A stretch of DNA of 53,846 bases, from sequence record PP180005; one strand, 5' to 3'. The notes under the pieces were generated by a model. It was not told the origin of the DNA and ran no database searches. It worked only from the letters and a program-made list of their open reading frames with translations. Positions 1 through 53,846 of the stretch are shown one piece after another (position 1 is the first letter of the stretch; the number at the start of each line of letters is the position of its first letter). Made by a program: the position numbers and the translations under genes. This DNA comes from Escherichia phage mEp554.

Positions 1-17
1 AGACAGTAACGATTAGT

Positions 18-142
18 GGTGTTCAATCCCGTTCAGACTCGTTCACGGCTGATAAAAAATATCATTTAAATTCACTAGGTTACATCTAAATCATCCTGTA
101 GTGTGTTTAAATCCGTTCAATGGTGTTAATATCCGTTCAGAT
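18..142 (+). repeat. Direct repeats GGTGTT(C)AAT(A)TCCGTTCAGA (18-38, 122-142) plus a third ATCCGTTCA copy (110-118); candidate integrase arm-type sites
   Basis: Three same-orientation copies of ATCC(C)GTTCA within 125 bp immediately upstream of int. Confidence 0.3.
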
Positions 143-147
143 AAAAC

Positions 148-169
148 TGTGTACCAAATCGTGACCAAA
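148..169. repeat. Candidate att core, left copy (TGTGTACCAAATCGTGACCAAA)
   Basis: 21/22 identical to 53753-53774; lies 16 nt upstream of the int start codon. Confidence 0.4.
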
Positions 170-185
170 AAAAAGAGGTATCAGA

Positions 186-1400
186 ATGCTGACGGATACG
201 AAATTACGCGCAATAGCAAACAAGCCATATGACGGCCCGAACGAGATAGCAGATCGCGACGGCTTATCTGCCAGGGTAAGCCCGAAAGGAAAAATAACTT
301 TCCAGTTCCGGTACAGGTTCAACGGTAAGCCAGTGAGGATGAAGATCGGCGATTACGGCAGTATGACATTGAAAGATGCACGCTACGCAGTGGCAGAATA
401 CAAAGAGCTATTAGCGAAGGGGAAGAACCCAACTGTTTCAGTAAAACAAGCGCTAAATATTGAGCGTGGCAAATTAACAATAAGCGCCATTGTGAATGAC
501 TATTTATCCCTGCCGAACGTTATTAAGCTGGTTGCATATAATGACGTCAGGAGCGCGCTTAAGCGCCATGTTGTCGATAAATTCGGTAATTATATTGCCG
601 ATGATGTCAGCACGAAGCAATGGATGGACATATTCGGCGAGATCACTGCGGCGGGACACGCTGTTACGGCTGGCCTGATACTTAAGCGAATGAAGATTGT
701 TGTGAACAGCGCTATCCGGCGCGGGCTAATGACCAGTACAGCGATAAACAATATCAGGGTTATTGATGTAGGCGAAAATTATGCGGTTGGCGAGCGTTAT
801 TTATCATGCGATGAAATAGGTCATTTCTGGCGAACGGTGGATGATTCACAGATCTACCGTCAGAACAAGATAGCATTAAAGCTATTATTGCTCACCGGGT
901 GCAGGGTGGGAGAATTGCAGAAAATGCGGAGGGAACACCTCGACCTGGATAACGGTGTGTGGACCGTTCCGGCAGCGGTGGCAAAAACAAGGAGCGAAAT
1001 CAGGCGGGGATTGTCTGATCTGTCAATAGAAATGCTCAGGGAGGTATTAACCTCCCATGAGTATGATTATGTGTTCCCGCCAGTGATTAACGGCGGCAAC
1101 AGGCCAGTAAACGCATCAGTGATAAAAGTGGCTGCAATCTTCGTGCGTAAAAGGATGGGAGGTAAATCATGGTCCTGTCACGACCTCCGAAGGACGTGCC
1201 GGACGCACCTTTCTGCTATAGGTGTTCCGGTACATATCGCGGAAAAGGTATTAGGCCATTCACTCAGGGGAATACTGGCAGTGTATGACAAATATGATTA
1301 TATTGATGAACAAAAGGAGGCGTTAAATAAATTTGCTGATTACGTCTTATCCCTGGCTGGCGTTAATCCGATCTTATCAAAGAACCGCATCACATCTTGA
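186..1400 (+). CDS. int: Tyrosine site-specific integrase (P4-like family)
   Basis: 404 aa; N-terminal MLTDTKLRA...GKPVRMKIGDYG arm-binding-like domain; C-terminal HDLRRT...HSLRGILAVYDKYDY with R..H..R..Y catalytic pattern. Confidence 0.9.
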   Translation: MLTDTKLRAIANKPYDGPNEIADRDGLSARVSPKGKITFQFRYRFNGKPVRMKIGDYGSMTLKDARYAVAEYKELLAKGKNPTVSVKQALNIERGKLTISAIVNDYLSLPNVIKLVAYNDVRSALKRHVVDKFGNYIADDVSTKQWMDIFGEITAAGHAVTAGLILKRMKIVVNSAIRRGLMTSTAINNIRVIDVGENYAVGERYLSCDEIGHFWRTVDDSQIYRQNKIALKLLLLTGCRVGELQKMRREHLDLDNGVWTVPAAVAKTRSEIRRGLSDLSIEMLREVLTSHEYDYVFPPVINGGNRPVNASVIKVAAIFVRKRMGGKSWSCHDLRRTCRTHLSAIGVPVHIAEKVLGHSLRGILAVYDKYDYIDEQKEALNKFADYVLSLAGVNPILSKNRITS

Positions 1401-1570
1401 TAGCGGTACATGACGCCCCTCCCGGTCCCCAACACATCAACCGGGTCCGGGAATGGAGTTCCGTTTTCCTCCCACTTTTTACGCCATGAATAGAACGTTC
1501 CCCTGCTAATCCCACCAAGCATACGGCAGATGGCAGGGCGACTAAGAAGAATTGTTGCCGTTTTATCCAT
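1340..1570 (-). CDS. AlpA-family excisionase / transcriptional regulator
   Basis: 76 aa; LSRPAICRMLGGISRGTFYSWRK HTH typical of AlpA/Xis; adjacent to int; 61-nt convergent overlap with int 3' end. Confidence 0.7.
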   Translation of the reverse strand: MDKTATILLSRPAICRMLGGISRGTFYSWRKKWEENGTPFPDPVDVLGTGRGVMYRYQDVMRFFDKIGLTPARDKT

Positions 1571-2232
1571 TATCTTTTCCCCGTGTATTCAACGTGTCCG
1601 ATACATCCATCAATAATAGCTTGCGCCATATTGCGATAATCACGCGTAAATTCACTGTCACGGCTAAAGTCGATCTCGCTTGCCGCGTCATTACCCATAA
1701 CCTTAGTGGCAAGTGCGAACGCTATTCCAGCGAGCGCCTTTTCTTTAGGATCTACATACAGCCTGAAAAAGTATGATGCAAATGATAATGGCTTCTCTTC
1801 GCAATCATCTTCCTTGCTTTCACATATACCCCATTTGTCACCAACATATTTAAATTTAACGACATCGAGAACCCTTCCGCTCGTAAGACCTACACAATCA
1901 AGCCACACACCAACCGGAGGTTTTTCGCCTGCCAACCATTCAGTTTTTTCTTGTTGAGCATCACAATCATGTCGCTCATCTTCGATTAATTCATCAATGA
2001 TTTCACTTTCTTTATTCATACCGTCATCATCCTTATTCGATAAATTAGCGTATTCATCAAATTTCCAGCTTGCAGCCATAACCGAATAAGTGCCGCCAGT
2101 GTCAGCGCGAACACCTAATAAATAGTATGATCCAAAATTATATTCTGTGCGGCATGTTGTTACCTCAAACGATGGGTAACACTCAGGGTTAGTTCGATGG
2201 CTAATCACGCCAATTGCTTTGAGTTTATTCAT
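1570..2232 (-). CDS. Hypothetical protein (acidic, 220 aa)
   Basis: Long ORF with GAGGA SD; no recognisable motif. Confidence 0.55.
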   Translation of the reverse strand: MNKLKAIGVISHRTNPECYPSFEVTTCRTEYNFGSYYLLGVRADTGGTYSVMAASWKFDEYANLSNKDDDGMNKESEIIDELIEDERHDCDAQQEKTEWLAGEKPPVGVWLDCVGLTSGRVLDVVKFKYVGDKWGICESKEDDCEEKPLSFASYFFRLYVDPKEKALAGIAFALATKVMGNDAASEIDFSRDSEFTRDYRNMAQAIIDGCIGHVEYTGKR

Positions 2233-2246
2233 TTGCTTATCCTCAA

Positions 2247-2423
2247 TTACGCCACAGTTACATTGTCAACTTTGATAAAATATTCAGGGTGGTTTTCTAT
2301 TTCGTGCTTAAAGTGCGCATGACACAATCGCCAATCACGCGCCTGATTGTGAAAATAGTAAACGTATTCGCCATCAATCTTGTATAAAATGCCCGTAGGT
2401 TTAGCCATGTAGTAACGAACCAT
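2247..2423 (-). CDS. Hypothetical protein
   Basis: Start set at MVRYYMAK ATG sharing TAATG with NinB stop. Confidence 0.45.
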   Translation of the reverse strand: MVRYYMAKPTGILYKIDGEYVYYFHNQARDWRLCHAHFKHEIENHPEYFIKVDNVTVA

Positions 2424-2854
2424 TATTGCCCCCAGCGTTTTATAAATTCCTCGTTTAACTTCGTATCGCCAGACCACTGAACACCGTGTTCAGCGCCGAA
2501 CGAGTAGATCAGTTCGATTAATTCGCTAAATTCTGCTTTACTCATCCGGCTGGTTGACGTACCAAGCACAACAAAACCTGATTTATCAAGGTTAGGGACA
2601 ACGCCATATTTCTTAAGCCCGGCAGTAAATACCGCTTTCCAGTCTTCAGGGGACAGCTTTTTGCCGTACCAATTAACCTGATCGCTAACGTCTGTCAGCA
2701 GCGCCCAAAGCAACGCGTTTTGACTCAGCGACCGGGTTTTCTCCTGGATGGTAATTACCAGCGGGCTTTTGCTATCTGGCTGGATCTCTCTTATCTGCCT
2801 GACAGCATTTTCTTTCACGGCGTCGTTTACTATCTCAAATCTAATTTGCCTCAT
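2423..2854 (-). CDS. ninB: NinB-family recombination protein
   Basis: 143 aa; VITIQEKTRSLSQNALLWALLTDVSDQVNWYGKKL...GFVVLGTSTSRMSKAEFSELIELI matches lambda NinB closely. Confidence 0.85.
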   Translation of the reverse strand: MRQIRFEIVNDAVKENAVRQIREIQPDSKSPLVITIQEKTRSLSQNALLWALLTDVSDQVNWYGKKLSPEDWKAVFTAGLKKYGVVPNLDKSGFVVLGTSTSRMSKAEFSELIELIYSFGAEHGVQWSGDTKLNEEFIKRWGQ

Positions 2855-3048
2855 GATACACCGTTACTATTTTTCCACTGCGCCCGCGCATACATGATCG
2901 CCCGCAAAGAAATTAGGCGCGAGCTTGTCATAAAAGCGCTTTTTAAGTACCTCATATCAACAACAACAGGCTTATCAGGATCGTCGCTGCGCATGTATTC
3001 CGCAATCGTGCTCAAGTCTTCAACTGTCAATTCCAATTCCCTGTTCAT
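2851..3048 (-). CDS. Hypothetical protein
   Basis: Start at MNRELELTV with AAGGTGG SD. Confidence 0.45.
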   Translation of the reverse strand: MNRELELTVEDLSTIAEYMRSDDPDKPVVVDMRYLKSAFMTSSRLISLRAIMYARAQWKNSNGVS

Positions 3049-3058
3049 GATCGCCACC

Positions 3059-3265
3059 TTACACAATCCGCATTGTGTTTCGTAATTCACCGCGCAACGC
3101 CTGTAAAGCGTAACGAATCGACACAAAAGCCCGGTTAAATTTTACGTGCCTGTATTTGCGCATTAGTGGCGGCGTATAAACCATCGCGCCGCAAGGATCG
3201 CATGGGAATTTAAAGTGAGATTCGTCAATAAACGTTTCAACTGAATAAAAAATTACCCGTCTCAT
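3059..3265 (-). CDS. Hypothetical protein
   Basis: ORF with ATGA start/stop overlap to upstream gene. Confidence 0.4.
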   Translation of the reverse strand: MRRVIFYSVETFIDESHFKFPCDPCGAMVYTPPLMRKYRHVKFNRAFVSIRYALQALRGELRNTMRIV

Positions 3266-3819
3266 AATTCCAACCCCGTTTCGCCGTTAAGTTTTTCGAT
3301 CTCAAATATTGGTTTATCCGGTAGCAGGCCGTTATTTTTCCGGTATTCGTTCAGGCGTCTGTCAAAGTCAAAAGCCAAATCATTAGCGTGACCGAAGCGC
3401 CCAGGTTTAAACAATGAGTAAAAATTTACCCCGTGTCGGTTAGGGTCAACGCAAAGCGTTTCATCAATAACCATTAAACGCAGAGTACGAGATAGATAAT
3501 TCCACGGAATACCCGTTTCCGCGCTAATGTCGCGCATACGCTTTTTAACGCTGTAGTCACCAAATAACGCAGCGACGCGCTCGCGACGTTCAGCATATAA
3601 CTGTTTAATACGATAACCAAGCAGTCGGCGGCGGCGTCCAAAACATGTATACACGCGCTCGACGATGCCGTTTTTTATTAAGTGTTTAATTGTCTCAGGC
3701 ATGATTCCATCCTTATCATACCCGACCAATAATCCTGTTTTCTGGCGTAACTGGTGCATTGTTGCGATGCCATCAAGTTCAAGGATATTGATAATTTTTG
3801 TTTCAATTTCAGCGCTCAT
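3262..3819 (-). CDS. Hypothetical protein (185 aa)
   Basis: ORF with GAGG SD; downstream of helicase in the same operon. Confidence 0.55.
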   Translation of the reverse strand: MSAEIETKIINILELDGIATMHQLRQKTGLLVGYDKDGIMPETIKHLIKNGIVERVYTCFGRRRRLLGYRIKQLYAERRERVAALFGDYSVKKRMRDISAETGIPWNYLSRTLRLMVIDETLCVDPNRHGVNFYSLFKPGRFGHANDLAFDFDRRLNEYRKNNGLLPDKPIFEIEKLNGETGLEL

Positions 3820-3895
3820 TTTTAGCCTCGTTTAAAACGCGATAACAGCCACCAGAAAGCGGTAAACTTTCCGGCAAGCTGTTTGCTAATATTGA

Positions 3896-5311
3896 TTAAA
3901 AAGATGCGTTATTCTGATTGTTTCGTTGGTTAAAACGGCTTGTGCGATGATTCATTGACTGAATGCACGCTGCGGCTGCGCGCGCCTGGTCGCATGGCAA
4001 GATATTACCGTTGTCATCAAACCGCTGGTAAACAGTTCCAGACTTACCATGACGGTTTTTTGACACAATAATTTCCATATATTCGCGGGCAACAGACTGT
4101 TCATCGTAATATCCATCTCGGTAAACCATGATTATCCTGTCGGCATCTTGCTCAAGGTTGCCCGAATCACGAAGATCAGAATTGTTAGGTCGCTTGTTCG
4201 GTCGTTCCTCAACACGGCGGGACAATTGCGCCAGCGCCAACACTGGTACACGCAATTCTTTAGCCATCATCTTTAACGACCACGACAATTGCCCTACGGC
4301 GAGATCATGACGTTCGGCCTTAGCCAGCTTCATTAACCCGATATAGTCAATCATTACCATACCCAGGTTCGGGTGATCCTGCTTCATCCGTTCCGTTGTT
4401 GCGCGTATTTCCTCAACCGTTAACTGCGACGCGTCAACGATCCACACATCAAGATTAGCAAGTGCGCTCATACCCTGGCCGACATGCGCCCACCCCTCAT
4501 CATCAAGTTTTACAGGATTGCGCAGGCAGTCGGTTGATAAATTACCAGCGCCCGCGATAGCGCGCTCAGTCATCTGATCGAGTGACATTTCAAGCGTGAA
4601 GAACAAAACGCCAACCCGCTGATCCTTGCTGCCAGGGTAAGGTCGCTCAGCGGCAGCGCGGGCAATTGTCAGCGCCAACGCAGATTTACCAGACCCAGGG
4701 CGTCCGGCGAGAAGTACCAAATCAGTAGCGTTAATGCCGCCCAACATTTCGTCGAGTGGTTCTATACCTGTTTTGATGTTGTCAGAGTTGACACCGCATT
4801 CCATGCGCTTGCTTAAAACGTCAGTATATTCCTGTACCGCATCGCGCAACAGAACAGGAATGATCTTGTCTTTCGTTACCTTTAATTTTGAATACCGGGA
4901 ATCAAAATCTTTCATCGTCTCTTTGACGACCTCAAGCGTCCCAGTCTCCAGTTTGTAGCGCATATCGTCGATTAGTTCCAACATCTGCCGCCGCTGGTGC
5001 TCTTCACGTAGTAACTGTGCGTATCCCTTCAGGTTGGCAGCAGACGGGCACGAACGCGCCGTTTGCATTAGCGGTACGAAATTTTCATTACCAATCTCAT
5101 CACCGACCAGCAACGCATCTATGAGATTTCTGTTTCTGGCTTGTGCCCGGATAACTTCAAACGCACGTTTATAGAGCGGGATCGTGAACACTTCAGGATC
5201 AAGTGTGGCGAGAACATCTTGCGCGTTAGGAGTTAGGCCACCTAACAGCAGCCCGCCGATAACTGACGCCTCACGTTCCTGCCGTAGTGAGTTTATTTGC
5301 TCAGTTACCAT
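3896..5311 (-). CDS. Replicative DNA helicase, DnaB family
   Basis: 471 aa; Walker A GRPGSGKSALALTIA; DnaB-like N-terminal domain; GGAGG SD. Confidence 0.9.
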   Translation of the reverse strand: MVTEQINSLRQEREASVIGGLLLGGLTPNAQDVLATLDPEVFTIPLYKRAFEVIRAQARNRNLIDALLVGDEIGNENFVPLMQTARSCPSAANLKGYAQLLREEHQRRQMLELIDDMRYKLETGTLEVVKETMKDFDSRYSKLKVTKDKIIPVLLRDAVQEYTDVLSKRMECGVNSDNIKTGIEPLDEMLGGINATDLVLLAGRPGSGKSALALTIARAAAERPYPGSKDQRVGVLFFTLEMSLDQMTERAIAGAGNLSTDCLRNPVKLDDEGWAHVGQGMSALANLDVWIVDASQLTVEEIRATTERMKQDHPNLGMVMIDYIGLMKLAKAERHDLAVGQLSWSLKMMAKELRVPVLALAQLSRRVEERPNKRPNNSDLRDSGNLEQDADRIIMVYRDGYYDEQSVAREYMEIIVSKNRHGKSGTVYQRFDDNGNILPCDQARAAAACIQSMNHRTSRFNQRNNQNNASF

Positions 5312-5329
5312 TATGTTATTTCCTCCGGT

Positions 5330-6448
5330 TTACAAAATGGAAAATTCAGGGTAATAAACAAAGCGCCCGATCTCACCATGATCCGGGCTGTAAATTATTA
5401 CCGCCGCCAGGCGACGCGACCGCCAGCCGCCATTAGTTGAATAGGCATCTTTACCAGCTAACGTGCCGTGATACTCAACAACGCCCAACGATGATTCAAT
5501 CATCCGTTGATGATGCCAGTGCCCGCAGTGGGCGTAAACCGCCGCAGACTTGCCGAAATCCTCGCGCCAGTCAGCTACGCAAGCAGCCAATAAGTTTTCC
5601 GGCTTTTTGATAGTGTGCCCGTGGTGGTAAGCAAGGAATGTTTTCCCGTACTGCGTGTGGTGGACGATAGTAGGTGACACATCAACCGTCACGCGCGGTT
5701 CATCTTCGTAAAAAGCCGCCAGCGCCGCACGTAGCCAAATCATACCAGACTGGTCATGATTCCCTGATAACACCTGGATTTCCACATCCTTATGATTTAG
5801 CAACATCTTTCCTACAGCCCGCCGGACAGACCGGATCGCCACATAAACAAGTTTTGCGTAGCGCGAATCGCAATCAAGAACGTGATTGCTTGATGGCGTC
5901 ACTGGTAACAATCCGTCAGTGTGAAGCAGGTCGCCCCCGAGAAGAAGAACCGCTTTTTCACTCATAGGGGCAGCGCCAACTGCGTAGTCAAAGAAGTCAT
6001 TTAACACGCGTTCAGCGATCCCAGTGTCGTAGCTCTCGCCGCATTCAGCTTTATGAGCAAGCGCCCCGATGTGCAGGTCAAACACCGGATAAAGTGCCAG
6101 GCTTTTTTGAAAATCAATTTCAGGCACTGGCACGGCCTCCGCGCGTGGTATTTCTTCCGTGAATGCGTCGCGGGCCGCTTCCATTAACTGTTCCATTTCG
6201 TCGCGGTCACGGGCTGTTTTAATCCAGCGCATGATCACATTGCCATCCTTATCGACTAGCAACGACTCGCCATTAACACCAAAACCAGGAGCGCGGCGCG
6301 TTGATAATAAACCGCGTTTTGCCAGTTTTGCTCCCAGGCGTTCGACATTGCGTTTAGACATGCCGTACTTTTCAGCGATCTGTTTGTACGTTAATCCGTT
6401 GTTATATTCAGCGATCAATTGCTCATCACTGATTTTTCTTTGCGACAT
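5330..6448 (-). CDS. HTH domain protein fused to calcineurin-like metallophosphoesterase
   Basis: Phosphoesterase motifs DLH, GDLLHTDG, GNHD, HHGH, GHWHH; N-terminal LTYKQIAEKYGMSKRNVERL HTH; start at SD-preceded MSQRK. Confidence 0.75.
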   Translation of the reverse strand: MSQRKISDEQLIAEYNNGLTYKQIAEKYGMSKRNVERLGAKLAKRGLLSTRRAPGFGVNGESLLVDKDGNVIMRWIKTARDRDEMEQLMEAARDAFTEEIPRAEAVPVPEIDFQKSLALYPVFDLHIGALAHKAECGESYDTGIAERVLNDFFDYAVGAAPMSEKAVLLLGGDLLHTDGLLPVTPSSNHVLDCDSRYAKLVYVAIRSVRRAVGKMLLNHKDVEIQVLSGNHDQSGMIWLRAALAAFYEDEPRVTVDVSPTIVHHTQYGKTFLAYHHGHTIKKPENLLAACVADWREDFGKSAAVYAHCGHWHHQRMIESSLGVVEYHGTLAGKDAYSTNGGWRSRRLAAVIIYSPDHGEIGRFVYYPEFSIL

Positions 6449-6481
6449 AATGTTAATCCCTCCAGTTAACAAAATGTATAC

Positions 6482-7225
6482 CTATTTGCACGCAAAAAGT
6501 TCAGACACCCAAAGTTGACCCTTAGCAGTAAATAGTGATTGTACATAACCAGCATCCGAACATTTTACCACTCCATAGCCTTTGTCTAAAAACCACTGTT
6601 TGAACATGCGCCCGCCGCGCCTAATTCGCGTATCGTACACGTCAACCTGTTCAAGTTTTTTGTTGAGTTGCGTAGCAGTCATACCCAAAGGCTTGGCAAC
6701 CTGTGTAGCGTTGCGATACTGTTTGTTTCTCACAATCGCATCACAGACAGCCGCTTTTGGCGCTAATTCCTTGTTTTCCAGCTCCAGCCGTTCAGCTTCT
6801 TTCTGTGCTAATAGTTTTTGTTCCACCTCATCAGCCCATGCGCGAGCCGCAGCAACCGGGTCAGTGAAATCCGGCAAAGCTGGTTTAAAACCGTAATGTC
6901 CATTTTCACGCAAAGCAGGGAGAACATCCTCGCACACCCAATCCTGGAAGCGCTCAGCCGATTCTATTTTTGATCGCATCACAAGGCGGTAAACATCTGA
7001 TTCATGGATTAGCGTTACGCCTTGCGGGATTGGAGCGAATCCCAAATGTTCCATTTCAGAACATTTTATTTTTATCAATGACTTACAGTGATCTTTGATA
7101 GCTTTTTGTGGCGTAGCGTAACCAAGCGCCCGCGCCACATCCATTGCAACAAAAGCAGGTTTACCATCATAAATTACAGCAGTGATTTTATTGTCATCAA
7201 AATTAAAGCACATCAACTCAGACAT
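6482..7225 (-). CDS. Antirepressor-like protein (Bro-N N-terminal, KilA-C-like C-terminal domain)
   Basis: N-terminal FNFDDNKITAVIYDGKPAFVAMDVARALGY (Bro-N-like); C-terminal QVAKPLGMTATQLNKKLEQ (KilA-C-like); GGAG SD. Confidence 0.65.
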   Translation of the reverse strand: MSELMCFNFDDNKITAVIYDGKPAFVAMDVARALGYATPQKAIKDHCKSLIKIKCSEMEHLGFAPIPQGVTLIHESDVYRLVMRSKIESAERFQDWVCEDVLPALRENGHYGFKPALPDFTDPVAAARAWADEVEQKLLAQKEAERLELENKELAPKAAVCDAIVRNKQYRNATQVAKPLGMTATQLNKKLEQVDVYDTRIRRGGRMFKQWFLDKGYGVVKCSDAGYVQSLFTAKGQLWVSELFACK

Positions 7226-7357
7226 TGTAATTTCTCCGTAAAACGCGCTACAACGCAAAAATCCCACCGCGTAACCCGATTGCACAGGTTGCAGTGTTTT
7301 ATTGCGTCAGAGGCGCTTTCAGATGGCTAATTTTTGATTTACAGACTGATATGAATG

Positions 7358-7459
7358 TTATGGATTGACTAGAAGGAACAAACCGCCGAACAAAGCGACG
7401 TTAACAGCGATTGCAGCAGCGATGGCAAAAGCCAGGGCGAAAACGTGTTTACCGTCCAT
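7358..7459 (-). CDS. Single-helix hydrophobic mini-protein (33 aa)
   Basis: MDGKHVFALAFAIAAAIAVNVALFGGLFLLVNP; GAGAGGA SD. Confidence 0.35.
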   Translation of the reverse strand: MDGKHVFALAFAIAAAIAVNVALFGGLFLLVNP

Positions 7460-7593
7460 TTTCAAAATCCTCTCTAAAACGCTCTATAACGAGCTAAATA
7501 GCTAAAGGTATGCAAGTGTAGCACCAAATGCTTTTTAGCTCGCTGGTGAGCTTGTTTGGTTGGTTATTTTTGATTTTTGCGGATCGTGGTTGG

Positions 7594-8580
7594 TCAAAGA
7601 GCGCCTGCGCGTGTATCACGTAGCGTTTTTGGTTTAAGCAGGAAATCAAGTGTCGCAGTGAAGCCATCGCCGAAGTAAAAATCTGAAGCATTGTTTTTGA
7701 ACGTTTCAAAGTAGGCGACAAAGCCGTTAATGCTTTTGTCTTTCAGGTAGTCAGTGAACGCGTAGATCTTGCGTTCAAGATCCCGATCCAGTTCGGCAGG
7801 TGGCAACAGGCCATCAAACGTGCTGTTAAATGCCTCCACTACGTCTGCAGCGTTTGCAGTGGCTGACAGGTTGCGCCATTTTTCAGCATCAGCCAGATAC
7901 CCATCAAATTTAGTTACCCGGCAAATGTTAATAGGCTTAGGTGTTCCGCCACGACTACGCCATTGCGTTAAAGCCCACTCAATCACTAATGTGATCTCAT
8001 CCTCTGTGTACGCTTTACGTGTTTTTGTTTCTGTCAGTAGTTCTATGAATGGCTTTGCATCACGACATTTGCATCCTGCCTTGTCGTTATAGAAGGCCAG
8101 GCAACGCAATGCCGCTTCGTTTACTCCATCCTGATTGACCTGTTTTTCTTCTGGGGGGATACAAGGGGGTATATCTTTAATGTTCTCTTTACTGGTTATA
8201 TATGACTGATTAGGGTGTCTCTCTGACACTACCCCCGGTGTCACTGTGACACTACCCCGGTGTCTCTCTGACACTACCCCCGGTGTCTCTCTGACACTAC
8301 CCAGCAATGATGGTAGGACTATCACATAGAAGTTACTCGTTTGCTCCTTTCCTCCGATTAAGTATCTTGGTTGTTTAATCAATAGACCTTTCTCACAAAG
8401 GGCGTCGACGGCCCTCATTGCCGTACTCTTACTGATCTCGCATTCCTTTGCTATGTGATGATAAGAAGGGTAACACTCGCCGTTATCATTAGCGTTATCA
8501 GCTAACTTCAACAGCACTAGTTTGTGCATTGGGTTGCCGACCTCAGTATGGAAGACTTCTACCATTAGCCGCATACTCAT
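7594..8580 (-). CDS. Replication initiation protein (N-terminal winged-helix domain; iterons inside gene)
   Basis: N-terminal HKLVLLKLADNANDNGECYPSYHHIAKECEIS; four 22-23 bp iterons within coding sequence; sits upstream of helicase; start uncertain (8529-8595). Confidence 0.7.
   Translation of the reverse strand: MSMRLMVEVFHTEVGNPMHKLVLLKLADNANDNGECYPSYHHIAKECEISKSTAMRAVDALCEKGLLIKQPRYLIGGKEQTSNFYVIVLPSLLGSVRETPGVVSERHRGSVTVTPGVVSERHPNQSYITSKENIKDIPPCIPPEEKQVNQDGVNEAALRCLAFYNDKAGCKCRDAKPFIELLTETKTRKAYTEDEITLVIEWALTQWRSRGGTPKPINICRVTKFDGYLADAEKWRNLSATANAADVVEAFNSTFDGLLPPAELDRDLERKIYAFTDYLKDKSINGFVAYFETFKNNASDFYFGDGFTATLDFLLKPKTLRDTRAGAL
8214..8303. repeat. Origin iterons: four tandem 22-23 bp repeats GGTGTCTCTCTGACACTACCCCC, each with internal GTGTC/GACAC inverted repeat; AT-rich stretch at 8171-8213
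   Basis: Directly visible tandem repeats in rep gene, encoding SVRETPGVVSERH repeats; lambda O/ori-like arrangement. Confidence 0.7.
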
Positions 8581-8601
8581 AAGCATTAACCTCATGACGG
8601 A

Positions 8602-8847
8602 CTAAAACATTAACTGATAAACACAGAAGAAACCTGGCAGCTGGCTGATTAGGCCGCTTCTTTTCAGTTGATGCAGTGCAGAGATAGTATCGCGTAACGA
8701 AATTTCGCACATTTCCGCGATCTCTTCCGGCGTTACTTCGCTTTTGCCGTTGCATCCGGCCTTTGTTGCCAGTGCAATTAAGATGAGTTTTTGCACATGA
8801 TCATTGTTATTCAGGCGAATATCAAAAGCCTTGCGAACGTAATACAT
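8602..8847 (-). CDS. Small winged-helix DNA-binding protein, paralog of the replication initiator N-terminal domain; first gene of leftward operon (Cro position)
   Basis: VQKLILIALATKAGCNGKSEVTPEEIAEMCEIS aligns with rep N-terminus; GGAG SD before MYYVRK. Confidence 0.5.
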   Translation of the reverse strand: MYYVRKAFDIRLNNNDHVQKLILIALATKAGCNGKSEVTPEEIAEMCEISLRDTISALHQLKRSGLISQLPGFFCVYQLMF

Positions 8848-9112
8848 GTTTCTTTCTCCTATGGTTAGAGTGAACGCGCTGGCGGGTATCAAATTAGCAT
8901 TAGATAGCAGTGACTGACCGCTGAACAGATCCCGCCGTTGCGTGATATTTGTTTTTCGCTTCGCAGCGACACCGGATTTTTAAAGAGCTTTTAAGGTATG
9001 TGCCTTTTGTGCTTTCCCTTATCTTTTTCCTTGCATCATTGCAAGTTCGGCTTTACCTTGTCTGTAAGTTTACAGAATGGCGTTAACAGATCAAGGATTG
9101 AAAATTACATTT

Positions 9113-9128
9113 TGTGACTTGCATCAAA
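9113..9128. promoter_or_regulatory. Palindrome TGTGACTTGCATCAAA in the divergent immunity intergenic region; candidate operator or CRP-like site
   Basis: Near-match to TGTGA-N6-TCACA; adjacent CATTTTGT motif; second TTGCATCATTGCAA palindrome at 9032-9045. Confidence 0.25.
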
Positions 9129-9153
9129 TTTTTTTAGGTTATAGGGTAGCGAC

Positions 9154-9801
9154 ATGAAAACAAAATGGTATGACTTAGCAAAACAACTCATGCGGGCGCA
9201 GGGTATGAGTCAGGATTCATTGGCAGATCTCATGGGGATCACAAAAGGCGGCTTGTCACACTGGCTTAACGGTCGCCGCGAGCCAAATCTTGAAGACATT
9301 GCGCGGATCATGCGGGCGCTTGGGCGTCGGCAGTTCACTGTCACACATGATGGAATGGTCATTGATGATTCTGTTTCTAACACGTTGCCGGGAGCGCCTC
9401 CTCGTGATTTAGGCAGTTACCCGGTTGTTGACTGGAAGGATGTAGCAAACAATATGGAAGACATAAGCAGATCAACATTGCCACACGTTACGACTAGCGT
9501 TATTTGTTCAGATGATAGTTACTGGCTGGTTGCTAAAGGCGAATCAATGAACGCGCCGCAAGGATTGAGTATACCAGCGGGGACGATGATACTTGTCGAT
9601 CCGCACGCGCCAGCTATTGACGGAAAACTGGTTATAGCCCAACTGGAGGAGGGGCAGATACCGACGTTTAAACAGTTGATTATTGATGGAGGCAGAAAAC
9701 TTTTGCGTTCACTGAATCCGTTGTATCCGCCGATCCCTATGAATCCAGAATCTAAAATCATAGGCGTGGTAGTGGATGCGAAGATCGTAAACCTGCCATA
9801 A
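9154..9801 (+). CDS. CI-like repressor, HTH_XRE plus LexA-like S24 peptidase domain
   Basis: N-terminal GMSQDSLADLMGITKGGLSHWLNGRR HTH; C-terminal GESMNAP (Ser) and TFKQL (Lys) S24 motifs; divergent from leftward operon. Confidence 0.85.
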   Translation: MKTKWYDLAKQLMRAQGMSQDSLADLMGITKGGLSHWLNGRREPNLEDIARIMRALGRRQFTVTHDGMVIDDSVSNTLPGAPPRDLGSYPVVDWKDVANNMEDISRSTLPHVTTSVICSDDSYWLVAKGESMNAPQGLSIPAGTMILVDPHAPAIDGKLVIAQLEEGQIPTFKQLIIDGGRKLLRSLNPLYPPIPMNPESKIIGVVVDAKIVNLP

Positions 9802-9808
9802 AACATTA

Positions 9809-9832
9809 GCCGCCTGGTGGCGGCTTTTCTTT
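9809..9832 (+). terminator. Rho-independent terminator after repressor gene
   Basis: GCCGCC-TGGT-GGCGGC hairpin followed by TTTTCTTT. Confidence 0.65.
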
Positions 9833-9925
9833 GCCATAAAAACACCAAAACGTAAACAGAAAACGTTATTTATTATTTAAATATCAATGACATATAAAAT
9901 ATTTTAAAAAAGTATACAAAATGGA

Positions 9926-9954
9926 TTGACTAGGTGTTTTACGGGGCGTATATT
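9926..9954 (+). promoter_or_regulatory. Sigma70-like promoter for rightward early operon
   Basis: TTGACT, 17-nt spacer, TATATT; TATACAAAATGG motif immediately upstream. Confidence 0.5.
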
Positions 9955-10088
9955 GCGAGTCAAAGGAGGAAGCAAGGCAGGGAAAGAAGGTTACTTGCTC
10001 TTTAACAATCTGGTCAGCCGCTGGAAGTGCGGCAATTAACGAAGATGATTTTTATTAAGTATCATCAAGGATATAAGGAGATCAGATC

Positions 10089-10379
10089 ATGACAGTTACA
10101 ATCATGTATGGCAAATGTGATAGCAAAATAAACGCCAGGGAACGCAGAAGAATAAAAAGAGAAAACGAAAGAAAATCATCACCTGCAATTAATAAAACGG
10201 ACAATGTGGATAAAGCCATTCGCTTTGCAAACGATGAAAGATGCAAACCCAATGGCATTAAAGAACGTCGCAAAGGAGCAGTAAAATGGTATACGGAAAA
10301 TGAAAGCGGCAACTACTACCACGCAACGCAACCACGCCAACTAGGGGAGAAACCACTGGATAAAGTCCGTTACCATTAA
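10089..10379 (+). CDS. Hypothetical basic protein
   Basis: AGGAG SD; lysine/arginine-rich. Confidence 0.55.
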   Translation: MTVTIMYGKCDSKINARERRRIKRENERKSSPAINKTDNVDKAIRFANDERCKPNGIKERRKGAVKWYTENESGNYYHATQPRQLGEKPLDKVRYH

Positions 10380-10409
10380 TACATATCGTAAACAATCGGA
10401 GGTGACGTT

Positions 10410-10532
10410 ATGGTTATTAAGGCGCTTCAATTCAAACTTGCGGTAGCGGAAATGCTTCACGATGCCGAAATGTGGAGCGCCGCAAATAAAGCCTTGTACA
10501 TAGTGTTAACAGCTAAGGAGATCAAAGAGTGA
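10410..10532 (+). CDS. Hypothetical small protein (40 aa)
   Basis: GGAGGTGA SD; stop overlaps erf start. Confidence 0.35.
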   Translation: MVIKALQFKLAVAEMLHDAEMWSAANKALYIVLTAKEIKE

Positions 10533-11170
10533 AAACAGAATTACACAAAAAGCTGTGGACGATTCAACAAACGCTGAACGCACCGAAAAATCAGCGCAAT
10601 AATTTCGGTGGGTACAATTACAGGTCGGCGGAGGATATTTTGGAGGCGGTTAAGCCACTTCTTCAAAATATAACGCTGACTGTTAGCGATGAAATCGTCC
10701 TGATCGGCAATCGCTATTATGTGAAAGCCACTGCAACACTAAGCGACGGAGAAGATGAAATTGCGGTAACTGCTTACGCCAGGGAAGAAGAAAGCAAGAA
10801 GGGAATGGACGCAAGCCAGTTAACTGGCGCGACATCAAGTTATGCGCGTAAATACGCGTTGAACGGCTTGTTCTGCATTGATGACGCAAAAGATCCTGAT
10901 ACTGATGCTTACGCGAAACAGACAAATCAACAGCCGCGACAGCAGAAAAACACGCCGAAACAACAACCACAGCAGCAGAAAGCGCCGCCAAATCCTGATG
11001 AAGTATTAGCACGTTTCTGTGATGCGGCAGCGAAAGCGCCGGACGCTAACAAGTTGCGCGAGATATTCGGGAAGTGCTGGAAGATACTTCCTAAAGATTC
11101 AGAGCAGCAACAGAAAGCTAAAGACGTTTATGATATTCGCTTAAAAGAGCTTAACGGGGAGATCGGTTAA
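10529..11170 (+). CDS. erf: Erf-family single-strand annealing protein
   Basis: GGYNYRSAEDILEAVKPLL motif typical of ERF family; GTG start with AGGAG SD. Confidence 0.8.
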   Translation: MKTELHKKLWTIQQTLNAPKNQRNNFGGYNYRSAEDILEAVKPLLQNITLTVSDEIVLIGNRYYVKATATLSDGEDEIAVTAYAREEESKKGMDASQLTGATSSYARKYALNGLFCIDDAKDPDTDAYAKQTNQQPRQQKNTPKQQPQQQKAPPNPDEVLARFCDAAAKAPDANKLREIFGKCWKILPKDSEQQQKAKDVYDIRLKELNGEIG

Positions 11171-11637
11171 TGAGCTTAAATTCAATCACGCTGGGCGGTA
11201 ATATCGGAAATGATATGGAAGTTCGCTACACGCAAAACGGTAAAGCTATTGGTAGCTTTCCGTTAGCTGTAACGAATGGCTACGGTGATAATAAGCGGAC
11301 AATGTGGATCACTTGCCTGGTATTTGGCGAGCGTGCGGAAAAATTAGCTCCACATATTCGTAAGGGTGGAAAAATAGTGGTAAGCGGTCGCCTGGATGTT
11401 CGGCAATATGACCGGAACGACGGCACGAAGGGGACGGCGGTAGAAGTGGCGGTCAATGAATTTGAGTTCATGGCTGTTAACCAGCAAGGCCAACAGCAAG
11501 GCCAGCAGCAGGGCCAGCGCCAGCCGCCGCAACAGAATCAAGGCGGCGGCAATCAACCTCCGATGGATTTTGACGATGATATCCCATTTAGTTGCGTGGG
11601 GTTACAATATGGAAAACATAGAATCTACGCGTTGTAA
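11170..11637 (+). CDS. ssb: Single-stranded DNA-binding protein with 15-aa extension after the acidic tip
   Basis: OB-fold SSB N-terminus; Gln/Gly-rich linker; DFDDDIPF tip at 11566-11589 followed by SCVGLQYGKHRIYAL before stop. Confidence 0.85.
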   Translation: MSLNSITLGGNIGNDMEVRYTQNGKAIGSFPLAVTNGYGDNKRTMWITCLVFGERAEKLAPHIRKGGKIVVSGRLDVRQYDRNDGTKGTAVEVAVNEFEFMAVNQQGQQQGQQQGQRQPPQQNQGGGNQPPMDFDDDIPFSCVGLQYGKHRIYAL

Positions 11638-12139
11638 ACGGTGTATAAAATGTGGGGCGTTATTGCCCCTTTCTTCTTTCTATAAACATAAATTAATGGC
11701 TGACGGTCACTCAAATAAATGTAAGGAGTGTACGAAGCAAGATGTAAAAGATAATCGCAAGAAAAATATAGAACGCTACAGGGAATACGACAGAGAGCGC
11801 AACCAATCAGGGGATAGGAAAGCGTTAAGACGTCGTTATCGTCAAAGCGATGAAGGTAAGGAGGCGCATAAAAGGGCTTGCGACAAGTGGGTTAAAAATA
11901 ACGAGAAGAAGCGCCACGCCGAAATAATGGTAGGTAACGCTATCCGCGATGGCAAATTAATTAAACAACCTTGCGAAGTATGCGGCAGAGAGGACCGCGT
12001 ACACGCGCACCATTGCGATTATGATAAGCCGCTCGATGTTATGTGGCTTTGCCCGATATGCCATCGAGCGTGGCACAACGAACACGGTGAAGGAGCTAAT
12101 GCACACGACGAGGTATTAAATGGTGAGCGAATATCTTAA
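11609..12139 (+). CDS. HNH endonuclease (candidate homing endonuclease)
   Basis: CEVCGREDRVHAHHCDYDKPLDVMWLCPICHRAWH HNH motif; N-terminal CKRCIKCG zinc-finger; starts inside SSB 3' end. Confidence 0.8.
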   Translation: MENIESTRCKRCIKCGALLPLSSFYKHKLMADGHSNKCKECTKQDVKDNRKKNIERYREYDRERNQSGDRKALRRRYRQSDEGKEAHKRACDKWVKNNEKKRHAEIMVGNAIRDGKLIKQPCEVCGREDRVHAHHCDYDKPLDVMWLCPICHRAWHNEHGEGANAHDEVLNGERIS

Positions 12140-12401
12140 AGCACCGCCACCGCCGCGAACAAAAGAGCAAGTTCTAAAAGAAGCCCGTGATCAAATCGAT
12201 CGCGGGCTTTTTTTATGCGGCACGGCGGCGGATCGAATGGCGAAAAGATTTAGTGACCTGTACGCAAAACAAATATGGTTCGACAACTGGCAGGCAAGTT
12301 TTTACCCACTGCAAAGAAAACCGGATATGCATTGGCCTGAATATGTCGATCCACGTATGCGCAAATATCGCGGGCGTATGGGCCAGGTTATTAACGATTA
12401 A
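12120..12401 (+). CDS. Hypothetical protein
   Basis: ORF in operon; no recognisable motif. Confidence 0.5.
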   Translation: MVSEYLKAPPPPRTKEQVLKEARDQIDRGLFLCGTAADRMAKRFSDLYAKQIWFDNWQASFYPLQRKPDMHWPEYVDPRMRKYRGRMGQVIND

Positions 12402-12415
12402 TGAGGTATTAAATC

Positions 12416-12640
12416 ATGATCGAAGAAAAAGAAATTGATAAAGAAACGCCTGATGGTCGTGATGAGCTTATTTATTTTGATGGCGGCATGTATGAGATCG
12501 ATACGTCGGCTGGCTGGCATGATAAATGGCCTCTGCCTACTCGCAAGGAATTGAGCGATCGTAAATCATTCGGCGAAGATGCAGAACGCCTTGCTAATAA
12601 CAAGTGGCTTAACAAGTTTATTGCGGAGGGCGACAAATGA
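12416..12640 (+). CDS. Hypothetical protein
   Basis: ORF in operon; no recognisable motif. Confidence 0.5.
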   Translation: MIEEKEIDKETPDGRDELIYFDGGMYEIDTSAGWHDKWPLPTRKELSDRKSFGEDAERLANNKWLNKFIAEGDK

Positions 12641-12750
12641 ATTTTGCAAAAATTGCCGCACTGATTGCGGCCCTGTCTATCGCCGTGGTGTATCTGAGCG
12701 TATCTCTTTGTATCACGGTAGCGATCATTAAACTTATTACTAACATGTGA
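12637..12750 (+). CDS. Single-helix hydrophobic mini-protein (37 aa)
   Basis: MNFAKIAALIAALSIAVVYLSVSLCITVAIIKLITNM; ATGA overlap with upstream stop. Confidence 0.4.
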   Translation: MNFAKIAALIAALSIAVVYLSVSLCITVAIIKLITNM

Positions 12751-12758
12751 GGCCAATC

Positions 12759-12878
12759 ATGAAAGTCGGTAAGGATATTGTGACAGTCGCGTTTTGCATT
12801 ATTTGTTTCCTGTTTGTGGTTGTGTTTTGTGGCGCATTTGCCGCGCTGGTTAGCCTTATTTTCAGGGGATTGTTGTGA
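12759..12878 (+). CDS. Single-helix hydrophobic mini-protein (39 aa)
   Basis: MKVGKDIVTVAFCIICFLFVVVFCGAFAALVSLIFRGLL; stop overlaps next start (TGATG). Confidence 0.4.
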   Translation: MKVGKDIVTVAFCIICFLFVVVFCGAFAALVSLIFRGLL

Positions 12879-13150
12879 TGAAAACATGGGATGCAAAGGC
12901 TGGTGATCTTGTCGTATTGCCTGAATATCGTGATGACCCTGGCCTGGTTGTACTGAATAAGATGTGTAACGATCTCGAACGTCCATTACTGGTTAAATAC
13001 CTGGACGGAACAATCATAGAGCCGCGTTTCTTTGATGATATTGAACTGAAGGCCCGCAATGTTCGCGTTAAGCCGTTCCGGGCTTATGTTGAAGACCACT
13101 GGCGGAAATTGTTCGCCGGACTGAATGGGATGTACGGCGTATGGCTATAA
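12878..13150 (+). CDS. Hypothetical protein
   Basis: ORF in operon. Confidence 0.5.
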   Translation: MKTWDAKAGDLVVLPEYRDDPGLVVLNKMCNDLERPLLVKYLDGTIIEPRFFDDIELKARNVRVKPFRAYVEDHWRKLFAGLNGMYGVWL

Positions 13151-13332
13151 AGGAAGTAAAGGTCAAAGACCTGAAAGGCGGTGAGCGATTAAAGGCGTGG
13201 TGGGGTCGTGAGTTTACAGCCGCTGCCTTCATGATCATGCATGGCGGGGAAGTCGTTATATACGATGAAGACCTGAAGGAAGTAGGCAGATGGCATCTTG
13301 AGCAATATATCGAGGTGTTAGATGAAAATTAA
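13141..13332 (+). CDS. Hypothetical protein
   Basis: ORF in operon. Confidence 0.45.
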   Translation: MAIKEVKVKDLKGGERLKAWWGREFTAAAFMIMHGGEVVIYDEDLKEVGRWHLEQYIEVLDEN

Positions 13333-13654
13333 ATTCCATAAAGGTTATGATTCGGTCACTAACAAGTTATCGCTATTTATTGAGTTCGAGCGCCGGATCG
13401 TGGTTGTTCCTTATGCGCGTCGCTTTAATGATGCGGCAGGGCGGCGGCAATTCGCATTAGATATGATGTTGCGTGGCTGCGGCCTTATGCGCCCGCTATC
13501 TGATTTAAACCGGATGATGCCTGGATCGTTCGGTCAGATTGATGAAATTGAAATAAGCCAGGACGAGCTAAAACGGGCGCGTGATTTGTTCCTTTCAAGT
13601 GAAGGGAACCCGTTTAATCCAGAGACTGAAATGAAATGGCATCATCCACTATAA
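13322..13654 (+). CDS. Hypothetical protein
   Basis: ORF in operon. Confidence 0.5.
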   Translation: MKIKFHKGYDSVTNKLSLFIEFERRIVVVPYARRFNDAAGRRQFALDMMLRGCGLMRPLSDLNRMMPGSFGQIDEIEISQDELKRARDLFLSSEGNPFNPETEMKWHHPL

Positions 13655-13667
13655 AAGGATAAATATC

Positions 13668-14288
13668 ATGAAAGACATCAAAACGGCTTATTCACTAGGC
13701 AGCGATGGCATGTTAATCACTCGCTACACTGAAGATGCAAGTTTTCATGAAGTGGAAACGAAGGACTATCACGAAGTGCTAAAGGATATGGAAGCTGGAG
13801 CGTATGACGCAGATTTGAACCTGGCGTTACAGGTTGCTGATATTGTGATGGAAGCGTCGATGCGCGACTATGTGTCTTTGGATAATGAAGAAAAAACGGC
13901 TGTAGCTCGTTATGTCTTCTGCCTCACTTTTGTGAAACGCATGGAAGAAGAATATGGTCGCGTGCCAGTGCCGGAAGAGCTTGATCCGCTGGCGTTCGGC
14001 AGTGCTGTTATCTTCCCGTTAGACGAAAACCATATGGGTAGCGCTGCACTGTATTCTGTGCGCGGCGTAATGAAGAAAATATTTGAGGCCAAAGCGCTAC
14101 ATAAGTGCATTGATGAAGGGCACAACGAAGAAGACGTAAGAGCGATCATGCCGCTGTTTTATGGCGAAATGGTTGGTATTAACATGCGTGCAAATGATTT
14201 AGGCGTGCAGGCGGCTATATCTATGCTTAATGAAGCACGAAAAATGTCACAGCCAATGCCTGAACCTGAAAAGCGCGTACTTCATTAA
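13668..14288 (+). CDS. Hypothetical protein (206 aa)
   Basis: ORF; no recognisable motif. Confidence 0.55.
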   Translation: MKDIKTAYSLGSDGMLITRYTEDASFHEVETKDYHEVLKDMEAGAYDADLNLALQVADIVMEASMRDYVSLDNEEKTAVARYVFCLTFVKRMEEEYGRVPVPEELDPLAFGSAVIFPLDENHMGSAALYSVRGVMKKIFEAKALHKCIDEGHNEEDVRAIMPLFYGEMVGINMRANDLGVQAAISMLNEARKMSQPMPEPEKRVLH

Positions 14289-14291
14289 TAT

Positions 14292-14307
14292 TGTGATTGC
14301 GATCACA
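14292..14307. promoter_or_regulatory. Perfect CRP-consensus palindrome TGTGATTGCGATCACA
   Basis: TGTGA-N6-TCACA; intergenic; followed by TACAAAATGTATA motif (minus orientation) and a TGTGATCGCGA half-site. Confidence 0.4.
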
Positions 14308-14387
14308 TAGCTATACATTTTGTACTGTGATCGCGAATCCGTTTTGTAAACTGAAAGCAAAAGGTTTACGGTACGGAGGGAAATAAG

Positions 14388-14606
14388 ATGGCCCGCGAAT
14401 TAATGCTTTATTGTGTTGAGGGTGGAGTAGGTCACGATGCCTACGTCGCTGGGAAAGGCTATCCAGCCGATGAAGTGCTTTCTAATATGCACTTCCGGGA
14501 AAATGAAAGCCGGGTGTCTGTGTGGAAACGGTGCGTTGATGGTATTGAGGTTGTAAGCATCGAACGGTATTTAGGCACGTTTGATTACGGTGTTATTGAG
14601 GCTTAA
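14388..14606 (+). CDS. Hypothetical protein
   Basis: GGAGGG SD. Confidence 0.5.
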   Translation: MARELMLYCVEGGVGHDAYVAGKGYPADEVLSNMHFRENESRVSVWKRCVDGIEVVSIERYLGTFDYGVIEA

Positions 14607-14608
14607 TT

Positions 14609-14701
14609 ATGGACGACACATTGTTTTATATGTGCTGTTGCTGGGGTTTTATTGCCTTATGCCTGTTTATCAGGTGGTTTATTGAATACCATATGAGGTG
14701 A
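14609..14701 (+). CDS. Hydrophobic mini-protein (30 aa)
   Basis: MDDTLFYMCCCWGFIALCLFIRWFIEYHMR; GAGG SD. Confidence 0.35.
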   Translation: MDDTLFYMCCCWGFIALCLFIRWFIEYHMR

Positions 14702-14704
14702 TAT

Positions 14705-14899
14705 ATGAAAAAGGTTGGCGGTTATACGTTGCCTGATAACGCTAAATTGGCGGGAATTGGTTTTAGCGGCTGTTATTACTACAACAATGTAGGCGATATT
14801 TATTGCGTGCGTTTTGTCGATGGTGTACAGCATTTTCGCAGACTACCAGACATTGAATTGAGTAAACTTATCCGTGAGGTGTCATTACATGCGGTTTAA
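14705..14899 (+). CDS. Hypothetical protein
   Basis: ORF in operon. Confidence 0.45.
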   Translation: MKKVGGYTLPDNAKLAGIGFSGCYYYNNVGDIYCVRFVDGVQHFRRLPDIELSKLIREVSLHAV

Positions 14900-15092
14900 A
14901 CATTACAGAGAATGGAAGATTCCAGAATCAGCAACAAAGGCAGCGCCCGGAATATTTTCGGGCGTTTATTTTTATATGGAAGGTAAATGGTATTTCGGCA
15001 GCAGGCCGGATCACTATTATCAAGAAGTATGCAAATCTCACACATGGGACATTAAGGAGCGCGTGCAAGGCGGTGTAATAGACGAGGTTTAA
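14889..15092 (+). CDS. Hypothetical protein
   Basis: Start at MRFKHY with GAGGTG SD. Confidence 0.45.
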   Translation: MRFKHYREWKIPESATKAAPGIFSGVYFYMEGKWYFGSRPDHYYQEVCKSHTWDIKERVQGGVIDEV

Positions 15093-15093
15093 A

Positions 15094-15330
15094 ATGATTA
15101 ATGGTTTTTTAAGCTGGTTAAGAGTGTGGTTTTTTGCCACGCTTTTCGTTTTTTTGGCGTTCAGCGGTGTCATTGTCATATTTACGCTGGCGATGATGTT
15201 CATTACATGGTCAGTACCTGAATTTAACGACTTTGGAGCTATTATTGCCATCGCCCGCGCTTTATTGGCTGGTAGCGCATTTATTGGTTTTTGCTGGACT
15301 GTAGCGCCTGATTGGGGTGATGAATGGTGA
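15094..15330 (+). CDS. Hypothetical membrane protein (two hydrophobic segments)
   Basis: FFATLFVFLAFSGVIVIFTLAMMFI and AIIAIARALLAGSAFIGFCW stretches. Confidence 0.5.
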   Translation: MINGFLSWLRVWFFATLFVFLAFSGVIVIFTLAMMFITWSVPEFNDFGAIIAIARALLAGSAFIGFCWTVAPDWGDEW

Positions 15331-15334
15331 TCCT

Positions 15335-15568
15335 ATGGCTTTGTTCAATATGTCAGAACTGCAATTTAATGCCGTAAAAGCTGCCGCCCGCGCAGCGCTT
15401 TCTGCTTGCAAAGCTGAGGTAGAGAAAAACGGCTACAGCGATAAAGCCACGCGGCTGATATTAGATAAGCATTATCGCAAGGTCGCCCCGCTGATCAGCA
15501 TTGAGCGCTTTGTGTGGTTGGTGGGGTATTTAAACAACCGTTGGGGAACGGAACAGGATTATTTCTAA
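15335..15568 (+). CDS. Hypothetical protein
   Basis: Start uncertain (15320 or 15335). Confidence 0.4.
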   Translation: MALFNMSELQFNAVKAAARAALSACKAEVEKNGYSDKATRLILDKHYRKVAPLISIERFVWLVGYLNNRWGTEQDYF

Positions 15569-15581
15569 GGGGGGGGGCGTA

Positions 15582-16121
15582 ATGAAAAATGATTACGGCG
15601 GCAGCCATACGCCGAAAGAAATAAAAGACCTATGGCAAACGCCAAAACCAGTTTTTAGAGGAATGGATCGAGAATTCGAATTCGTCGCTGATGTGGCGGC
15701 AAACAAGGCAAACGCGCTAGTTCCGCGATATATAACCGAAGAAATGGACACGTTGCATTATCCGTGGGGAGCGGTGGCAATGCCTGGTGAATATGTCTGG
15801 ATGAATCCGCCATACTCAAACCCTGGTCCATTCGTTGATAAAGCGGCGCTCGAACATCAACTGAATCACATTGGTTGCGTAATGCTGTTGCCCGCTGACA
15901 TTTCTGTTAGCTGGTTCATGAACGGCGCGGAGACGGCAAACGAATGCAGATTAATAACGCGCGGGCGGCTGGCGTTTATCAATGCTGCGACTGGTAAGCC
16001 AGTGAGCGGAAACAATAAAGGGAGCTTGTTTTTGATCTGGCATCCACGATGCAGACATGAATGTATTTTTACACACATAACACGTAAAGAGCTATACGCA
16101 AGAGGTGCAGATAATGACTAG
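15582..16121 (+). CDS. Phage Dam-family DNA N6-adenine methyltransferase
   Basis: DLWQTPKPVF...YVWMNPPYS (NPPY catalytic motif) and overall length/pattern of phage Dam family. Confidence 0.8.
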   Translation: MKNDYGGSHTPKEIKDLWQTPKPVFRGMDREFEFVADVAANKANALVPRYITEEMDTLHYPWGAVAMPGEYVWMNPPYSNPGPFVDKAALEHQLNHIGCVMLLPADISVSWFMNGAETANECRLITRGRLAFINAATGKPVSGNNKGSLFLIWHPRCRHECIFTHITRKELYARGADND

Positions 16122-16611
16122 TGCGGCAGATTTACTACGAATCGCAGCGGAAACAATTGAGCAAAGAGGTAAACAAAACGGATACGACAGAAAAGAGGAA
16201 AAATCGGCGCCAAAAATAGCCACTATATATAACGCTAAGAAGGGCGCAAATTTAACCCCGCTTGATGTATGGGATCTGTTGATTTGTCTCAAGGAGGCGC
16301 GTTTAGAGGCCATTTTGGCTAATGGTAGCGATCCTGCTGACACTTTGGTTGACCTAATCAGCTACAACGCACTAAAAGCTGAGCAAATATTGAATGATCG
16401 GGATGAAGAGTTAAAGAAAAATCAGTTCACTGCCGCCAATATTAGCGATGGAATAATAAAAGATGCAGCAATAACAAGCTGTAAGGGCTTACCCCCTTCA
16501 ATGCTTAATCCTCAATGCGGTTGCATTTCAACTCGGCTTGATTTGAGTTTTGACAGATCTGAAGCTATTCGCGATAAGAGGTATGACCCAAATGAAAAAG
16601 GTGACAATTGA
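16114..16611 (+). CDS. Hypothetical protein
   Basis: AGAGGTG SD; between two methyltransferase genes. Confidence 0.5.
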   Translation: MTSAADLLRIAAETIEQRGKQNGYDRKEEKSAPKIATIYNAKKGANLTPLDVWDLLICLKEARLEAILANGSDPADTLVDLISYNALKAEQILNDRDEELKKNQFTAANISDGIIKDAAITSCKGLPPSMLNPQCGCISTRLDLSFDRSEAIRDKRYDPNEKGDN

Positions 16612-17095
16612 CAGGTTATTGGCCTGCGTTTATGTCGCCGTTTTCGTGATCATCAACCTTATTGTTAACCATTGCGGCCCGTGGGTAATTCCGATCACTA
16701 CGGTAGCCGCTGTGTGTGTCAATATGATGATCCGTGACTTCCTGTTATATGACGGCGGCTTGAAATGGTCGGCTACAACATGCGCCGCCGCTGGCGCAAT
16801 CACGGTGCTAATAAATTACGATGCAGGAATGGTAGCAATAGCGTCATTCGTCGCGGTTGTTTCCGGTGCGCTTATATCTGGCGGTGTTTACCGGGTTTTG
16901 CCTGGTGATTTCGATTCGAAACGCTGGCCTGCAAATATAGCTTCAGCCATCGGGGATGCGTTAATTTTCCCGACGCTATCGTTTATGGCGTTTATGCCGG
17001 AAATATCAGCGATGCAATTCATCTCAAAAATGGCAGCGGTGACGGTGATCACTATCATCATGCGCCGCTATTTCACGTTTGAGGGCAAAAAATGA
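16583..17095 (+). CDS. Multi-pass membrane protein, possibly DUF165/YhhQ-like transporter family (uncertain)
   Basis: At least four hydrophobic segments; ASFVAVVSGALISGGVYRV and SKRW motifs recalled as YhhQ-like; start uncertain. Confidence 0.45.
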   Translation: MTQMKKVTIDRLLACVYVAVFVIINLIVNHCGPWVIPITTVAAVCVNMMIRDFLLYDGGLKWSATTCAAAGAITVLINYDAGMVAIASFVAVVSGALISGGVYRVLPGDFDSKRWPANIASAIGDALIFPTLSFMAFMPEISAMQFISKMAAVTVITIIMRRYFTFEGKK

Positions 17096-17874
17096 GCAAG
17101 GCTAAACACTGGTTATATAATTGGCTAAGAAACTGGGTTGTGTGGTCGCTGTACGACGGCAGCGGGTACGCCGTTAAAGACTGGGCGGAAGCGGGATATA
17201 AGTGCTATTGCTTCAACTATGACGGCGCAAATCACGGCGATTATGAAGGCGTTAAAATCATTCATCCGAATATTGAATACGTTAACGTATGGATTGACAG
17301 TCACTTCCTGGTGATGTTCTCGCCTGACTTGTCAGTTTACCCAGAGCCTGACATTATCCTGGGCTTCCCGCCGTGCGACGATCTCGCCGTGTCTGGCGCT
17401 CGCTGGTTCGCTGACAAACGAAAAAAAGATCCTGACTTCCAGGTGAAGGCGGCGAATAGCGCAAAACTGGTAGAAAAACTGGCGGATATGCACAACGTGC
17501 CGTGGATGGTGGAAAATCCGGTGGGGGCACTGTCAACGCTATGGCGTAAACCGGATTTTATCTTCAATCCTTGCGCTTACGGTGGCTACCTGCCGGAAGA
17601 TGACAAACATCCTGCTTTCCCGGATGTTTACCCGGCGCGCGACGCGTATACAAAGAAAACTTGTATTTGGTGCGGTAACGGATTTAAGCAGCCGCTTTTC
17701 AGACCTGTAGATCTTAACTCTGGTGATAACCCGGGGTGGGCGAAAACAGGAGGCAGGACGAAACGAACAAAGATGATCCGCTCACTAACGCCGCGCGGCT
17801 TTGCCCGTGCTGTATTCCTGGCTAACGACCGGGCCATCAATCGTACTACGCTTAACCGTGTTTTGCCGGACTGA
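17092..17874 (+). CDS. DNA cytosine-5 methyltransferase-like protein (compact, 260 aa)
   Basis: Motif I-like LYDGSGY, motif IV-like GFPPC, motif VI ENPVG, motif IX/X-like RSLTPRGFARAV. Confidence 0.65.
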   Translation: MSKAKHWLYNWLRNWVVWSLYDGSGYAVKDWAEAGYKCYCFNYDGANHGDYEGVKIIHPNIEYVNVWIDSHFLVMFSPDLSVYPEPDIILGFPPCDDLAVSGARWFADKRKKDPDFQVKAANSAKLVEKLADMHNVPWMVENPVGALSTLWRKPDFIFNPCAYGGYLPEDDKHPAFPDVYPARDAYTKKTCIWCGNGFKQPLFRPVDLNSGDNPGWAKTGGRTKRTKMIRSLTPRGFARAVFLANDRAINRTTLNRVLPD

Positions 17875-17896
17875 AATTTACAAAATGGCGTCATTG

Positions 17897-17912
17897 CGTG
17901 ATGCGGATCACA
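17897..17912. promoter_or_regulatory. CRP-like palindrome CGTGATGCGGATCACA
   Basis: GTGA-N6-TCACA; centred about 60 bp upstream of predicted TSS of promoter CTTGTT-N17-TATACT (17929-17957). Confidence 0.35.
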
Positions 17913-18033
17913 TAATGGCGCTTTTTGTCTTGTTTGCATGTATCCATTTTGTATACTTCAAGCAAACAAAATGCTCTTTAAAAATCCGGCAGCGCTGAAA
18001 TGCGTAGAAATCACCTGAAAAGGAGAGAGCATT

Positions 18034-18210
18034 ATGCCTTTTGATAATTACCAATGGCATGACGACTATGAACGAGAGAGCGTTATGCGTGCAATGTGCA
18101 ATGTATGCAGCACGAAGAGAGGAGGCTGTAACGAGTGCAACGAATGCTTAGAACATTGGCTAAGGGCCGGACACGCCGAAAGGCTGAACGAAACAGAGAA
18201 TCAAAAATAA
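18034..18210 (+). CDS. Hypothetical Cys-rich small protein (58 aa)
   Basis: AGGAGAG SD; CNVCSTKRGGCNECNEC. Confidence 0.4.
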   Translation: MPFDNYQWHDDYERESVMRAMCNVCSTKRGGCNECNECLEHWLRAGHAERLNETENQK

Positions 18211-18224
18211 TCGGGGTGGTTTTT

Positions 18225-18830
18225 ATGCAAAACCCTAAAAAACCCATAAGACGCCGTTGCAAATGCTGCGGCGTTTTTTTTGAGCCTAAATACCATAATC
18301 AAACGTGGTGCAGTGATGAGTGTCTGGAAGAGCTGAAATTTGATCAGCTATGCCGCGACCGTGAGAAGGCTATGAAGGCTATGGAGCGGAAGAAACGCCG
18401 TGATAGCCAGCGTGAAGAACGCAACCGGAAGCGTAAACAGTTAAATCCGCGTAGTTATTGGATCAAACAAGTTCAAAATGTATTTAACGCCTATATTCGA
18501 GAACGTGACGCGCGCTTGCCGTGTATATCTTGCGGGACTTACTACGGTGAGCAATGCGGGTGGGATGCAGGCCATTACAGGACGGTAGCCGCCGCCGGAC
18601 ACCTTCGCTTCAACGAGGATAATTGCCATAAGCAATGTAGGCACTGCAACCAGACACTAGACGGCAACATCGGAGGGTATCGCCCGGCACTGATTCGAAA
18701 AATTGGCCTCGCCAGGGTGGTAGCTCTGGAGAACAACAACGAAACTCACAAATGGACGATTGCAGAATGTAAGGAGCTAATAAACATCTATCAGGCTAAA
18801 TTGGACGCCTTAAGGAGAAAGGCAGCATGA
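18225..18830 (+). CDS. ninG: NinG-family protein
   Basis: RRRCKCCGVFFEP...YWIKQVQNVFNAYIRERDARLPCISCG...WDAGHYR...LRFNEDNCHKQC closely resembles lambda NinG. Confidence 0.85.
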   Translation: MQNPKKPIRRRCKCCGVFFEPKYHNQTWCSDECLEELKFDQLCRDREKAMKAMERKKRRDSQREERNRKRKQLNPRSYWIKQVQNVFNAYIRERDARLPCISCGTYYGEQCGWDAGHYRTVAAAGHLRFNEDNCHKQCRHCNQTLDGNIGGYRPALIRKIGLARVVALENNNETHKWTIAECKELINIYQAKLDALRRKAA

Positions 18831-19234
18831 ACGAATATACATTTAGCCTACCTTACCCGCCATCGAATAATCGCTATTACCGACATTCGCGCGGTTTTCA
18901 CTATATCAGCAAAGTGGGGAAGGAATACAGGGAACAAGTAAGAGACATCATTGAGCTATTAAATTTAAATATTAACCTGCCTTGCCGACTGGCAATTGCA
19001 ATTTACGCCGCGCCGCCGGATAACCGGATCAGAGATCTGGATAATATCCCTAAATGCCTTTTTGATAGCCTTACTTATGCCGGATTCTGGATGGATGACG
19101 GGCAAATTGACTCAATAAAAATTGTCCGCTGCCGGAAGATAAAAGGCGGACGCTTGTTTATTAAGATCCGCGAACGCGGCGACCTACTACCGGATATTGA
19201 CGAATACGCGACTAATATGTGGGGTGAGCAATGA
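18827..19234 (+). CDS. rusA: RusA-family Holliday junction resolvase
   Basis: LPYPPSNNRYYRHSRG...RDLDNIPKCLFDSLTYAGFWMDDGQI matches RusA motifs. Confidence 0.85.
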   Translation: MNEYTFSLPYPPSNNRYYRHSRGFHYISKVGKEYREQVRDIIELLNLNINLPCRLAIAIYAAPPDNRIRDLDNIPKCLFDSLTYAGFWMDDGQIDSIKIVRCRKIKGGRLFIKIRERGDLLPDIDEYATNMWGEQ

Positions 19235-19413
19235 AAAACGAAATTAAAGATCTGCAAATAGATATTCAGCGCGATGAGCATGATTTAGCTACAGTCCGAC
19301 AAATCCAGGCTTTCCACATGAGAGAACTGCTTGCGCTGAAAGAGCTTGAAAGAAAGTTGGTCCAATCAATATCTGATCGTAAACGTCTGGTTGCTCGTTA
19401 CGGGGGCAAATAA
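19231..19413 (+). CDS. Hypothetical protein
   Basis: ORF in operon. Confidence 0.45.
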   Translation: MKNEIKDLQIDIQRDEHDLATVRQIQAFHMRELLALKELERKLVQSISDRKRLVARYGGK

Positions 19414-20135
19414 TGAATCTGGAATCAATTCTTAAATTCCACTTCCCAAAATCACCGCGTTTGTCAGATGAAAGCCGGGGCACGTCCCCGGATGCGCTTA
19501 ATACTACTGATGCACTAACTGCCGCAGGTATGGCGCAATCGCGCGTAGAGCTTGGTTATAGCGCTTTTTTGGGGAAGATGGAACTATCACAAGCCGAAAA
19601 GCATAAGGCCGTAGTTTTGCTTATAGAGCGTTTAAGGGCTATGGCAAAAGACTATGAATACGTTATGGAACTGGACGAGGCCAAACGCAATGATCTCATT
19701 ATTCTTGTTGCCGTTTTCGCATTTCGGGATTATTGCCAGAGTGCCGCGACGGAAAAAACTTGTATGGAGTGCGGCGGATATAAATTTACGTTTGACGAAT
19801 ACGGGGAAAAACACCTTTGTAAAAAATGCAAGGGGCATGGGACAGTTCGCAATCATTGTAAACAATGCAAGGGCCGTGGCGAAGTACCGGATAAAGCAGC
19901 CAGCGAAGCGGCGGAAATGCCAGTGTTCAAAACGTGCCAGCGCTGCGGCGGGCGCGGGTACTCGCGTTTCCCTGTAGATCTTGTCCGGCAGGCGGTTAAT
20001 CAGCTTGTTTTTCCGGTAAGCCGATCAACATGGTGGAAGAAATACCGGGCTTTCTATGAAGACGCCATTGCCGAATTGTTCAAAGAAGAGGCGCGGGCTG
20101 ACAACGAAATTAAACGAGTGACGCGGGGTGAATGA
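19413..20135 (+). CDS. Q-like late antiterminator (phage 82 type) with four CxxCxGxG zinc-finger repeats
   Basis: N-terminal MNLESILKFHF...SRGTSPDAL recalled as Q82-family; CMECGGYK, CKKCKGHG, CKQCKGRG, CQRCGGRG. Confidence 0.6.
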   Translation: MNLESILKFHFPKSPRLSDESRGTSPDALNTTDALTAAGMAQSRVELGYSAFLGKMELSQAEKHKAVVLLIERLRAMAKDYEYVMELDEAKRNDLIILVAVFAFRDYCQSAATEKTCMECGGYKFTFDEYGEKHLCKKCKGHGTVRNHCKQCKGRGEVPDKAASEAAEMPVFKTCQRCGGRGYSRFPVDLVRQAVNQLVFPVSRSTWWKKYRAFYEDAIAELFKEEARADNEIKRVTRGE

Positions 20136-20335
20136 TGGATAAGCTGGAAATAAACGATCAGTTTGCTGTTATCTTATTCGAAGATAAAACAGGCGGCGCA
20201 TGGTGTAAGAAAGTCACTGGTGCGGAAGCGCGTTTGGTTTTGGGTATGGCAAGCGCGTTAAACGAAGGCGAATTACCAGCCATACCTATTAAGCCAGTCA
20301 AAATATACAAACGGGGTGACGATGATGAAGCCTAA
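20132..20335 (+). CDS. Hypothetical protein
   Basis: ATGA overlap with Q stop. Confidence 0.45.
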   Translation: MMDKLEINDQFAVILFEDKTGGAWCKKVTGAEARLVLGMASALNEGELPAIPIKPVKIYKRGDDDEA

Positions 20336-20594
20336 ATTAAAAGAACATCTATTTGCAAAGCTGGTTAATGACCTGACATTATCCGCGCGGTTGTGCCGTG
20401 ATACACAACAATTGAGGGCGTGGATAGCAAGGGATTTAAGAAAATACATTGAGCCAGGCGGACCAGGCGACAAAATGACTATGGACGAGGCCATCAAGCG
20501 CCGTTCGGCTGATTGGTCAGTTAGTAACACAGGATTAACCGGATACATTGAAGGCTATAACGACTGTTTACAGGATCATAGCAATGAAAAGTAA
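20322..20594 (+). CDS. Hypothetical protein
   Basis: GGGGTG SD. Confidence 0.45.
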   Translation: MMKPKLKEHLFAKLVNDLTLSARLCRDTQQLRAWIARDLRKYIEPGGPGDKMTMDEAIKRRSADWSVSNTGLTGYIEGYNDCLQDHSNEK

Positions 20595-20796
20595 CCGCAA
20601 GCGCCTTGTAAGGGCGTATGACAAAGCATTAAAGGCTTTTGATGATCTGCGACACAACAAACGCCAGCGCCGTAAATGGGCGCGTATGCTTGTAAGGGAA
20701 TGGCATAGCGAGGAATATTTCCTTAATGCCAGGCACATGACTCAGGATGTAGCTGACATGTTAGCTGACGAGAACGTTTATTACATGATGTGGTGA
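20584..20796 (+). CDS. Hypothetical protein
   Basis: AGGAT SD. Confidence 0.45.
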   Translation: MKSNRKRLVRAYDKALKAFDDLRHNKRQRRKWARMLVREWHSEEYFLNARHMTQDVADMLADENVYYMMW

Positions 20797-20800
20797 TAAT

Positions 20801-21166
20801 ATGCAAATAATCATTGATTATCTTTGCCATGCTGTGAATACGCTTTTTGGTTTTTATCAACAACCATTCCTAAAAGAATGGGATGAAATGCTTAACGACA
20901 TTATTGACAAAGGGTTAATAGTTGAAGTCGGCGAGCTAACGATAAAATTCAATTACGAAGGAAAGGAATATGAAATATGGGTAGGGAATAGATGGTACTC
21001 ATACGGTCATATTTATTCAATTGGCGGTATGTACATTAAACGTAGCCAGGAGTTCAGGCCGCGATTCCGCACAATGCGCCGCCTGCGTGACCTGCATATG
21101 AATATATTTGAAAATCAGGAAGCGTGTGAACTATTCAAGATCTACGGGGATAAATCATGGAATTAA
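20801..21166 (+). CDS. Hypothetical protein
   Basis: GGTGA SD. Confidence 0.5.
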   Translation: MQIIIDYLCHAVNTLFGFYQQPFLKEWDEMLNDIIDKGLIVEVGELTIKFNYEGKEYEIWVGNRWYSYGHIYSIGGMYIKRSQEFRPRFRTMRRLRDLHMNIFENQEACELFKIYGDKSWN

Positions 21167-21387
21167 AAATCTGGCAGGCTATCGACGTAGTTGATAATGA
21201 ATTGTCTATGTTCGCCACTAACGGGAAACGCGTTGTGATCGCTACATGGACACGTAACCATGATGATATTGCTTTTCGTCGCGCTGCGGCGGAATTGCTT
21301 TTCTCTGATGGCGGCTACACGATGAACATCGCACAGCTTGCCAGAATGAAAGATGAAAAGCTGGTGGACAGCTACACAACTGCATAA
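21157..21387 (+). CDS. Hypothetical protein
   Basis: GGGGA SD. Confidence 0.45.
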   Translation: MELKIWQAIDVVDNELSMFATNGKRVVIATWTRNHDDIAFRRAAAELLFSDGGYTMNIAQLARMKDEKLVDSYTTA

Positions 21388-21397
21388 CGGGGTGAAT

Positions 21398-21628
21398 ATG
21401 CGTATCTATGAGCACAAGCGGGATAAAACCCGCTTTTTTGTTCGTGCTGGCGTTGCGTACTGGTATCACGAATGCGGATACATTGAGGCACTTGCTTACG
21501 ATCTGGATTTTGAGCAGGAAAAAGAATGGTTCGATTTTAAAATTTACCGTAAGCGCAAACCAACGCGCGACGAGCGACACGCTATCCGTGACTTTTTAAT
21601 CAGTATTGAGCGCTGGGGGACAGATTAA
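21398..21628 (+). CDS. Hypothetical protein
   Basis: GGGGTGA SD. Confidence 0.45.
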   Translation: MRIYEHKRDKTRFFVRAGVAYWYHECGYIEALAYDLDFEQEKEWFDFKIYRKRKPTRDERHAIRDFLISIERWGTD

Positions 21629-21855
21629 TGAAAGTTAAATTTTTGCACGATCACGGTTATCCGTCATTGAAACAGGTTGTTGGTAAGGTGGTTAACGTCG
21701 TTCATAGCGATAATGTCACTTGCATGATTAACGGTGCTGACCTCATTGCCGCTGGCGCTGATGATCATTACATTAATCCGGCATGGTCGTATACGTTCAG
21801 CCTGAGTGACTTCGTTGGCGATAAGGGGCGCGGGCTGGAAGTAGTCGAGGGTTAA
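21628..21855 (+). CDS. Hypothetical protein
   Basis: GGGGA SD. Confidence 0.45.
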   Translation: MKVKFLHDHGYPSLKQVVGKVVNVVHSDNVTCMINGADLIAAGADDHYINPAWSYTFSLSDFVGDKGRGLEVVEG

Positions 21856-21859
21856 CATC

Positions 21860-22108
21860 ATGGACGTTTACGAAGATCTATACCTTCAGACAAATACCAA
21901 CACTTTTTATTTTCTGAATAACGGCGTCGTGTATCGCAGTGACGACGGGGTGATAATGAAAGAGTGGTTATTTAAGCGTGAAGATCTACTCGACGATCTG
22001 GTTTTTGCCGGGGTATTTCGTAAACGTCCGGCTAACCTGGAAGAAGAAATGTTGATAGAGGTATTTCAAAATGAAAATCAGGGTAAGTTATTTCCGGGCG
22101 AAAGATAA
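21860..22108 (+). CDS. Hypothetical protein
   Basis: GAGGG SD. Confidence 0.45.
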   Translation: MDVYEDLYLQTNTNTFYFLNNGVVYRSDDGVIMKEWLFKREDLLDDLVFAGVFRKRPANLEEEMLIEVFQNENQGKLFPGER

Positions 22109-22124
22109 GGCAACAGGAAGGCAG

Positions 22125-22322
22125 ATGGCGATCCTGGTTAACGAGGCGCGTTACATGTTTGTGCTTCAGCCGTGGTGTGTTGTAGACCTTAACGACAATT
22201 GCCGCCGTCACGCCGCGCGGAGTGCTGTAGGAATGAAAGGATGGCAGCCGCGCGACATGGGAAACTATTGTGACTGGAAATTGGTGGCAAAATATACGGT
22301 TGATTATAAAGGGGTTTTCTAA
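22125..22322 (+). CDS. Hypothetical protein
   Basis: Start at SD-preceded MAILVNEAR (alternative 22071). Confidence 0.4.
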   Translation: MAILVNEARYMFVLQPWCVVDLNDNCRRHAARSAVGMKGWQPRDMGNYCDWKLVAKYTVDYKGVF

Positions 22323-22534
22323 TGCAAGTTAAATGCACATGCTCAAGCAATGACAGCGTCTTCACTATTGGGCGTGCTTATGACGTTCATATCGTTTATG
22401 GCAATGCGGTTAGCGACGCTGGAGTTACGCTTGTATTGATTGACAATCATGATAATGTGTGGGGATTTATGCCAAATTACCGGGGCGGTGAGATAACTGG
22501 TGTTCATTTCTCGGCCAGCTTCGAGCGTTATTAA
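22322..22534 (+). CDS. Hypothetical protein
   Basis: AAGGGG SD. Confidence 0.45.
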   Translation: MQVKCTCSSNDSVFTIGRAYDVHIVYGNAVSDAGVTLVLIDNHDNVWGFMPNYRGGEITGVHFSASFERY

Positions 22535-22571
22535 TTGCGTCATAATGTTGATTTTAATGAATAAATAAAAA

Positions 22572-22587
22572 TGTGATCTTTATCACA
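22572..22587. promoter_or_regulatory. Perfect CRP-consensus palindrome TGTGATCTTTATCACA
   Basis: TGTGA-N6-TCACA; centre about 60 bp upstream of predicted TSS of the 22605-22633 promoter. Confidence 0.4.
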
Positions 22588-22604
22588 ATGTATACAAAAT
22601 GGCA

Positions 22605-22633
22605 TTGTTTCGGCAGTGCCGTTTTGTTATATA
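22605..22633 (+). promoter_or_regulatory. Sigma70-like internal promoter
   Basis: TTGTTT, 17-nt spacer, TATATA; TATACAAAATGG motif directly upstream. Confidence 0.4.
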
Positions 22634-22666
22634 TAAGTCACTGAAAGACGAATGGAAGGTAAGAAG

Positions 22667-22792
22667 ATGAACGCTAACGCTAAATATCCGGCATGGGTCT
22701 TTGAACTATACGCCCGCTACTTTGAATTGCTGGCACCAGGTGAAGAAGCATTAAGCATTGACGAATACGCTGAGTGTTTAGGGTTCAAATGA
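22667..22792 (+). CDS. Hypothetical small protein (41 aa)
   Basis: GGAAGG SD. Confidence 0.35.
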   Translation: MNANAKYPAWVFELYARYFELLAPGEEALSIDEYAECLGFK

Positions 22793-22850
22793 GACAAAGA
22801 AGAATAAAACACGGGGCCGGATGGCCCAATCAAACCAGAAGGTTGCAATC

Positions 22851-23150
22851 ATGAAAAGCGATAAGTTCATAGCGTGCTGTTTTGTTGAAGTGCCTAAAGG
22901 TGATGTTTTCTGCAATTATGAATTTAAAGACAGTTTAGGCCGATCTCATGTTGTTGTTGGTAAGCGGGGCGATTGGTTATATATAACAGACGACGACATG
23001 ATTTTTACCAGAAATCAACTATTTCACATCAACTCATTAAATAATTATGCGCCAGTTGCCGCTATATCCATGATGGATCTTAAATCTAATATGTGGCTTG
23101 AAAAGGACACTGTGCATAAAGCGCGTAGCTTACCTAGTGCGGAGTTTTAA
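22851..23150 (+). CDS. Hypothetical protein
   Basis: GAAGG SD before MKSDKF. Confidence 0.45.
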   Translation: MKSDKFIACCFVEVPKGDVFCNYEFKDSLGRSHVVVGKRGDWLYITDDDMIFTRNQLFHINSLNNYAPVAAISMMDLKSNMWLEKDTVHKARSLPSAEF

Positions 23151-23152
23151 TT

Positions 23153-23407
23153 ATGGTTGTGATCAGACTATGGCGCGGTAATAGCCGATTTGATGGTAAA
23201 TATATCCGCGTAATTGAAGATGTTAATCGTGGTCGGTTTTATGAATTGGTATACAGCGAAAAAAGGGAGAAAGAATATCTGAACGAATCGATCCCTATGT
23301 GGCGTAAAGTGGCTGGCCTTGCCTTAATTCTGCGCCGCGGGTTTTATACAGATCACAACACACTAACAGATGCGGAACTAGTGACAATTCTTTACAAAGG
23401 AGAATAA
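23153..23407 (+). CDS. Hypothetical protein
   Basis: ORF in operon. Confidence 0.45.
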   Translation: MVVIRLWRGNSRFDGKYIRVIEDVNRGRFYELVYSEKREKEYLNESIPMWRKVAGLALILRRGFYTDHNTLTDAELVTILYKGE

Positions 23408-23410
23408 CAA

Positions 23411-23734
23411 ATGTCTAAATTTATCAGCGTTAATGTTTTCCGTGGCAATTTTCCAGAAGATAAAGAAATTGGACAATTCGCAGGTGAACGTGGCGTATGT
23501 TTCCGTGTAGCTACTGAAGACGATGCGCACGTTAAATGCTTTCACGTATCTGAACCGCCTTTTAATGCAGACCATCTTGAAGACCTGAATAGAATTAAAA
23601 GCCTTATTTTTGCCTATCTGGCGTTCCCTGGCATAGCTGATGCTGATGTGGAATTGGTTGGGGCCGAACTGGTGGCAGAATACAAAATGACTGAAGGCGA
23701 AAACGGAGGGGTGGAAATTGAGCGCATCAAATAA
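23411..23734 (+). CDS. Hypothetical protein
   Basis: AAGGAG SD. Confidence 0.5.
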   Translation: MSKFISVNVFRGNFPEDKEIGQFAGERGVCFRVATEDDAHVKCFHVSEPPFNADHLEDLNRIKSLIFAYLAFPGIADADVELVGAELVAEYKMTEGENGGVEIERIK

Positions 23735-23972
23735 ACCTTACAAAATCCGTTGTAAAGGCGAATATCCTGGTTTTACGATTGGTTGCGAATACATGGGCCA
23801 CATTGGGTACGGCCCTTTCGGTGAATTAGGAATGAATACGCTGGACGACGACGGCGACAGCAGGACGCTTGATCTCGATTCTGATGATTTCGAATACATC
23901 CCGCCAGTGACTTGCCGCGTCGTTGATGAGTTCCTGGCTGAACATGAAGACGATGAGGATGATTATGATTGA
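23718..23972 (+). CDS. Hypothetical acidic protein
   Basis: TTG start with GGAGGGG SD; C-terminal EHEDDEDDYD. Confidence 0.4.
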   Translation: MSASNKPYKIRCKGEYPGFTIGCEYMGHIGYGPFGELGMNTLDDDGDSRTLDLDSDDFEYIPPVTCRVVDEFLAEHEDDEDDYD

Positions 23973-24159
23973 ATGCCTTATTGCTGTGACTGTTTTGCTT
24001 TATATCGCTGGCGCGATCTTGATGTCATGTTTTATTAAGGTTAGTGAGGCTGACCGTTGCGGATTTGAGATCCCTTTTTGGCCTGTATTGGTTTTTCTCG
24101 CTTTCTTTGATGCTACGGTAGTGCAGATCAAACAAGCTATTAAGGAGCGCAAAAAATGA
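23965..24159 (+). CDS. Small membrane protein (two hydrophobic segments)
   Basis: MIECLIAVTVLLYIAGAILMSCFI...FWPVLVFLAFF; GAGGA SD. Confidence 0.45.
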   Translation: MIECLIAVTVLLYIAGAILMSCFIKVSEADRCGFEIPFWPVLVFLAFFDATVVQIKQAIKERKK

Positions 24160-24338
24160 TTGAAGACGGCATCTATGGTGTAAACCAGATGGAAAACGTT
24201 TTTTACATGGTTGACGGCGATACCGTAACAATCAGCGTAGATGGTGGGGAATACGCAGAGCCATTCTTCAAAACAACAAGGGAAGACATTAAGCGAAGCG
24301 TTGATAAAGGCATACTATTTAAGGTTGGCGAGCTATGA
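24156..24338 (+). CDS. Hypothetical protein
   Basis: GGAG SD; N-terminal MIEDGIYG shared with next ORF. Confidence 0.45.
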   Translation: MIEDGIYGVNQMENVFYMVDGDTVTISVDGGEYAEPFFKTTREDIKRSVDKGILFKVGEL

Positions 24339-24511
24339 ACGAGATCGAAGACGGCATCTATTTGCACATGTTATTTAACATCGCCTATTTGGTTAAAGGT
24401 GATAAGGTGATGATTCAGAATCCAGAAAGTAAATGCTGGGAATCAAGCATGATGGATCGTTGGCACATGCAAATGCTACTTGATAATAACCTGATATACA
24501 GAAAGCAGTAA
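24335..24511 (+). CDS. Hypothetical protein, N-terminal paralog of preceding ORF
   Basis: MNEIEDGIYLH versus MIEDGIYGV. Confidence 0.4.
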   Translation: MNEIEDGIYLHMLFNIAYLVKGDKVMIQNPESKCWESSMMDRWHMQMLLDNNLIYRKQ

Positions 24512-24519
24512 AGCCGTAT

Positions 24520-24548
24520 TTGTGGCTCGAAAACAAACGGATTAAAAT
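24520..24548 (+). promoter_or_regulatory. Sigma70-like promoter immediately upstream of lysis cassette (candidate late promoter)
   Basis: TTGTGG, 17-nt spacer, TAAAAT. Confidence 0.4.
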
Positions 24549-24576
24549 ATTACCTAACAATGCGAAACTGTAACTA

Positions 24577-24598
24577 CCCGGCCCCGTGCCGGGTTTTT
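24577..24598 (+). terminator. Rho-independent terminator about 30 nt downstream of the candidate late promoter (tR'-like)
   Basis: CCCGGC-CCCGT-GCCGGG hairpin followed by TTTTT. Confidence 0.6.
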
Positions 24599-24618
24599 GC
24601 TTTGTTGGAGGTAAATCT

Positions 24619-24819
24619 ATGTTCGACAGAATACGGGAGGCGTGTGCGTATGTGACTGGTGCAGTAACCGCTTTTTTCGGTGCTATAACCATCAATGACG
24701 TCGCTGTTTTCGTTGGTATCTTATCAACCATAGGCACATTTGCCGTTAACTATTACTTTAAATCACAGGAGAACAAGCGAGCGCAAGAGGAACACGACGC
24801 GCGAATGGGGAATAAGTAA
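24619..24819 (+). CDS. Holin (pinholin-like, two TM segments)
   Basis: 67 aa; GGAGG SD; resembles phage 21 S-type pinholin architecture; precedes SAR endolysin. Confidence 0.7.
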   Translation: MFDRIREACAYVTGAVTAFFGAITINDVAVFVGILSTIGTFAVNYYFKSQENKRAQEEHDARMGNK

Positions 24820-25311
24820 ATGATTAGCCAATCGCTGAAAAACAAGATTGTTGCTGCGGCGGCTGGTGGTGCAATCGCTATTGCGGCGGTGATGATTAAG
24901 CCATTAGAGGGCGTGGAATACGATCCATATCGTGATGTTGTTGGCGTATGGACTGTTTGCTACGGTAACACCGGAAAAGACATCATGCTTGGGAAGACTT
25001 ACACGCAATCAGAATGCGATGCTTTGCTGAACAAAGATCTACACAAAACCGCAAAAGCGATTGACCCATATATCAAAGTCGAAATATCAGATTTTACCCG
25101 CGCTGCACTTTATTCCTTCGCCTATAACGTAGGCGCAACCAACTTCAAAACATCAACCTTATTAAAGCTACTCAATGACGGCAAGAAATCGGAAGCGTGC
25201 GCACAGCTTAAACGCTGGGTATACGCTGGCGGTAGGAAGTGGCAAGGCCTGGTAAACCGCCGCGATGTTGAATATGCCGTTTGCGAATGGGGGGAAACGT
25301 GGACAAGGTGA
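24820..25311 (+). CDS. SAR endolysin (GH24 lysozyme, phage 21 R-like)
   Basis: N-terminal weakly hydrophobic [21 protein letters not shown] segment; [34 protein letters not shown] lysozyme core. Confidence 0.85.
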
Positions 25312-25769
25312 AGGCGTTAATTATCGCCGCTGTTGTTTGCATTATTGCCAGCCTTACCGCCGTAACGTGCCATTACCAGAGTGAGGCGACAAGGTTACAG
25401 GAAGAGTTAACGACCACGCAAGGCGCACTGAAAACAGCAAGTAACACTATTCAGCAGATGAAGGAGCGAAACGCCGAACTGTCAAAACTTGATAAGAGGT
25501 ATCACGATGAGATTAAAGCTATCAGATCTGACATTGCCGATCTGCGCACTGGTATTGATAACGGCACTATCAGGCTGCGCGTCAACGCAATACCCGTGCG
25601 AGTGTCCGACCCCGCAGGAACCGCCAGCGCCATTAATGGAGCCTCCTGTAGACTCACTCCCGACGCTGAATCGGCTTATCTATCCCTCAGAGAACAACTA
25701 AAAGAGAAAGACGCGAAGATAACCGCGCTTCAGGGATACATCAAAACGCAGTGCTTACGCAAAGAATAA
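25287..25769 (+). CDS. Inner-membrane spanin Rz-like
   Basis: N-terminal [15 protein letters not shown] then coiled-coil; overlaps endolysin 3' end; start uncertain (25281-25308). Confidence 0.7.
25507..25701 (+). CDS. Outer-membrane lipoprotein spanin Rz1-like, embedded in Rz in +1 frame
   Basis: Lipobox LSGC after signal segment; proline-rich [14 protein letters not shown]. Confidence 0.65.
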   Translation: MRLKLSDLTLPICALVLITALSGCASTQYPCECPTPQEPPAPLMEPPVDSLPTLNRLIYPSENN

Positions 25770-26048
25770 CAGTGCGTTGACGTGTCGCCGTTTCTGCCAG
25801 CCAGCCATAACCGGGCCAATCCTTCCCGCGAGCGACGGCAGAATAGTCAAAAACACGTAATGCCGGATCAACAGTCCCATTAACAGGTCAGGCGCTACCT
25901 GGGTAGAAGAAAGCGCCATCCACCAATTTTATAAAATTCTGTAAACGGTACTCACACAGCGCCGTTTTCAGTGTTTTATAGCTGTTTTCACTCCCTGCGG
26001 TGTCCAGTTTTGCGGGGGTTATATTTTTCAGGATAGAGGAATATTCTG

Positions 26049-26606
26049 ATGGCTAAGGCTAAAGGCATTAAGTTGCCTCAATTCAAAGTCCCGCTCTTTG
26101 AGCATACAACTGTTTTCTTTTGCCCGACCCGCGAGATGTTCTATGAGTTTTGCGAAAAGGCAGGGATCCCAATCGAACCTGATTTCGAACTGGCAGGAGG
26201 ATTAACGCTTACTTGCACTGGTGAGAAAGGCGGTAACTTCTACGTGATCGCAGTATTCGACAATGAGTTAGGAACGCTGGTACATGAAGCGGCCCATACT
26301 ACATTTCACGTTTTAAGTGATGTAGGCGTCGTGGCGACCACTGATCCCAGCCATCCGGCAAACGAGACTTATGCTTACATGGTAGGCCGTATCTTTGATG
26401 CTTTCTTCCCCATCCTGGCAGAATCAAATGAAGCACAGGTGGCAGCAATGCAGGCAGAAGAAATAACCGAACGTCTTAGCGCACAAGAGGCAAGGGATAT
26501 TGCTAATGAGGCAAAAGACAAGCAAAAGCCAGCTAAGAAAGGCAAACGTAAGCCTAAAGCAAAAGAGGCGCTTGTGCCGCGTGTTATGAGCTTTAAACGG
26601 GGGTGA
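26049..26606 (+). CDS. Hypothetical protein with HExxH motif (possible zinc metallopeptidase) and lysine-rich C-terminus
   Basis: LVHEAAHTTFHV; C-terminal KDKQKPAKKGKRKPKAK. Confidence 0.55.
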   Translation: MAKAKGIKLPQFKVPLFEHTTVFFCPTREMFYEFCEKAGIPIEPDFELAGGLTLTCTGEKGGNFYVIAVFDNELGTLVHEAAHTTFHVLSDVGVVATTDPSHPANETYAYMVGRIFDAFFPILAESNEAQVAAMQAEEITERLSAQEARDIANEAKDKQKPAKKGKRKPKAKEALVPRVMSFKRG

Positions 26607-26608
26607 TT

Positions 26609-26704
26609 ATGGGTATCCTTCTGGTATGTGTATTTATTGCTTTAGTTGCGATGGAGGTATTGCTCCCCATTTGGGCGGCGACCTGGATGATGCAAGATGA
26701 TTGA
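26609..26704 (+). CDS. Mini-gene 1 of array: hydrophobic peptide (31 aa)
   Basis: MGILLVCVFIALVAMEVLLPIWAATWMMQDD; GGGGGTGA SD. Confidence 0.4.
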   Translation: MGILLVCVFIALVAMEVLLPIWAATWMMQDD

Positions 26705-26771
26705 CCCGCTCATTATCCTTTCTGCCTGCGTCGCTGTATGGCTGGCGATCATGATATTCATTGAAAGCTAA
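26697..26771 (+). CDS. Mini-gene 2 of array (24 aa)
   Basis: MIDPLIILSACVAVWLAIMIFIES; start overlaps mini-gene 1 stop. Confidence 0.35.
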   Translation: MIDPLIILSACVAVWLAIMIFIES

Positions 26772-26781
26772 AGGCGTTCAC

Positions 26782-26856
26782 ATGAATATTTACGATCTAA
26801 TCTGGTGGTTGTTGGTCGCCGTCATTATCTATTTCTGGTGGAAGAATGTTGTATAG
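26782..26856 (+). CDS. Mini-gene 3 of array (24 aa)
   Basis: MNIYDLIWWLLVAVIIYFWWKNVV; AAAGG SD. Confidence 0.4.
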   Translation: MNIYDLIWWLLVAVIIYFWWKNVV

Positions 26857-26864
26857 GTGACGGC

Positions 26865-26963
26865 ATGGATATATTCGAATTACTGGCGATTATGTTCGGA
26901 ATGATGTTAAGCATTGTCGCCATAATTATCATCATCGGCCTTGTTATGGGTAGCATCAAATGA
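26865..26963 (+). CDS. Mini-gene 4 of array (32 aa)
   Basis: MDIFELLAIMFGMMLSIVAIIIIIGLVMGSIK; AGGTGA SD. Confidence 0.45.
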   Translation: MDIFELLAIMFGMMLSIVAIIIIIGLVMGSIK

Positions 26964-27040
26964 ACGCATACGAAATGCTATTGCTGGTGGCTGTTATTAC
27001 AGTTATCGCCGTAGATTTTTATCGAGGGTTGAAAAGATGA
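26960..27040 (+). CDS. Mini-gene 5 of array (26 aa)
   Basis: MNAYEMLLLVAVITVIAVDFYRGLKR; ATGA overlap. Confidence 0.4.
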   Translation: MNAYEMLLLVAVITVIAVDFYRGLKR

Positions 27041-27108
27041 GAGAAGCAGACTTCTTTTGCATGATTATAGTGATCGTCATCGTTGCCGTGCTTTTAAGCG
27101 TTAACTGA
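27037..27108 (+). CDS. Mini-gene 6 of array (23 aa)
   Basis: MREADFFCMIIVIVIVAVLLSVN; GAGGG SD; ATGA overlap. Confidence 0.4.
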   Translation: MREADFFCMIIVIVIVAVLLSVN

Positions 27109-27125
27109 ATCGCAGGAGGTTAAAA

Positions 27126-27194
27126 ATGAAATTGCTTGATTTCTTTTTCCTGATTGTTGCGATTGTTCTTACCATGACCGCGCTGACTCAATAG
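27126..27194 (+). CDS. Mini-gene 7 of array (22 aa)
   Basis: MKLLDFFFLIVAIVLTMTALTQ; AGGAGG SD 7 nt upstream. Confidence 0.45.
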   Translation: MKLLDFFFLIVAIVLTMTALTQ

Positions 27195-27202
27195 GTGAAT
27201 AT

Positions 27203-27277
27203 ATGGAAACTATCGAAGCAGTATTATTCGTGTTCATCGCTGCGGTTGTTATTGTTGGGTTTATTATCAATGTCTGA
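27203..27277 (+). CDS. Mini-gene 8 of array (24 aa)
   Basis: METIEAVLFVFIAAVVIVGFIINV; AGGTGA SD. Confidence 0.45.
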   Translation: METIEAVLFVFIAAVVIVGFIINV

Positions 27278-27338
27278 CGTCGATTTCTTAATCATAGCTA
27301 TAAGTTCGCTGTTAGTCGTTATCGTTTTCTTCGCATAA
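27270..27338 (+). CDS. Mini-gene 9 of array (22 aa)
   Basis: MSDVDFLIIAISSLLVVIVFFA; start overlaps mini-gene 8 end. Confidence 0.35.
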   Translation: MSDVDFLIIAISSLLVVIVFFA

Positions 27339-27348
27339 AGGGTAAGCA

Positions 27349-27432
27349 ATGAAAGAGCTATTCGACTGGTTGGAAGTATTAACATACTGCGCAAGTTTTG
27401 TGGCTTGCGTATATATCATCAACAAATATTAA
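27349..27432 (+). CDS. Mini-gene 10 of array (27 aa)
   Basis: MKELFDWLEVLTYCASFVACVYIINKY; AAGGG SD. Confidence 0.4.
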   Translation: MKELFDWLEVLTYCASFVACVYIINKY

Positions 27433-27442
27433 GAGGTGAAAT

Positions 27443-27928
27443 ATGGCCCGCACGAAAAAGGCAAAGGCTGAAGACAAAAAGCCAGCAGCCAAAAAGACGG
27501 GCCGTCCACATGGCTATTCAGAAGAAAAGGCATTGGAGATCTGCGAGCTTGTGTCGGACGGCGAAAGTATTAACAAGATTTCGAAGATGCCTGGTATGCC
27601 TGCACGTTCAACAATCCTCAAGTGGTTCAGAGATGTGCCGGAGTTTTCGGACATGTATATGCGCGCGAAGGAGATCGGATTCGAGGTGTTAGCTGATGAG
27701 ATCATCGACCTTGCTGACGCGCCAGAGAACATCAAAAAGGAAGAACTGAACAGACACCATTTGATGATTGAAACTCGTAAATGGCTATTAGCAAAACTGC
27801 AACCGCGTAAGTATGGCGAGCGCGTCACACAGGAGATCGTCGGCAACAAGGAAGAGGCGCCCGTCCAGGTGGAAGTCACGAAAGAAGAGATCGCCCGCAT
27901 CGTCCAGGAAGTAGAAGACGAGGTGTGA
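27443..27928 (+). CDS. Terminase small subunit
   Basis: 161 aa; basic N-terminus, HTH-like segment; AGAGGTGA SD; overlaps terL start. Confidence 0.75.
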   Translation: MARTKKAKAEDKKPAAKKTGRPHGYSEEKALEICELVSDGESINKISKMPGMPARSTILKWFRDVPEFSDMYMRAKEIGFEVLADEIIDLADAPENIKKEELNRHHLMIETRKWLLAKLQPRKYGERVTQEIVGNKEEAPVQVEVTKEEIARIVQEVEDEV

Positions 27929-29409
27929 TTATGCTGACAATCAGAGAACGAGTCATTCAGTCCAAATGTGAAAACGATGGCCTGTTTTTCAATCGCTACT
28001 TCTATAAGCAAGCGAACGGAACGAAGATGTTAATCTCAGGCCATCATTTAGCCATCCGTGATGCACTGCAACGCGTTGTCAATGGTGAGATAACCCGACT
28101 CATCATCAACATTCCCCCAGGGTACGGTAAGACAATGATCGCTACCATCAATATGATGGCACGGTCCCTCGCAATAAATCCCCGCACAAGATTCCTTCAC
28201 GTTTCCTATTCCAATAACCTTGCGTTACTCAATTCATCGACTGTAAGAAACATGATCTGCACGCCTGAATATCAGGCAATGTGGCCCATGAAGATCCGCA
28301 ATGATGCCAACAGTAAATCTATGTGGTGGACAGAATACGGTGGCGGCGTGTACGCGACCTCATCGCTGGGCCAGGTAACTGGGTTCCGTGCCGGGTATAT
28401 GGAACCAGGATTTAACGGCGCGTTAATCATCGACGACCCATTGAAACCTGCTGACGCTTATTCTGACGTGGTGAGAAAGCAGGTAAACACCAACTATAAC
28501 GACACGCTTGCGTCACGTCTGGCAGTGCAAACGACGCCTGTTATCGTCATTATGCAGCGCATCCACTACGATGATTTGTCCGGCTACCTGTTACGCGGTG
28601 GGAGTGGGGAAAAGTGGTATCACCTGAACCTGCCAGTGAAGATTGACAACAGCGTTGACTATTGGGATTTGTACCCTGAAAACGAGTTCGCCATCCCTAT
28701 TGCTCACAACCTGCCTGATGGCTGGCTGTGGCCCAGGAAGCACAATGACGAACATGAAGCAGGACTGAAAGCACACAGGCGGTCATTTGAGGCCCAGTAC
28801 ATGCAGCGCCCGCGTAAATTCGACGAAGAGGGTGCATTGTGGACTGAAGCCATGATAACCGCAGCGCACCGGATGCAGATAACGCAGGACAAGATTCGCA
28901 CAGTGGTAGCCATCGACCCGGCGACAACATCATCGGAAGAATCGGACGAAACGGGGATCGTTGCATGTTCCGCTTACGGTGGCGGCAAGAATGCTCAGTA
29001 TTCTGTTGATGGTGACTACTCAGGACGCATGTCCCCTAATGCCTGGGCGCAAGCAGCAATGAGCGCATACGACATTCATGAGGCTGACGCGATGGTTATC
29101 GAAACCAACCAGGGCGGTGAAATGGCAGAGGCCACGCTACGCAATGCAGGATTCAAAGGCCGCATTGTTAAGGTACACGCAAGCAAGGGTAAATTCGCCC
29201 GCGCCGAACCAATATCTGCACTGTATGCACAAGGAAGGGTGGCCCACACTGGTGAACTGTACACGCTGGAAAATCAAATGATGGAATACGTGCCAGCTAC
29301 CGCCAAAAAATCCCCTGACCGTATGGACGCAATGGTATGGGGCATTACCGAACTGAGCCAGCCACAGGCGATGGGCCTCATGTTACCGAAGCGCCTGCGC
29401 GGATTTTAA
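27925..29409 (+). CDS. Terminase large subunit
   Basis: 494 aa; P-loop NIPPGYGKTM; nuclease-domain acidic motifs (IIDDPLKP, VVAIDPATT); position after terS. Confidence 0.9.
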   Translation: MIMLTIRERVIQSKCENDGLFFNRYFYKQANGTKMLISGHHLAIRDALQRVVNGEITRLIINIPPGYGKTMIATINMMARSLAINPRTRFLHVSYSNNLALLNSSTVRNMICTPEYQAMWPMKIRNDANSKSMWWTEYGGGVYATSSLGQVTGFRAGYMEPGFNGALIIDDPLKPADAYSDVVRKQVNTNYNDTLASRLAVQTTPVIVIMQRIHYDDLSGYLLRGGSGEKWYHLNLPVKIDNSVDYWDLYPENEFAIPIAHNLPDGWLWPRKHNDEHEAGLKAHRRSFEAQYMQRPRKFDEEGALWTEAMITAAHRMQITQDKIRTVVAIDPATTSSEESDETGIVACSAYGGGKNAQYSVDGDYSGRMSPNAWAQAAMSAYDIHEADAMVIETNQGGEMAEATLRNAGFKGRIVKVHASKGKFARAEPISALYAQGRVAHTGELYTLENQMMEYVPATAKKSPDRMDAMVWGITELSQPQAMGLMLPKRLRGF

Positions 29410-29487
29410 AATCTGCCTCACAACTACCCACAAGTTTTTCTATTTTTCGCGTAGCAACGCGTAAACATGTATTCAGGAGTAAACATT

Positions 29488-30858
29488 ATGCCATCCAATT
29501 TAGAATTGGCGGTTAATGCTGCCTTGTCTCAACGCCAGGCGGCCTACGCCCGCTATGCCGCAGCACACCCATTCACTATGGGTATAGATGCCAAACGGGA
29601 TGCAGCGTGGAGTGAATACGGATTCAAAGAAGAAATAACCTATGACGATCTATACAAGCTGTATCGTCGCGGTGGTATCGCTCATGGTGCTGTAGAGAAG
29701 ATTGTTACTACTTGCTGGCGCACTATGCCAACGATGATCGAGGGAACCGAAGACGAGAAAGCCGAAAAGGAAACACCCTGGGAAAGAGAAATCAAGAAAC
29801 AATTCGACAACAGATTTTGGCGCACCATTGCCGAATGTGACCGCCGCCGCCTCATCGGTCGTTATGCTGGCCTGTTGATTCATGTCAGAGATAACCAGCC
29901 GTGGGATAAGCCAGTAACAAAAGGCGTAGGCATTGCCAAATTTACCCCGGTATGGGCTGGTGCTCTGACGCCGAAGGACTTCGAAGAAAACCCGGACAAT
30001 GAAAACTATGGCCTGCCGACGTGGTGGGAGTACAAGGAACGCATTAACAGTAAGACCATAGCAAGAAGGATCCACCCTGACCGCATATTCATCTTCGGTG
30101 ACTATTCTGATGATGCAATAGCCTTCCTTGAGCCGTCATATAACGCCTTTGTCTCGCTTGAGAAGGTGGAAGGGGGTAGCGGTGAATCATTCCTGAAAAA
30201 CGCTGCCCGCCAGTTAGCTATCTCGTTCGACAAGGATATTGACTTCCGGTCACTGGCAGCCACATACGGATGCGACGTCACAGAGCTTCGAGAAAAATTC
30301 AACGAGGCAGCGGATGAAATGAATAAGGGTAACGACGTGATGATGGCATTACAAGGGGCCACAGTTAGCCCGCTGGTGACTGCCGTATCTGACCCGTCAG
30401 CAACCTATGATGTCAACCTGCAAACCGCCGCCGCTGGTATTGATATTCCGACTCGCATCCTGGTTGGGAACCAGCAAGGCGAACGCGCATCAACCGAAGA
30501 TCTCCGCTACTTCAACAGCCGCTGTATGACTCGCAGGGAGGAAATCGGCGGTGAACTTGAGGAACTATTCCGCAAGATGGCAGATCTTCGCCTTATCAGC
30601 ATACCAGTTGACGTATCAGTTATATGGGACGACCTGAACGCCATGACTAAAGCCGAACTACTGGAAGCGGCATACAAAATGGCGCAAATCAATCAGGCTT
30701 GTTTGGCTACTGGTGAAGAAATATTTAGCGGTGACGAGATTCGCGAGGCTGCCGGATACGATGGCCCCGCTAGTGTAGTAGAAACGGAAGAGGGTGACGA
30801 TGATGAAGGTGAAGAAGATAATCAGGCGAATACCTCCAGCCGCGATAATGCCATCTAA
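29488..30858 (+). CDS. Portal protein
   Basis: Size and position after terL; AGGAG SD before MPSNLELAV; acidic C-terminus. Confidence 0.7.
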   Translation: MPSNLELAVNAALSQRQAAYARYAAAHPFTMGIDAKRDAAWSEYGFKEEITYDDLYKLYRRGGIAHGAVEKIVTTCWRTMPTMIEGTEDEKAEKETPWEREIKKQFDNRFWRTIAECDRRRLIGRYAGLLIHVRDNQPWDKPVTKGVGIAKFTPVWAGALTPKDFEENPDNENYGLPTWWEYKERINSKTIARRIHPDRIFIFGDYSDDAIAFLEPSYNAFVSLEKVEGGSGESFLKNAARQLAISFDKDIDFRSLAATYGCDVTELREKFNEAADEMNKGNDVMMALQGATVSPLVTAVSDPSATYDVNLQTAAAGIDIPTRILVGNQQGERASTEDLRYFNSRCMTRREEIGGELEELFRKMADLRLISIPVDVSVIWDDLNAMTKAELLEAAYKMAQINQACLATGEEIFSGDEIREAAGYDGPASVVETEEGDDDEGEEDNQANTSSRDNAI

Positions 30859-31744
30859 CACCGAAGACCCGACCATGACAGGTAAGTTACGGTCGGGAGC
30901 TATCAAGCGTTTTAAAGCCTGCCTGAAGAAAGTTGCGGATCCGTATATTGCCATACTGGACCGTATGCAATATAGCCTTGCTGTTAATAAGAAATACACT
31001 TTTCAGATCTACATCGACGAATTACATGATTTGCTGGAAGACGCCAGCGACATGATTGATGAAATATTCGAGTTAACAGACCCGGAGAACTTCTGGTTCT
31101 GGCAGGAATACGTAAAGGTGGCATATCAGCGCGGCACTTCACAGGAATATGCCAACCTCGCTAACCAGTCGGTCACATATTCCAGGGCTTACCCTGAAGT
31201 GTCGGCGGTATTAACCAGTCAGACCTATCGCACGCGCCTTGCCCTGGTCCGTACCCGTGTATTTGAAGAGATGCGCGGGCTTACCGCACAGATCAAGAAG
31301 GATATGGCCCGCCGATTAACCGAAGGCATGGCCCGTGGCTTAAACCCACTCGAAATAGCGCGCACATTGCAGCAGGAAACGCAATTGCCGCTATACAGGT
31401 GCAAACGTATTGCCCGTACTGAAATATGCACAGCGTTGCGCACAGCGCGTATGGATGAGGCAGAGGCCGCATCTGATGAGCTTAACTTGCGCACTATGCA
31501 AATGCATATTTCGGCATTGTCACCGACTACCAGGCTATCACACGCACAGCGACACGGGAAAACATACACCATAGAAGAGCAGCGCGAATGGTGGAGCAGA
31601 TCACCTAATTCAATTAACTGCAAATGTAGCACAATTACCGTGCTGGTGGATGAATCTGGTAACATATTAAACAAAAGAATCCTTGAGCGAGCGCAAGAGA
31701 ATTACAAAGTTGCGCACGCTAAATATGGCGAAGATTGGGAGTAA
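30800..31744 (+). CDS. Head morphogenesis protein (Mu F / SPP1 gp7-like)
   Basis: Central RCKRIARTEICTALRTARMDEAEA-type motif; position after portal; start uncertain (30794-30875). Confidence 0.65.
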   Translation: MMKVKKIIRRIPPAAIMPSNTEDPTMTGKLRSGAIKRFKACLKKVADPYIAILDRMQYSLAVNKKYTFQIYIDELHDLLEDASDMIDEIFELTDPENFWFWQEYVKVAYQRGTSQEYANLANQSVTYSRAYPEVSAVLTSQTYRTRLALVRTRVFEEMRGLTAQIKKDMARRLTEGMARGLNPLEIARTLQQETQLPLYRCKRIARTEICTALRTARMDEAEAASDELNLRTMQMHISALSPTTRLSHAQRHGKTYTIEEQREWWSRSPNSINCKCSTITVLVDESGNILNKRILERAQENYKVAHAKYGEDWE

Positions 31745-31749
31745 AAACC

Positions 31750-33018
31750 GTGAATAAAGAACTGATTCAGGTTAATACCAAATTAACCGCTAATACCATC
31801 CGCCGGGAAACATATAACGGGCGCGAACACATTGTTGTCCCGTCGTATACGTTGCCCTTCAATATCGTTATGAATCGTGAATATTACCCGGAAGCTGAAA
31901 TCATTGCTAATTATCAATCTCTGGAAGGTACGCTCGCACCGCTGGGCCATCCTACGGTTAACGGTGAATTCGTTTCCGCATTTAGCCCGGAAGGTCTGAA
32001 TATTGGCTTTTGTGGAGCATGGAACAGAAATGTTGAATTACGCGGCAATCGTGTTTATGTGGAAAAATGGGTGGATGTTGAAACCGCCAGCCATTCAGAA
32101 CAGGGCCGCGAATTATTAAGCCGACTTGAAGCACTGGAAAAAGGCGAAAGCAAAGATCCGATCTGGTCATCTGTTGCCGTATATCGTCAGCGTATGCCAG
32201 CTACTGAAGAGATGAAAGCGCAGGGCGCTGACAGCGTTGTCAAAATCATGTCAATTGACCATGACGCCATCTTACTGCATGAACCGCCAGCCGCATCGCC
32301 AGAACAGGGCGTTGGCCTGATGGTTAACACTGACCAGGCGAAGCCGTTAATGGCGGTGGCAATGAAAGAAAACAGCTATCGCACGCTTGAAAGACAATTG
32401 GAAGAAGCGGCGCGTAAACTGTTCCCCGATGCAGATTATGTCTATGTCGTGGACTTCACTGATAAAGAAGTGACGATTGCTACTAATGCCGAAAGTGCTC
32501 AAGTTTGCACGTATGAAAAACAGGCTGATAAAATAATTCTCAATAATGGCGAGCTTGCAACCAATGAGGAAAGTAAATCCTGGTTCGCTCAGTTCGCTGA
32601 ACACCTATCCAATCTTTTCTCACTAAGTGAAAAAATTAAGGCCAATAAATCGGAGGACGATCCCATGCCTTTGACCAAAGAAGAACGCGCCGAACTGGTG
32701 AAAGAAATTAACGAAAGCATCACCGCAAATATGGCTAATGCAATCGCTGAAGCGCTTAAACCAGTACAGGCAAGCGTTGAAGAATTACAGACCAATCAGA
32801 AAGCGATTAAAGAAGAGATCGCAGCAAACGCAAATAAAGAAGTAGCAGAAAAACGCGCCGCAGTAGCAAAAGTGCACGGCGAAATTGTTGCTAACGCATT
32901 AAACGGTGAGGCGTTAGAAGCAATGTTTAAATCCCTGGGCAAAGCCGCGCCGATGGCAACCAACGCAGCAAGCGAAGGTAAAAAAGGCGAAGTTCCAGAC
33001 TTTAACACTTATTTCTAA
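31750..33018 (+). CDS. Putative capsid scaffolding / maturation protein
   Basis: Position before capsid; C-terminal alpha-helical low-complexity (KEEIAANANKEVAEKRAAVAK); GTG start with GGGAG SD. Confidence 0.5.
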   Translation: MNKELIQVNTKLTANTIRRETYNGREHIVVPSYTLPFNIVMNREYYPEAEIIANYQSLEGTLAPLGHPTVNGEFVSAFSPEGLNIGFCGAWNRNVELRGNRVYVEKWVDVETASHSEQGRELLSRLEALEKGESKDPIWSSVAVYRQRMPATEEMKAQGADSVVKIMSIDHDAILLHEPPAASPEQGVGLMVNTDQAKPLMAVAMKENSYRTLERQLEEAARKLFPDADYVYVVDFTDKEVTIATNAESAQVCTYEKQADKIILNNGELATNEESKSWFAQFAEHLSNLFSLSEKIKANKSEDDPMPLTKEERAELVKEINESITANMANAIAEALKPVQASVEELQTNQKAIKEEIAANANKEVAEKRAAVAKVHGEIVANALNGEALEAMFKSLGKAAPMATNAASEGKKGEVPDFNTYF

Positions 33019-33034
33019 TTAAAAGGGGATCACA

Positions 33035-33406
33035 ATGTTTCGTTTTCGTCGTGTAAATATTGATGGTAAATCCATCACTGAAACCCGCCTCGCTGGTGCT
33101 GAATTAAAACCTGGTGAACTGGTTAAACTGGAAGGCGGTAAATTTGTTAAAGCGACCACAGCAGAAGGCCGCTTGTATATCGTTAACCCTGCTTTCCATG
33201 AAGGCAAAACCATCGCCGATGCCATCGCAACGAATGAAACCGTTGTTGCTGACTACTTTGAAACAGGCCGCGAATTCGCAATGCGTGTTGCACTTGGCAC
33301 TTACACCAAAGATCAGGCCATCCAGGTAAACGAAGTTACTGTCGCGTACTGCCAGGAAGACGTGAAACTGGAAGCTGAAGACTTCATCCGCGTTCGCGTA
33401 GCTTAA
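33035..33406 (+). CDS. Putative head structural or decoration protein
   Basis: 123 aa between scaffold and capsid genes. Confidence 0.4.
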   Translation: MFRFRRVNIDGKSITETRLAGAELKPGELVKLEGGKFVKATTAEGRLYIVNPAFHEGKTIADAIATNETVVADYFETGREFAMRVALGTYTKDQAIQVNEVTVAYCQEDVKLEAEDFIRVRVA

Positions 33407-33423
33407 TTTAAAAGGGGAAAAAC

Positions 33424-34476
33424 ATGTACTTTACTAAAGAAAACCTCGCTACCAACGCCCGTATGCAGGGCCATTGGAACGAACTGTGGGCGCAACGTAA
33501 TATCTTCAACGCTCAACATGACGCCATGATTGCTGCAAATAAGGCAAACATGACCGCTGAAATGTTGGCCTGCAACGCTGTTGGTGGCTTCGCTCAAGAG
33601 TTCTGGAAAGAAATTGATAACCAGATCATCGAACTGAACACCGAGGAAATCGGTATCGAAATCGTCAACGACCTGATGGGTGTGCAAACCGTACTGCCTA
33701 TCGGTAAAACGCTGAAAATGTACAGCGTATCCGGTGACATCAACGATGAGGTCGTAATGTCTATGGATGGCCAGGCACCGCACGGCTTTGATCACACCGA
33801 ATACGGCAGCGATGGCGACCCGATCCCGATGTTCACCGCTGGCTACGGTGTCAACTGGCGTTTAGCTCATGGCTTAAACACTGTAGGTATTGACCTAGCC
33901 CTGGACAGCCAGCGCCTGAAACTGAAAAAATTCAACAAACGCCGCGTTAAATTCTACCTTGAAGGTAACGAAAACATCGTTGTTGATGGTCATAAAGCTA
34001 TGGGTATTAAAAAACACAAAAACACCCAGCAACTGACTCTGACCGCTGACCTGACAACTGCAAAATTTGACGCACTGATCGACTTCTTCACCATTGGTGA
34101 ATTTGGTGTTCTGGCCCGCAATAACTTCGTTGCTAAATATGATGTGATGTGGGTATCACCTGAAATCATGGCTAACCTGGCCCGCCCGCACATCGTTAAC
34201 GGTGCTGTCGTTGGCAGTGTACTTAATACGGTTATGCCGTTCGCCCCTGTTGGTGAAATCCGTCAGACCTTTGCACTGAAAGGCAACGAAATCATTGCTT
34301 ATCAGCGCCGCCGTGATGTCATCACCCCGCTGATCGGTATGACTACTGGCGTAGTGCCTGTTCCGCGCACCATGCCTACCGATAACTACAATTTCAAAAT
34401 CATGTCTGCCGAAGGTTTACAAATCACCTGCGACATGCTGGGGCGTTCCGGTGTCGTTTACGGTAAAAAATCTTAA
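33424..34476 (+). CDS. Major capsid protein
   Basis: 350 aa; position; followed by strong terminator. Confidence 0.7.
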   Translation: MYFTKENLATNARMQGHWNELWAQRNIFNAQHDAMIAANKANMTAEMLACNAVGGFAQEFWKEIDNQIIELNTEEIGIEIVNDLMGVQTVLPIGKTLKMYSVSGDINDEVVMSMDGQAPHGFDHTEYGSDGDPIPMFTAGYGVNWRLAHGLNTVGIDLALDSQRLKLKKFNKRRVKFYLEGNENIVVDGHKAMGIKKHKNTQQLTLTADLTTAKFDALIDFFTIGEFGVLARNNFVAKYDVMWVSPEIMANLARPHIVNGAVVGSVLNTVMPFAPVGEIRQTFALKGNEIIAYQRRRDVITPLIGMTTGVVPVPRTMPTDNYNFKIMSAEGLQITCDMLGRSGVVYGKKS

Positions 34477-34496
34477 TTATAACGTTTCCTGTAACT

Positions 34497-34524
34497 CCCC
34501 GGCATCACGCCGGGGATTTTTTTT
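34497..34524 (+). terminator. Rho-independent terminator after capsid gene
   Basis: CCCCGGC-ATCAC-GCCGGGG hairpin plus T8. Confidence 0.7.
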
Positions 34525-34542
34525 GTATGTGGAGAAAACAAA

Positions 34543-34929
34543 ATGGTCACTACAGAACAGGCGCGGGAATATCTTGAAAGCCAGGGTATTGACCTGCCAG
34601 ACGTTATCTTATCTTTGCTGGTGGAGCAGGCAAACAGCGTTAACGAATGCCTTGATGCCAACTATCCGGCCTCCACTGCAACATTGATTCAACTTTACCT
34701 GATTGGCCTGTTAGGACTCACCCAGGCTAATAAATACGTTTCCTCGCATACTGGTACGAACGGCGCAAGCCAGTCATATCGCTATGTTGATTTTAATAAA
34801 AAATGGAAGGCGGCCTATTCGTTGCTTTATTCCCTGGACAAACATCACTGTACAGCAGAACTAATTCCACCAGATCCAGAAAACACAGCACACGCCGGGT
34901 TATGGATAGGTAAAAGCGGGAGGATGTAA
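34543..34929 (+). CDS. Putative head-tail connector protein
   Basis: Position after capsid; start codon lies inside an ACAAAATGG motif. Confidence 0.45.
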   Translation: MVTTEQAREYLESQGIDLPDVILSLLVEQANSVNECLDANYPASTATLIQLYLIGLLGLTQANKYVSSHTGTNGASQSYRYVDFNKKWKAAYSLLYSLDKHHCTAELIPPDPENTAHAGLWIGKSGRM

Positions 34930-34931
34930 CA

Positions 34932-35117
34932 ATGTGGAATGACCTGACATTACCGGATCCGTTATTACCGAAACTGTTTACCCGTGTATGGGTGAAAACA
35001 GACACAGGGCGACAGGTGGCGGCCTACCTCAATGACGCTGGCGAATGGGTAATTCTCTGCCCGCGCGTGGCGAAAACCCATCCGAAAATTGTTAAATGGA
35101 GTTACGGCTATGAGTAA
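34932..35117 (+). CDS. Hypothetical small structural-module protein
   Basis: ORF in operon. Confidence 0.4.
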   Translation: MWNDLTLPDPLLPKLFTRVWVKTDTGRQVAAYLNDAGEWVILCPRVAKTHPKIVKWSYGYE

Positions 35118-35478
35118 GATTGCCAGATTCAGCTACAAGGCGTTAGCCACCATTTACCCCGTAACGCGTGACGACTGGACAAACTCCGACGTATACGGTA
35201 CGCCATACCTGGTAGATTGTGCATGGGAGCGTACTGACGGAACCGCAACAGACGCAAACGGGAATGAGGTTAGCAACACGATAACCGTATATACCGAACT
35301 GCTTTACAAGATGCAGCCAGTACAGCGCCCGGAAAAAGGATGGATGATTGCTACTGGCGACACCACTGCTATTGCTGACCCGCTGGCGGCTGGGGCCAAT
35401 TTTATAACCGGGATCGTTGAATGGGACATGAGTATGTTTAACGACACGCCGGATTATAAGATCGTCACAGGAGGTTAA
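35110..35478 (+). CDS. Putative head-tail adaptor
   Basis: Start at MSKIARFSY with GGAG SD; position. Confidence 0.45.
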   Translation: MSKIARFSYKALATIYPVTRDDWTNSDVYGTPYLVDCAWERTDGTATDANGNEVSNTITVYTELLYKMQPVQRPEKGWMIATGDTTAIADPLAAGANFITGIVEWDMSMFNDTPDYKIVTGG

Positions 35479-35480
35479 TT

Positions 35481-35954
35481 ATGCCACTGAAAGGCGTCAG
35501 ACGCGTCCGTATGAAAATGACGGAAGAAATCAGGAATATAGCAGACAAAAAGACTTATGAAGTGCTGTGGATTGTTGGAAACGTTGCGTCCGGCCTTGCA
35601 TCTGGAATGACGCCAGTTGATACGGGTTTTTTGATTAACAGCATGTACCAGACTGTCGAGAAAAACGGCAACGGCCTTTGCCTAAGGGTTGGATATACCG
35701 CCCGCTATGCTGAATGGGTGCATGACATGCCTGGGACATTAATGGGGCAGCCTCGCGAGCATTTTGGTAAAACCAACAACCTTTCTGATTTCGGCCCGAA
35801 ACAGGTAGTTGAGTTCGGCGGAGGTACTGGGAAAGGTTATTACTGGGATCCTAACGCTGAACCGGAATTTTTGCGCAAGGCGTTCGAGGAACCAGACAAT
35901 TTCAATGAAATCTGGAACACGATAAAACTTGGGTACTGGACGAAACAATCATGA
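35481..35954 (+). CDS. Putative neck / tail-completion protein (HK97 gp10-like, uncertain)
   Basis: Position and size only. Confidence 0.4.
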   Translation: MPLKGVRRVRMKMTEEIRNIADKKTYEVLWIVGNVASGLASGMTPVDTGFLINSMYQTVEKNGNGLCLRVGYTARYAEWVHDMPGTLMGQPREHFGKTNNLSDFGPKQVVEFGGGTGKGYYWDPNAEPEFLRKAFEEPDNFNEIWNTIKLGYWTKQS

Positions 35955-36337
35955 AACGCAGCGAAGTATATGACGAAATAAGGGATTGGATTAAGTCCCA
36001 CGGGTACGACGAAGGTTATATTTTGCAGGCCCGTTTCTGGAATGAGCGATCCAATTCTAATAAAGACAGATACATTGTCGTACAGCAAAACGGCGGCGCG
36101 GCGGGAGAAGAGGCAATAACCCGCGACTATTTCCGCATCCTGGTAATTTCAGCGCGTAATGACGCAAATATTAGTGAAGTGGAAGACCTCGCCGATGCAA
36201 TACGGCAAAGTATGATAACCGAATATAAAACTGATAAAATTACACACATGAAGCCAATTGGCGCTATTCCTGCAATGCAGACGAGAGAAGGGCGCTTTAT
36301 TTTCACCGTAGCTTTCCAAACCATCATATCTAGATAA
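35951..36337 (+). CDS. Putative tail terminator protein
   Basis: Position before major tail gene. Confidence 0.4.
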   Translation: MKRSEVYDEIRDWIKSHGYDEGYILQARFWNERSNSNKDRYIVVQQNGGAAGEEAITRDYFRILVISARNDANISEVEDLADAIRQSMITEYKTDKITHMKPIGAIPAMQTREGRFIFTVAFQTIISR

Positions 36338-36350
36338 GAGGTAACTAAAC

Positions 36351-36827
36351 ATGTCTCAGACTTGTGAAAAAGGTTCGTTCTTAGGCCGTGACGTTGCCGT
36401 ATTTTACGCTATCGCCTGCCCTAATGCGAAACCTAATGATGAAGCCTATAAAGCGTTAGGCATGATGCGTGGCAAATCTCTTTCCGTAGAATGGGAAACC
36501 GCAGACGCCACCGCTGATAAATCAGCAGACTACACCAAAGAATCATTGGTGACTTACAAATCTGTTGCATTCTCCGGCGACGGCGTATCCCGCACCGAAG
36601 AGATCCACAACCAGAAAGCACTTAAACGCCACGTTATTAACCCTGGCGAAACAACTGGTGCGCAGCCTTACGTTTGGTTGAAACTCGTTTCCCCGCTTGA
36701 TGTAACAGAGGGTCCGTTCCTTTGCACTTCCTTTAAGGAAGAAGATCCGCACGACGATGTGTCCACCTGGTCAATTGAGTGCGAAAGCGCTGGCAAGGTC
36801 ACAGTAGGTGACGTTCCGTCATTGTAA
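36351..36827 (+). CDS. Major tail tube protein (putative)
   Basis: 158 aa; position upstream of chaperone and tape measure; followed by terminator. Confidence 0.55.
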   Translation: MSQTCEKGSFLGRDVAVFYAIACPNAKPNDEAYKALGMMRGKSLSVEWETADATADKSADYTKESLVTYKSVAFSGDGVSRTEEIHNQKALKRHVINPGETTGAQPYVWLKLVSPLDVTEGPFLCTSFKEEDPHDDVSTWSIECESAGKVTVGDVPSL

Positions 36828-36844
36828 CAGTAAATATTGACATC

Positions 36845-36869
36845 GGGGCCGCTTGGCCCCTTTATTTTT
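36845..36869 (+). terminator. Rho-independent terminator after major tail gene
   Basis: GGGGCC-GCTT-GGCCCC hairpin plus TTTATTTTT. Confidence 0.65.
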
Positions 36870-36881
36870 AAGGTGACAACT

Positions 36882-37562
36882 ATGATTCACGTTCGAACAG
36901 GACAGTTTGCGGTTGTGGTTGATGGCAGACGTTACGAATTTAATCCCTGCTTTGCTGCAATGGCTAAGATCGGCAGTGACAGGGAACTGGTCGAATATTT
37001 CGCAACGGTTCACGGCGGCAGATACCCACGACGTTTGCCAATGGATACAGACCTCCGCAATCGCATTCTGGCGCGTTGTTATGGTGGACTGGTGCAAACG
37101 TCCATCCACATATTGAAATGTTGCTCAGAATGCGAAATAGGCCAGTTATTGGGCGAATGTAGCTTTACTCCTTCGGGTAAGTTGAGACTGAAACCTGGAT
37201 TGATGCCCACCAGCGACGTTATCACACTTGCGCAGCACTGCATGTTTCACGGTTTAATTGGTGACGGTCCAGAAGAAGACACGGGCGAAAACCAGGATGG
37301 CGAGTACAAGCCCACATTCGACATCCTTGAGTATGTTTATTCTGCCGTTGCTCACCTGGGATTGTCTGAGTCTGAAGCGTGGGGCATGACAATGACCGGA
37401 TACAGGGCCGCAGTACGCGCTAAAACGCCGCCAGACGAAAGAAACGAGAAACGTAAGCCAAACGTTCAGATAAATAAACGTGATTATGATGAGCAAATGG
37501 AGGCCGCTAAGAGGGTGCTGGAATTGATGAAAAAACGCGAGCAAGAAAAAGCCCGGAATTAA
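36882..37562 (+). CDS. Tail assembly chaperone (G/GT-like)
   Basis: Position between major tail and tape measure; start at MIHVRTGQ; no obvious slippery site seen. Confidence 0.5.
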   Translation: MIHVRTGQFAVVVDGRRYEFNPCFAAMAKIGSDRELVEYFATVHGGRYPRRLPMDTDLRNRILARCYGGLVQTSIHILKCCSECEIGQLLGECSFTPSGKLRLKPGLMPTSDVITLAQHCMFHGLIGDGPEEDTGENQDGEYKPTFDILEYVYSAVAHLGLSESEAWGMTMTGYRAAVRAKTPPDERNEKRKPNVQINKRDYDEQMEAAKRVLELMKKREQEKARN

Positions 37563-37578
37563 CCGGGCCTTTATCTTT
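37551..37578. terminator. Bidirectional rho-independent terminator
   Basis: GCCCGG-AATTAA-CCGGGC hairpin flanked by A5 upstream and CTTTATCTTT downstream; ends both the chaperone gene (+) and the convergent minus-strand moron. Confidence 0.65.
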
Positions 37579-37891
37579 ACTTGTATGCTGCGAATCGGCA
37601 TCTTGCTTCATCCAGGTCATGAACATCGTACACGTTATCGTAAATGTAAGTTGCTACCTGTGCTTTCTGTACGTCAGTTGCGTTCGGGAACTCCATGCTT
37701 ACGAAAGTCACTGCATCAACGTAGTGTTTGAACATCTTTTTGTTAACGCACAGTGCGTAAATCAATACGGCAGGCCAGCAAATCAGCGCGCCAAAGAATG
37801 CCATGAGCATATTCAGATGTTTTTTCTGAGCTACAACCATAGTTGCGACGAATCCGATGAAGCAAATTACCAGTTCCATGATGCACCCCAT
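37577..37891 (-). CDS. Membrane protein (two TM segments), opposite-strand moron
   Basis: MELVICFIGFVATMVVAQ...LMAFFGALICWPAVLIYALCV then soluble C-terminal domain. Confidence 0.55.
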   Translation of the reverse strand: MGCIMELVICFIGFVATMVVAQKKHLNMLMAFFGALICWPAVLIYALCVNKKMFKHYVDAVTFVSMEFPNATDVQKAQVATYIYDNVYDVHDLDEARCRFAAYK

Positions 37892-37998
37892 TAATTACGT
37901 TTATCTTCGGTTGTCATTGCCAGCACTAGCACAGCCATCACATTAAATGCTAACCATGCTGTAATATATACATCTATAACCGTTTTGATTGTGTCCAT
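37891..37998 (-). CDS. Single-helix hydrophobic mini-protein (35 aa), moron
   Basis: MDTIKTVIDVYITAWLAFNVMAVLVLAMTTEDKRN; stop overlaps next start. Confidence 0.4.
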   Translation of the reverse strand: MDTIKTVIDVYITAWLAFNVMAVLVLAMTTEDKRN

Positions 37999-38011
37999 TT
38001 ACCCGCCACGC

Positions 38012-38098
38012 TTATTTCTTGTTTTTAAGTGCTTTCAACATTTTTTCGATGAAATCGGCATAACGCTCATGCTCGTTTGGTCGGTAGTAGTTTTTCAT
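38012..38098 (-). CDS. Small basic protein (28 aa), first gene of minus-strand moron
   Basis: MKNYYRPNEHERYADFIEKMLKALKNKK; GAGGA SD. Confidence 0.3.
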   Translation of the reverse strand: MKNYYRPNEHERYADFIEKMLKALKNKK

Positions 38099-38176
38099 TT
38101 TCTTATCCTCTTTTGCTTCCTCCGGTTAATCCGGCCTTCTAAATCCCTTTACTCTATCCCTTTCCTTTAGCCTCTT

Positions 38177-38218
38177 TATACAAAATGTATTCGTTGAAGT
38201 GAAGCCATTTTGTATAAA
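38177..38218. promoter_or_regulatory. Divergent promoter pair built on back-to-back TATACAAAATG motifs
   Basis: Plus: TCGTTG-N16-TATAAA (38191-38218); minus: TTCACT-N17-TATAAA; each -10 lies inside the partner motif. Confidence 0.4.
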
Positions 38219-38255
38219 ATAGAGATCAGGATCACACTTTTTACGAGGTTAAATC

Positions 38256-40604
38256 ATGGCTACCAGTTTAGGTACAATTTATTACGAAGTTGATGCAAAA
38301 ACTGGTCAACTTCTAGTCGCTCAGAGACAGGCGGACCAGGCTTTTGACAGTATCGAGCGTGGCGCAAAACGCGCTGACCGCCAGGTGAACACGCTTAAGA
38401 CTTCAATCAAAGCACTATCCAGGGTCATTCATCTGTTACTTGCTGCGGAGGCTGTGCGCCAGTTTATTGACATGGCGGAGCAAGCAAAAATGCTTCGCGT
38501 AAAAATCAAATTGCTTACAGGTGAAGCGGAGGCAACGGAACGCGTTTTCAACAGACTGAAAGAAATATCAAAAGAAACAGGGCAAAGCCTCAAGGATACT
38601 GGCGACCTGTGGCAAGGGCTTGCTATATCGCTAAAAAACACATCCGCTACTGAAGGCCAGGTCCTCAACCTGGTTAGCACGCTGCAAAAACTCGGCAACC
38701 TGGGCGGCGTGTCTGCGGAACAACTATCAAACTCCATGCGCCAGTTCCGCCAGGCTATTGATGCTGGCGTGTTGCAGGCTGAAGAATTTAACTCAATCCG
38801 TGACAACACCCCAACAATCATACAGGAAATGGCACGCCAAATGGGGTTGTCTATGGGGCAGTTCCGCGCTGAAATGCTGGACGGCAAGATCACGGCTGAA
38901 AGGATGCTCAACGCGATCCAGGCCGCCACGCAGGAAACGAACGAGAAGTTCGCACAGTTGCCGCGCACATCCGGCATGGCCTTCAACGAGCTTAAAGTTG
39001 AGGTTATGGGACTTGTCGAACAGCTAGACGATCTTTTCGGCATATCAGATGGCGTTGTGTCGGCAATAGACTTAATCACTGGTGGCGTTGAGGGATTAGG
39101 TAAAGGCGCAAAATTCGCCGCAACATGTTTCAATACACTAAAAACGGCTGGCAGCGAATTTATCGACATGTTTGATGATGTTGCTGTTAAGGCTGGCGAG
39201 GTGGCGGAAGAGATTATCAGGATGGTAACGCCAATCAAGGCGCTAATGGATGGCTACAAATGGATGAAGGAAATCATTGACAAGCGCAAGGAAGAGCTAA
39301 ATAGCAACAACGAGAAGAAATTTGGCCCTACAGTTGGTAAGGTCATGACGTTTGCAAACGACATTAAAAACGCAACTGCCGCCTATGATGAGTTCATGGA
39401 GAAACAGGGTGAGGCTGACGATGGTAAGATCACGGGATTCGATCAGCCAGTTGGTAAACCGAAAAAAGGTAAAAAGGGCAAAAAAGACAAGAAATCTGAA
39501 GCTGATCGGCTTGGTGATGAAGGTATAAAAGTCTCTGACCAGTACAACAAAGACGCCGCCGCTATGCGTAAAGCACTGGAGAACGGCAAGGCCATTGACG
39601 CCGCATTTGCCCAGGGAAAAATAACCCTCCTTGAGTACAAGGCCGCGCAGAAAGGTATAGGCAAGGAACTGAAGGACGAATTGGCGCAAATCCCTGTTGA
39701 TGAGCTACGCGACAAATGGGACCACATAGTTAGCCCAATGGACCAGCTTAAGGGCGAAATTGACCCAATCAAACAGGCGCAAAATGAATGGGCCGTAAGA
39801 AAGCAAATGCTATTGGACCTGGGCGCTACAGAGGCGCAACAGAGACAGGCGCAATTGGAATACGAACAACAGATCCGGGATCTGAAGTGGGAGCAATGGC
39901 AGGCGCAAAGCGAAACAAACGGACTGATCGGCGCTTGCGTCAGCGGCCTGAAAGGTGGCATGGGCAATGCCCTTACAGGACTGTTAAACGGTACTCAATC
40001 ATTAAGCGAGGTTTTTGCCAACCTGGGAAGTAGCATACTTAACACCGTTGGCAACAAACTATCAGAAATTGCCGCTAACTGGATAGCAGATCAGTTAATG
40101 ATGGAAACACAAAGCAAGGCCACGCAAGCAAGTACCACGGCAGGCGCGGTAGCGGCACAAGGCCAGATTGCAGCGGCGGCGGCCCCGGCAGCGGCGGCTA
40201 CGGCTGCGTCAACTGGTGGTAGCTGGGCGGCGGCTGGTGCTGCGGCGCTTTCTGCGATCATGTCGCTGGCAACGTCAATCTTTGGTGGCGGGCGTTATAA
40301 TGGTGGTTCTGTTAATGGTGGTAGCCTGTATCGAGTAGGGGAACACGGAATACCTGAGCTATTCCAGACGAGCAACGGGCGTCAGTATATGATTCCTGGC
40401 GAAAATGGTAGGGTAATTCCTGGCCGCGATCTCTTCAATGGTGGCGGCATCAATATGCCTGTGCAAATCACAGTTCAGACCACAAACGGATTTAGCGACG
40501 AAGATAGCCGCAGACTTGAGCAGACGATGGAGCGCGTAGCAATGAAAATGATGGCAAGGGAATCGCAACGACCGGGAGGAATGTTGCAACCGCGCCGCAA
40601 ATAA
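38256..40604 (+). CDS. Tail tape measure protein
   Basis: 782 aa, alpha-helical, Ala/Gly-rich C-terminal segment; position. Confidence 0.85.
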   Translation: MATSLGTIYYEVDAKTGQLLVAQRQADQAFDSIERGAKRADRQVNTLKTSIKALSRVIHLLLAAEAVRQFIDMAEQAKMLRVKIKLLTGEAEATERVFNRLKEISKETGQSLKDTGDLWQGLAISLKNTSATEGQVLNLVSTLQKLGNLGGVSAEQLSNSMRQFRQAIDAGVLQAEEFNSIRDNTPTIIQEMARQMGLSMGQFRAEMLDGKITAERMLNAIQAATQETNEKFAQLPRTSGMAFNELKVEVMGLVEQLDDLFGISDGVVSAIDLITGGVEGLGKGAKFAATCFNTLKTAGSEFIDMFDDVAVKAGEVAEEIIRMVTPIKALMDGYKWMKEIIDKRKEELNSNNEKKFGPTVGKVMTFANDIKNATAAYDEFMEKQGEADDGKITGFDQPVGKPKKGKKGKKDKKSEADRLGDEGIKVSDQYNKDAAAMRKALENGKAIDAAFAQGKITLLEYKAAQKGIGKELKDELAQIPVDELRDKWDHIVSPMDQLKGEIDPIKQAQNEWAVRKQMLLDLGATEAQQRQAQLEYEQQIRDLKWEQWQAQSETNGLIGACVSGLKGGMGNALTGLLNGTQSLSEVFANLGSSILNTVGNKLSEIAANWIADQLMMETQSKATQASTTAGAVAAQGQIAAAAAPAAAATAASTGGSWAAAGAAALSAIMSLATSIFGGGRYNGGSVNGGSLYRVGEHGIPELFQTSNGRQYMIPGENGRVIPGRDLFNGGGINMPVQITVQTTNGFSDEDSRRLEQTMERVAMKMMARESQRPGGMLQPRRK

Positions 40605-40610
40605 ACAAAA

Positions 40611-40638
40611 CCCCGGTACAATGCCGGGGTTATCTTTT
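40611..40638 (+). terminator. Rho-independent terminator after tape measure gene
   Basis: CCCCGG-TACAATG-CCGGGG hairpin plus TTATCTTTT. Confidence 0.6.
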
Positions 40639-40913
40639 AGTTATTCTCAAATCTTGTATATCCTCTCTCAATTTTCCCTCCGTGTACACTTCTGGCAAAT
40701 ACCGCGTCAGTATACCTGAAAAATGGACATGTATATGTATCCCCTTTGCTATCCATATATTTTAGCACCCATGCCATACGTTTTACATTGCTTTTATTTG
40801 CCGGGTTTTTCATTTTATTTTCCTCCGCAAATCACAACCTGCCGTTTCTTGCTATGTAGCTGCGAGCAAACATCACCTGCCAGATGTTCCAGATCTCCCG
40901 CCACGTAAATTCA

Positions 40914-41063
40914 TCATCTTCCATATCTCACACCATCGCGCTTGTATGGTTCGCCATCAGCAAACGGGATTAACTCATCGTTTGCCACCATTCGATTGAA
41001 CCAGTCTTTCAGAGCAACCAGGGAGAACCGGATCCCGTAACTGTGCAATTCGCGCCACCTCAT
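40914..41063 (-). CDS. Hypothetical small protein (49 aa), third gene of minus-strand cassette
   Basis: ATGA overlap with upstream stop. Confidence 0.3.
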   Translation of the reverse strand: MRWRELHSYGIRFSLVALKDWFNRMVANDELIPFADGEPYKRDGVRYGR

Positions 41064-41314
41064 TTATGTGCCCCTTTCACTCCACAATGTCGGTTGTATT
41101 CAAGGTGGTCAATAATTAGCCAAACCTTCAAATCTTCACTGAACAGCCGCCAATCAGGGTTTATGTCCATCTTGTAACCGTAACCATCGCGTAACTTTTT
41201 GGGGTAAACCTCTTTTTTAAGAAAAGCATCAAGTAATTGTTTTCCTTTCTTGATGATCCGTTCTTGGGCGTTTTTCTGTGCTTTCAGGTTTTTGCCAATC
41301 ATTACCAATTTCAT
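41060..41314 (-). CDS. RelE/HigB-superfamily toxin-like protein (tentative)
   Basis: GYGYKMDINPDWRLFSEDLKVWLIIDH resembles the conserved core of RelE/ParE/HigB-fold toxins; lysine-rich N-terminus. Confidence 0.4.
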   Translation of the reverse strand: MKLVMIGKNLKAQKNAQERIIKKGKQLLDAFLKKEVYPKKLRDGYGYKMDINPDWRLFSEDLKVWLIIDHLEYNRHCGVKGAHK

Positions 41315-41334
41315 AACTCACCCCACGCAATCAA

Positions 41335-41490
41335 TCAGTTGACCACTTTCAGGAAGAAATCACGGTATTCATCTTCTTTTGCATTCATCATGAATTGACC
41401 GTATTTGAACGCATCATCAAAACCCTTCACAATCGCAACTTCCACCTGTTCGAATGCTTTGTTTAGCATTACCACTACATAGCGTTCCAT
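41335..41490 (-). CDS. Hypothetical small protein (51 aa), first gene of cassette (antitoxin candidate)
   Basis: AAGGGGG SD before MERYVVVML. Confidence 0.35.
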   Translation of the reverse strand: MERYVVVMLNKAFEQVEVAIVKGFDDAFKYGQFMMNAKEDEYRDFFLKVVN

Positions 41491-41659
41491 ATTGGCCCCC
41501 TTTGTTGGTACTGCTTTCTCTTCTTGCTTTCTGTATACATCTTGTTGCGTCCTGTGTGAAGCCATTTCGTAAACTGGGTATAATTCTTGTGACGAAGTTC
41601 TCATTTTTCGCGTAGAAGCGCGTAAAGATGTATGCAATATGTAACTTATAGGGGGAATC

Positions 41660-42013
41660 ATGCCGGAAGTTTTCAGATGGACGCCGCAAAGAAGCTACAG
41701 CGTGACCAGGGAACCAAATGTGTCGGTCGTTAAACTTGGTGATGGTTATGAACAGCGCCAGGCGAAAGGGATTAACACGTTGCTTGATAGCTACACCCTG
41801 GTTTTTAAAGGCAGTAGCGCAGGATGCGGTGATAGTGGGAACGTGGCGATCCAGGCAGAAGCATTCTTGAGGGCGCGCGGCGCTGTCGAGGCTTTTTACT
41901 GGTCGCCGTCTATGGATGGTGTGCAAAGGCTTTTTGTTTGCCGTAGCTGGAGTATGACAAAGGACGGGCCTGTATACACGCTAAACGCAACATTTGAGCA
42001 AGTTGTTGGCTAG
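41660..42013 (+). CDS. Minor tail protein M
   Basis: 117 aa; lambda gpM-like size, position and recalled sequence character. Confidence 0.7.
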   Translation: MPEVFRWTPQRSYSVTREPNVSVVKLGDGYEQRQAKGINTLLDSYTLVFKGSSAGCGDSGNVAIQAEAFLRARGAVEAFYWSPSMDGVQRLFVCRSWSMTKDGPVYTLNATFEQVVG

Positions 42014-42024
42014 TGGGGGTTAAT

Positions 42025-42210
42025 ATGTACGGGACTTGTGTAGTTGACAAAACTGACGCATTTACATTATTTGACGACTATGAGATCAACGACCTTACTG
42101 TAAAGGCTGACAATGGCGATACATGGTATCTTCATGATGTTGGTGACGGGTATGTGGGATGCAGATCCAGGGAAGGCAAGGAGGTTTTATTTTTGGTTGA
42201 TGGCGTGTAA
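42025..42210 (+). CDS. Hypothetical small protein
   Basis: GGGGG SD; inserted between M and L. Confidence 0.4.
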   Translation: MYGTCVVDKTDAFTLFDDYEINDLTVKADNGDTWYLHDVGDGYVGCRSREGKEVLFLVDGV

Positions 42211-42216
42211 TAACAA

Positions 42217-42240
42217 CCCCGCTTCGTGCGGGGTTTTCTT
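42217..42240. terminator. Bidirectional rho-independent terminator, copy 1 of duplicated module
   Basis: CCCCGC-TTCGT-GCGGGG hairpin with T-run; 37/38 nt shared with 50715-50751. Confidence 0.65.
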
Positions 42241-42241
42241 G

Positions 42242-42379
42242 TTAGTAGTGAATATACAGCAAACTCATTGGGTGAGCGTGCGCCATATTATTGGCTATCG
42301 CCGCCCAGTCCCAATCTGCAGCATGAGCGCCAAATACTATCAGTCCCATTATTATTAGCGCCAAAACTTCTATTTTCAT
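42242..42379 (-). CDS. Small secreted protein with signal peptide (45 aa)
   Basis: MKIEVLALIIMGLIVFGAHA then ADWDWAAIANNMAHAHPMSLLYIHY. Confidence 0.4.
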   Translation of the reverse strand: MKIEVLALIIMGLIVFGAHAADWDWAAIANNMAHAHPMSLLYIHY

Positions 42380-42389
42380 AATCTGTCAC

Positions 42390-42638
42390 CTATAAGTTAT
42401 CACGCAGATAATTAACGCCCTTATCAGTGACGAATGAATGATTAACCTGGTTTTCATCCGTCATAATGATGAATAACTTTTCTTGTAGGTACTTAGCTTT
42501 CGGGTACAACGTTAAACAAACCTGATACAAAATCCCGCGCTCAATCAGCAAATCAATAAATTCGTGTTCATGATAACCGATGATGCGGGCGGCCTGTTTC
42601 AACGTGTACACATAATCACCGTGATTGCGCCGCCCCAT
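42390..42638 (-). CDS. Small DNA-binding-like protein (KilA-C-like HTH, tentative)
   Basis: YTLKQAARIIGYHEHEFIDLLIERGIL resembles KilA-C segment of the antirepressor at 6482-7225. Confidence 0.45.
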   Translation of the reverse strand: MGRRNHGDYVYTLKQAARIIGYHEHEFIDLLIERGILYQVCLTLYPKAKYLQEKLFIIMTDENQVNHSFVTDKGVNYLRDNL

Positions 42639-42647
42639 GCTGCCGCC

Positions 42648-42998
42648 TTATTTATCGAATGCGCTCAGGTTATCGATGCAGAAGTCTTTCGCAGCTTTTT
42701 CGTATTCGCGTTTTGCTTGCGGATTGTCTGCCGGGAAACCTTTTGCGTGTATTTCACCAGGGCAAGCCTGATCCATAGAATCTGCAAAGTTAACATTGGC
42801 GTTGAAGTTAATATCTTTCGGGTTCATCTCTTCCACCTTATCCGGCACTTGTACAGGAATAACATAATAATCACGAGCATTAGACCAACAGCGGAGCAAT
42901 TCGCAACCTTCATTGCGCGCTGATTCGAATGTGTCAAATAGTCCCATGCTTTCCCATTCACATTTATCAGTCCACACGTCTAATCTGTATTTTTTCAT
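42648..42998 (-). CDS. Hypothetical protein
   Basis: ORF in minus-strand moron operon; start uncertain. Confidence 0.45.
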   Translation of the reverse strand: MKKYRLDVWTDKCEWESMGLFDTFESARNEGCELLRCWSNARDYYVIPVQVPDKVEEMNPKDINFNANVNFADSMDQACPGEIHAKGFPADNPQAKREYEKAAKDFCIDNLSAFDK

Positions 42999-43170
42999 TT
43001 TTTGCTACAACCTCCCATTTGACAGGTTCGATCCTGTACCCCAAAACGCGTTCGTCTTCAGCGAGTAAGAGCGCGTCGGTAAGTGCCTCGCCTTCATCTT
43101 TATACAGGGCCACAGTCATTTTCCTGCCATCCGCAAGGAACACCGTCAACCTCCACACCTTATCATCCAT
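42967..43170 (-). CDS. Hypothetical protein, first gene of moron operon
   Basis: GGAGGTG SD before MDDKVWRL. Confidence 0.45.
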   Translation of the reverse strand: MDDKVWRLTVFLADGRKMTVALYKDEGEALTDALLLAEDERVLGYRIEPVKWEVVAKNEKIQIRRVD

Positions 43171-43216
43171 TTCACACCTCCGCGCCATTTTGTTAATCAT
43201 GCTTCCTTTTGAGTAC

Positions 43217-43245
43217 AATATACATACTGTAAAAAACGCGATCAA
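43217..43245 (-). promoter_or_regulatory. Sigma70-like promoter for minus-strand moron operon
   Basis: Minus strand TTGATC-N17-TATATT. Confidence 0.4.
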
Positions 43246-43264
43246 CCGTTTTGGTATGATTTAG

Positions 43265-43280
43265 CGTGATGGCGATCACA
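43265..43280. promoter_or_regulatory. CRP-like palindrome CGTGATGGCGATCACA
   Basis: GTGA-N6-TCACA centred about 62 bp upstream of predicted minus-strand TSS; 19 nt upstream of L start. Confidence 0.35.
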
Positions 43281-43298
43281 AAATGACAAGGTGATAAA

Positions 43299-44003
43299 AT
43301 GCGCAACATACCTACAGAGATGATTATTGATTCCGTCGATGCCGGAGTCGGCGCTGTAATTGACTTGTTTGAATTAGACCTCACGCCCCTGGGTGGCGAG
43401 GTTATCCGCTTCCATTCCGGCGCTAATGGCTATTACGGCCCGGTTATCTGGAAGGGCTTGGCTTACAACAGCTACCCGATCGAGGCTACTGGCTTCGAAA
43501 TGAAAAACGAAGGTGTTTACTCACGCCCACAAATGGTAGTGGCAAACATTGGCGGCCTAATCACTGGGATGAATAACGATTTTAACGACCTGCGAGGAAT
43601 GAAGGTTACGCGCCGCCAGGTGGAAGTAAAATACCTGGACGCCGTCAACTTCCCCAATGGCAACCCGGATGCAGATCCATCTATTGAGGCTGTATCTTTT
43701 TACGTCGTTGAGGCGATGAGCGAAGAAACAGCCGACCAGGTGCAATATGAACTGTCAACGCCAATTGACGCTGACAAGGCGGTTATTCCAGGGCGCACAA
43801 TCCTCGCTGACGTTTGCCAATGGCAATACCGTGGCGACGGTTGCGGATACAGTGGCGGCCCTGTAGCTACTGAAAAAGACGAATCGACCAGCGATCCTAA
43901 GCTGGATAAGTGCAGCCACCGCCTGAGCGGTTGCCGTTTGCGTTTTCCGCGCCCGAACCCGTTACCAATTTCATGTTTCCCTGGATCAAGCAAGGTCGGT
44001 TAA
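43299..44003 (+). CDS. Minor tail protein L
   Basis: 234 aa; C-terminal CQWQYRGDGCGY...CSHRLSGCRLRF cysteine cluster as in lambda gpL. Confidence 0.8.
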   Translation: MRNIPTEMIIDSVDAGVGAVIDLFELDLTPLGGEVIRFHSGANGYYGPVIWKGLAYNSYPIEATGFEMKNEGVYSRPQMVVANIGGLITGMNNDFNDLRGMKVTRRQVEVKYLDAVNFPNGNPDADPSIEAVSFYVVEAMSEETADQVQYELSTPIDADKAVIPGRTILADVCQWQYRGDGCGYSGGPVATEKDESTSDPKLDKCSHRLSGCRLRFPRPNPLPISCFPGSSKVG

Positions 44004-44005
44004 TT

Positions 44006-44737
44006 ATGGCACTTGAAGATAAAATGATTCGCTATGCGGCAGCCCACCAGGAAGAGGAAGTGTGCGGGCTGGTGATAGATAACGATTATTTTTACCCGTG
44101 CGCTAACGTGTCTGAAACGCCTCACAACAGCTTTAAAATCTCGCCTGACGATTATATCAAAGCTGACGAATTAGGCGTTATAACCGCCGTTTTTCACTCC
44201 CATACTGACAATTCGTTGATATTGTCAGCGCTGGATCGACAACAGCAGGTTATTTCCGGCATGCCGTGGTATTTGTGTTCCGGCGGCAGGGTAAGAAAAT
44301 TCCGCCCGGTGGCGCACCTGTTAGGACGTAAATTTGAACACGGGAAAGCAGATTGTTACTCGCTTTTCCGTGACGCATATCATCTTTGCGGCGTGGATCT
44401 GCCGGACTTTGAGCGCCACGATGGGTGGTGGCTGCGTGGGGAAAACCTGTACATAAAGAACCTGCCATTGCACGGGTTTTTCATGGTTGACGCTCAAAGC
44501 ATTCAGCCCGGTGATGTGATTATCCGTCAGCCATTTAAAGGCGCTGACCCATGCCACGCGATGATTTACCTGGGCGATAACACTGTTTTGCATCATGACA
44601 ATGCCGGACTGTTAAGCCGCCGCGAGCAAATGCGGCCCGCGTATGTTCGACAGACCAATTCAATATGGAGATCTGACAAATGCTCAAATTTAGATTTACG
44701 GGCAATCTTCGAAGATATTACGGCAAGGTGTGTTTGA
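44006..44737 (+). CDS. Tail assembly protein K (JAMM/MPN plus NlpC/P60-like)
   Basis: HSHTD JAMM-like motif; cysteine/histidine pattern; position after L. Confidence 0.75.
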   Translation: MALEDKMIRYAAAHQEEEVCGLVIDNDYFYPCANVSETPHNSFKISPDDYIKADELGVITAVFHSHTDNSLILSALDRQQQVISGMPWYLCSGGRVRKFRPVAHLLGRKFEHGKADCYSLFRDAYHLCGVDLPDFERHDGWWLRGENLYIKNLPLHGFFMVDAQSIQPGDVIIRQPFKGADPCHAMIYLGDNTVLHHDNAGLLSRREQMRPAYVRQTNSIWRSDKCSNLDLRAIFEDITARCV

Positions 44738-45210
44738 ACGTTGATACACCAGCCCAGGGACTTGGCTTGCTGGTTGCGCAGAATCATGAGTTCAAAAAGG
44801 CGTTTTTAAGCACCCCGTTGCGTTTACGAATTGCCGGGAAAGATTATGACGAAAAGACCGCGCCCGCAGCGGTTAATAGTAAATATCCAGATGGTACTAC
44901 CGTCATTGTTGCGCCAGTGGTGGAAGGTGGTATTGCAGGGATTGGCGTTGTAGGCTGGATTTTGATCGGTGTTTCGGTTGTTAGCGTTGCGTTCTCGATC
45001 TTCATGTCTCGCAATATGAAGATAAAAACATCAGCAGAAAGCGCACAAGATAACACCATATCTAACAACACATACACCAGCGTTGAAAACAAGGTTGGCC
45101 AGGGTAGACCAGTGCCGATCCTGTTGGGTGAAATGAAAATAGGTTCAAACGTCGGATCGTTAGGCATAGACACAAGTAACAACAAAGACGCCTTAGACGT
45201 TGTAAGTTAA
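44680..45210 (+). CDS. Tail assembly protein I
   Basis: 176 aa; hydrophobic central segment; position between K and J; overlaps K by 58 nt. Confidence 0.65.
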   Translation: MLKFRFTGNLRRYYGKVCLNVDTPAQGLGLLVAQNHEFKKAFLSTPLRLRIAGKDYDEKTAPAAVNSKYPDGTTVIVAPVVEGGIAGIGVVGWILIGVSVVSVAFSIFMSRNMKIKTSAESAQDNTISNNTYTSVENKVGQGRPVPILLGEMKIGSNVGSLGIDTSNNKDALDVVS

Positions 45211-45224
45211 CAGGAGAAAAGGCC

Positions 45225-48200
45225 ATGAGTAGCGGCGGCGGCAAAGCCAAAACACCAACATTATTAAACGATAACCTGTATCATAAACAGTTTTATCGTG
45301 TTTTAGACATTCTCAGCGAGGGGCCGATATACGGACCTGTAAACCAGAAAGCGCCATTAAACAGCGTAATGCTTAATGACACGCCTATCACTGACGCCAA
45401 CGGTAATACATCAGTCCCCGGCGTTAGCGTGGCGTGGCGCAATGGTACTGCTGACCAGTCACCAATCAACGGCTTCAACGCCATTGAATCAACCGTTATT
45501 GTCAACGCAAAAGTAACTCACGATACGCCAATAATCAGGACCGTTTCAGATCCAAACGTTAACCGCGTAAGGCTGAATCTTGGCGTTGATTCTCTGGTTC
45601 AGTCAGATGATAAGGGCAATCAATACAATACATCAGTTACGTTGATGGTTGACGTTAAGCCTTCATCTTCAACAACGTGGTCACTGGTTAAGGATATTCA
45701 CATTGGCCCGGGTAAGCAAAGCGGCGAGTACCTCGAAGCGCACATCATCAAAGCACCGGATGAAAAACCGTTTGACATTCGCGTTCGTCGCGTAACGCCG
45801 GACAGCACTGGCGATCTACTTCACAATGATACCAGGTGGAGCAGTTACAGCGAGATAATCGACGATAATTTGTCTTATCCTCATACCGCTGTAGCAGGCG
45901 CGGTAATTGACCACGATCAGTATACTGACACGCCGACACGTACTTATCACATGCGCGGCCTTATTGTTGACGTGCCTGATAACTACGACCCGGAAACGCG
46001 CACGTACTCAGGTTTATGGCTTGGTGGCTTTAAAAAGGCGTACACCAACAACCCTGCGTGGCTTTTCCGGTATCTGGTTAAAAATGAACGCTTCGGGCTT
46101 GCCCGCCACGCTGGTTACATCGACGTTGATGACGGCGCACTGTATACGCTTTCTCAATACTGCGACCAGTTGGTAAACGACGGTTACGGCGGCCTTGAAC
46201 CACGCATGACGCTTAACGCTTACATCACGGAGCAAATGAGCGCCCGCGACTTGCTGGATAACATTGCAGGCATGTTCCGTGGTATCGCATTATGGGACGG
46301 GCAGCGCCTTACGGTGATGATTGATGCACCGCAGGATCCAATTGCCACCATCACAAATGCAAACGTTGTTGATGGTGCGTTTACTCGTTCAAGTATCGCC
46401 CGCGCAGAATCTTACAACGCCGTGATTGTGTCATGGACTGACCCGGAAAACGGTTGGGAACAATCAAAAGAATACGTGGCAGATGATGAACTGATCGCCC
46501 GCGATGGTTACAACGAAACCACGTTGGAGGCTTTCGGTTGCACGTCACGCGGGCAGGCGTACCGCGCTGGCAAATGGCTGATAGAAACAGCAAAACGCGA
46601 ACCCTCAAAATTCACGTTTAAAATGGCCCGTGACGCAATTCACTTCACACCAGGGGATATTATCGAGATACTCGACAATAACCGCGCAGGCGCTCGTTTA
46701 GGCGGTCGCATAGTGGCGAATAATGGGAAAGTTATAACTGTAGACAAAGTTGATTCTGACCTGGTGGCGGCTGGTGACACTATCAGCTTACTGGACAGCG
46801 ACGGCAAGTTTAAAAAACATCAGATCACTGGGGTTAACGGAAACAATATTACCCTTGCGTCAGCGCCCGCATGGATTCGTAACGGAACCGTGTTTGCTGT
46901 ATCGACTGAATCTGCAAAACCCGTTCTGTGTCGAATTACCAGCGTAGCGGAAACCGAAAACAACAGCGTGTACACCATCGAGGCTGCACAGCACGATCCG
47001 CATAAACAGGCTGTAGTTGATGAAGGCGCAATCTTCGAGGTAAACAACGACACGCTTAATCACTTCCGCGTGCCGAACATTGAAAATCTGAAGGTGTTAA
47101 ACGTTGGTTCTGAGACAGTACAATGCCGCGCAACATGGGAAACACAGACGACAACGCATCGCCTGACCTTTGAAATACGCGTATATAACACCGAAGGCCG
47201 CATTGTGGCAACTTATGAAACCACGAATTACCGCTATGATTTTTATGGCCTCGACGCTGGCAGCTACACTATTGGTATTCGCGGGCGTAATGACACTGGC
47301 ATGAAGGGTGCGGAAAGTATTGTGGACCTGGTTATTGGTGCGCCAGCGGCCCCGATTGGAGTCAATTGGGTTCCTGGTGTCTTCCAGGCAACGGTATATC
47401 CGATCAGCAAAACAACCCTGACCACTGACACGGCATATGATTTCTACTACTCAGGTGAAAATCAGATCACTGACCCGTCAAAAGTAACCACGCTGGCACA
47501 GTTTACCGGGCGCGGCTACCAATGGACTTTTGGAGGCATGAACACGGGACACACCTATTACGTTTATGTGCGCACGCGTAATGCCTTTGGTGTGTCAGAC
47601 TTCGTTGAGGTATCAGGTAAACCAACTGAAAACTTCGATGAAATCAGCGACTACGTGATGAAGGATGTCATGGAGTCAGAACAGTTCAAAGATATGATTG
47701 GCGACATTAAAGATCTTGGCGACCGCGCTGATCTTATCGAAAGCGCTACAAATGACCTGAAAAACGCTACTGACAACCTCAAAACTGCAACTGATAACCT
47801 GACAAACATCACTGACGATTTGAGGGTTGAAACTGACAACCTGACAAACATCACTGACGAATTGAGGACTGATACGGACGGCCTAATCACAGAAACAGGG
47901 GCCATAAAAGCTGACACAGACACACTGAAAAAAGAAACGGAAGATCTCTATAAAAAGGTTGAGGAAAACGCCGACGATATTGGACAGCATGAGGCAAGAA
48001 TAGATTCTCTTGAGGTATCTAGCGAAAAAGTTGGCAGTGAACTGGCGCAAGCAAAAGCAAGCCTGCAAAACGCGTCATTGGCGCTTATCAACAACTCCCT
48101 TGCTCAGACCAACACGCGGGTTACTCTCACTGCACAGTACAAGAAAGGCAGGACAGAGACGAAGGCTGAAATTGACCGCATCGACAACGTTATTGCTGAA

Positions 48201-50711
48201 GAGAAAAAGGCTACAGCGGAATCACTGGAAACCATCACAGCAGAAATGAACACGATGGATTCTAATCTTAAGGGTCAGATCTCCAACGTGGAACGCGCAG
48301 TGGCTGACGAATCAAGCGCCCGCGCTGAAGCAATCAACGGCGTTAACGCATCAATAAGCAATCTCGACAAGAAAACCGACGCCAGCGTCAATAGACTTGA
48401 TCAGGCCATCGCAGACGAAACGAACGCCCGCACACAGGCAGTCAGTGACGTTAACGCGAGTGTCTCATCGCTAGACAAGAAAACTGACGCCAGCGTGAAA
48501 CGCCTGGATCAAGCAATAGCAGACGAAACCAGCGCAAGAACTGAAGCCATCAGCGGTGTGAATGCGTCAATTTCCACGCTTGATAGCAAGGTAACAAGCA
48601 ATGTAACGCGCATAGATAAATCTATCGCCGACGAAACGAAGGCCCGCACTGACGCAATCAGCGGGGTCAAAGCAAGTATTGACACACTTGAAGGTAACAC
48701 CAATTCAGAAGTTAAACGCCTTGATCAGTCGATTGCCGACGAGGCCAGCGCCCGCGCCCAGGCTGTGAGCGATGTTAAAGCATCAATAAGCAACCTTGAA
48801 AGCAAAACTGACGCCAGCGTTTCACGTCTCGACAAGGCAATTGCAGACGAAACACAGGCAAGAAGCGCTGCAATAACAGATGTTAAGGCTGATTTGACAA
48901 CGCTTGAAAACAGCACAAACGCCAGCGTTAAACGTTTGGATCAGGCTATTGCAGACGAATCAAGCGCCCGCGCTGAAGCAATCTCAGGCATTAACGCGGA
49001 GATCGGCAGCATTGAAAATAGCGTTGACAAAAACAGCGATGATATAAATCAGACAAAAGCAAGCCTGCAAAACGCATCTATTGCTCTGATTAACAACTCA
49101 ATCGCTCAAACCAACACGCGTGTTACGCTTACGGCCCAATACAAGAAAGGACGCAAAGAAACCAACGCGCAAATTGACCGTATTGACAATGTTATCGCAG
49201 AAGAGAAAAAGGCTACAGCCGAATCAATTGGCGTGGTAAAAGCATCGATCACGGATCTTGATAAGAAAACCGATGCCAGCGTTTCGCGTCTCGATAAAGC
49301 AATTGCAGACGAAACCAACGCACGCAGCCAGGCGGTGAGCGACGTTAACGCAAGCATTTCAGCGCTCGACAAGAAAACCGATGCCAGCGTTAAGCGTCTG
49401 GATCAAGCTATTGCAAATGAAACCAGCGCACGCAGCGAGGCAATCAGCGGCGTGAATGCAAGCATTAACACCCTTGAAAGCAACACCGAATCCGAAGTTA
49501 GCAGACTGGACCAGGCAATTGCTGACGAGGCCAGCGCCAGAGCGCAAGCCATCAGTGGTGTGAATGCGTCAATTTCAACCCTTGATGGCAAGGTTACAAG
49601 CAACGTGACCCGCATCGACAAAGCCATTGCAGACGAAACGAAGGCACGCACAGACGCAATCAGTAGCCTCAATTCATCGCTTACCAGTACGATTAACTCG
49701 AAGGTGTCTGAGGTATCAACGGCGCTTTCTACACATGAAGCATCAAGCGCGGAAAAATTCGGCCAGATCTCAGCGTCTTTCGAATCTGTAAACTCAAGTA
49801 TTACAGAATGGTCGCAGGCTATGGCAACGGCTGACGAGGCATTGTCAACCAAAATTGATCAGTTAACAGTAACCGTTAACGGTAACAAAACGGCGATCGA
49901 GACGACATCGAACGCGCTAACCGATTTCAAGGGTAACGTTGATGCGTCGTATTCCATCAAGCTGGCAACCGATAACAACGGCATGAAGTACGCTACAGGT
50001 ATGTCGCTTGGCCTGACTGGTAACGGTACAAACTTTCAATCGCAGTGTATTTTCCTTGTTGACCGCTTCGTGTTAATGACAGCAGCAAACGGCACATATA
50101 CAACGCCTTTCTATATGTCTAATGGTGCAATGTATGTGAAAGAAGCGTTTATTAAAAACGCATCAATAGGAGAAGCCAAAATTGCAAACGCTGCAATCAC
50201 ATCAGCCAAAATCGCACAGCAAATACAGTCAACAGAATTTGTTAAAAACTCAAAAGGCTGGATGATTAACAAAGATGGGTGGGCTGAGTTCAATAGCGTT
50301 ACGGTGAGGGGTACTGTGTATGCTACGGACGGTAAGTTCGCCGGTTCACTTGAGGCGAAAACCTTTATCGGTGATGTTGCAAATATGTATACAGGAGGTG
50401 ACGTTAGCAGGTTAAATGATGGCGTACTGGAAAAAACAATTACATACAACGATACATCTAACGCAGCGTACAGACGACACATCTGCGTTATGGCAAACGT
50501 TAAAGGTTTTGGTGGCTGTACAATAACTATCGGAAGTTCAGAAAAATCCCTTTCTATGAGTGGAGACGAACGCCTTGTCATGCATTCAGCGGCAATAACT
50601 ACCAGTGGCGTTACAGTTAAAATTAAGGTATCCGCTCAAAATGGTAGGGGTGCATATATAAATTCGCCGACCGTCATTGTGTCGCGCGGTTCTGGTTCAT
50701 TCTCAGGATAA
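45225..50711 (+). CDS. Host specificity protein J-like tail tip / central fibre (1828 aa) with internal repeat expansion
   Basis: Lambda J-like N-terminal 800 aa; long coiled-coil repeat stalk; AGGAG SD. Confidence 0.9.
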   Translation: MSSGGGKAKTPTLLNDNLYHKQFYRVLDILSEGPIYGPVNQKAPLNSVMLNDTPITDANGNTSVPGVSVAWRNGTADQSPINGFNAIESTVIVNAKVTHDTPIIRTVSDPNVNRVRLNLGVDSLVQSDDKGNQYNTSVTLMVDVKPSSSTTWSLVKDIHIGPGKQSGEYLEAHIIKAPDEKPFDIRVRRVTPDSTGDLLHNDTRWSSYSEIIDDNLSYPHTAVAGAVIDHDQYTDTPTRTYHMRGLIVDVPDNYDPETRTYSGLWLGGFKKAYTNNPAWLFRYLVKNERFGLARHAGYIDVDDGALYTLSQYCDQLVNDGYGGLEPRMTLNAYITEQMSARDLLDNIAGMFRGIALWDGQRLTVMIDAPQDPIATITNANVVDGAFTRSSIARAESYNAVIVSWTDPENGWEQSKEYVADDELIARDGYNETTLEAFGCTSRGQAYRAGKWLIETAKREPSKFTFKMARDAIHFTPGDIIEILDNNRAGARLGGRIVANNGKVITVDKVDSDLVAAGDTISLLDSDGKFKKHQITGVNGNNITLASAPAWIRNGTVFAVSTESAKPVLCRITSVAETENNSVYTIEAAQHDPHKQAVVDEGAIFEVNNDTLNHFRVPNIENLKVLNVGSETVQCRATWETQTTTHRLTFEIRVYNTEGRIVATYETTNYRYDFYGLDAGSYTIGIRGRNDTGMKGAESIVDLVIGAPAAPIGVNWVPGVFQATVYPISKTTLTTDTAYDFYYSGENQITDPSKVTTLAQFTGRGYQWTFGGMNTGHTYYVYVRTRNAFGVSDFVEVSGKPTENFDEISDYVMKDVMESEQFKDMIGDIKDLGDRADLIESATNDLKNATDNLKTATDNLTNITDDLRVETDNLTNITDELRTDTDGLITETGAIKADTDTLKKETEDLYKKVEENADDIGQHEARIDSLEVSSEKVGSELAQAKASLQNASLALINNSLAQTNTRVTLTAQYKKGRTETKAEIDRIDNVIAEEKKATAESLETITAEMNTMDSNLKGQISNVERAVADESSARAEAINGVNASISNLDKKTDASVNRLDQAIADETNARTQAVSDVNASVSSLDKKTDASVKRLDQAIADETSARTEAISGVNASISTLDSKVTSNVTRIDKSIADETKARTDAISGVKASIDTLEGNTNSEVKRLDQSIADEASARAQAVSDVKASISNLESKTDASVSRLDKAIADETQARSAAITDVKADLTTLENSTNASVKRLDQAIADESSARAEAISGINAEIGSIENSVDKNSDDINQTKASLQNASIALINNSIAQTNTRVTLTAQYKKGRKETNAQIDRIDNVIAEEKKATAESIGVVKASITDLDKKTDASVSRLDKAIADETNARSQAVSDVNASISALDKKTDASVKRLDQAIANETSARSEAISGVNASINTLESNTESEVSRLDQAIADEASARAQAISGVNASISTLDGKVTSNVTRIDKAIADETKARTDAISSLNSSLTSTINSKVSEVSTALSTHEASSAEKFGQISASFESVNSSITEWSQAMATADEALSTKIDQLTVTVNGNKTAIETTSNALTDFKGNVDASYSIKLATDNNGMKYATGMSLGLTGNGTNFQSQCIFLVDRFVLMTAANGTYTTPFYMSNGAMYVKEAFIKNASIGEAKIANAAITSAKIAQQIQSTEFVKNSKGWMINKDGWAEFNSVTVRGTVYATDGKFAGSLEAKTFIGDVANMYTGGDVSRLNDGVLEKTITYNDTSNAAYRRHICVMANVKGFGGCTITIGSSEKSLSMSGDERLVMHSAAITTSGVTVKIKVSAQNGRGAYINSPTVIVSRGSGSFSG
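47750..49690 (+). repeat. Tandem repeats inside J: short TDNL-type repeats, then about twelve 96-bp units (DKKTDASVxRLDQAIADETxAR...) arranged as a duplicated block of about 1 kb
   Basis: Directly visible periodic DNA and protein repeats; linker QNAS(L/I)ALINNS(L/I)AQTNTRVTLTAQYKKGR occurs twice. Confidence 0.8.
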
Positions 50712-50719
50712 AAAAACAA

Positions 50720-50744
50720 CCCCGCTTCGCGCGGGGTTTTCTTT
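50720..50744. terminator. Bidirectional rho-independent terminator, copy 2 of duplicated module
   Basis: CCCCGC-TTCGC-GCGGGG hairpin plus T-run; follows J and the convergent lipoprotein gene. Confidence 0.65.
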
Positions 50745-50992
50745 TAGTAGTTGGCTACACAGTTCGACGGGCTACCGATGCGGCGCATATTGTGATCGAG
50801 TTCATGACACCATTGCCCAGTATACGGCAGTTTTTCAGTGTCATAGACAAGATGACCACTACCATCATAAACAATATCATGTGGAATTACTCCGCTATTT
50901 GGCAGGTTGTGCAATGCGGCCTCTTTGTCAACAGCACAGCCAGTAAGAGCAACAGCCGCAGCGAACAAAACCACTTTGAACACGTTTTTCAT
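50744..50992 (-). CDS. Small lipoprotein (82 aa), opposite-strand moron between J and side tail fibre
   Basis: MKNVFKVVLFAAAVALTGC lipoprotein signal with LTGC lipobox. Confidence 0.6.
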   Translation of the reverse strand: MKNVFKVVLFAAAVALTGCAVDKEAALHNLPNSGVIPHDIVYDGSGHLVYDTEKLPYTGQWCHELDHNMRRIGSPSNCVANY

Positions 50993-51169
50993 TTTTGAAT
51001 CCTCATTCTTGTTGGTTCATCCGGTTTATCCGGTGGCTTAAATATCCGACAAAACCACATTTCGTATATTGATATAAATCAACAAATACATTTTGTGTAA
51101 GCAGAAAATGCAACAAAGATCACAAAATGGTAGAATTATTCCGTTAATTAACATAATGGAGTCATTGCA

Positions 51170-53695
51170 ATGATTTATACGACTGGAACAATTGCCATCA
51201 ACGGCAATACTGTTACAGGCACGGGAACAAACTTTTCCGCGCCGCTTTCTCTCATTCGTGTAGGTTGCACGCTCATTGCCATCGGCAACCAGGTGCAGAT
51301 CTTTACAGTTACAGAAATTAAAAACGGTACTGAACTGTCAGTAACGCCAGCGGCTAACCCTGCGATCCCTGCCGGAACAAAATTTAGTATTCTGCTATCT
51401 GACTCGATCTCAGTTGATGGGCTTGCTCAGGATGTAGCCGAAACTCTGCGTTACTACCAGGGCAAGGAAACAGAGATTGCAACAGCCGTTGAATGGTGGA
51501 ACGAGTTCGGCGGTGATGGTCAGATGGAACAACTTCTTGCCGACATTCGCGCAGAAACAGCGCAATCAACCGCCAATGCTCAAAAAACAGAATCAGACAA
51601 AAACGCGGCAGCAGCATCAAAAACGGCAGCAGCAAACTCAGCCACAGCAGCAAAAGCGTCACAGGATGCAGCAAAAGCCAGCGAAACGTCAGCAAGCAAC
51701 AGCAAAACGGCGGCGGCTACCAGCGAAACCAATGCGGCAAAATCAGCAGCCGATGCGCTTAACTATCGCAACCAGGCGCAGGGCATTGTGGGGACTGATA
51801 TAGGTTTGGGTGCAAATCGCCGCGACTGGCCTGACTGTAACGATCCGACAGGATATATAGGTTTTTGCCGTGCCGAAGCGTCAACAGCAAAAAACTTTCC
51901 GTCGATTGCATCAGGAGAGCTTTACCTTGTTGGTTGGTTGGCGCGCGGTGACGGTGCAACTATTAACGGCTGTTTCGTTGGTACTGTTACCCGTTCACTG
52001 TATACCTACAGCTATAACAACGCAGACAAATCAGTTGCGTGGACGCGTCACGCAAGAAAAGACGAAGTAGATCGCTTTTCTCAAATAGGTAGCGACCAGA
52101 CCCGTATTTACGCTGGCAACGGTAAAACATATTTAGAAATTGGCAACGATCGTGCATGGGGTGTTTATAATGGCGAGACTGGTCAATGGAAACCGTTAGA
52201 TCTTGCGCAAGGCGGTACATCTGGACGTAATTCAGGACAGGCGCGTACAAACCTTGAGGTTATGCACGAGAAAAAATCAGCTCTCAATTCCACTAATATT
52301 AATACGCTCACTGGTGAGTATTCTGGTTTTTATTACCAGGCATCAAATGTAGGCGCTACGGCAGAGTTAGGTTATCCAGTAGCAGGCGCGGGAGCATTAC
52401 TTGTTATAAAAAACGGCGCAAATAGTGCATCAGGATGTACGCAGCTCTATTTCCCTTACAATGCTGTAAATGGCGCATTTTATATGCGCCAATATATCCT
52501 TCAATCTTCCTCTGCTGGCTGGGAGTGGACTTCATGGAAAAAATTTCAGTCACTTGATTTTGCTGATAGCCCACAATTTGCCAATCTCAATCTTGTAATT
52601 TCTTCGGATAATGAAACCACTAACGGAGGTATACTGCAAAGCATACTCAACGGTACAACAGGAGCGCAAAGAGCCAGAACGCGCATTTACACCGAGTTTA
52701 GGGGTGATGGTAAGGCGTGGGCAACAACTCATCTACAGAGTGGCAGCAGTAATAAATATGCAGGATTGAGCGAAGACGGAGATTTTGCTTTAAGTACAGG
52801 TGATTTTGTCGCCAGAAGTGCACGATTATCATCAAACGTAAGCAATCCATTAACTTTGACGAGCGCACACCCAACAATTAAATTTGATGAGACTGACAGA
52901 CCTGAAGGGTCGCCGGACTACGCTTTTATCTGTGATGGTGGGAACTGGCGTATTGAAAGAGATCATTGGGATACATCAAAAGCCAAAGATTGCATCTCAT
53001 ATAGTTACAGCACACAAGAAATCAAAGTACCAAATCTGTCGACTCAAAATATTGCCATTCATGGAGGCAAAAGTTCCGGCGCTGGTACACTCCGGATTGA
53101 AAGTCAAAAAAGTTCAGACGAAGGGATGTATATTCGGGCATGGGGTAACGGTACGGATCGCTTGTCTGTTCTGGAGGTATCACTAGACTCAGGATTCCTA
53201 TTCTATGCCCAAAAAGTCGCTGACGGAAGCAAGGTACTAAGGGTTAACGGTTCAGTAACATGCACAACAGTTAACCAGACTTCAGATCGCGACCTAAAAG
53301 ACAACATTCAGGTTATAGGTGACGCTACTGAAGCAATCCGTAAAATGAACGGGTACACTTATACCCTTAAGGAAAACGGCCTGCCTTACGCTGGCGTTAT
53401 CGCTCAGGAGGTCATGGAGGCGCTGCCGGAAGCTGTTGGATCGTTCACCCATTACGGTGAAGAATTGCAGGGACCGACCGTTGACGGACGCGAGCTACGC
53501 GAAGAAACGCGTTATCTCAATGTTGACTACGCCGCAGTGACTGGTTTACTTGTCCAGGTGGCACGCGAAACAGATAACCGCGTAACCGAACTGGAAGAGG
53601 AAAACGCCATCCTACGCGCTAACATTGCTGAAATGGATGAGCGTATCGCAAAACTTGAAGCGCTTGTCAGTAAGTTGACAGAAGGCGAAAAATAA
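51170..53695 (+). CDS. Side tail fibre protein with C-terminal intramolecular chaperone (S74-type) domain
   Basis: Ala/Ser/Thr-rich lambda Stf-like N-terminal repeats; C-terminal SDRDLKDNI...NGYTYTLKENGLPYAGVIAQEV...coiled coil. Confidence 0.85.
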   Translation: MIYTTGTIAINGNTVTGTGTNFSAPLSLIRVGCTLIAIGNQVQIFTVTEIKNGTELSVTPAANPAIPAGTKFSILLSDSISVDGLAQDVAETLRYYQGKETEIATAVEWWNEFGGDGQMEQLLADIRAETAQSTANAQKTESDKNAAAASKTAAANSATAAKASQDAAKASETSASNSKTAAATSETNAAKSAADALNYRNQAQGIVGTDIGLGANRRDWPDCNDPTGYIGFCRAEASTAKNFPSIASGELYLVGWLARGDGATINGCFVGTVTRSLYTYSYNNADKSVAWTRHARKDEVDRFSQIGSDQTRIYAGNGKTYLEIGNDRAWGVYNGETGQWKPLDLAQGGTSGRNSGQARTNLEVMHEKKSALNSTNINTLTGEYSGFYYQASNVGATAELGYPVAGAGALLVIKNGANSASGCTQLYFPYNAVNGAFYMRQYILQSSSAGWEWTSWKKFQSLDFADSPQFANLNLVISSDNETTNGGILQSILNGTTGAQRARTRIYTEFRGDGKAWATTHLQSGSSNKYAGLSEDGDFALSTGDFVARSARLSSNVSNPLTLTSAHPTIKFDETDRPEGSPDYAFICDGGNWRIERDHWDTSKAKDCISYSYSTQEIKVPNLSTQNIAIHGGKSSGAGTLRIESQKSSDEGMYIRAWGNGTDRLSVLEVSLDSGFLFYAQKVADGSKVLRVNGSVTCTTVNQTSDRDLKDNIQVIGDATEAIRKMNGYTYTLKENGLPYAGVIAQEVMEALPEAVGSFTHYGEELQGPTVDGRELREETRYLNVDYAAVTGLLVQVARETDNRVTELEEENAILRANIAEMDERIAKLEALVSKLTEGEK

Positions 53696-53724
53696 GAGGT
53701 GATGTGCGAAGAACATCGCCGCGC

Positions 53725-53753
53725 GAAACGAGGCTAACGCCTCGTTTCTTTTT
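53725..53753 (+). terminator. Rho-independent terminator after tail fibre gene
   Basis: GAAACGAGGC-TAAC-GCCTCGTTTC hairpin plus TTTTT. Confidence 0.7.
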
Positions 53754-53774
53754 GTGTACCAAATAGTGACCAAA
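53753..53774. repeat. Candidate att core, right copy (TGTGTACCAAATAGTGACCAAA)
   Basis: 21/22 identical to 148-169. Confidence 0.4.
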
Positions 53775-53846
53775 TATCCAAAACCAAAAACAAAAGCGCT
53801 GTAACATACTGTTTTATAAATGATTACTAACAGCGCTAACCATTCC

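Follow-up and report, generated by a model that had tools for sequence, protein, structure and literature searches.

A single-stranded DNA-binding protein of phage mEp554 with a conserved tail past its acidic tip, and an HNH endonuclease-like gene that probably arrived with it

The free Phe at the C-terminus of SSB, the protein that binds single-stranded DNA, is regarded as a universal handle on which more than a dozen genome-maintenance proteins dock, and this handle is a drug target. The pockets of partner proteins anchor the α-carboxylate of the terminal Phe through a 'basic lip' (PMC10164576). In Escherichia phage mEp554 (record PP180005, 53,846 nucleotides; this whole stretch is called the window below), ssb does not stop at this Phe, and an HNH endonuclease-like gene begins inside the codons that follow it. 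A preliminary description of the sequence explained this by an HNH gene that inserted at the 3' end of ssb and displaced its stop codon. Is the extension an accident of such an insertion, or is it a part of the protein? Our analysis makes it probable that the tail is a genuine, selected module and that a block consisting of the HNH gene and the tail was acquired by recombination as in homing.

The ssb region of mEp554

mEp554 is a temperate coliphage of the mEpimmI group, which has been described (PMC11893012). The closest records are mEp515, mEp021, MagusPhagus, mEp010, mEp013 and mEp044, with 86-92% identity over the matched parts. All features described here lie on the plus strand. The erf gene (10529..11170, from the ORF list; Pfam PF04404, 6.6e-43) encodes an ERF-family single-strand annealing protein, and its stop overlaps the start of ssb (11170..11637, 155 aa); no gene lies between erf and ssb in the window. 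SSB begins with an OB fold (residues 1-103, 11170-11478), assigned by Pfam PF00436 (7e-24, residues 3-101) and by an AF2 model, in which its pLDDT is above 90. It is followed by a Q/G-rich linker (residues 104-129, 11479-11556), predicted to be disordered from the AF2 pLDDT, and by the acidic tip PPMDFDDDIPF (residues 130-140, 11557..11589), which was read directly and matches residues 165-178 of E. coli SSB (PDB chain 1eqq). The tip is internal. The C-terminal end of the protein reads ...QPPMDFDDDIPF: the codon of Phe140 ends at 11589, SCVGLQYGKHRIYAL follows in frame (residues 141-155, 11590..11634), and the stop codon TAA is at 11635-11637. The TIGR00621 profile (4e-29) spans residues 2-140 and stops exactly at residue 140 of 155, and thus the last 15 residues are outside the canonical family model. 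We found neither an intein nor an intron in ssb, as the frame ends 15 codons past the tip, the SSB sequence never resumes and abc2 comes next. The AF2 model of full SSB was made from a 53-sequence alignment of extension-bearing homologues. All residues past 103 have a pLDDT below 50 in it, and no docking of the tail on the OB fold was seen in this model, which is uninformative on that point with a tail disordered at pLDDT <50.

The HNH gene (11609..12139, stop 12137-12139) encodes a protein of 176 aa that starts with MENIESTRCKRC... and shares 29 nt with ssb and 20 nt with abc2. The abc2 gene (anti-RecBCD; 12120..12401) was identified by phrog_656 (2.5e-31) and by junction comparison. The putative translation-initiation region of the HNH gene (11597..11611) is overprinted on the extension. 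GGGG at 11597-11600, within the codons of Val143-Gly144, is a plausible Shine-Dalgarno sequence 8 nt 5' of the ATG (11609-11611), and this ATG is built from the TAT-G of the Tyr147-Gly148 codons. These positions verify what the preliminary description had read from the letters, namely that DFDDDIPF ends at 11589, that an in-frame extension runs to the stop at 11635-11637 and that the ATG at 11609 lies inside it. The HNH homologue in the E. coli RM9245 prophage has its RefSeq start at the position equivalent to 11609, and in two other homologues (L138 and L096) the frame is closed by stops 3-4 codons 5' of the equivalent ATG. Some gene callers place the start at another in-frame ATG of the window, at 11576 (P0121, 187 aa), which is not conserved.

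Databases label the HNH protein 'hypothetical protein', and extension-bearing proteins are labelled 'single-stranded DNA-binding protein'. Among PHROGs, the HNH protein matches phrog_2340, 'endonuclease', at 8e-48, and endonuclease VII and HNH phrogs more weakly. It had no match in Pfam (E up to 10), NCBIfam or PADLOC, and phmmer against PDB sequences gave nothing useful. Its architecture consists of an N-terminal Cys4 zinc-ribbon-like domain, a helical stalk and a C-terminal beta-beta-alpha-Me motif, CEVCG...VHAHHCDYDKPLDVMWLCPICHRAWH. Across 54 homologues, no variation was seen at C122, C125, H134, H135, D137, C148, H152 and H156, nor in two CxxC pairs of the N-terminal domain. The AF2 model is confident (pLDDT 92) and contains the N-terminal ribbon, the stalk and a beta-beta-alpha unit, whose strand-strand-helix occupies residues 132-159. 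Sequence and model thus agree on a beta-beta-alpha-metal motif with a predicted catalytic His and metal and zinc ligands, and we accept the His-Me finger/HNH-type endonuclease as the predicted fold class of this protein.

An optional HNH gene at the 3' end of ssb

The locus was compared across six GenBank phages, a prophage and some 41 IMG/VR contigs with an SSB identity of at least 75%. Four states were observed. In about 40 genomes, ssb ends with IPF-stop, the HNH gene is absent and abc2 follows 15-16 nt on; most close relatives thus stop after IPF and lack the HNH gene, as the preliminary description had anticipated. In the window, RM9245, L009, L030 and L127, there is a 15-aa extension and the HNH gene starts 19 nt past the Phe codon. 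In mEp013, L008, L010 and L011, there is a 16-aa extension (...RIYALS) and no HNH gene, and abc2 starts from the internal ATG that the HNH gene uses elsewhere (MAKAGSTR-YLDAPP...). In mEp021 and mEp515, there is no extension, and a homologous HNH gene with its own Shine-Dalgarno sequence lies about 30 nt downstream. We considered the 30-nt leader of the mEp021-type HNH gene as a decayed extension and rejected this, as it resembles the native ssb-abc2 spacer AATCAAT(T)AG(G/T)TTAG of HNH-less phages.

In blastn against two HNH-less relatives (L207 and L032), homology of the window runs from erf to 11588/11589 and begins again at 12129-12132. This gap between 11589 and about 12130 indicates that the window carries an indel block (11590..12131, its right end being approximate). 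The block holds the extension and the HNH gene together with a new start for abc2, where the HNH-less relatives have a stop codon plus some 26 nt of spacer and beginning of abc2. The claim that an HNH insertion displaced the ssb stop therefore holds in that a block has replaced the stop codon; the other half of it, that the extension is an accidental by-product, does not hold, as described below. The left edge of the block is the Phe codon. The right edge varies: L009 keeps the native Shine-Dalgarno sequence and start of abc2, and in the window and mEp021 the abc2 start (MVSEYLK) comes from the 3' end of the HNH gene, which in the window, by junction comparison, also supplies the abc2 Shine-Dalgarno sequence. 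Three tip alleles of the mEp clade (PPMDFDDDIPF, PPDDFDPDIPF and VPPDFDD[DE]IPF) each occur with and without the block. Furthermore, CCA encodes Pro139 in 7 of the 11 HNH-associated or scar alleles and in none of the 36 plain alleles. The HNH gene is thus a stand-alone ORF, sporadically present at one locus and missing from most mEp-clade relatives, and it lies next to a conserved candidate target, with a reproducible junction and apparent co-conversion of the flank, as homing genes do. This comparison of sequences fits an optional, recombination-mobile endonuclease gene, and bears out the earlier view of it as free-standing: some near-identical phages have it and others do not, and members of its family nearly always adjoin ssb.

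The linkage to ssb was seen in a set of HNH homologues from 80 IMG/VR loci (42-80% identity), 78 of which had enough upstream DNA. An ORF with an SSB-type acidic tip ends at most 260 nt upstream of the HNH gene in 73 of the 78. These tips read ...DDDIPF, often IPFN or IPFS, and a canonical OB domain was confirmed by HMM in 24 of the 73 ORFs. At 75 loci, the genes downstream of the HNH homologues belong to 45 unrelated clusters. Taken together, the two counts indicate that the HNH family goes with the 3' end of ssb rather than with any downstream gene.

This linkage could also mean that the HNH protein is a working partner of SSB, for example a structure-specific nuclease like endonuclease VII, and that the ssb-HNH order is kept for function or co-expression. 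The 73 of 78 homologues directly 3' of ssb come from very different phages, PHROG matches include endonuclease VII families, and the overlap of the HNH start with the ssb end suits coupled expression, all of which agrees with a partnership. We regard it as unlikely, however, because the HNH gene is absent from about 40 of some 50 otherwise collinear close relatives, is found in two junction configurations and was apparently deleted elsewhere, and because one block is joined to three ssb tail alleles. In addition, some relatives carry a paralogue in a second intergenic site, a 202-aa HNH-like gene between erf and ssb (mEp013, RM9245 and L027). Absences, varied junctions, three alleles and a second-site paralogue are hallmarks of an optional mobile gene.

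The start of the HNH gene is tied to the tail. An ATG exactly 19 nt past the Phe codon occurs in the window, L007, L009, L030, L127-129, L131/134, L138, L140 and L096. An ATG within the tail, made from the TAT-G of Tyr-Gly or Tyr-Ala and with the Gly codon as the likely Shine-Dalgarno sequence, is found in five divergent lineages: the mEp clade; L131/L134, in which the SSB core is a divergent phrog_44 undetected by Pfam PF00436 and by a custom SSB HMM; L138 (AYVGLQYANHTIHCI); L140 (APVGLQYGKKFMHCI); and the Sodalis prophage L096. Tails that are free of HNH have TAC-GGT codons and no ATG, and HNH genes beside tail-less SSBs have their own leader of 12-56 nt.

In the loci of the mEp013 type, codons 1-9 of an HNH-like sequence remain and run into abc2 at a shared TAT; by their sequence, these loci are best read as scars of HNH deletion. 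The opposite order of events, in which the mEp013 type is ancestral with abc2 starting in the tail and the HNH gene was inserted later, in frame after abc2 codon 9, appears improbable. The one uniform junction of these loci agrees with it, and the shared TAT codon fits an insertion as well as a deletion, but HNH homologues of 48-50% identity also use the ATG in the tail in front of diverse downstream genes. This recurrence across divergent homologues suggests that the start belongs to the tail-HNH pair, not to abc2. Moreover, canonical abc2 starts (MVDYLK or MGDYLK) do not have the 5-6 extra codons.

The tail peptide in relatives and in other genera

The tail is not restricted to one genome. 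mEp013 has an open frame past the tip that reads ...DFDDDIPF-APMGLQYGKSRIYALS, and the tail of the RM9245 prophage is SPVGLQYGRHRIYAL, where RefSeq annotates a 176-aa ORF from the equivalent ATG. Near-identical peptides also occur in several IMG/VR contigs and in E. coli proteins at NCBI that are 153-155 aa long. In 5,426 complete E. coli genomes, a megablast search located the junction in two places only. Among the best 120 SSB clusters retrieved with the window SSB as query, about 58 have 14-16 residues past ...DDDIPF, a proportion of about half that is biased upward because the query itself had the extension. The consensus of these tails is IPF-[AS]-[P]-[IVM]-G-L-[QPM]-[YFH]-x4-[ILM]-x-x-[ILVM], or in short form IPF-[AS]-P-[IV]-G-L-x-[YFH]...[ILVM]. 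Examples are ATIGLQYGKHRIYAL from Enterobacter, APIGLPYPRHAIYVI from Proteus and ASIGLTHGKHTIYCL from Klebsiella, as well as APIGLMHNNNLMHCI and APIGLQYPALLLCS.

A degenerate DNA pattern for DDIPF-AP-h-GL revealed 34 loci in some 20 genera in one-genome-per-species data. These include Providencia, Proteus, Moellerella, Sodalis, Tatumella, Pantoea, Vibrio, Pseudoalteromonas, Rheinheimera, Idiomarina, Colwellia, Glaciecola, Oceanisphaera, Zobellella and Chromobacterium. At the ten loci inspected, the flanking ORFs resemble prophage replication or recombination modules. The genes 3' of these tails are diverse, mostly do not overlap them and usually start 8-150 nt past the stop. In P1-like phage-plasmids of Enterobacter hormaechei, the tail is present and the next gene is convergent, so that nothing overlaps the tail there. 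Tblastn of the P1-like SSB against phage records did not enumerate tails, as the low-complexity linker broke the matches up. The tail is found on two SSB core families, phrog_44 and phrog_743 (243 aa, L097), and across Gammaproteobacteria the extension-bearing SSBs mostly have no HNH gene nearby.

The codons of the tail are informative. The peptide GLQYGKHRIYAL is encoded by GGG TTA CAA TAT GGA AAA CAT AGA ATC TAC GCG TTG in the window and by GGA CTT CAG TAC GGT AAG CAC CGT ATA TAT GCT TTA in the P1-like SSB (L088); all 12 of the 12 codons differ and no amino acid is changed. Over 35 unique 15-codon tails, pS is 0.757 and pN 0.307 in the SSB frame (pN/pS 0.40), and pN/pS in the other two frames is 1.21 and 1.62. 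Entropy at tail codon positions 1, 2 and 3 is 0.90, 0.61 and 1.58, respectively. Within the mEp clade, the part of the tail overlapped by the HNH gene has a pN/pS of 0.23 in the SSB frame versus 1.08 in the HNH frame, and the N-terminus of the HNH protein drifts (MENIESTR, MDDTESTR, MAKAGSTR and MEKAESTH) while the SSB peptide holds. These codon patterns indicate that translation of SSB includes the extension, which is under constraint as SSB sequence, and that only the SSB frame is subject to purifying selection, also within the mEp clade. The tail has a length fixed at 14-16 residues, an invariant Gly with an adjoining near-invariant Leu, and a hydrophobic last residue. Because of these features, the sequences point to a short linear motif that would be read from its own C-terminus. 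The beta-clamp-binding motif and ClpX C-terminal tags, considered as possible matches, appear to fit the tail consensus poorly.

These data bear on the simplest reading of the extension, in which it is meaningless read-through that arose when an HNH cassette landed on the ssb stop and happened to be open in the ssb frame. Within the mEp clade, the extension occurs only with the HNH gene or an apparent remnant of it, and the block begins exactly past the Phe codon, as such a landing would produce. On the other hand, an identical peptide is made from wholly different codons in HNH-free contexts, consensus tails of 14-16 aa occur in many genera in front of unrelated genes, and purifying selection is confined to the SSB frame. 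We therefore consider read-through very improbable. The preliminary description had taken the extension as a by-product of the displaced stop, and this part of it is contradicted by the same or related tails on unrelated SSBs and by the selection in the SSB frame only. It also held that relatives with this extension but no HNH gene would refute it; mEp013, L008, L010 and L011 are such relatives, though their loci are scar-like. The mechanism first put forward is thus corrected rather than confirmed. A frameshift or a lost stop past IPF in one assembly, suggested only by the unusual C-terminus and raised earlier as a sequencing error, can practically be dismissed, since the open frame and its peptide recur in independently sequenced material, namely mEp013, RM9245, IMG/VR contigs and the E. 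coli proteins of 153-155 aa at NCBI.

A bipartite SSB tail and its possible consequences

The SSB of mEp554 is encoded with a bipartite C-terminal tail, in which the canonical acidic tip is followed by a 15-residue post-tip extension. We propose that the extension is an ancient tail module of SSBs from phages, prophages and phage-plasmids of Gammaproteobacteria, which occurs both with and without an HNH gene in the neighbourhood. The HNH family phrog_2340 nearly always follows ssb directly, and its start is overprinted on the extension where ssb has one. Tail and HNH gene form one unit, since the tail codons contain the initiation region of the HNH gene. In the window, the extension, the HNH gene and the new abc2 start probably entered by recombination, with the conserved tip-coding sequence as the left edge. 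This entry would resemble homing with co-conversion of the donor flank, and the recipient SSB would receive from the donor a tail that already functions, carried along with the endonuclease gene. The HNH protein may cleave HNH-less ssb 3' ends and drive gene conversion.

Several known systems resemble parts of this locus. Free-standing HNH homing genes of phages, such as the T4 mob genes and mobE (PMC2790892), are likewise small HNH-type ORFs between conserved genes, sporadic, with sharp indel edges by conserved coding sequence and a donor flank that travels along. Unlike them, the HNH gene of the window is known from sequence and a model, falls outside the Pfam HNH models, belongs to a strictly ssb-linked family (73 of 78 loci) and starts inside the conserved coding tail of the upstream gene. 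The constant synteny of ssb and the HNH gene could mean a functional partnership rather than target-site specificity. Overlapping starts are familiar from compact phage genomes; the 29-nt overlap similarly places the Shine-Dalgarno sequence and ATG in the upstream ORF, and the HNH/abc2 overlap of 20 nt does likewise. The difference is that the overlapped upstream segment here is a conserved, apparently functional peptide, and that [IV]-G-L-Q-Y-G doubles as Shine-Dalgarno sequence and ATG with particular synonymous codons, an arrangement that recurs in divergent lineages.

With the canonical SSB C-terminus (...DFDDDIPF-COOH), the window SSB shares the OB fold, the disordered Gln/Gly/Pro-rich linker and the conserved PPMDFDDDIPF. 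It differs in that this motif is not terminal, with 15 conserved residues past the Phe, and the Phe α-carboxylate is therefore absent. In phage HK620, the SSB tail NDYPPF is needed by Sak4 (PMC5928155). Both are phage SSBs whose gene adjoins that of a single-strand annealing protein, and their C-terminal tails are likely to make protein contacts. However, HK620 has a variant terminal tip, whereas the window SSB keeps the host-type tip and has a second motif appended.

With the free α-carboxylate of Phe gone and a new hydrophobic C-terminus (...IYAL) 14-16 residues on, the extension may change the binding of SSB partners, and the earlier remark that an internal tip could alter SSB interactions is thus reasonable. 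Whether the tail prevents or gates the canonical docking of host partners appears about evenly balanced. The tip is perfectly conserved, and for this reason it is probably still needed, perhaps after processing, in regulation in cis or as an internal motif. A strictly conserved tip upstream of the tail sits poorly with a simple model in which the tip is blocked. We put forward only tentatively the wider idea that post-tip extensions define a class of mobile-element SSBs with rewired partners, in which the tip is gated or blocked for host partners and the new hydrophobic C-terminus recruits a different one, and that the tail spread between phage SSBs as an obligatory passenger of an ssb-targeting HNH homing gene. 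In any case, many phage, prophage and plasmid SSBs keep the Phe handle yet bury it under a conserved tail of 14-16 residues, which implies that SSB regulation or partner choice has a mode not recognised so far. The HNH family at 73 of 78 ssb loci is a candidate homing system aimed at a short coding sequence that is highly conserved in bacteria, and such a selfish gene could transplant a functional protein module into a new host gene. Neither post-tip SSB tails nor the ssb-linked HNH family were found described in the searchable literature, which covers the mEpimmI genome paper and leaves most subscription journals outside. For annotation, such SSBs should neither be 'corrected' to end at IPF nor have their extension called an artefact.

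A hairpin masking the HNH Shine-Dalgarno sequence within the extension was considered and is not significant (z -1.7). A terminator scan found a GC hairpin with a U-rich tract at 11654..11680, 45 nt into the HNH ORF, which is terminator-like and folds at -11.3 kcal/mol (z -3.1). It is also present in mEp021 and L009 and coincides with the conserved CGALLPLS codons. From its sequence, this hairpin is possibly an attenuator of HNH expression.

SSB tails on different DNA-binding cores

The tail of SSB, consisting of a linker, the acidic tip and the conserved extension beyond DDDIPF, was found joined to differing DNA-binding cores. In L097, L118 and L125, proteins of 243 aa carry the linker, tip and tail on a phrog_743-type SSB core, which has no Pfam match, and in L131/L134 (1532-2026) the same elements follow a divergent phrog_44 core. 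Because it is attached to different cores, the tail behaves as a portable module. Two extension-bearing tails are present on the same strand in L100, a Rheinheimera metagenome-assembled genome (5716-5744 and 6264-6292), and are separated by about 550 nt. One belongs to a full-length SSB of 194 aa; the second is encoded in an open frame that, counted from its Met start, gives only about 55 aa. This pair may reflect a duplication or be what a recombination event left behind.

In many environmental phages whose ssb gene precedes an HNH homologue, the SSB runs one residue beyond the usual terminal Phe and closes with IPFN or IPFS (L132, L135, L136, L147-L152, L158, L161-L168 and others among the loci with an HNH homologue). 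These ends are a further departure from a free Phe carboxylate. Proteomics listed Ssb of the related coliphage mEp021 with the virion-associated proteins (mEpimmI paper, PMC11893012), and the GenBank record of its ssb gene (L001, 1142-1552) carries the note 'Structural phage Protein'. Such an association or label is unusual for an SSB.

Mosaicism and start of the HNH gene

The window HNH (11609-12139) and that of mEp021 (L001, 1582-2106) share 61% identity overall, but the C-terminal part is near-identical from about NAIRDGKLIKQPCEVCG on, whereas the N-terminal half is strongly diverged. The two genes are mosaic, a pattern that implies recombination inside the HNH gene itself. Some relatives have a second, paralogous HNH-like gene between erf and ssb, as in mEp013 (L005, 1126-1734), the E. 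coli RM9245 prophage (L007, 1518-2126) and L027. Its 202-aa product is 31-36% identical to the window HNH and also belongs to phrog_2340. The window lacks this paralogue, since the erf stop overlaps the ssb start.

An alternative in-frame ATG (11576-11578), located where the SSB tip encodes its Asp residues, could lengthen the HNH ORF by 11 codons; some gene callers choose it (P0121, 187 aa). This ATG is not conserved: in L138 and L096, stop codons lie immediately upstream of the HNH ATG that is placed 19 nt after the Phe codon.

Hairpins in HNH and abc2

The HNH ORF holds, 45 nt from its start, a GGGGCG/CGCCCC hairpin with a U-rich run (11654-11680; -11.3 kcal/mol, z -3.1), which was also found in mEp021 and L009. 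It could be an attenuator of HNH expression or a coincidence, since it overlaps the conserved codons for CGALLPLS. The abc2 coding sequence contains a terminator-like hairpin with U7 after it (12176-12222; -25.8 kcal/mol, z -6.1). Relatives retain this strong fold, which the GenBank records of mEp010, mEp044, mEp515 and mEp013 list as an ARNold terminator; a simple terminator scan did not pick it up.

Follow-up and report, generated by a model that had tools for sequence, protein, structure and literature searches.

Do two neighboring open reading frames (ORFs) of fewer than 40 residues, each encoding little besides one hydrophobic stretch, represent genes of Escherichia phage mEp554, and if so, what might their products do in an infected cell? 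The question is raised by positions 12,637 to 12,878 of sequence record PP180005, and the window referred to throughout this report is the whole analyzed stretch of 53,846 nucleotides. A preliminary description of this DNA, prepared from the letters themselves, had presented the two frames (here ORF A and ORF B) as mini-genes stitched into the early region by overlapping stop and start codons, and had added an array and four solitary mini-ORFs elsewhere in the window, which together were taken to be an unusually large complement of membrane micro-proteins for a single phage. In the sections below, we discuss the setting of the pair, the evidence that it is coding, the predicted properties and distribution of the two peptides, the other mini-ORFs of the phage, and the functions that can be proposed for A and B.

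Phage Group, Sampling, and Operon Setting

Megablast of the segment 11000-15500 identifies mEp554 as one of the mEp021-like (mEpimmI) temperate coliphages, the segment matching mEp010, mEp021, mEp515, mEp044, mEp013, and MagusPhagus at 85-91% identity. The mEpimmI group consists of non-lambdoid, Nus-dependent siphoviruses that are reported to be prevalent in the human gut, and the N-like antiterminator of these phages, Gp17, acts at three nut sites (PMC11893012). The operon context was taken from the annotations of the relatives in combination with the published account of Gp17 antitermination and the nut sites (PMC11893012), and the gene order of the early operon reads N-like, erf, ssb, (HNH), abc2, a DUF2737-like gene, A, B, and a 90-aa gene.

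The relatives were gathered by using the upstream 74-aa gene as an anchor, which makes the conservation test independent of the mini-ORFs, and the resulting core set of 45 genomes comprises 38 IMG/VR relatives, six phage records, and mEp554 itself. Five extra genomes, obtained with a degenerate DNA pattern for the ORF A motif, bring the total to 50, with both ORFs being present there in the same context. The region also occurs in 35 of 5,426 complete E. coli genomes, where it is always single and always chromosomal.

Start Signals and Translational Coupling

The features of the pair are as follows:

12625-12629, plus strand: GGAGG, the Shine-Dalgarno sequence of A, within the end of the upstream 74-aa gene
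12637-12640, plus strand: ATGA stop/start overlap, combining the ATG of A with the TGA of the upstream 74-aa gene
12637-12750, plus strand: ORF A, ATG start, 37 aa, MNFAKIAALIAALSIAVVYLSVSLCITVAIIKLITNM
12748-12750, plus strand: TGA stop of A, overlapping GAGG, the Shine-Dalgarno sequence of B, at 12749-12752
12759-12878, plus strand: ORF B, ATG start, 39 aa, MKVGKDIVTVAFCIICFLFVVVFCGAFAALVSLIFRGLL
12876-12880, plus strand: TGATG overlap, combining the stop of B with the ATG of the downstream 90-aa gene (12878-13150)

The GGAGG lies 7 nt before the start of A and the GAGG 6 nt before the ATG of B (12759), the spacing between the two ORFs being 8 nt. Both the coordinates and the ATGA and TGATG overlaps, as first described, agree with the sequence, and the signals are kept in every genome of the core set: CGGAGG followed by ATGA before A in 45/45, GAGG or GGGG before B in 45/45, and a stop/start overlap after B, in the form of TGATG, TAATG, or ATGA, likewise in 45/45.

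Evidence That A and B Are Coding Genes

Across the mEp021-like set of 50 genomes, ORF A is intact in 49 and ORF B in all 50, and both are always found between the same two flanking genes. Within the core set the corresponding figures are 44 and 45 of 45, the sole exception for A being L026, a metagenome contig with a 1-nt deletion in an A-run. The distance between the two flanking genes stays at 230-241 nt in all 45 genomes, and the alleles differ in length by whole codons, with A being 35, 37, or 39 aa and B 38-40 aa long. Pooled Nei-Gojobori (NG86) dN/dS, a pairwise measure drawn here from related and hence non-independent sequences, gives 0.20 (A) and 0.33 (B), with 0.15 and 0.195 for the flanking genes. 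For ungapped orthologues in the proposed frame the values are 0.17 (A) and 0.34 (B), as against 1.37 and 2.11 in the out-of-frame controls of A and 0.74 and 1.5 in those of B, and the shifted frames of both contain stops in every sequence. The substitutions that have occurred swap one hydrophobic residue for another, and each peptide retains 10-11 invariant positions.

The stretch could instead be read as non-coding regulatory DNA or RNA, namely an intra-operon terminator, or as an antisense gene, with the two ORFs being accidental. The original mEp021 record, MH706966, leaves the A/B stretch unannotated apart from a predicted terminator, TERM_2, which it assigns to a GCCGCA...TGCGGC hairpin within ORF A; a GC-rich hairpin does occur 18-45 nt into ORF A in every allele, and an antisense ORF of 122 aa runs across 12618-12986. 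However, when the peptides were re-encoded at random with synonymous codons, sampled according to the codon usage of the phage, the natural hairpin was no stabler than these shuffles of the same Ala-rich peptide (the fraction at or below the observed energy being 0.08-0.80), and the mEp554 copy of the hairpin has no T-run. Because the synonymous shuffles are equally stable, the hairpin is best seen as a by-product of AAxxAA coding, and we reject both a terminator and an RNA hairpin under selection within ORF A. The antisense ORF, for its part, is open in just 2 of 41 relatives, which rules it out as a true gene, and both the codon-position pattern and the frame-specific dN/dS of A and B point to coding on the plus strand. 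A scan for plus-strand terminators found none inside the A/B pair, the one minus-strand terminator-like hairpin lies within the chance count (5 found versus 3.2 +/- 1.9 expected), and a crude consensus scan of both strands, which may miss a weak promoter, gave no sigma-70-like promoter match within or beside 12637-12878. The non-coding or antisense reading is largely refuted, and we consider it extremely improbable.

Frame conservation, in-frame dN/dS, the kept translation signals, and the rarity with which the antisense ORF is open together show that A and B are genuine, selected protein-coding genes. Conservation of the frames in relatives was the check that the preliminary description had itself singled out, and the frames are indeed kept, under purifying selection, across about 50 relatives. 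Its portrayal of the pair as two translationally coupled mini-genes with one predicted transmembrane (TM) helix apiece is borne out by the start and stop signals in 45/45 genomes, by the dN/dS values, and by the hydrophobicity discussed below; that A and B are real membrane-microprotein genes can be regarded as very probable.

Predicted Peptide Features

The two peptides share a common layout, in which a few polar residues are followed by 26-29 uncharged hydrophobic residues and then by a tail of 4-6 residues (KLITNM in A, RGLL in B). The uncharged run amounts to 26 consecutive residues in A, where the hydrophobic stretch is I6-I31, and to 29 in B. The Kyte-Doolittle maxima over 19 residues are 2.5 for A and 3.0 for B, and the Hessa-scale sums over 17-21 residues are negative for both, ranging from -1.5 to -4.8 kcal/mol, with B being extremely hydrophobic on this scale. 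An AlphaFold model of B, built from a 16-sequence alignment, consists of a single helix at residues 2-38 with a pLDDT of 88. The TM assignment is based on the hydrophobicity scales and on this one AlphaFold model (B), by which each of A and B is predicted to form one membrane-spanning helix. In their length, in having translation signals of their own, and in their predicted hydrophobic helix long enough to cross a bilayer, A and B agree with small membrane proteins of up to 50 aa.

Conservation in A is centered on the core KIAxL..A...YLSxSLYITVAIIKLI, with K5, A7, L9, A11, Y19, S23, I30, L33, and I34 as conserved positions, and the helix displays AxxxA motifs along with a stripe of Tyr, Ser, and Thr residues. 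In B the core is VAFC(I/V)ICFLF..V.(F)CGA.AA and the conserved positions are K5, C13, F17, F19, G25, A28, and A29. Conservation along one helical face is weak in A (251/5000 shuffles) and absent from B in the same shuffle test, and it was given no weight in the argument. Helix-packing motifs like those of A and B are common in any TM helix that is rich in Ala and Gly.

Distribution, Annotation, and Inheritance of the Pair

Comparison of A and B with Pfam, PHROGs, NCBIfam, and PADLOC gave no significant match, the best E-values being 0.2-0.9 and none passing the cut-offs. By tblastn against 50,697 phage records no match to A or B was found outside the mEpimmI phages, and a degenerate A-motif DNA pattern run over 2.9 million IMG/VR viral contigs matched only mEpimmI-like contigs. 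A search with the B profile across 1.84 billion cluster representatives returned three true clusters, all of the mEpimmI clade, and a word-indexed search with a fused A+B profile returned 40-aa variants of B and one frameshifted A-type variant of 72 aa. Frameshifted or fused forms of A and B are rare in the databases (L026; P0024, P0026-P0028). A profile of the neighboring 90-aa gene had no match among the GTDB species representatives. On the strength of these searches, A and B are clade-restricted orphan families that are core to the mEpimmI clade, and both show the two properties that define membership, that is, a position between the 74-aa DUF2737-like gene and the 90-aa gene and sequence similarity to the other members.

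The two ORFs are already annotated, as hypothetical proteins, in five relatives (PP180001-PP180004 and PP925836), the annotations being of PHANOTATE-/Pharokka-style and the entries for A being mEp010_29, mEp515_31, mEp044_27, mEp013_28, and MagusPhagus CDS0113. The only paper on the mEpimmI group does not discuss A or B (PMC11893012). The downstream 90-aa gene carries the NCBI name 'toxin-antitoxin system toxin subunit'; it was set aside as a functional clue, having neither Pfam nor NCBIfam support and an AlphaFold model with a pLDDT of 40.

Three classes of A alleles can be told apart, and B alleles of the most divergent class accompany just one of these. Nucleotide distances correlate between A and B with r=0.74, the value for the upstream gene and A being 0.27 and that for B and the downstream gene 0.47. 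A telling case is L007, whose upstream gene is like that of mEp554, yet which carries a divergent pair of 35 and 38 aa. By this pattern, the alleles of A and B tend to recombine and to be inherited as one cassette, which fits a joint function of the two peptides, and the co-inheritance may also merely reflect their 8-nt spacing.

Other Mini-ORFs of the Phage

Outside the pair, the following features are relevant:

7358-7459, minus strand: solitary hydrophobic mini-gene of 33 aa, MDGKHVFALAFAIAAAIAVNVALFGGLFLLVNP
14609-14701, plus strand: solitary hydrophobic mini-gene of 30 aa in the same early operon as A and B, MDDTLFYMCCCWGFIALCLFIRWFIEYHMR
17887-17927, plus strand: 15-bp hairpin (17887-17922) followed by TTTTT, a putative intrinsic terminator underlying a proposed mini-ORF
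26609-27432, plus strand: tandem array of 10 mini-ORFs of 22-32 aa, between a 185-aa gene and terS
37577-37891, minus strand: gene of a 104-aa membrane protein
37891-37998, minus strand: hydrophobic mini-gene of 35 aa, its stop overlapping the start of the 104-aa membrane protein gene

Most of what had been proposed for these loci stands. The mini-ORF at 14609-14701, which is annotated in relatives (mEp010_37, for example), bears a coding signature, being kept in 40 of 43 relatives with a dN/dS of 0.13, and in three of the 43 a non-homologous single-helix mini-TM ORF is found at the same site. The one at 7358-7459 on the minus strand is retained in 38 of 40 relatives, three copies having ATT at the aligned start, and its dN/dS is 0.17 in frame versus 2.13 and 1.33 out of frame. 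The mini-ORF at 37891-37998, also on the minus strand, has a coding signature (dN/dS 0.26) but is limited to eight relatives, which are all those that carry the adjacent 104-aa gene; the two genes together form an insert on the opposite strand among the tail genes. The members of the array each possess a short acidic N-terminus and one hydrophobic stretch; nine of the 10 have an in-frame dN/dS of 0.04-0.33, the one left out being the first member (26609), and the array varies in copy number and shows cross-similarity among its members.

The pair, the array, and three of the four solitary ORFs of the preliminary description hold, whereas the fourth, given as 17884-17997, fails. Its frame in truth occupies 17885-17998, so that the coordinates are off by one; it has a dN/dS of 0.64, internal stops in 6 of 27 unique relatives, and an Arg within the supposed TM stretch, and it overlies the hairpin and T-run listed above. 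The hairpin has a fold z-score of -4.4, and among 30 unique relatives its stem is nearly invariant, with the variation being confined to the loop. These observations rule out 17885-17998 as a gene, and the segment is better explained, judging by the conservation of the stem, as a candidate intrinsic terminator hairpin. It is located in the intergenic region after the cytosine methyltransferase gene, the region in which nutR2 and terminators have been placed (PMC11893012).

What remains is a complement of about 14 conserved single-helix ORFs of no more than 39 aa in 54 kb, which corresponds to roughly a tenth of the annotated CDSs of the relatives (122-137 features listed, a few of them being terminators). 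An annotation-free pipeline scored by codon usage finds seven such ORFs in mEp554 versus none in lambda. The small CDSs annotated in lambda, kil and orf28, lack hydrophobic character, and the annotation of P22 offers a single candidate, NinA. The proposal of an 'unusually large' complement is plausible in view of these counts, about 14 against 0 in lambda and 1 in P22, on a baseline of just two comparison genomes.

Proposed Function and Alternative Explanations

The best explanation for A and B, to which we assign a probability of roughly 45%, is that they constitute a fixed pair of single-pass inner-membrane microproteins that modulates a function of the host inner membrane. In the proposed sequence of events, derepression of the early operon and its antitermination by the N-like Gp17 would restrict the production of A and B to lytic growth or induction, and ribosomes that leave the upstream gene would translate A and B in turn before they reach the downstream gene, which would keep the synthesis of the two peptides closely linked. 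The peptides would then insert in the host inner membrane, probably with an N-in/C-out orientation by virtue of a weak positive-inside signal, and could pack together, or with a larger membrane protein, by means of the AxxxA motifs of A and the GxxxA motif of B, with the Tyr/Ser/Thr stripe of A perhaps also being part of the contact. By analogy with MgrB and AcrZ, such packing would allow them to modulate some function of the host inner membrane at an early stage of infection. The parts of this reading differ in strength: that A and B act together is rather likely, whereas binding to and modulation of a specific membrane protein, as opposed to general perturbation of the membrane, can be put forward only tentatively as their mode of action. 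A more specific version, in which A and B make up a two-subunit early effector, particular to mEpimmI phages, that binds and reprograms one host inner-membrane machine, is possible but doubtful. A divisome component, FtsH, and a transporter or DNA-entry channel are the machines that come into consideration for it. Were it true, the pair, the array, and the solitary genes would amount to a strategy of membrane-targeted host takeover by single-helix microproteins.

The most direct competitor dispenses with a specific protein partner and holds that A, B, or both are membrane-perturbing peptides like the type I toxins or YohP, which would oligomerize in the inner membrane and cause a partial loss of the proton-motive force at an early stage of infection, whether for the shutdown of host metabolism or as a barrier to the entry of superinfecting DNA. 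The size, the single TM helix, and the very short tails of A and B do agree with the description of small membrane toxins as single-helix peptides of <60 aa (PMC12648545), the 27-aa YohP depolarizes E. coli membranes (PMC12719787), the extreme hydrophobicity of B is in keeping with such an activity, and the early operon already contains host-directed genes, among them abc2 and that of the cytotoxic Ipe (PMC11893012; the mEp021 record lists ipe). Specific packing, however, would be suited at least equally well by the conserved polar stripe and the small-residue motifs, and uncontrolled depolarization at an early stage would hurt the phage's own replication. The architecture of a type I system is moreover not seen at the locus, where the crude scan gave no promoter match for a separate or antisense unit and where the single minus-strand hairpin is at chance level and owes its stability to Ala codons; on balance, we consider this reading unlikely.

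Small inner-membrane proteins are a classic phage solution to superinfection exclusion, as exemplified by T4 Imm, P22 SieA, and HK97 gp15. A and B might likewise be an exclusion or injection-blocking device in the inner membrane that stops incoming genomes, comparable to T4 Imm or P22 SieA, and the mEpimmI group does employ lipoproteins of the Lpp/Cor-like type for exclusion (PMC11893012). Temperate phages, however, normally express their exclusion genes in the prophage from a promoter of their own, whereas A and B are embedded by overlapping stop and start codons in a repressed, antitermination-dependent early operon in which no promoter was found for them, and neither has a PADLOC or PHROG match, all of which renders an exclusion role improbable. 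It is less probable still that A and B are translated merely as spacers, keeping ribosomes on the mRNA for the sake of coupling and of protection from Rho polarity, with the peptides themselves being irrelevant. Every junction is indeed a stop/start overlap or a very short gap in 45/45 genomes, and the operon does rely on antitermination (PMC11893012), but in a spacer neither the sequence nor the length should matter, and the alleles nonetheless stay within 35-40 codons and have constrained amino acids, as the in-frame dN/dS of 0.17 and 0.34 and the 10-11 invariant positions of each peptide attest.

The locus also has a wider interest. Single-helix microproteins are easily overlooked, as is illustrated by the first annotation of mEp021, which left this stretch blank and set a terminator there, and the A/B pair is a core, selected feature of a clade reported to be prevalent in the human gut (PMC11893012). 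The mini-genes provide a compact, testable gene set for the question of what roles phage membrane microproteins play, and if a specific host target were found for A and B, the pair would define a class of phage host-takeover factors that is new, and might offer a new way into an inner-membrane process.

Comparison with Known Systems

Among the systems with which A and B invite comparison, the type I toxins (TisB, IbsC, ShoB, LdrD, and Hok) resemble them in length, extreme hydrophobicity, and the possession of a single helix, and by analogy depolarization would be a plausible activity for A and B too. In contrast to these toxins, the A/B locus gave no candidate promoter in the crude scan, either for a transcription unit of its own or for an antisense RNA, and A and B, which are predicted to be co-translated with their neighbors, match no family model; they are hydrophobic single-helix peptides, as the toxins are, but not a stand-alone unit with an RNA antitoxin.

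With canonical holins A and B have in common that they are small membrane proteins encoded by a phage. The lysis genes of mEp554 itself, identified with PHROGs, are the following:

24586-24819: holin
24820-25311: endolysin
25281-25769: Rz

Unlike the holin, A and B belong to the early operon, where they follow abc2, 12 kb from this late-region lysis cassette (24586-25769) and outside it; they are about half as long as the phage's own 77-aa holin and lack a charged tail or a hydrophilic, charged domain at the C-terminus. Their position and the presence of a canonical holin-endolysin-Rz cassette rule out a holin role for A and B.

Exclusion lipoproteins of the Cor/Lpp-like or Llp type were likewise discarded as a model, inspection having revealed no lipobox ([LVI][ASTVI][GAS]C) in either peptide. 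The residue before each Cys of B is F or I (VAFC, CIIC, VVFC), and the sole Cys of A, which is peculiar to the mEp554 allele and is replaced by Tyr in every other allele, follows SL.

SPO1 gp56, lambda Kil, and T4 Imm are small, non-essential early proteins that act on functions of the host envelope. All three are longer than A and B; Kil is not a TM protein, and Imm and gp56 have characterized targets or phenotypes. No similarity of A or B to any of the three was detected.

A further parallel is offered by the hydrophobic mini-ORFs of lambdoid phages, such as NinA of P22 (26 aa, MTIYITELVTGLLVIAGLFIWGRGKT), a tiny single-helix ORF in an early operon that depends on antitermination; its start codon, like that of A, overlaps the preceding gene's stop codon. 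Unlike A and B, NinA is solitary, is situated in the nin region of the rightward operon and not after abc2, and is non-homologous to them, and where P22 has this one mini-gene, the mEpimmI phages have about 14.

The comparison that the preferred reading draws upon is with the bacterial small membrane proteins, such as MgrB with its partner PhoQ, AcrZ with AcrB, and MgtS, YohP serving as a model of insertion (PMC12648545, PMC7549839). Like these proteins, A and B are shorter than 50 aa and consist of one predicted TM helix with tails of a few residues and no catalytic domain, and for both groups the expectation is that function arises where helices touch one another within the inner membrane (PMC12648545, PMC7549839). 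Unlike them, A and B are encoded by a phage, as a pair coupled within an early lytic operon, whereas the bacterial proteins are the products of stress-regulated chromosomal genes, and there is no sequence relationship between the two groups (no NCBIfam/Pfam match). A and B are uncharacterized hypothetical proteins, new orphan members of the known but poorly understood single-pass microproteins of phages and bacteria. In kind they are ordinary, and it is the number of such genes in mEp554 that seems unusual next to lambda and P22.

Variation at the Early-Operon Mini-Genes

The paired mini-genes for predicted membrane peptides in the early operon, ORF A (12637-12750, plus strand, 37 aa) and ORF B (12759-12878, plus strand, 39 aa), are interrupted or fused in a small number of sequences: the IMG/VR locus L026 (3300045988_060283) has a 1-nt deletion within an A-run of ORF A, and rare database variants (proteins P0024 and P0026-P0028) comprise frameshifted forms of ORF B, a fusion of ORF B with the 90-aa gene that follows it, and a deletion fusion of ORF A with ORF B. 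These rare variants could be assembly errors or could reflect occasional pseudogenization. At the site of the solitary 30-aa mini-gene of the same operon (14609-14701, plus strand), 3 of 43 relatives (all three among loci L007-L044) carry instead an unrelated single-helix mini-ORF (MWLIDLILACWLIVLVGFVGYFAWEEGKHNGRY), a non-homologous replacement that preserves the kind of product.

Neighboring Elements of the Early Operon

Three features lie within or next to the pair, or further upstream of it:
12655-12671, GC-rich hairpin within ORF A, which the record of mEp021 (MH706966, 14882-14898) lists as the terminator TERM_2
12878-13150, plus strand, 90-aa gene directly 3′ of ORF B, labeled "toxin-antitoxin system toxin subunit" by NCBI in E. 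coli prophages
about 11640-12139, plus strand, endonuclease gene between ssb and abc2 (PHROG 2340, E = 6e-45)

The hairpin is found in every allele of ORF A, with a stability not above that expected from the Ala codons. The 90-aa gene is restricted to the mEpimmI clade and has no match in Pfam or NCBIfam, and the AlphaFold model of its product (pLDDT 40) is unusable. The endonuclease gene, which looks like a mobile homing-endonuclease insertion, is shared with mEp021 and mEp515; in mEp010, mEp044, mEp013, and MagusPhagus the insert is absent and ssb is followed directly by abc2.

Overexpression of Ipe from mEp021 has been reported to cause hemolysis and cell death (PMC11893012), and since an Ipe homologue is encoded in the early operon that contains ORF A and ORF B, one product of the operon is already documented as envelope-active. 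Within 15094-15568 (plus strand), immediately 5′ of the Ipe homologue, the same operon encodes a protein of 78 aa that contains long hydrophobic stretches.

The Tandem Array and the Methyltransferase-Proximal Hairpin

26609-27432, plus strand, array of 10 tandem mini-ORFs of 22-32 aa, flanked by a 185-aa gene and terS
17887-17922, plus strand, conserved 15-bp hairpin followed by TTTTT

Each array member has one hydrophobic stretch after a short acidic N-terminus (MxxxD/E-F/L), and nine are conserved among 47 relatives, at an in-frame dN/dS of 0.04-0.33. A tblastn search with the first member (26609) gave no match. The members match one another and their copy number differs, which suggests a paralogous, expanding family.

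Strong folding (z = -4.4) was found for the intergenic segment 17875-18033 (plus strand), 3′ of the cytosine methyltransferase gene; its hairpin and TTTTT tract look like an intrinsic terminator, and the published nutR2 site should lie close to this segment.

Minus-Strand Small Genes of the Tail Region

42242-42379, minus strand, 45-aa ORF (MKIEVLALIIMGLIVFGAHAADWDW...) from the mini-ORF pipeline, with a signal-peptide-like N-terminus
37577-37998, minus strand, two-gene cassette within the region of the tail genes, on the strand opposite to them and just 5′ of the tape-measure gene

The 45-aa ORF adjoins other small minus-strand genes. In the cassette, the stop of a 35-aa mini-TM ORF overlaps the start of the gene for a 104-aa hydrophobic product, probably a membrane protein. 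The cassette, which has no match in PHROG or PADLOC, is carried by only eight relatives; it could be expressed from the prophage, and it looks like a moron.

Follow-up and report, generated by a model that had tools for sequence, protein, structure and literature searches.

The window, the whole 53,846-nt stretch of DNA that was analysed, belongs to a temperate coliphage of the mEp021-like (mEpimmI) type, a group that is reported to equal lambdoid phages in frequency in a single set of samples from human faeces (PMC11893012). It carries a set of CRP-type palindromes in its early region and at its morons. The first-pass annotation had listed five of these, and all five lie exactly where it placed them: the perfect cores TGTGA-N6-TCACA at 14292-14307 (TGTGATTGCGATCACA) and 22572-22587 (TGTGATCTTTATCACA) are exact matches, and those at 17897-17912 (CGTGATGCGGATCACA), 43265-43280 (CGTGATGGCGATCACA) and 9113-9128 (TGTGACTTGCATCAAA) have one mismatch each. 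To these can be added a site at 38221-38236 with a predicted promoter and a half-site at 51109-51124; the 14292 site, moreover, has a promoter-like element downstream. The palindromes are a real feature of the genome. Two perfect cores occur against 0.07 expected, a number that none of 100 shuffled sequences reached, and GTGA-N6-TCAC occurs six times against 0.68 expected. When two mismatches are allowed in the core the enrichment disappears (28 matches against 24 expected), and the signal is therefore carried by a few near-consensus sites. The GTGA-N6-TCAC matches at about 17039 and 46630 were set aside as both lie within genes; the former is lost in relatives, which points to chance.

Scoring with a CRP matrix, as proposed in the first-pass annotation, employed an approximate matrix made from 16 sites, with a training median of 13.5 bits. 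The top six hits are 22572, 17897, 9113, 38221, 43265 and 14292, all of which are intergenic and, at 13.9-17.7 bits, equal or exceed the training median of this approximate matrix; the site at 51109 ranks seventh and is weaker. Five hits in the window reach 14 bits, whereas 0.3 are expected. The sites have the form of the 22-bp two-fold symmetric CRP site, with the core TGTGA-N6-TCACA and A/T-rich flanks, and their half-site consensus WWWTGTGATCT equals the CRP optimum, AAATGTGATCT. Half-site positions 9-10 (TGTGATC) are tighter than in average CRP sites, which counts against CRP and could reflect another binder or selection for GATC.

The 9113-9128 site reads TTTGATGCAAGTCACA on the minus strand (15.6 bits) and, judged by the conservation of the neighbouring hexamers, is assigned to the leftward early promoter PL and not to the repressor gene. 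Predicted PL (9067-9094, minus strand) is composed of TTGATC (9094-9089), a 16-nt spacer and TAAACT (9072-9067), with the site centred at about -60.5 and the nutL boxA downstream at 8988-8980. In related phages the -35 hexamer (TTGAYC) and CCATTYTGTAAACT are conserved while the spacer is variable, and the site scores at least 14.5 bits in 40 of 40 loci. A repressor-gene promoter, TTAACA-N17-TACATT at 9083-9111, would place the site at +1; it was rejected because relatives do not keep its -35 but do keep the PL hexamers on the minus strand. Two properties of the PL site speak against CRP, namely that it is invariant, centre included, and that it shares the 9-mer CTTGCATCA with the palindrome at 9030-9045, a candidate repressor operator. 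An immunity operator of the CI/Cro type, in which repeated dyads overlie the core of both early promoters, was also considered and dismissed, since PR has no such palindrome and the PL site lies at about -60, off the core promoter.

Three sites lie on the plus strand. The site at 14292-14307 (13.9 bits) comes 3 nt after gene 13668-14288, counted from its stop codon, and is followed by a promoter-like element (14325-14352, plus strand) consisting of CTGTGA, a 16-nt spacer and TAAACT, with CCGTTTTG preceding; CTGTGA is TTGTGA in most relatives. This is the least conserved of the sites, reaching 12 bits in 17 of 45 loci with variants such as GTAAT, GATTACA and GATCATA, and its absence from more than half of the relatives counts against a role for CRP. 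The 17897-17912 site (16.8 bits) by contrast scores at least 15.4 bits in 44 of 44 loci, with invariant arms and a hypervariable centre. It forms the apex of a stable RNA hairpin (17880-17928, plus strand; -24 kcal/mol, z-score -4.8) that directly follows the cytosine methyltransferase gene and has the tail UUUUUGU. The hairpin corresponds to TERM_4, the predicted terminator t4 of mEp021, annotated at 20087-20120 (MH706966); it possesses the stem-loop and U-run of an intrinsic terminator here, while the U-run is degenerate in relatives. The site very likely acts within an RNA hairpin or terminator as well, and as it is equally explicable in that way it weighs against CRP. Downstream lie a predicted internal early promoter, TTGTTT-N16-TATACT (17930-17957), and the nutR2 boxA GCTCTTTAA (17973-17981), the two together spanning 17930-17981 on the plus strand just ahead of the ninG, resolvase and Q genes; nutR2 has been described as lying downstream of the cytosine methyltransferase gene (PMC11893012). 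The site at 22572-22587 (AAATGTGATCTTTATCACAATG with its flanks) is the best match in the window at 17.7 bits. Its left half, (T/C)GTGATCT, is kept in relatives and its right half is degenerate in many. The predicted promoter TTGTTT-N17-TATATA (22605-22633, plus strand), with a TG at -15/-14, would drive eight small genes (22652-24511) that precede the lysis cassette.

The remaining sites, all on the minus strand, accompany morons. The 38221-38236 site (TGTGATCCTGATCTCT, 14.3 bits) follows the consensus in its TGTGATC half only, and its left arm shows zero diversity across 22 sequence variants; it scores 12.5-16.0 bits in 24 loci. Its predicted promoter, TTCACT-N17-TATAAA (38175-38203), would drive the minus-strand genes 38098-38014 and 37891-37577, which are located within the tail operon, and a terminator-like hairpin occurs at 37551-37568. 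The 43265-43280 site (TGTGATCGCCATCACG, 14.1 bits) scores 13.1-17.5 bits in 42 loci, where both arms are conserved and the centre varies. It lies 19 nt from the predicted promoter of the M-L moron operon, TTGATC-N17-TATATT (43217-43245, likewise within the tail operon), a gap that is 20 nt in most relatives; the genes that follow belong to PHROG families of unknown function or encode an 82-aa KilAC/ANT-like protein. The possible seventh site at 51109-51124 (TGTGATCTTTGTTGCA, 12.0 bits) is upstream of a lipoprotein-like moron gene (50992-50744) located downstream of the J gene, and reaches 17.0 bits in relatives (TGTGATCTGTGTTACA); no clear -35/-10 pair was found at class I distance from it. 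A single perfect FNR-type box is present in the window, at 51069-51082, as a separate element adjoining this site. The palindromes themselves are not FNR sites (TTGAT-N4-ATCAA) as they read GTGAT-N4-ATCAC.

Six sites share a common geometry. Their 16-bp cores are separated from a downstream -35-like hexamer by 17-19 nt: four sites have a gap of 17 nt, PL has 18 nt and 43265 has, relatives included, 19-20 nt. The corresponding gap at lac P1 is 17 nt, measured on a lac sequence that E. coli K-12 derivatives carry at 100% identity. Counted from the predicted hexamers, the site centres fall at about -59.5 to -62.5. Class I CRP sites are centred near -61.5, -71.5, -82.5 or -92.5, on the same face of the helix as at lac P1. 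The three sigma70-like promoters of the first-pass annotation, TTGTTT-N17-TATATA, TTGTTT-N16-TATACT and TTGATC-N17-TATATT, are indeed present; the class I spacing that it proposed would fit where the gaps equal or approach that of lac P1, but the 43265 site is 2-3 bp beyond the lac optimum, a discrepancy that counts against CRP. All six gaps contain an A4 or T4 tract centred near -42, and on the gene side of four of the seven sites the 10-mer RTTYTGTWWA starts at a distance of 33-34 nt from the core (random-site probability 0.0012). The site-linked -35 hexamers match the consensus at 3-4 of six positions, compared with five of six at the main rightward promoter PR (9926-9954). PR alone is without a CRP-type site and instead combines a strong -35 with an A/T-rich block upstream. 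The sites precede predicted core promoters that are weak, with DNA suited to the C-terminal domain of the RNA polymerase alpha subunit between site and -35. The predicted promoters total only 7-9 of 12 hexamer matches, which also tells against the CRP reading.

Comparison of 17-44 related phage contigs per site revealed that the arms and the -10 region are conserved whereas the central four bases are free: nucleotide diversity reaches 0.37 in these four bases but only 0.075 and 0.13 in the arms and 0.06 at the -10. Related contigs totalling 1.49 Mb gave 251 hits at or above 12 bits, and 223 of these fall at the seven orthologous positions. At 22572 and 38221 only one arm is kept in relatives, as at many natural CRP sites, and a required hairpin is thereby ruled out at these two. 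No hits of at least 14 bits were obtained in 660 kb of more distant phages that share the methyltransferase or the L protein; lacking the sites, these phages have no power to separate a host binder from a phage binder.

It is proposed that the palindromes are binding sites for host CRP placed as class I activator sites, a reading that we regard as reasonably probable. In this model CRP-cAMP, sitting as a dimer at about -60, would touch the alpha subunit at its C-terminal domain; with that domain seated on the A4/T4 tract near -42, polymerase would be helped at promoters with weak -35 hexamers. Such activation would act on PL, and through it on the replication genes, on two promoters inside the early region and on three or four promoters of morons. 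The layout is common to six predicted promoters (PL, 14325-14352, 17930-17957, 22605-22633, 38203-38175 and 43245-43217), with the seventh site near the lipoprotein moron. Much phage transcription is probably tied to the host carbon supply through CRP, judging by these sequence features, and catabolite control of phage promoters is what the first reading of the DNA had suggested. That interpretation gains from the near-consensus scores, the lac-like spacing and the conservation, and required correction in the assignment of PL, the hairpin at 17897 and the spacing at 43265. A broader proposal is put forward more tentatively, at somewhat less than even chances: that nearly all promoters except PR are wired to host cAMP-CRP through one module, so that replication, late-gene progress and accessory genes would follow carbon status, one site doubling as a terminator hairpin. 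The literature that was searched on the mEp021 phage group, its descriptive paper included, yielded no mention of CRP or of phage promoters, and a search for well-studied E. coli strains carrying such a prophage, for which transcription-start maps might exist, found none.

The first-pass annotation had allowed that a phage regulator might bind the sites instead. A phage-encoded activator or repressor, to which the CRP likeness would be coincidental, is rather unlikely, even though the sites are specific to the mEp021-type group and the half-site is constrained over the seven bases TGTGATC, beyond typical CRP sites. Gene 8847-8602 (minus strand), which opens the PL operon, encodes a winged-helix protein at the gp14 position that does match the Crp-like HTH family PF13545, but weakly (E = 0.001, 19.4 bits against a cut-off of 27). 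A CI-like repressor would have to work at PR, where there is no such palindrome, and the scanned proteins, many of them small and without a known family, include no other conserved DNA-binding candidate. The winged-helix protein was ruled out as the binder, since its recognition helix changes among phages and the sites do not: it has four or more divergent alleles, with the recognition helices SLRDTISALHQL, PVHTVHDAFAAL, PLHTTVDALNSL and PVNTVMVAIDGL, in phages that retain the same sites. This protein has almost no relatives, and none with a solved structure.

Incidental CRP likeness of RNA hairpins acting as terminators, processing sites or stabilisers is improbable as an account of the whole set and fails in folding at every site but 17897. 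There the palindrome tops the -24 kcal/mol hairpin with UUUUUGU that is TERM_4 in mEp021, and its two T-G/G-T positions would pair as G-U in the plus-strand RNA only; yet even there the T-run is poorly conserved, mEp021 having GCGCTATTCACC. The other five sites fold at -1.4 to -4.8 kcal/mol, not above shuffles, and are without U-runs, no hairpin is maintained at 22572 and 38221 with one arm unconserved, no Rfam family matches, and the fixed distance to the -10 boxes is left unexplained. That TGTGATC instead reflects Dam methylation, through methylation-sensitive switches or SeqA at GATC, is very improbable. The phage does have a gene for an N6-adenine methyltransferase, the window holds GATC in excess (249 against 174 +/- 13 expected) and at least one GATC lies within an arm at the sites other than PL, but GATC belongs to the CRP optimum TGTGATCTAGATCACA and so follows from high-affinity sites, conservation reaches into TGTG outside GATC, and the PL site has no GATC. 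We know of no Dam-dependent regulator with this layout. Equally little credence is given to the view that the sites regulate nothing and match by chance, or are passive copies of a single promoter cassette that was duplicated: the moderate hexamer matches and a promoter scan no richer in the window than in shuffled sequence would fit, whereas the enrichment statistics, the conserved arms around a free centre and the unrelated sequences between the conserved blocks oppose it.

Under the proposed class I reading the phage sites resemble lac P1 and other class I E. coli promoters in the 16-bp core TGTGA-N6-TCACA with A/T flanks, and lac P1 in the 17-nt gap at four sites, the weak -35 hexamers and the A/T-rich DNA between site and -35. 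They differ in occurring at six or seven promoters at once in a phage genome, in lying nearer to consensus than lac (TGTGAT-N4-ATCACA) and in one being fused to a terminator hairpin. A lambdoid moron is a promoter, gene and terminator inserted in a late operon. Comparable here are the lipoprotein gene and two units, 38203-37551 and 43245-42215, with opposite strand, promoter-like element and terminator-like hairpins; unlike lambdoid morons, their promoters share an upstream activator-type site with early promoters, an arrangement that to our knowledge has no precedent for morons. The late promoters of P2, 186 and P4 are activated by Ogr, B or Delta at a TGT-N12-ACA dyad near -55. The phage studied here is similar in that several of its promoters have a dyad ahead of the -35 and are proposed to be activated via alpha; the dyad, however, is TGT-N10-ACA near -60.5, CRP-like rather than TGTTGT-N8-ACAACA, and it occurs at early and moron promoters instead of late ones. 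Among about 30 window proteins scanned, mostly products of early-region and moron genes, none was named by Pfam as Ogr-type. In mEp021 the 17897 palindrome lies within t4/TERM_4 with nutR2 after it, but the published description has only the predicted terminator and nut site, leaving the promoter-like element and CRP-type site unmentioned (PMC11893012; MH706966).

An influence of cAMP and CRP on the lysogeny of lambda and P22 was recognised decades ago, but we are aware of few phage promoters under direct CRP control. If CRP is not their binder, the palindromes would merely be well-conserved upstream promoter elements. If it is, the mEpimmI phages would read the catabolite state of the host at the promoters of replication, the Q-gene segment and accessory genes, providing a simple testable link from gut nutrients to phage development and moron expression, and the sites would furnish a working promoter map for the mEp021 system, whose promoters had no description.

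In the temperate coliphage mEp554, host CRP-cAMP probably acts as a class I activator of the early promoter PL, of two further early promoters that are internal and of three or four that serve morons, bound upstream of the -35 as CRP is at lac P1. The window is a complete or nearly complete genome of the mEp021 (mEpimmI) group and is ~91% identical to mEp021, mEp010, mEp013, mEp044, mEp515 and MagusPhagus. Phages of this group come from human faeces, are Nus-dependent and non-lambdoid, and encode a CI-like repressor, the N-like antiterminator Gp17, three nut sites and a Q-like protein, and the paper describing them mentions neither CRP nor phage promoters (PMC11893012). A related prophage is found in 35 of 5,426 complete E. 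coli genomes. The phage also encodes two methyltransferases, one adenine and one cytosine.

The first-pass annotation had noticed CRP-type palindromes, TGTGA-N6-TCACA, ahead of predicted promoters; their coordinates and sequences are as it gave them, and the observation is borne out and widened by a site at 38221, new to the list, and a weaker seventh candidate, F (51109-51124). The window holds two perfect cores, as had been noted, where 0.07 are expected, and six copies of GTGA-N6-TCAC (0.68 expected), four of them in the longer form GTGAT-N4-ATCAC. The copies at 17039 and 46630 are both intragenic, the former being lost in relatives, and were set aside as chance occurrences. Enrichment of the core in the window vanishes once two mismatches are allowed, so the signal resides in a handful of near-consensus sites. 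Scoring with a CRP matrix, proposed in the same annotation, was carried out with an approximate, symmetrised matrix built from 16 classic sites, of which lac alone was verified, and with a median training score of 13.5 bits. The top six matches in the window to this approximate matrix are all intergenic: A (22572-22587, plus strand; 17.7 bits), D (17897-17912, plus; 16.8 bits), the PL site (9128-9113, minus; 15.6 bits), B (38236-38221, minus; 14.3 bits), C (43280-43265, minus; 14.1 bits) and E (14292-14307, plus; 13.9 bits). Five matches reach at least 14 bits on this approximate scale versus 0.3 expected, and F scores 12.0 bits in the window and as high as 17.0 in relatives.

In the direction of the adjacent genes, a -35-like hexamer comes after each of the six sites and, beyond a spacer, a -10-like hexamer. 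The gap from core to -35 is 17 nt at E (CTGTGA, 16-nt spacer, TAAACT), D (TTGTTT, 16 nt, TATACT), A (TTGTTT, 17 nt, TATATA) and B (TTCACT, 17 nt, TATAAA), 18 nt at PL (TTGATC, 16 nt, TAAACT) and 19 nt at C (TTGATC, 17 nt, TATATT). Exactly 17 nt likewise separate the CRP core from TTTACA in lac P1, the sequence used for it being 100% identical to E. coli C600 and J53. Assuming a start 7 nt past the -10, the predicted site centres lie at -59.5 to -62.5; the predicted starts are near 14359, 17964, 22640 and, on the minus strand, 9060, 38168 and 43210. All six gaps contain an A4 or T4 tract centred near -42, the region where the alpha C-terminal domain is seated in class I complexes. The -35 hexamers match at just three to four of six positions. 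The palindrome is absent at the main rightward promoter PR (9926-9954, TTGACT-N17-TATATT), which has an A/T-rich block in the equivalent place. A conserved 10-mer, RTTYTGTWWA, spans the -10 and begins 33-34 nt gene-side of the core at four of the seven sites (chance at a random position 0.0012), a fixed distance which argues that palindrome and promoter are physically coupled.

The 9-mer ACAAAAYGG occurs 15 times in the window (1.6 expected), including copies at 9916-9924, 17880-17888, 22594-22602 and 5332-5340 and, on the minus strand, at 38205-38213, 17944-17952, 22619-22627 and 14339-14347. In one orientation it lies directly 5' of the -35 at PR, A, B and C, and inverted, as CCRTTTTGTAWAMW, it lies over the -10 of PL, E, D, A and B and of a possible promoter preceding the helicase gene. 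It is better conserved than the -35 hexamers and may represent a -10 context together with an A-tract for the alpha subunit, or else be bound by some other factor.

Conservation was assessed in the mEp021 GenBank record and in 136 loci taken from IMG/VR, surrounding the genes for the cytosine methyltransferase and L. Across 1.49 Mb of mEpimmI sequence, 223 of 251 matches of at least 12 bits sit at seven orthologous positions (loci with a match: D 44, C 42, PL 40, F 26, A 24, B 24, E 17), and none of at least 14 bits occurs in 660 kb from less closely related phages that also have the methyltransferase or L genes. In mEp021 coordinates, CRP would be expected to bind at 11126, 16519, 20096, 37691 and 44001. 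At promoters A-E the two arms of the palindrome have nucleotide diversities of 0.075 and 0.13 and its central four bases one of 0.37; the values are 0.06 for the -10, 0.04 for the preceding eight bases and 0.19 for the 5' portion of the spacer. The pattern looks like the combined footprint of a promoter and of a protein dimer for which the central bases do not matter. At A and B conservation is limited to the TGTGATC(T) arm, which fits a protein half-site and excludes an obligatory hairpin.

That the sites serve some phage-encoded regulator instead of CRP is unlikely. A Pfam scan of ~30 phage proteins gave one lead, the first gene of the PL unit (81 aa, minus strand, ATG 8847, end 8602), with a weak hit to the Crp-like HTH family (E = 0.001, below the cut-off). 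This winged-helix protein was rejected as the common binder because the gene exists in at least four divergent alleles with differing recognition helices across the same loci, where the sites stay constant. Conservation also holds for the CI-like repressor, but it must act at PR, which lacks the palindrome; a small phage protein of no recognised family is a possible binder. Action of the sites as RNA hairpins is less probable still and credible for D only; at the rest, folding energies of -1.4 to -4.8 kcal/mol do not surpass those of shuffled sequence. Rfam has no match in the window. GATC is in excess across the window (249 versus 174 +/- 13 expected) and TGTGATC occurs 16 times versus 6.3 expected; Dam-related effects are nevertheless a very improbable explanation, and it would be just as surprising if the sites were functionless. 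Class I activation by host CRP-cAMP would be the most economical mechanism.

At D, a 49-nt hairpin (17880-17928; -24 kcal/mol, z-score -4.8) is followed by UUUUUGU, a T-run that is poorly kept in relatives. Its counterpart in mEp021 is TERM_4, a predicted, not demonstrated, terminator (PMC11893012). Directly 3' of the hairpin lie a conserved promoter-like element and the nutR2 boxA (17973-17981), so that D looks like a terminator-promoter-nut module with an activator-type site at the hairpin tip. The boxA sequence, GCTCTTTAA, occurs three times, at 8980-8988 (minus strand), 9997-10005 and 17973-17981, each copy shortly 3' of a predicted promoter (PL, PR and the one after D). From this position, nutR2 may be served by its own predicted promoter as well as by read-through.

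The 9113 site was considered first as part of a plus-strand promoter of the repressor gene, the hexamers of which are not kept in relatives. On the minus strand, TTGAYC and CCATTYTGTAAACT are kept around a variable spacer and the nutL boxA (8988-8980) lies downstream, which assigns the site to the leftward early promoter, PL, with its centre at about -60.5. This predicted promoter drives the winged-helix gene and the replication genes. The winged-helix gene (8602-8847, minus strand), in the Cro position just 5' of the replication gene, is, with its orthologues, a mosaic hotspot with very different alleles in an otherwise ~90% identical phage group, beyond which hardly any relatives of this family exist. 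Unlike the remaining sites, the PL site is constant even at its centre, and it has the 9-mer CTTGCATCA in common with the 9030-9045 palindrome, CTTGCATCATTGCAAG, so it may double as a piece of a repressor operator. The dyads around the predicted PL start at 9030-9045, 9057-9068 and 9117-9126, CTTGCATCATTGCAAG and related ones of CTTG-N4-CAAG type, are candidate operators of the CI-like repressor, for which the group's paper describes none (PMC11893012).

The genes downstream of A, B, C and E belong for the most part to PHROG families without known function; among the products of the C unit is an 82-aa KilAC/ANT-like protein. The B and C units and the lipoprotein gene adjacent to F are inserted into the tail operon on the opposite strand and have terminator-like hairpins, as is typical of morons. 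The sole perfect FNR-type box in the window, TTGATATAAATCAA (51069-51082), is located, on the minus strand, 26 nt 3' of half-site F and 5' of the lipoprotein-like moron (50992-50744), and most relatives with site F keep it as TTGATCTATATCAA or TTGATTTATATCAA. GATATT 22 nt beyond the box would put FNR at about -41.5 and site F at about -82.5. Between the tape-measure gene and M, a second opposite-strand block (40637-41661) encodes an 84-aa protein (41060-41314, minus strand) that has the ParE-like toxin domain PF24732 (E = 8e-12). Some 90 nt beyond TTGGCA-N16-GATAAT (24460-24487), a strong terminator hairpin (24576-24594) stands just before the holin gene; together they look like a Q-dependent late promoter and its terminator, presumably the demonstrated t5 of mEp021.

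Regulatory sites of this kind are known and mEp554 would provide a further example, of interest for how many promoters take part, for having PL and that of nutR2 among them, and for its direct testability in the mEp021 system.

Follow-up and report, generated by a model that had tools for sequence, protein, structure and literature searches.

The four genes at positions 15582-17874 of Escherichia phage mEp554 (PP180005; the entire 53,846-nucleotide stretch analyzed is hereafter called the window) probably represent a cassette of independent anti-restriction methylases accompanied by an orphan transporter, rather than a new, coupled DNA-modification pathway. By profile homology, the transporter belongs to the VUT/YhhQ permeases, whose regular partner in viral genomes is DpdA, a transglycosylase responsible for inserting 7-deazaguanine into DNA, and not a methylase. 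The clade to which the mEp554 transporter belongs is uncoupled from DpdA, yet its gene is the most constrained of the cassette. The transporter must therefore have a selectable function of its own.

The four-gene block and its boundaries

The open reading frame listing places four consecutive genes on the plus strand between these limits, with successive overlaps of 8, 20, and 4 nt. The block is kept at 88-95% nucleotide identity in six complete phage genomes (seven phage records if a 1.45-kb mEp021 fragment is counted) and in 35 E. coli prophages, and pairwise dN/dS values lie between 0.02 and 0.30 across all four genes. Strong HMM matches (gene 1 to the Dam profile, E 1.6e-51; gene 3 to phrog_4899, E 1.4e-46; gene 4 to phrog_757, E 4.1e-87), conservation of the block at the nucleotide level, and low dN/dS together indicate that these are not chance open reading frames, and the arrangement of four overlapping genes, which an earlier note had read from the letters alone, is upheld on all of these grounds.

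Both flanks of the block are marked by hairpins on the plus strand. Upstream, a consensus scan detects a terminator-like hairpin and T-run at 14942..14966, which by position is TERM_3 (t3) of mEp021 (L001 5945-5965, where L001 6001 equals window position 15000). Directly 3' of gene 4, an intrinsic-terminator hairpin at 17886..17926, followed by UUUUUG, marks the downstream boundary; its RNA fold of -24 kcal/mol (z -5.4) is equaled in none of 200 shuffles. This hairpin is TERM_4 (t4) of mEp021, annotated at the same place, and adjoins the nutR2 region, a site described for the mEp021 group (PMC11893012).

The closest described counterpart of the block is gp30-gp33 of mEp021 (MH706966; mEpimmI group, PMC11893012), which comprises the same four genes at 91% nucleotide identity, annotated as a putative Dam, a hypothetical protein, a putative membrane protein with 6 TM segments, and a putative DNA cytosine methyltransferase. 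In that published annotation the VUT/YhhQ kinship of the membrane protein goes unrecognized and the missing DpdA undiscussed. The block is best read as four translationally coupled accessory genes, bounded by terminators, that belong to the delayed-early (nin-like) operon of an mEp021-like temperate coliphage.

A VUT/YhhQ-type permease and its DpdA-less clade

Gene 3 (16592..17095, plus strand; 167 aa) is assigned by profile-level homology to the VUT/YhhQ family (Vut_1, COG1738) as a divergent, six-helix inner-membrane permease. Its open reading frame extends from a TTG codon at 16550 to 17095 (181 aa), and the N-termini of homologues put the real start at ATG 16592. The multi-pass topology proposed in the earlier note is seen in three ways: six helices in an AF2 model of low confidence (pLDDT 60; 7-sequence alignment), about six in a hydropathy scan, and six TM segments by TMHMM and Phobius in the mEp021 annotation. 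The resemblance to DUF165/YhhQ that the note had proposed holds at the profile level and not as a direct Pfam match. Gene 3 alone remains below threshold against Vut_1 (PF02592; 12.1 bits versus a cut-off of 27.2, E 0.26), its alignment nevertheless spanning profile positions 6-149 of 152. Among the relatives found by a profile search, which returned 287 cluster representatives, 64 of the 67 scanned match Vut_1 (best E 2.5e-15), and in hhalign comparisons the gene 3 family profile aligns with E. coli YhhQ (92.8%, E 4e-7) and with YhhQ gp41 of phage CAjan (97.3%, E 2e-11). The YhhQ signal came only with the deep alignment A3, the shallow clade alignment A1 giving an hhalign probability of 0.1%. 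A direct sequence search against the PDB yielded nothing meaningful, and a BFVD fold search with the same pLDDT-60 model yielded noise only. The profile comparisons make gene 3 truly homologous to the YhhQ/VUT permeases, importers of the queuosine precursors preQ0 and preQ1, and the outcome that the note had named as contrary to its reading, a membrane protein without similarity to transporter families, is not what was found. At 167 aa the protein is smaller than E. coli YhhQ (221 aa), with which its family is homologous over ~140 columns at ~23% identity (hhalign, family profile); the E. coli protein is the characterized preQ0/preQ1 importer (Zallot 2017, as cited in Hutinet 2019).

Elsewhere among viruses, relatives of gene 3 are closely paired with DpdA. 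A DpdA-like gene is found on the same strand at a distance of at most 194 nt in 75 of 80 viral contigs, within 100 nt of Vut in 71 of these 75 paired loci, and the pair is also present in isolates LHE71, Opt-719, and PEAT2. The DpdA-like HMM matches CAjan DpdA at E 4e-16, an enzyme that has been genetically validated in a phage where the transporter is dispensable for 7-deazaguanine modification (PMC7544227). The DpdA-linked phage VUTs, such as CAjan gp41 ('putative preQ0 transporter', 159 aa), the 'VUT family protein' of Drexlerviridae, and that of PEAT2, share with gene 3 the short six-helix form of ~160 aa and a location among early DNA-metabolism genes. Gene 3 departs from them in having no adjacent DpdA and no accompanying preQ0-synthesis genes, and in belonging to a separate clade.

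The absence of these partners extends to the whole window. In its six-frame translation, neither the DpdA HMM (--max) nor the DpdA proteins of CAjan, LHE71, and PEAT2 find a match, and none is found for CAjan FolE/QueD/QueC/QueE (best phmmer E with CAjan proteins 0.31). PHROG scans of 10 large non-structural open reading frames reveal no DpdA/preQ0-type gene, the MagusPhagus and mEp021 annotations contain no DpdA or preQ0-synthesis gene, and none of 52 related loci has a DpdA within 7 kb. The six-frame searches thus agree with the earlier note, which had seen no TGT/DpdA-like gene and no basis for a full 7-deazaguanine pathway. Because DpdA and all preQ0-synthesis genes are absent, the phage is unable to make 7-deazaguanine DNA by its own enzymes.

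A DpdA acting in trans, encoded by a host dpd island or a co-resident prophage, could in principle stand in for the missing partner; gene 3 would then supply it with preQ0, and phage DNA would be 7-deazaguanine-modified in some natural hosts. The extremely tight Vut-DpdA pairing among relatives is in keeping with such an arrangement, and strong purifying selection on a Vut without a phage-encoded partner implies host factors. We nonetheless consider it improbable: mEp phages were propagated on E. coli K-12, which is not known to carry a dpd cluster, and the signature substitutions of the orphan clade, described below, suggest a changed function.

In an NJ tree, gene 3 falls within a monophyletic DpdA-less clade (bootstrap 98/100) composed of the window, L169, L170, and two contigs of 95-129 kb, the large-phage contigs having been inspected over 6-8 kb on each side of Vut. 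The two contigs, to judge by their size and a DNA-ligase neighbor, are perhaps T5-like. Members of the clade are only 35-54% identical, and it is old as well as monophyletic. Besides mEp021-type temperate coliphages and a lineage related to them, it takes in large enterobacterial phages of 95-140 kb, perhaps T5-like. Its other transporters adjoin unrelated genes: a DNA ligase, a MazG-like gene, a lysozyme-like gene, and, two genes away, an N6_N4 MTase. The gene downstream of a 36%-identical Vut on a 95-kb contig, considered as a possible C5-like enzyme, proved to be the MazG-like one, and a comparison of DUF6378 with the orphan-clade neighbors found no likeness.

Selection on gene 3 is the strongest in the block, with dN/dS of 0.02-0.04 at dS 0.24-0.41, and all 46 relatives carry an intact copy, in contrast to Dam, DUF6378, and C5, each of which is split or lost in some. 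It is therefore difficult to regard it as a decaying, functionless remnant of an ancestral Vut-DpdA module. Such decay would account for the missing DpdA, and the gene can evidently be lost, as a deletion in L097/P0129 has left the N-terminal end of Dam fused to the C-terminal end of Vut. The low dN/dS, the intactness in every relative, and the age and monophyly of the DpdA-less clade nevertheless leave this reading strongly disfavored and highly improbable.

Compared with DpdA-linked Vuts, gene 3 carries the signature substitutions N36T, D44N, D96S, and S123A. Across the orphan clade, D44 has become N, D96 has become S/A, and S123 has become A, at positions conserved both in DpdA-linked Vuts and in E. 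coli YhhQ, two aspartates of YhhQ among them. The most conserved family residues are kept (R48-D49, N115, D122, F131, and K146), and gene 3 carries the invariant R-D, D(S/A)xxFP, and K residues of the VUT family. With D44N, D96S/A, and S123A replaced, the substrate may not be preQ0/preQ1 at all, and the signature of D44N, D96S, and S123A is compatible with a substrate switch. Loss of family-conserved polar residues would also be expected had gene 3 been co-opted for a membrane role other than import, for instance superinfection exclusion, interference with host YhhQ, or membrane perturbation in the timing of lysis, as small polytopic membrane proteins encoded by phages often are. Such co-option is unlikely in light of the retention of the most conserved family residues, the lack of a PADLOC match, and a location in the lytic early operon rather than at a moron position expressed in the lysogen.

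The flanking genes and their exchangeability

Gene 1 (15582-16121, plus strand; 179 aa) is a compact phage Dam-type N6-adenine DNA methyltransferase, as the earlier note had concluded from its NPPY motif. It exceeds both the Pfam and the NCBIfam cut-offs (PF05869, 174.7 bits versus 28.1; TIGR01712, 140.5 bits versus 97.05), matches phrog_111 (E 2.8e-63), and carries in its translation WMNPPYSN, the catalytic (D/N)PPY motif. PADLOC labels it an 'orphan methyltransferase' and returns no defence-system match for genes 2-4. Its dN/dS is 0.03-0.07 in 12 of 13 full-length close comparisons and 0.16 in the remaining one. The match to the minimal phage Dam family (PF05869/TIGR01712), which includes the Dam enzymes of phages T1, HP1, and VT2, is full-length, with no difference seen. 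Other PF05869 members target GATC, and by analogy this is probably the methylation target of gene 1 as well.

Gene 2 (plus strand; 16114-16611 from an ATG, 165 aa, or 168 aa from a possible GTG at 16105) lies where the earlier note had listed a 165-aa unknown protein and can now be placed in DUF6378, its match to PF19905 (E 1.4e-7) covering residues 10-93 only; it also matches phrog_9871/474. The family alignment shows a conserved N-terminal domain of ~95 aa followed by a hypervariable C-terminal stretch of ~70 aa. The gene evolves fast (dN/dS 0.08-0.30) and is often disrupted among relatives, frameshifts splitting it in 5 of the 46. Neither direct sequence search nor the DUF6378 profile finds a relative in the PDB, a homologue search gives only close relatives (at least 64% identity) among the matches listed, with no functional lead, and a literature search on DUF6378 found nothing useful. 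DUF6378 tends to occur together with Dam, and the protein is read as a small soluble accessory protein.

Gene 4 (17092..17874, plus strand; 260 aa) encodes a compact protein with a C5-cytosine-methyltransferase fold. The protein itself has no Pfam or NCBIfam match, and PF00145 is matched by 9 of 20 homologues (best E 1.2e-5); of the Pfam searches that the earlier note had suggested, Dam is thus above its cut-off, Vut_1 below, and PF00145 without a match for gene 4. Its AF2 model (pLDDT 84.6) has DNMT3B/3A as best Foldseek matches (E about 1e-6), which identifies the C5-MTase fold, and a direct sequence search against the PDB gave nothing meaningful. Motifs I (DGSG), IV (FPPC), and VI (ENPV) are invariant in 20 homologues and are joined by a VIII-like KKTCxWxGNGF and a C-terminal IX-like RSLTPRGFARAV. 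The latter fits motif IX (R.LT.RE.ARLQ) and not IX plus X: the sequence contains no canonical motif X (GNAV) and no GN(A/S)V, and most homologues end within ~15 residues after this segment. Motifs I, IV, VI, and IX of the earlier note are accordingly present, and its motif X is unrecognizable. The note was also right that the protein leaves no room for a target-recognition domain of normal size, the equivalent of which, between KKTCxWxGNGF and RSLTPR, measures only ~30 aa. Homologues of gene 4 number more than 7,600, and its dN/dS is 0.06-0.14. In a limited literature search we found no published characterization of specificity or cofactor for this ultra-compact C5 family, and a search on the compact C5 family in T1-like phages found nothing useful.

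With a core of ~230 aa, gene 4 is smaller still than the C5-methyltransferases of minimal target-recognition domain (the DNMT3A/3B catalytic domain) and CmoX (PDB 8YF3); it carries FPPC where the compared enzymes have SPPC or GPPC and, unlike the CmoX sequence, has no recognizable motif X. CmoX is a phage DNA cytosine C5-carboxymethyltransferase that uses carboxy-SAM; its hallmarks are SPPC, an Arg in place of the motif X Asn, and a CmoA partner gene, and motif X selects the cofactor in both CmoX and HhaI (PMC12783734). Gene 4 has FPPC rather than SPPC, and the window encodes no CmoA; when the C5-like family was compared with a CmoX homologue by hhalign, the alignment was confined to motifs I-IV and did not reach the cofactor-selecting position. 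As motif X is unrecognizable in gene 4, even its cofactor is not certain, and as a host CmoA exists, a different cofactor is possible.

These features bear on the central proposal of the earlier note, that the transporter and its flanking methylases cooperate in a non-canonical DNA modification. In its explicit form, gene 3 would import a precursor to be installed in DNA by the methyltransferase-like enzymes or DUF6378, or, as a variant, gene 4 would use a non-SAM cofactor. The order Dam-DUF6378-Vut-C5 is kept in the divergent lineage L169 (Vut 51-54%, C5 65-67% identity), which could mean functional linkage and not shared ancestry. The 4-nt overlap of Vut and gene 4 is the same as that at the Vut/DpdA junction in phage LHE71, the cofactor-selecting motif X is unrecognizable, and E. 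coli CmoA supplies Cx-SAM (PMC12783734). However, the C5-like family, for all its size, occurs without Vut outside the mEp021 lineage, with no Vut lying within 5 kb of 68 more distant gene 4 homologues (42-63% identity). Three of the 46 mEp021-group relatives (L181, L220, and L188) lack gene 4, which is replaced by an HNH-endonuclease-like gene in the first and deleted in the second, with the transporter intact in all three; gene 4 is thus dispensable beside an intact Vut. Orphan-clade transporters have no constant neighbor and adjoin unrelated genes, and the partner of the family at large is DpdA. Furthermore, FPPC is not the SPPC of CmoX, the sole basic residue at the candidate cofactor position, R239, varies among R/K/L/A in homologues, no CmoA or ligase gene is present in the window, and VUT permeases transport bases or vitamins, none of them a known methyltransferase cofactor. 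We therefore hold a coupled modification to be decidedly unlikely; the block would rather be a mosaic of separately exchangeable modules than one pathway.

Implications for phage biology

If the cassette indeed combines independent methylases with an orphan transporter, the Dam-type and compact C5-fold enzymes most likely methylate replicating phage DNA, yielding m6A and m5C, and this methylation would blunt restriction in the next host. The cytosine target of gene 4 is probably a very short motif, given that the enzyme has almost no recognition domain. Gene 3, we infer, most likely imports a 7-deazapurine-type base autonomously while the phage grows lytically, and so would feed queuosine-tRNA synthesis in the host (QueF, Tgt). 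Another small metabolite may instead be its cargo, as polar positions conserved elsewhere are substituted in this clade. What a phage would gain from an importer is hard to see, since E. coli synthesizes preQ0 itself and encodes a YhhQ. It has been proposed that Que genes in DpdA-less phages boost tRNA queuosine, and phage YhhQ homologues show no correlation with a specific phage group (Hutinet 2019); the 2023 7-deazaguanine paper makes no mention of transporters.

Until now, the YhhQ-type transporters of phages have been interpreted as adjuncts to the modification of DNA with 7-deazaguanine. Here, a whole clade is uncoupled from DpdA, in a phage group common in human-gut E. coli, and candidate functions for such an orphan transporter include manipulation of tRNA queuosine, a new substrate, and use of a host DpdA. 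Tentatively, the DpdA-less VUT clade could be a phage auxiliary importer independent of DNA modification, one that either loads queuosine precursors or uses a new substrate. Precursor loading, if true, would mean that host tRNA-Q34 decoding is reprogrammed for phage translation, and either outcome, if true, would amount to a new kind of phage-host metabolic takeover.

The analysis also allows the 'hypothetical/putative membrane protein' of mEp021-like phages to be re-annotated, points to Vut-DpdA pairs that lack annotation in T1-like coliphages, and draws attention to the ultra-compact enzymes of C5-MTase fold, which form a very large family. More broadly, the function of gene 3 would clarify the scatter of 'orphan' queuosine-pathway genes in phage genomes.

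Layout and surroundings of the block

The four-gene block is best interpreted as an accessory-gene slot of the delayed-early operon, occupied here by two orphan methylases, an orphan VUT transporter, and a protein associated with Dam. Its surroundings (window 15000-18900) share 89-92% nucleotide identity with the temperate coliphages mEp010, mEp515, mEp021, mEp013, mEp044, and MagusPhagus, and 35 of 5,426 complete E. coli genomes carry the block as prophage. The mEp021-type relatives, which grow on E. coli K-12, belong to the non-lambdoid, Nus-dependent "mEpimmI" group (PMC11893012). In mEp021 the counterpart is gp30-gp33, annotated as a putative Dam, a hypothetical protein, a putative membrane protein (6 TM), and a putative DNA cytosine methyltransferase, and located between the predicted TERM_3 and TERM_4, with NinF/NinG/RusA/Q homologues downstream of it.

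The four successive overlapping genes described in the earlier note are all present as + strand ORFs, namely, gene 1 (15582-16121), gene 2 (16105/16114-16611), gene 3 (16550/16592-17095), and gene 4 (17092-17874), with overlaps of 8, 20, and 4 nt. A terminator-like hairpin precedes them (14942-14966), and directly downstream of gene 4 is a strong hairpin (~17886-17926; -24 kcal/mol, z -5.4) that leads into a U-run. Because of these overlaps and flanking hairpins, we consider genes 1-4 and two small ORFs just upstream (15094-15330 and 15317-15568) to form one translationally coupled unit. The product of one small ORF is 78 aa long and very hydrophobic. The other, homologous to mEp021 "ipe" (inducer of pleiotropic effects), evolves under strong purifying selection (dN/dS 0.03-0.12).

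Three further ORFs in the window merit mention. At 19413-20135 lies a homologue of Q-like late antiterminators with several CxxC pairs, whose counterpart in the related viral locus L169 has a precomputed "faint" DnaJ_CXXCXGXG Pfam match next to Antiterm (PF03589). A 220-aa ORF adjoining the integrase (1570-2232, - strand) has no PHROG match at an E threshold of 1e-3 and could be a moron or defence gene linked to lysogeny. A 227-aa HNH/endonuclease VII-like ORF (11456-12139; phrog_2340, E 2.4e-47), with a weak Lar-like restriction-alleviation match, overlaps a 155-aa ORF (11170-11637) at the position of the mEp021 SSB gene, and may represent another anti-restriction or homing element.

The two methylases and the DUF6378 protein

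Gene 1 is unambiguously a phage Dam, as the earlier note had recognized: it scores 174.7 bits against PF05869 and 140.5 bits against TIGR01712, both far over the cut-offs, and contains the NPPY motif. PADLOC labels it an "orphan methyltransferase." In gene 2, only the N-terminal ~95 residues match DUF6378 (E 1.4e-7); the C-terminal ~70 are hypervariable and missing from a 99-aa homologue, and searches against solved structures, profile search included, returned no match. It is the fastest evolving of the four genes (dN/dS 0.08-0.30), and in 5 of 46 relatives (loci L205, L207, L208, L210, and L214) frameshifts break it into 2-3 ORFs. DUF6378 also recurs near Dam in otherwise different phages (loci L113, L114, and L116).

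Gene 4 has no direct Pfam or NCBIfam match. Its phage family is very large (phrog_757, E 4e-87; 7,698 proteins among 8,000 candidates scored); 9 of 20 members match PF00145, and DGSG, FPPC, ENPV, KKTCxWxGNGF, and RSLTPRGFAxAV, among others, are invariant. Foldseek places its AF2 model, which is of good quality (pLDDT 84.6), closest to DNMT3B/3A (E ~1e-6). From the motifs, the PF00145 matches within the family, and the predicted fold, gene 4 is a genuine C5-MTase-fold enzyme of minimal size. The C5-MTase motifs and undersized target-recognition domain previously proposed for it hold, the latter having an equivalent of only ~30 residues, but the proposed C-terminal motif IX-X does so in part: the segment is similar to motif IX, and no motif X of the GNAV type is recognisable. 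Motif X is the cofactor selector in HhaI and in the phage carboxymethyltransferase CmoX (PMC12783734). Gene 4 differs from CmoX in that the SPPC plus Arg signature of the latter and its Cx-SAM-supplying partner CmoA are missing from gene 4 and the window. Both methylases, whose activities are predicted, would presumably serve an anti-restriction role.

A VUT-family transporter and its usual DpdA partner

Taken alone, gene 3 scores 12.1 bits (E 0.26) against Pfam Vut_1, in an alignment spanning nearly the whole profile. An exhaustive profile search, seeded with the alignment of the clade, yielded 287 cluster representatives. Of these, 67 were scanned against Pfam: 64 have a Vut_1 match (best E 2.5e-15), and one carries a fused QueF-like domain. 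In hhalign comparisons, the family profile with the window protein as its first row matches the characterised E. coli preQ0/preQ1 importer YhhQ (92.8%, E 4e-7) and the YhhQ of CAjan, a phage protein of 159 aa (97.3%, E 2e-11). In light of these scans and alignments, the resemblance to DUF165/YhhQ proposed in the earlier note was right as family homology, although gene 3 by itself falls short of the formal Pfam threshold.

Relatives of this Vut protein at 31-37% identity occur on at least 542 IMG/VR contigs. A gene of ~250 aa is found on the same strand as Vut, no more than 194 nt away, at 75 of the 80 loci fetched (within 100 nt in 71 of the 75), and two of the five remaining loci run off the contig end. 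This neighbour belongs to phrog_887, "queuine tRNA-ribosyltransferase" (E 2.5e-44), and its HMM matches the 7-deazaguanine DNA transglycosylase DpdA of CAjan (E 4e-16), DSGAF motif included; deletion of DpdA in CAjan leaves no preQ0 in its DNA (PMC7544227). Among isolates, the Drexlerviridae LHE71 and Opt-719 have the pair, as does PEAT2, and in AB3P2 a queuine tRNA-ribosyltransferase gene is annotated beside the Vut match. Given the frequency of this pairing and the identity of the neighbour, a short phage VUT thus normally partners a 7-deazaguanine DNA transglycosylase.

In the T1-like LHE71 (OP455115; locus L087) and vB_EcoD_Opt-719 (locus L085), the pair occupies 3501-4804 of either locus. 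There the annotation of the DpdA-like gene (HMM E 1e-59 to 1e-64) goes no further than "hypothetical protein," and the DNA of these coliphages may contain 7-deazaguanine derived from preQ0 that is imported or comes from the host. About 2 kb upstream of the pair, on the opposite strand, LHE71 has a split copy of the compact C5-like gene.

The window holds no such partner, as the earlier note had stated. Searched with the DpdA HMM and every filter disabled, the six-frame translation gave nothing (best E 2.2), and neither CAjan DpdA, FolE, QueD, QueC, and QueE nor the LHE71 and PEAT2 DpdAs matched the window as queries. The ten largest non-structural ORFs, when scanned against PHROG, gave integrase, helicase, exonuclease, Ant, replication initiator, endonuclease, and some unknowns, with no TGT among them; the MagusPhagus (pharokka-style) and mEp021 annotations list no DpdA or preQ0-pathway genes; and DpdA is found within 7 kb at none of 52 loci of the Vut clade. 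A phage-autonomous 7-deazaguanine pathway is excluded here.

Coupling, selection, and the proposed role of the orphan transporter

A neighbour-joining tree unites the window Vut with four DpdA-less proteins (bootstrap 98/100), namely, the homologues in L169 (51-54% identity) and L170 (44-45%) and two from 95-129 kb contigs, as the sister group of DpdA-linked Drexlerviridae proteins. Orphan Vuts at 34-36% identity directly follow a DNA ligase gene (L003 8001-8501; L174 6001-6495; L227-L231) in 94-140 kb contigs, with no DpdA within 6-8 kb; size and the ligase neighbour prompt the guess that these phages, and those of the 95-129 kb contigs, are T5-like. One contig, IMGVR_UViG_3300010279_000001, holds both a ligase-adjacent Vut and a compact C5-like gene, ~60 kb apart (L110/L227).

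The transporter gene is not under decay. Its dN/dS, the lowest of the block, is 0.02-0.04 at dS 0.24-0.41 across 12 close, full-length, differing relatives; a 13th (L090), with an identical Vut protein and dS 0.03, is uninformative for this ratio. Vut is intact in all 46 mEp021-like viral contigs, and each of the other three genes (Dam, DUF6378, C5) is broken up or absent in some of them. In one mEp021-like lineage (locus L097, protein P0129), a deletion that removed DUF6378 joins the Dam N-terminus to the C-terminal half of Vut. This remnant (L097 4654-5007; P0129 on 7 contigs) shows relaxed constraint (dN/dS 0.20), and the C5-like gene downstream of it is intact.

The suggestion that the transporter feeds a non-canonical DNA modification made by its neighbours fares poorly. 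At an identical 4-nt overlap with Vut, locus L181 has gene 4 swapped for an HNH-endonuclease-like gene (7501-8028; 175 aa, HNH/AP2-type homing-endonuclease-like); gene 4 is cleanly deleted in L220 (7504-7582) and likewise missing in L188, and Vut is unchanged in all three. Across 80 viral loci carrying homologues of gene 4, Vut lies within 5 kb in 12, all mEp021-like, and in none of the other 68, and no DpdA is present. Neighbours elsewhere in the orphan clade vary, comprising a DNA ligase with a MazG-like or lysozyme-like protein, or two small unknowns with an N6_N4 MTase. The sole observation favouring coupling is that L169 retains the order Dam-DUF6378-Vut-C5-NinG-RusA-Q at 51-67% protein identity, which inherited synteny within one phage lineage explains equally well. 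On this evidence the four genes are mostly not functionally coupled, and a transporter-dependent novel modification is unlikely.

The orphan clade shares N36T, D44N, D96S/A, and S123A (window 16592-17095, residues 36, 44, 96, and 123) at positions conserved in DpdA-linked phage Vuts, with the aspartates at 44 and 96 also present in E. coli YhhQ. These replacements may mark altered substrate, specificity, or coupling, and count only as a hint because, across the wider Vut family, these positions are variable in other members. Gene 3 is best read as an orphan VUT transporter with a strongly selected function of its own, with a changed substrate as a serious alternative to its most plausible role. 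That role would be to import a base of the queuosine-precursor type that host enzymes would then use, much as has been suggested for DpdA-less phages with Que genes (Hutinet 2019).
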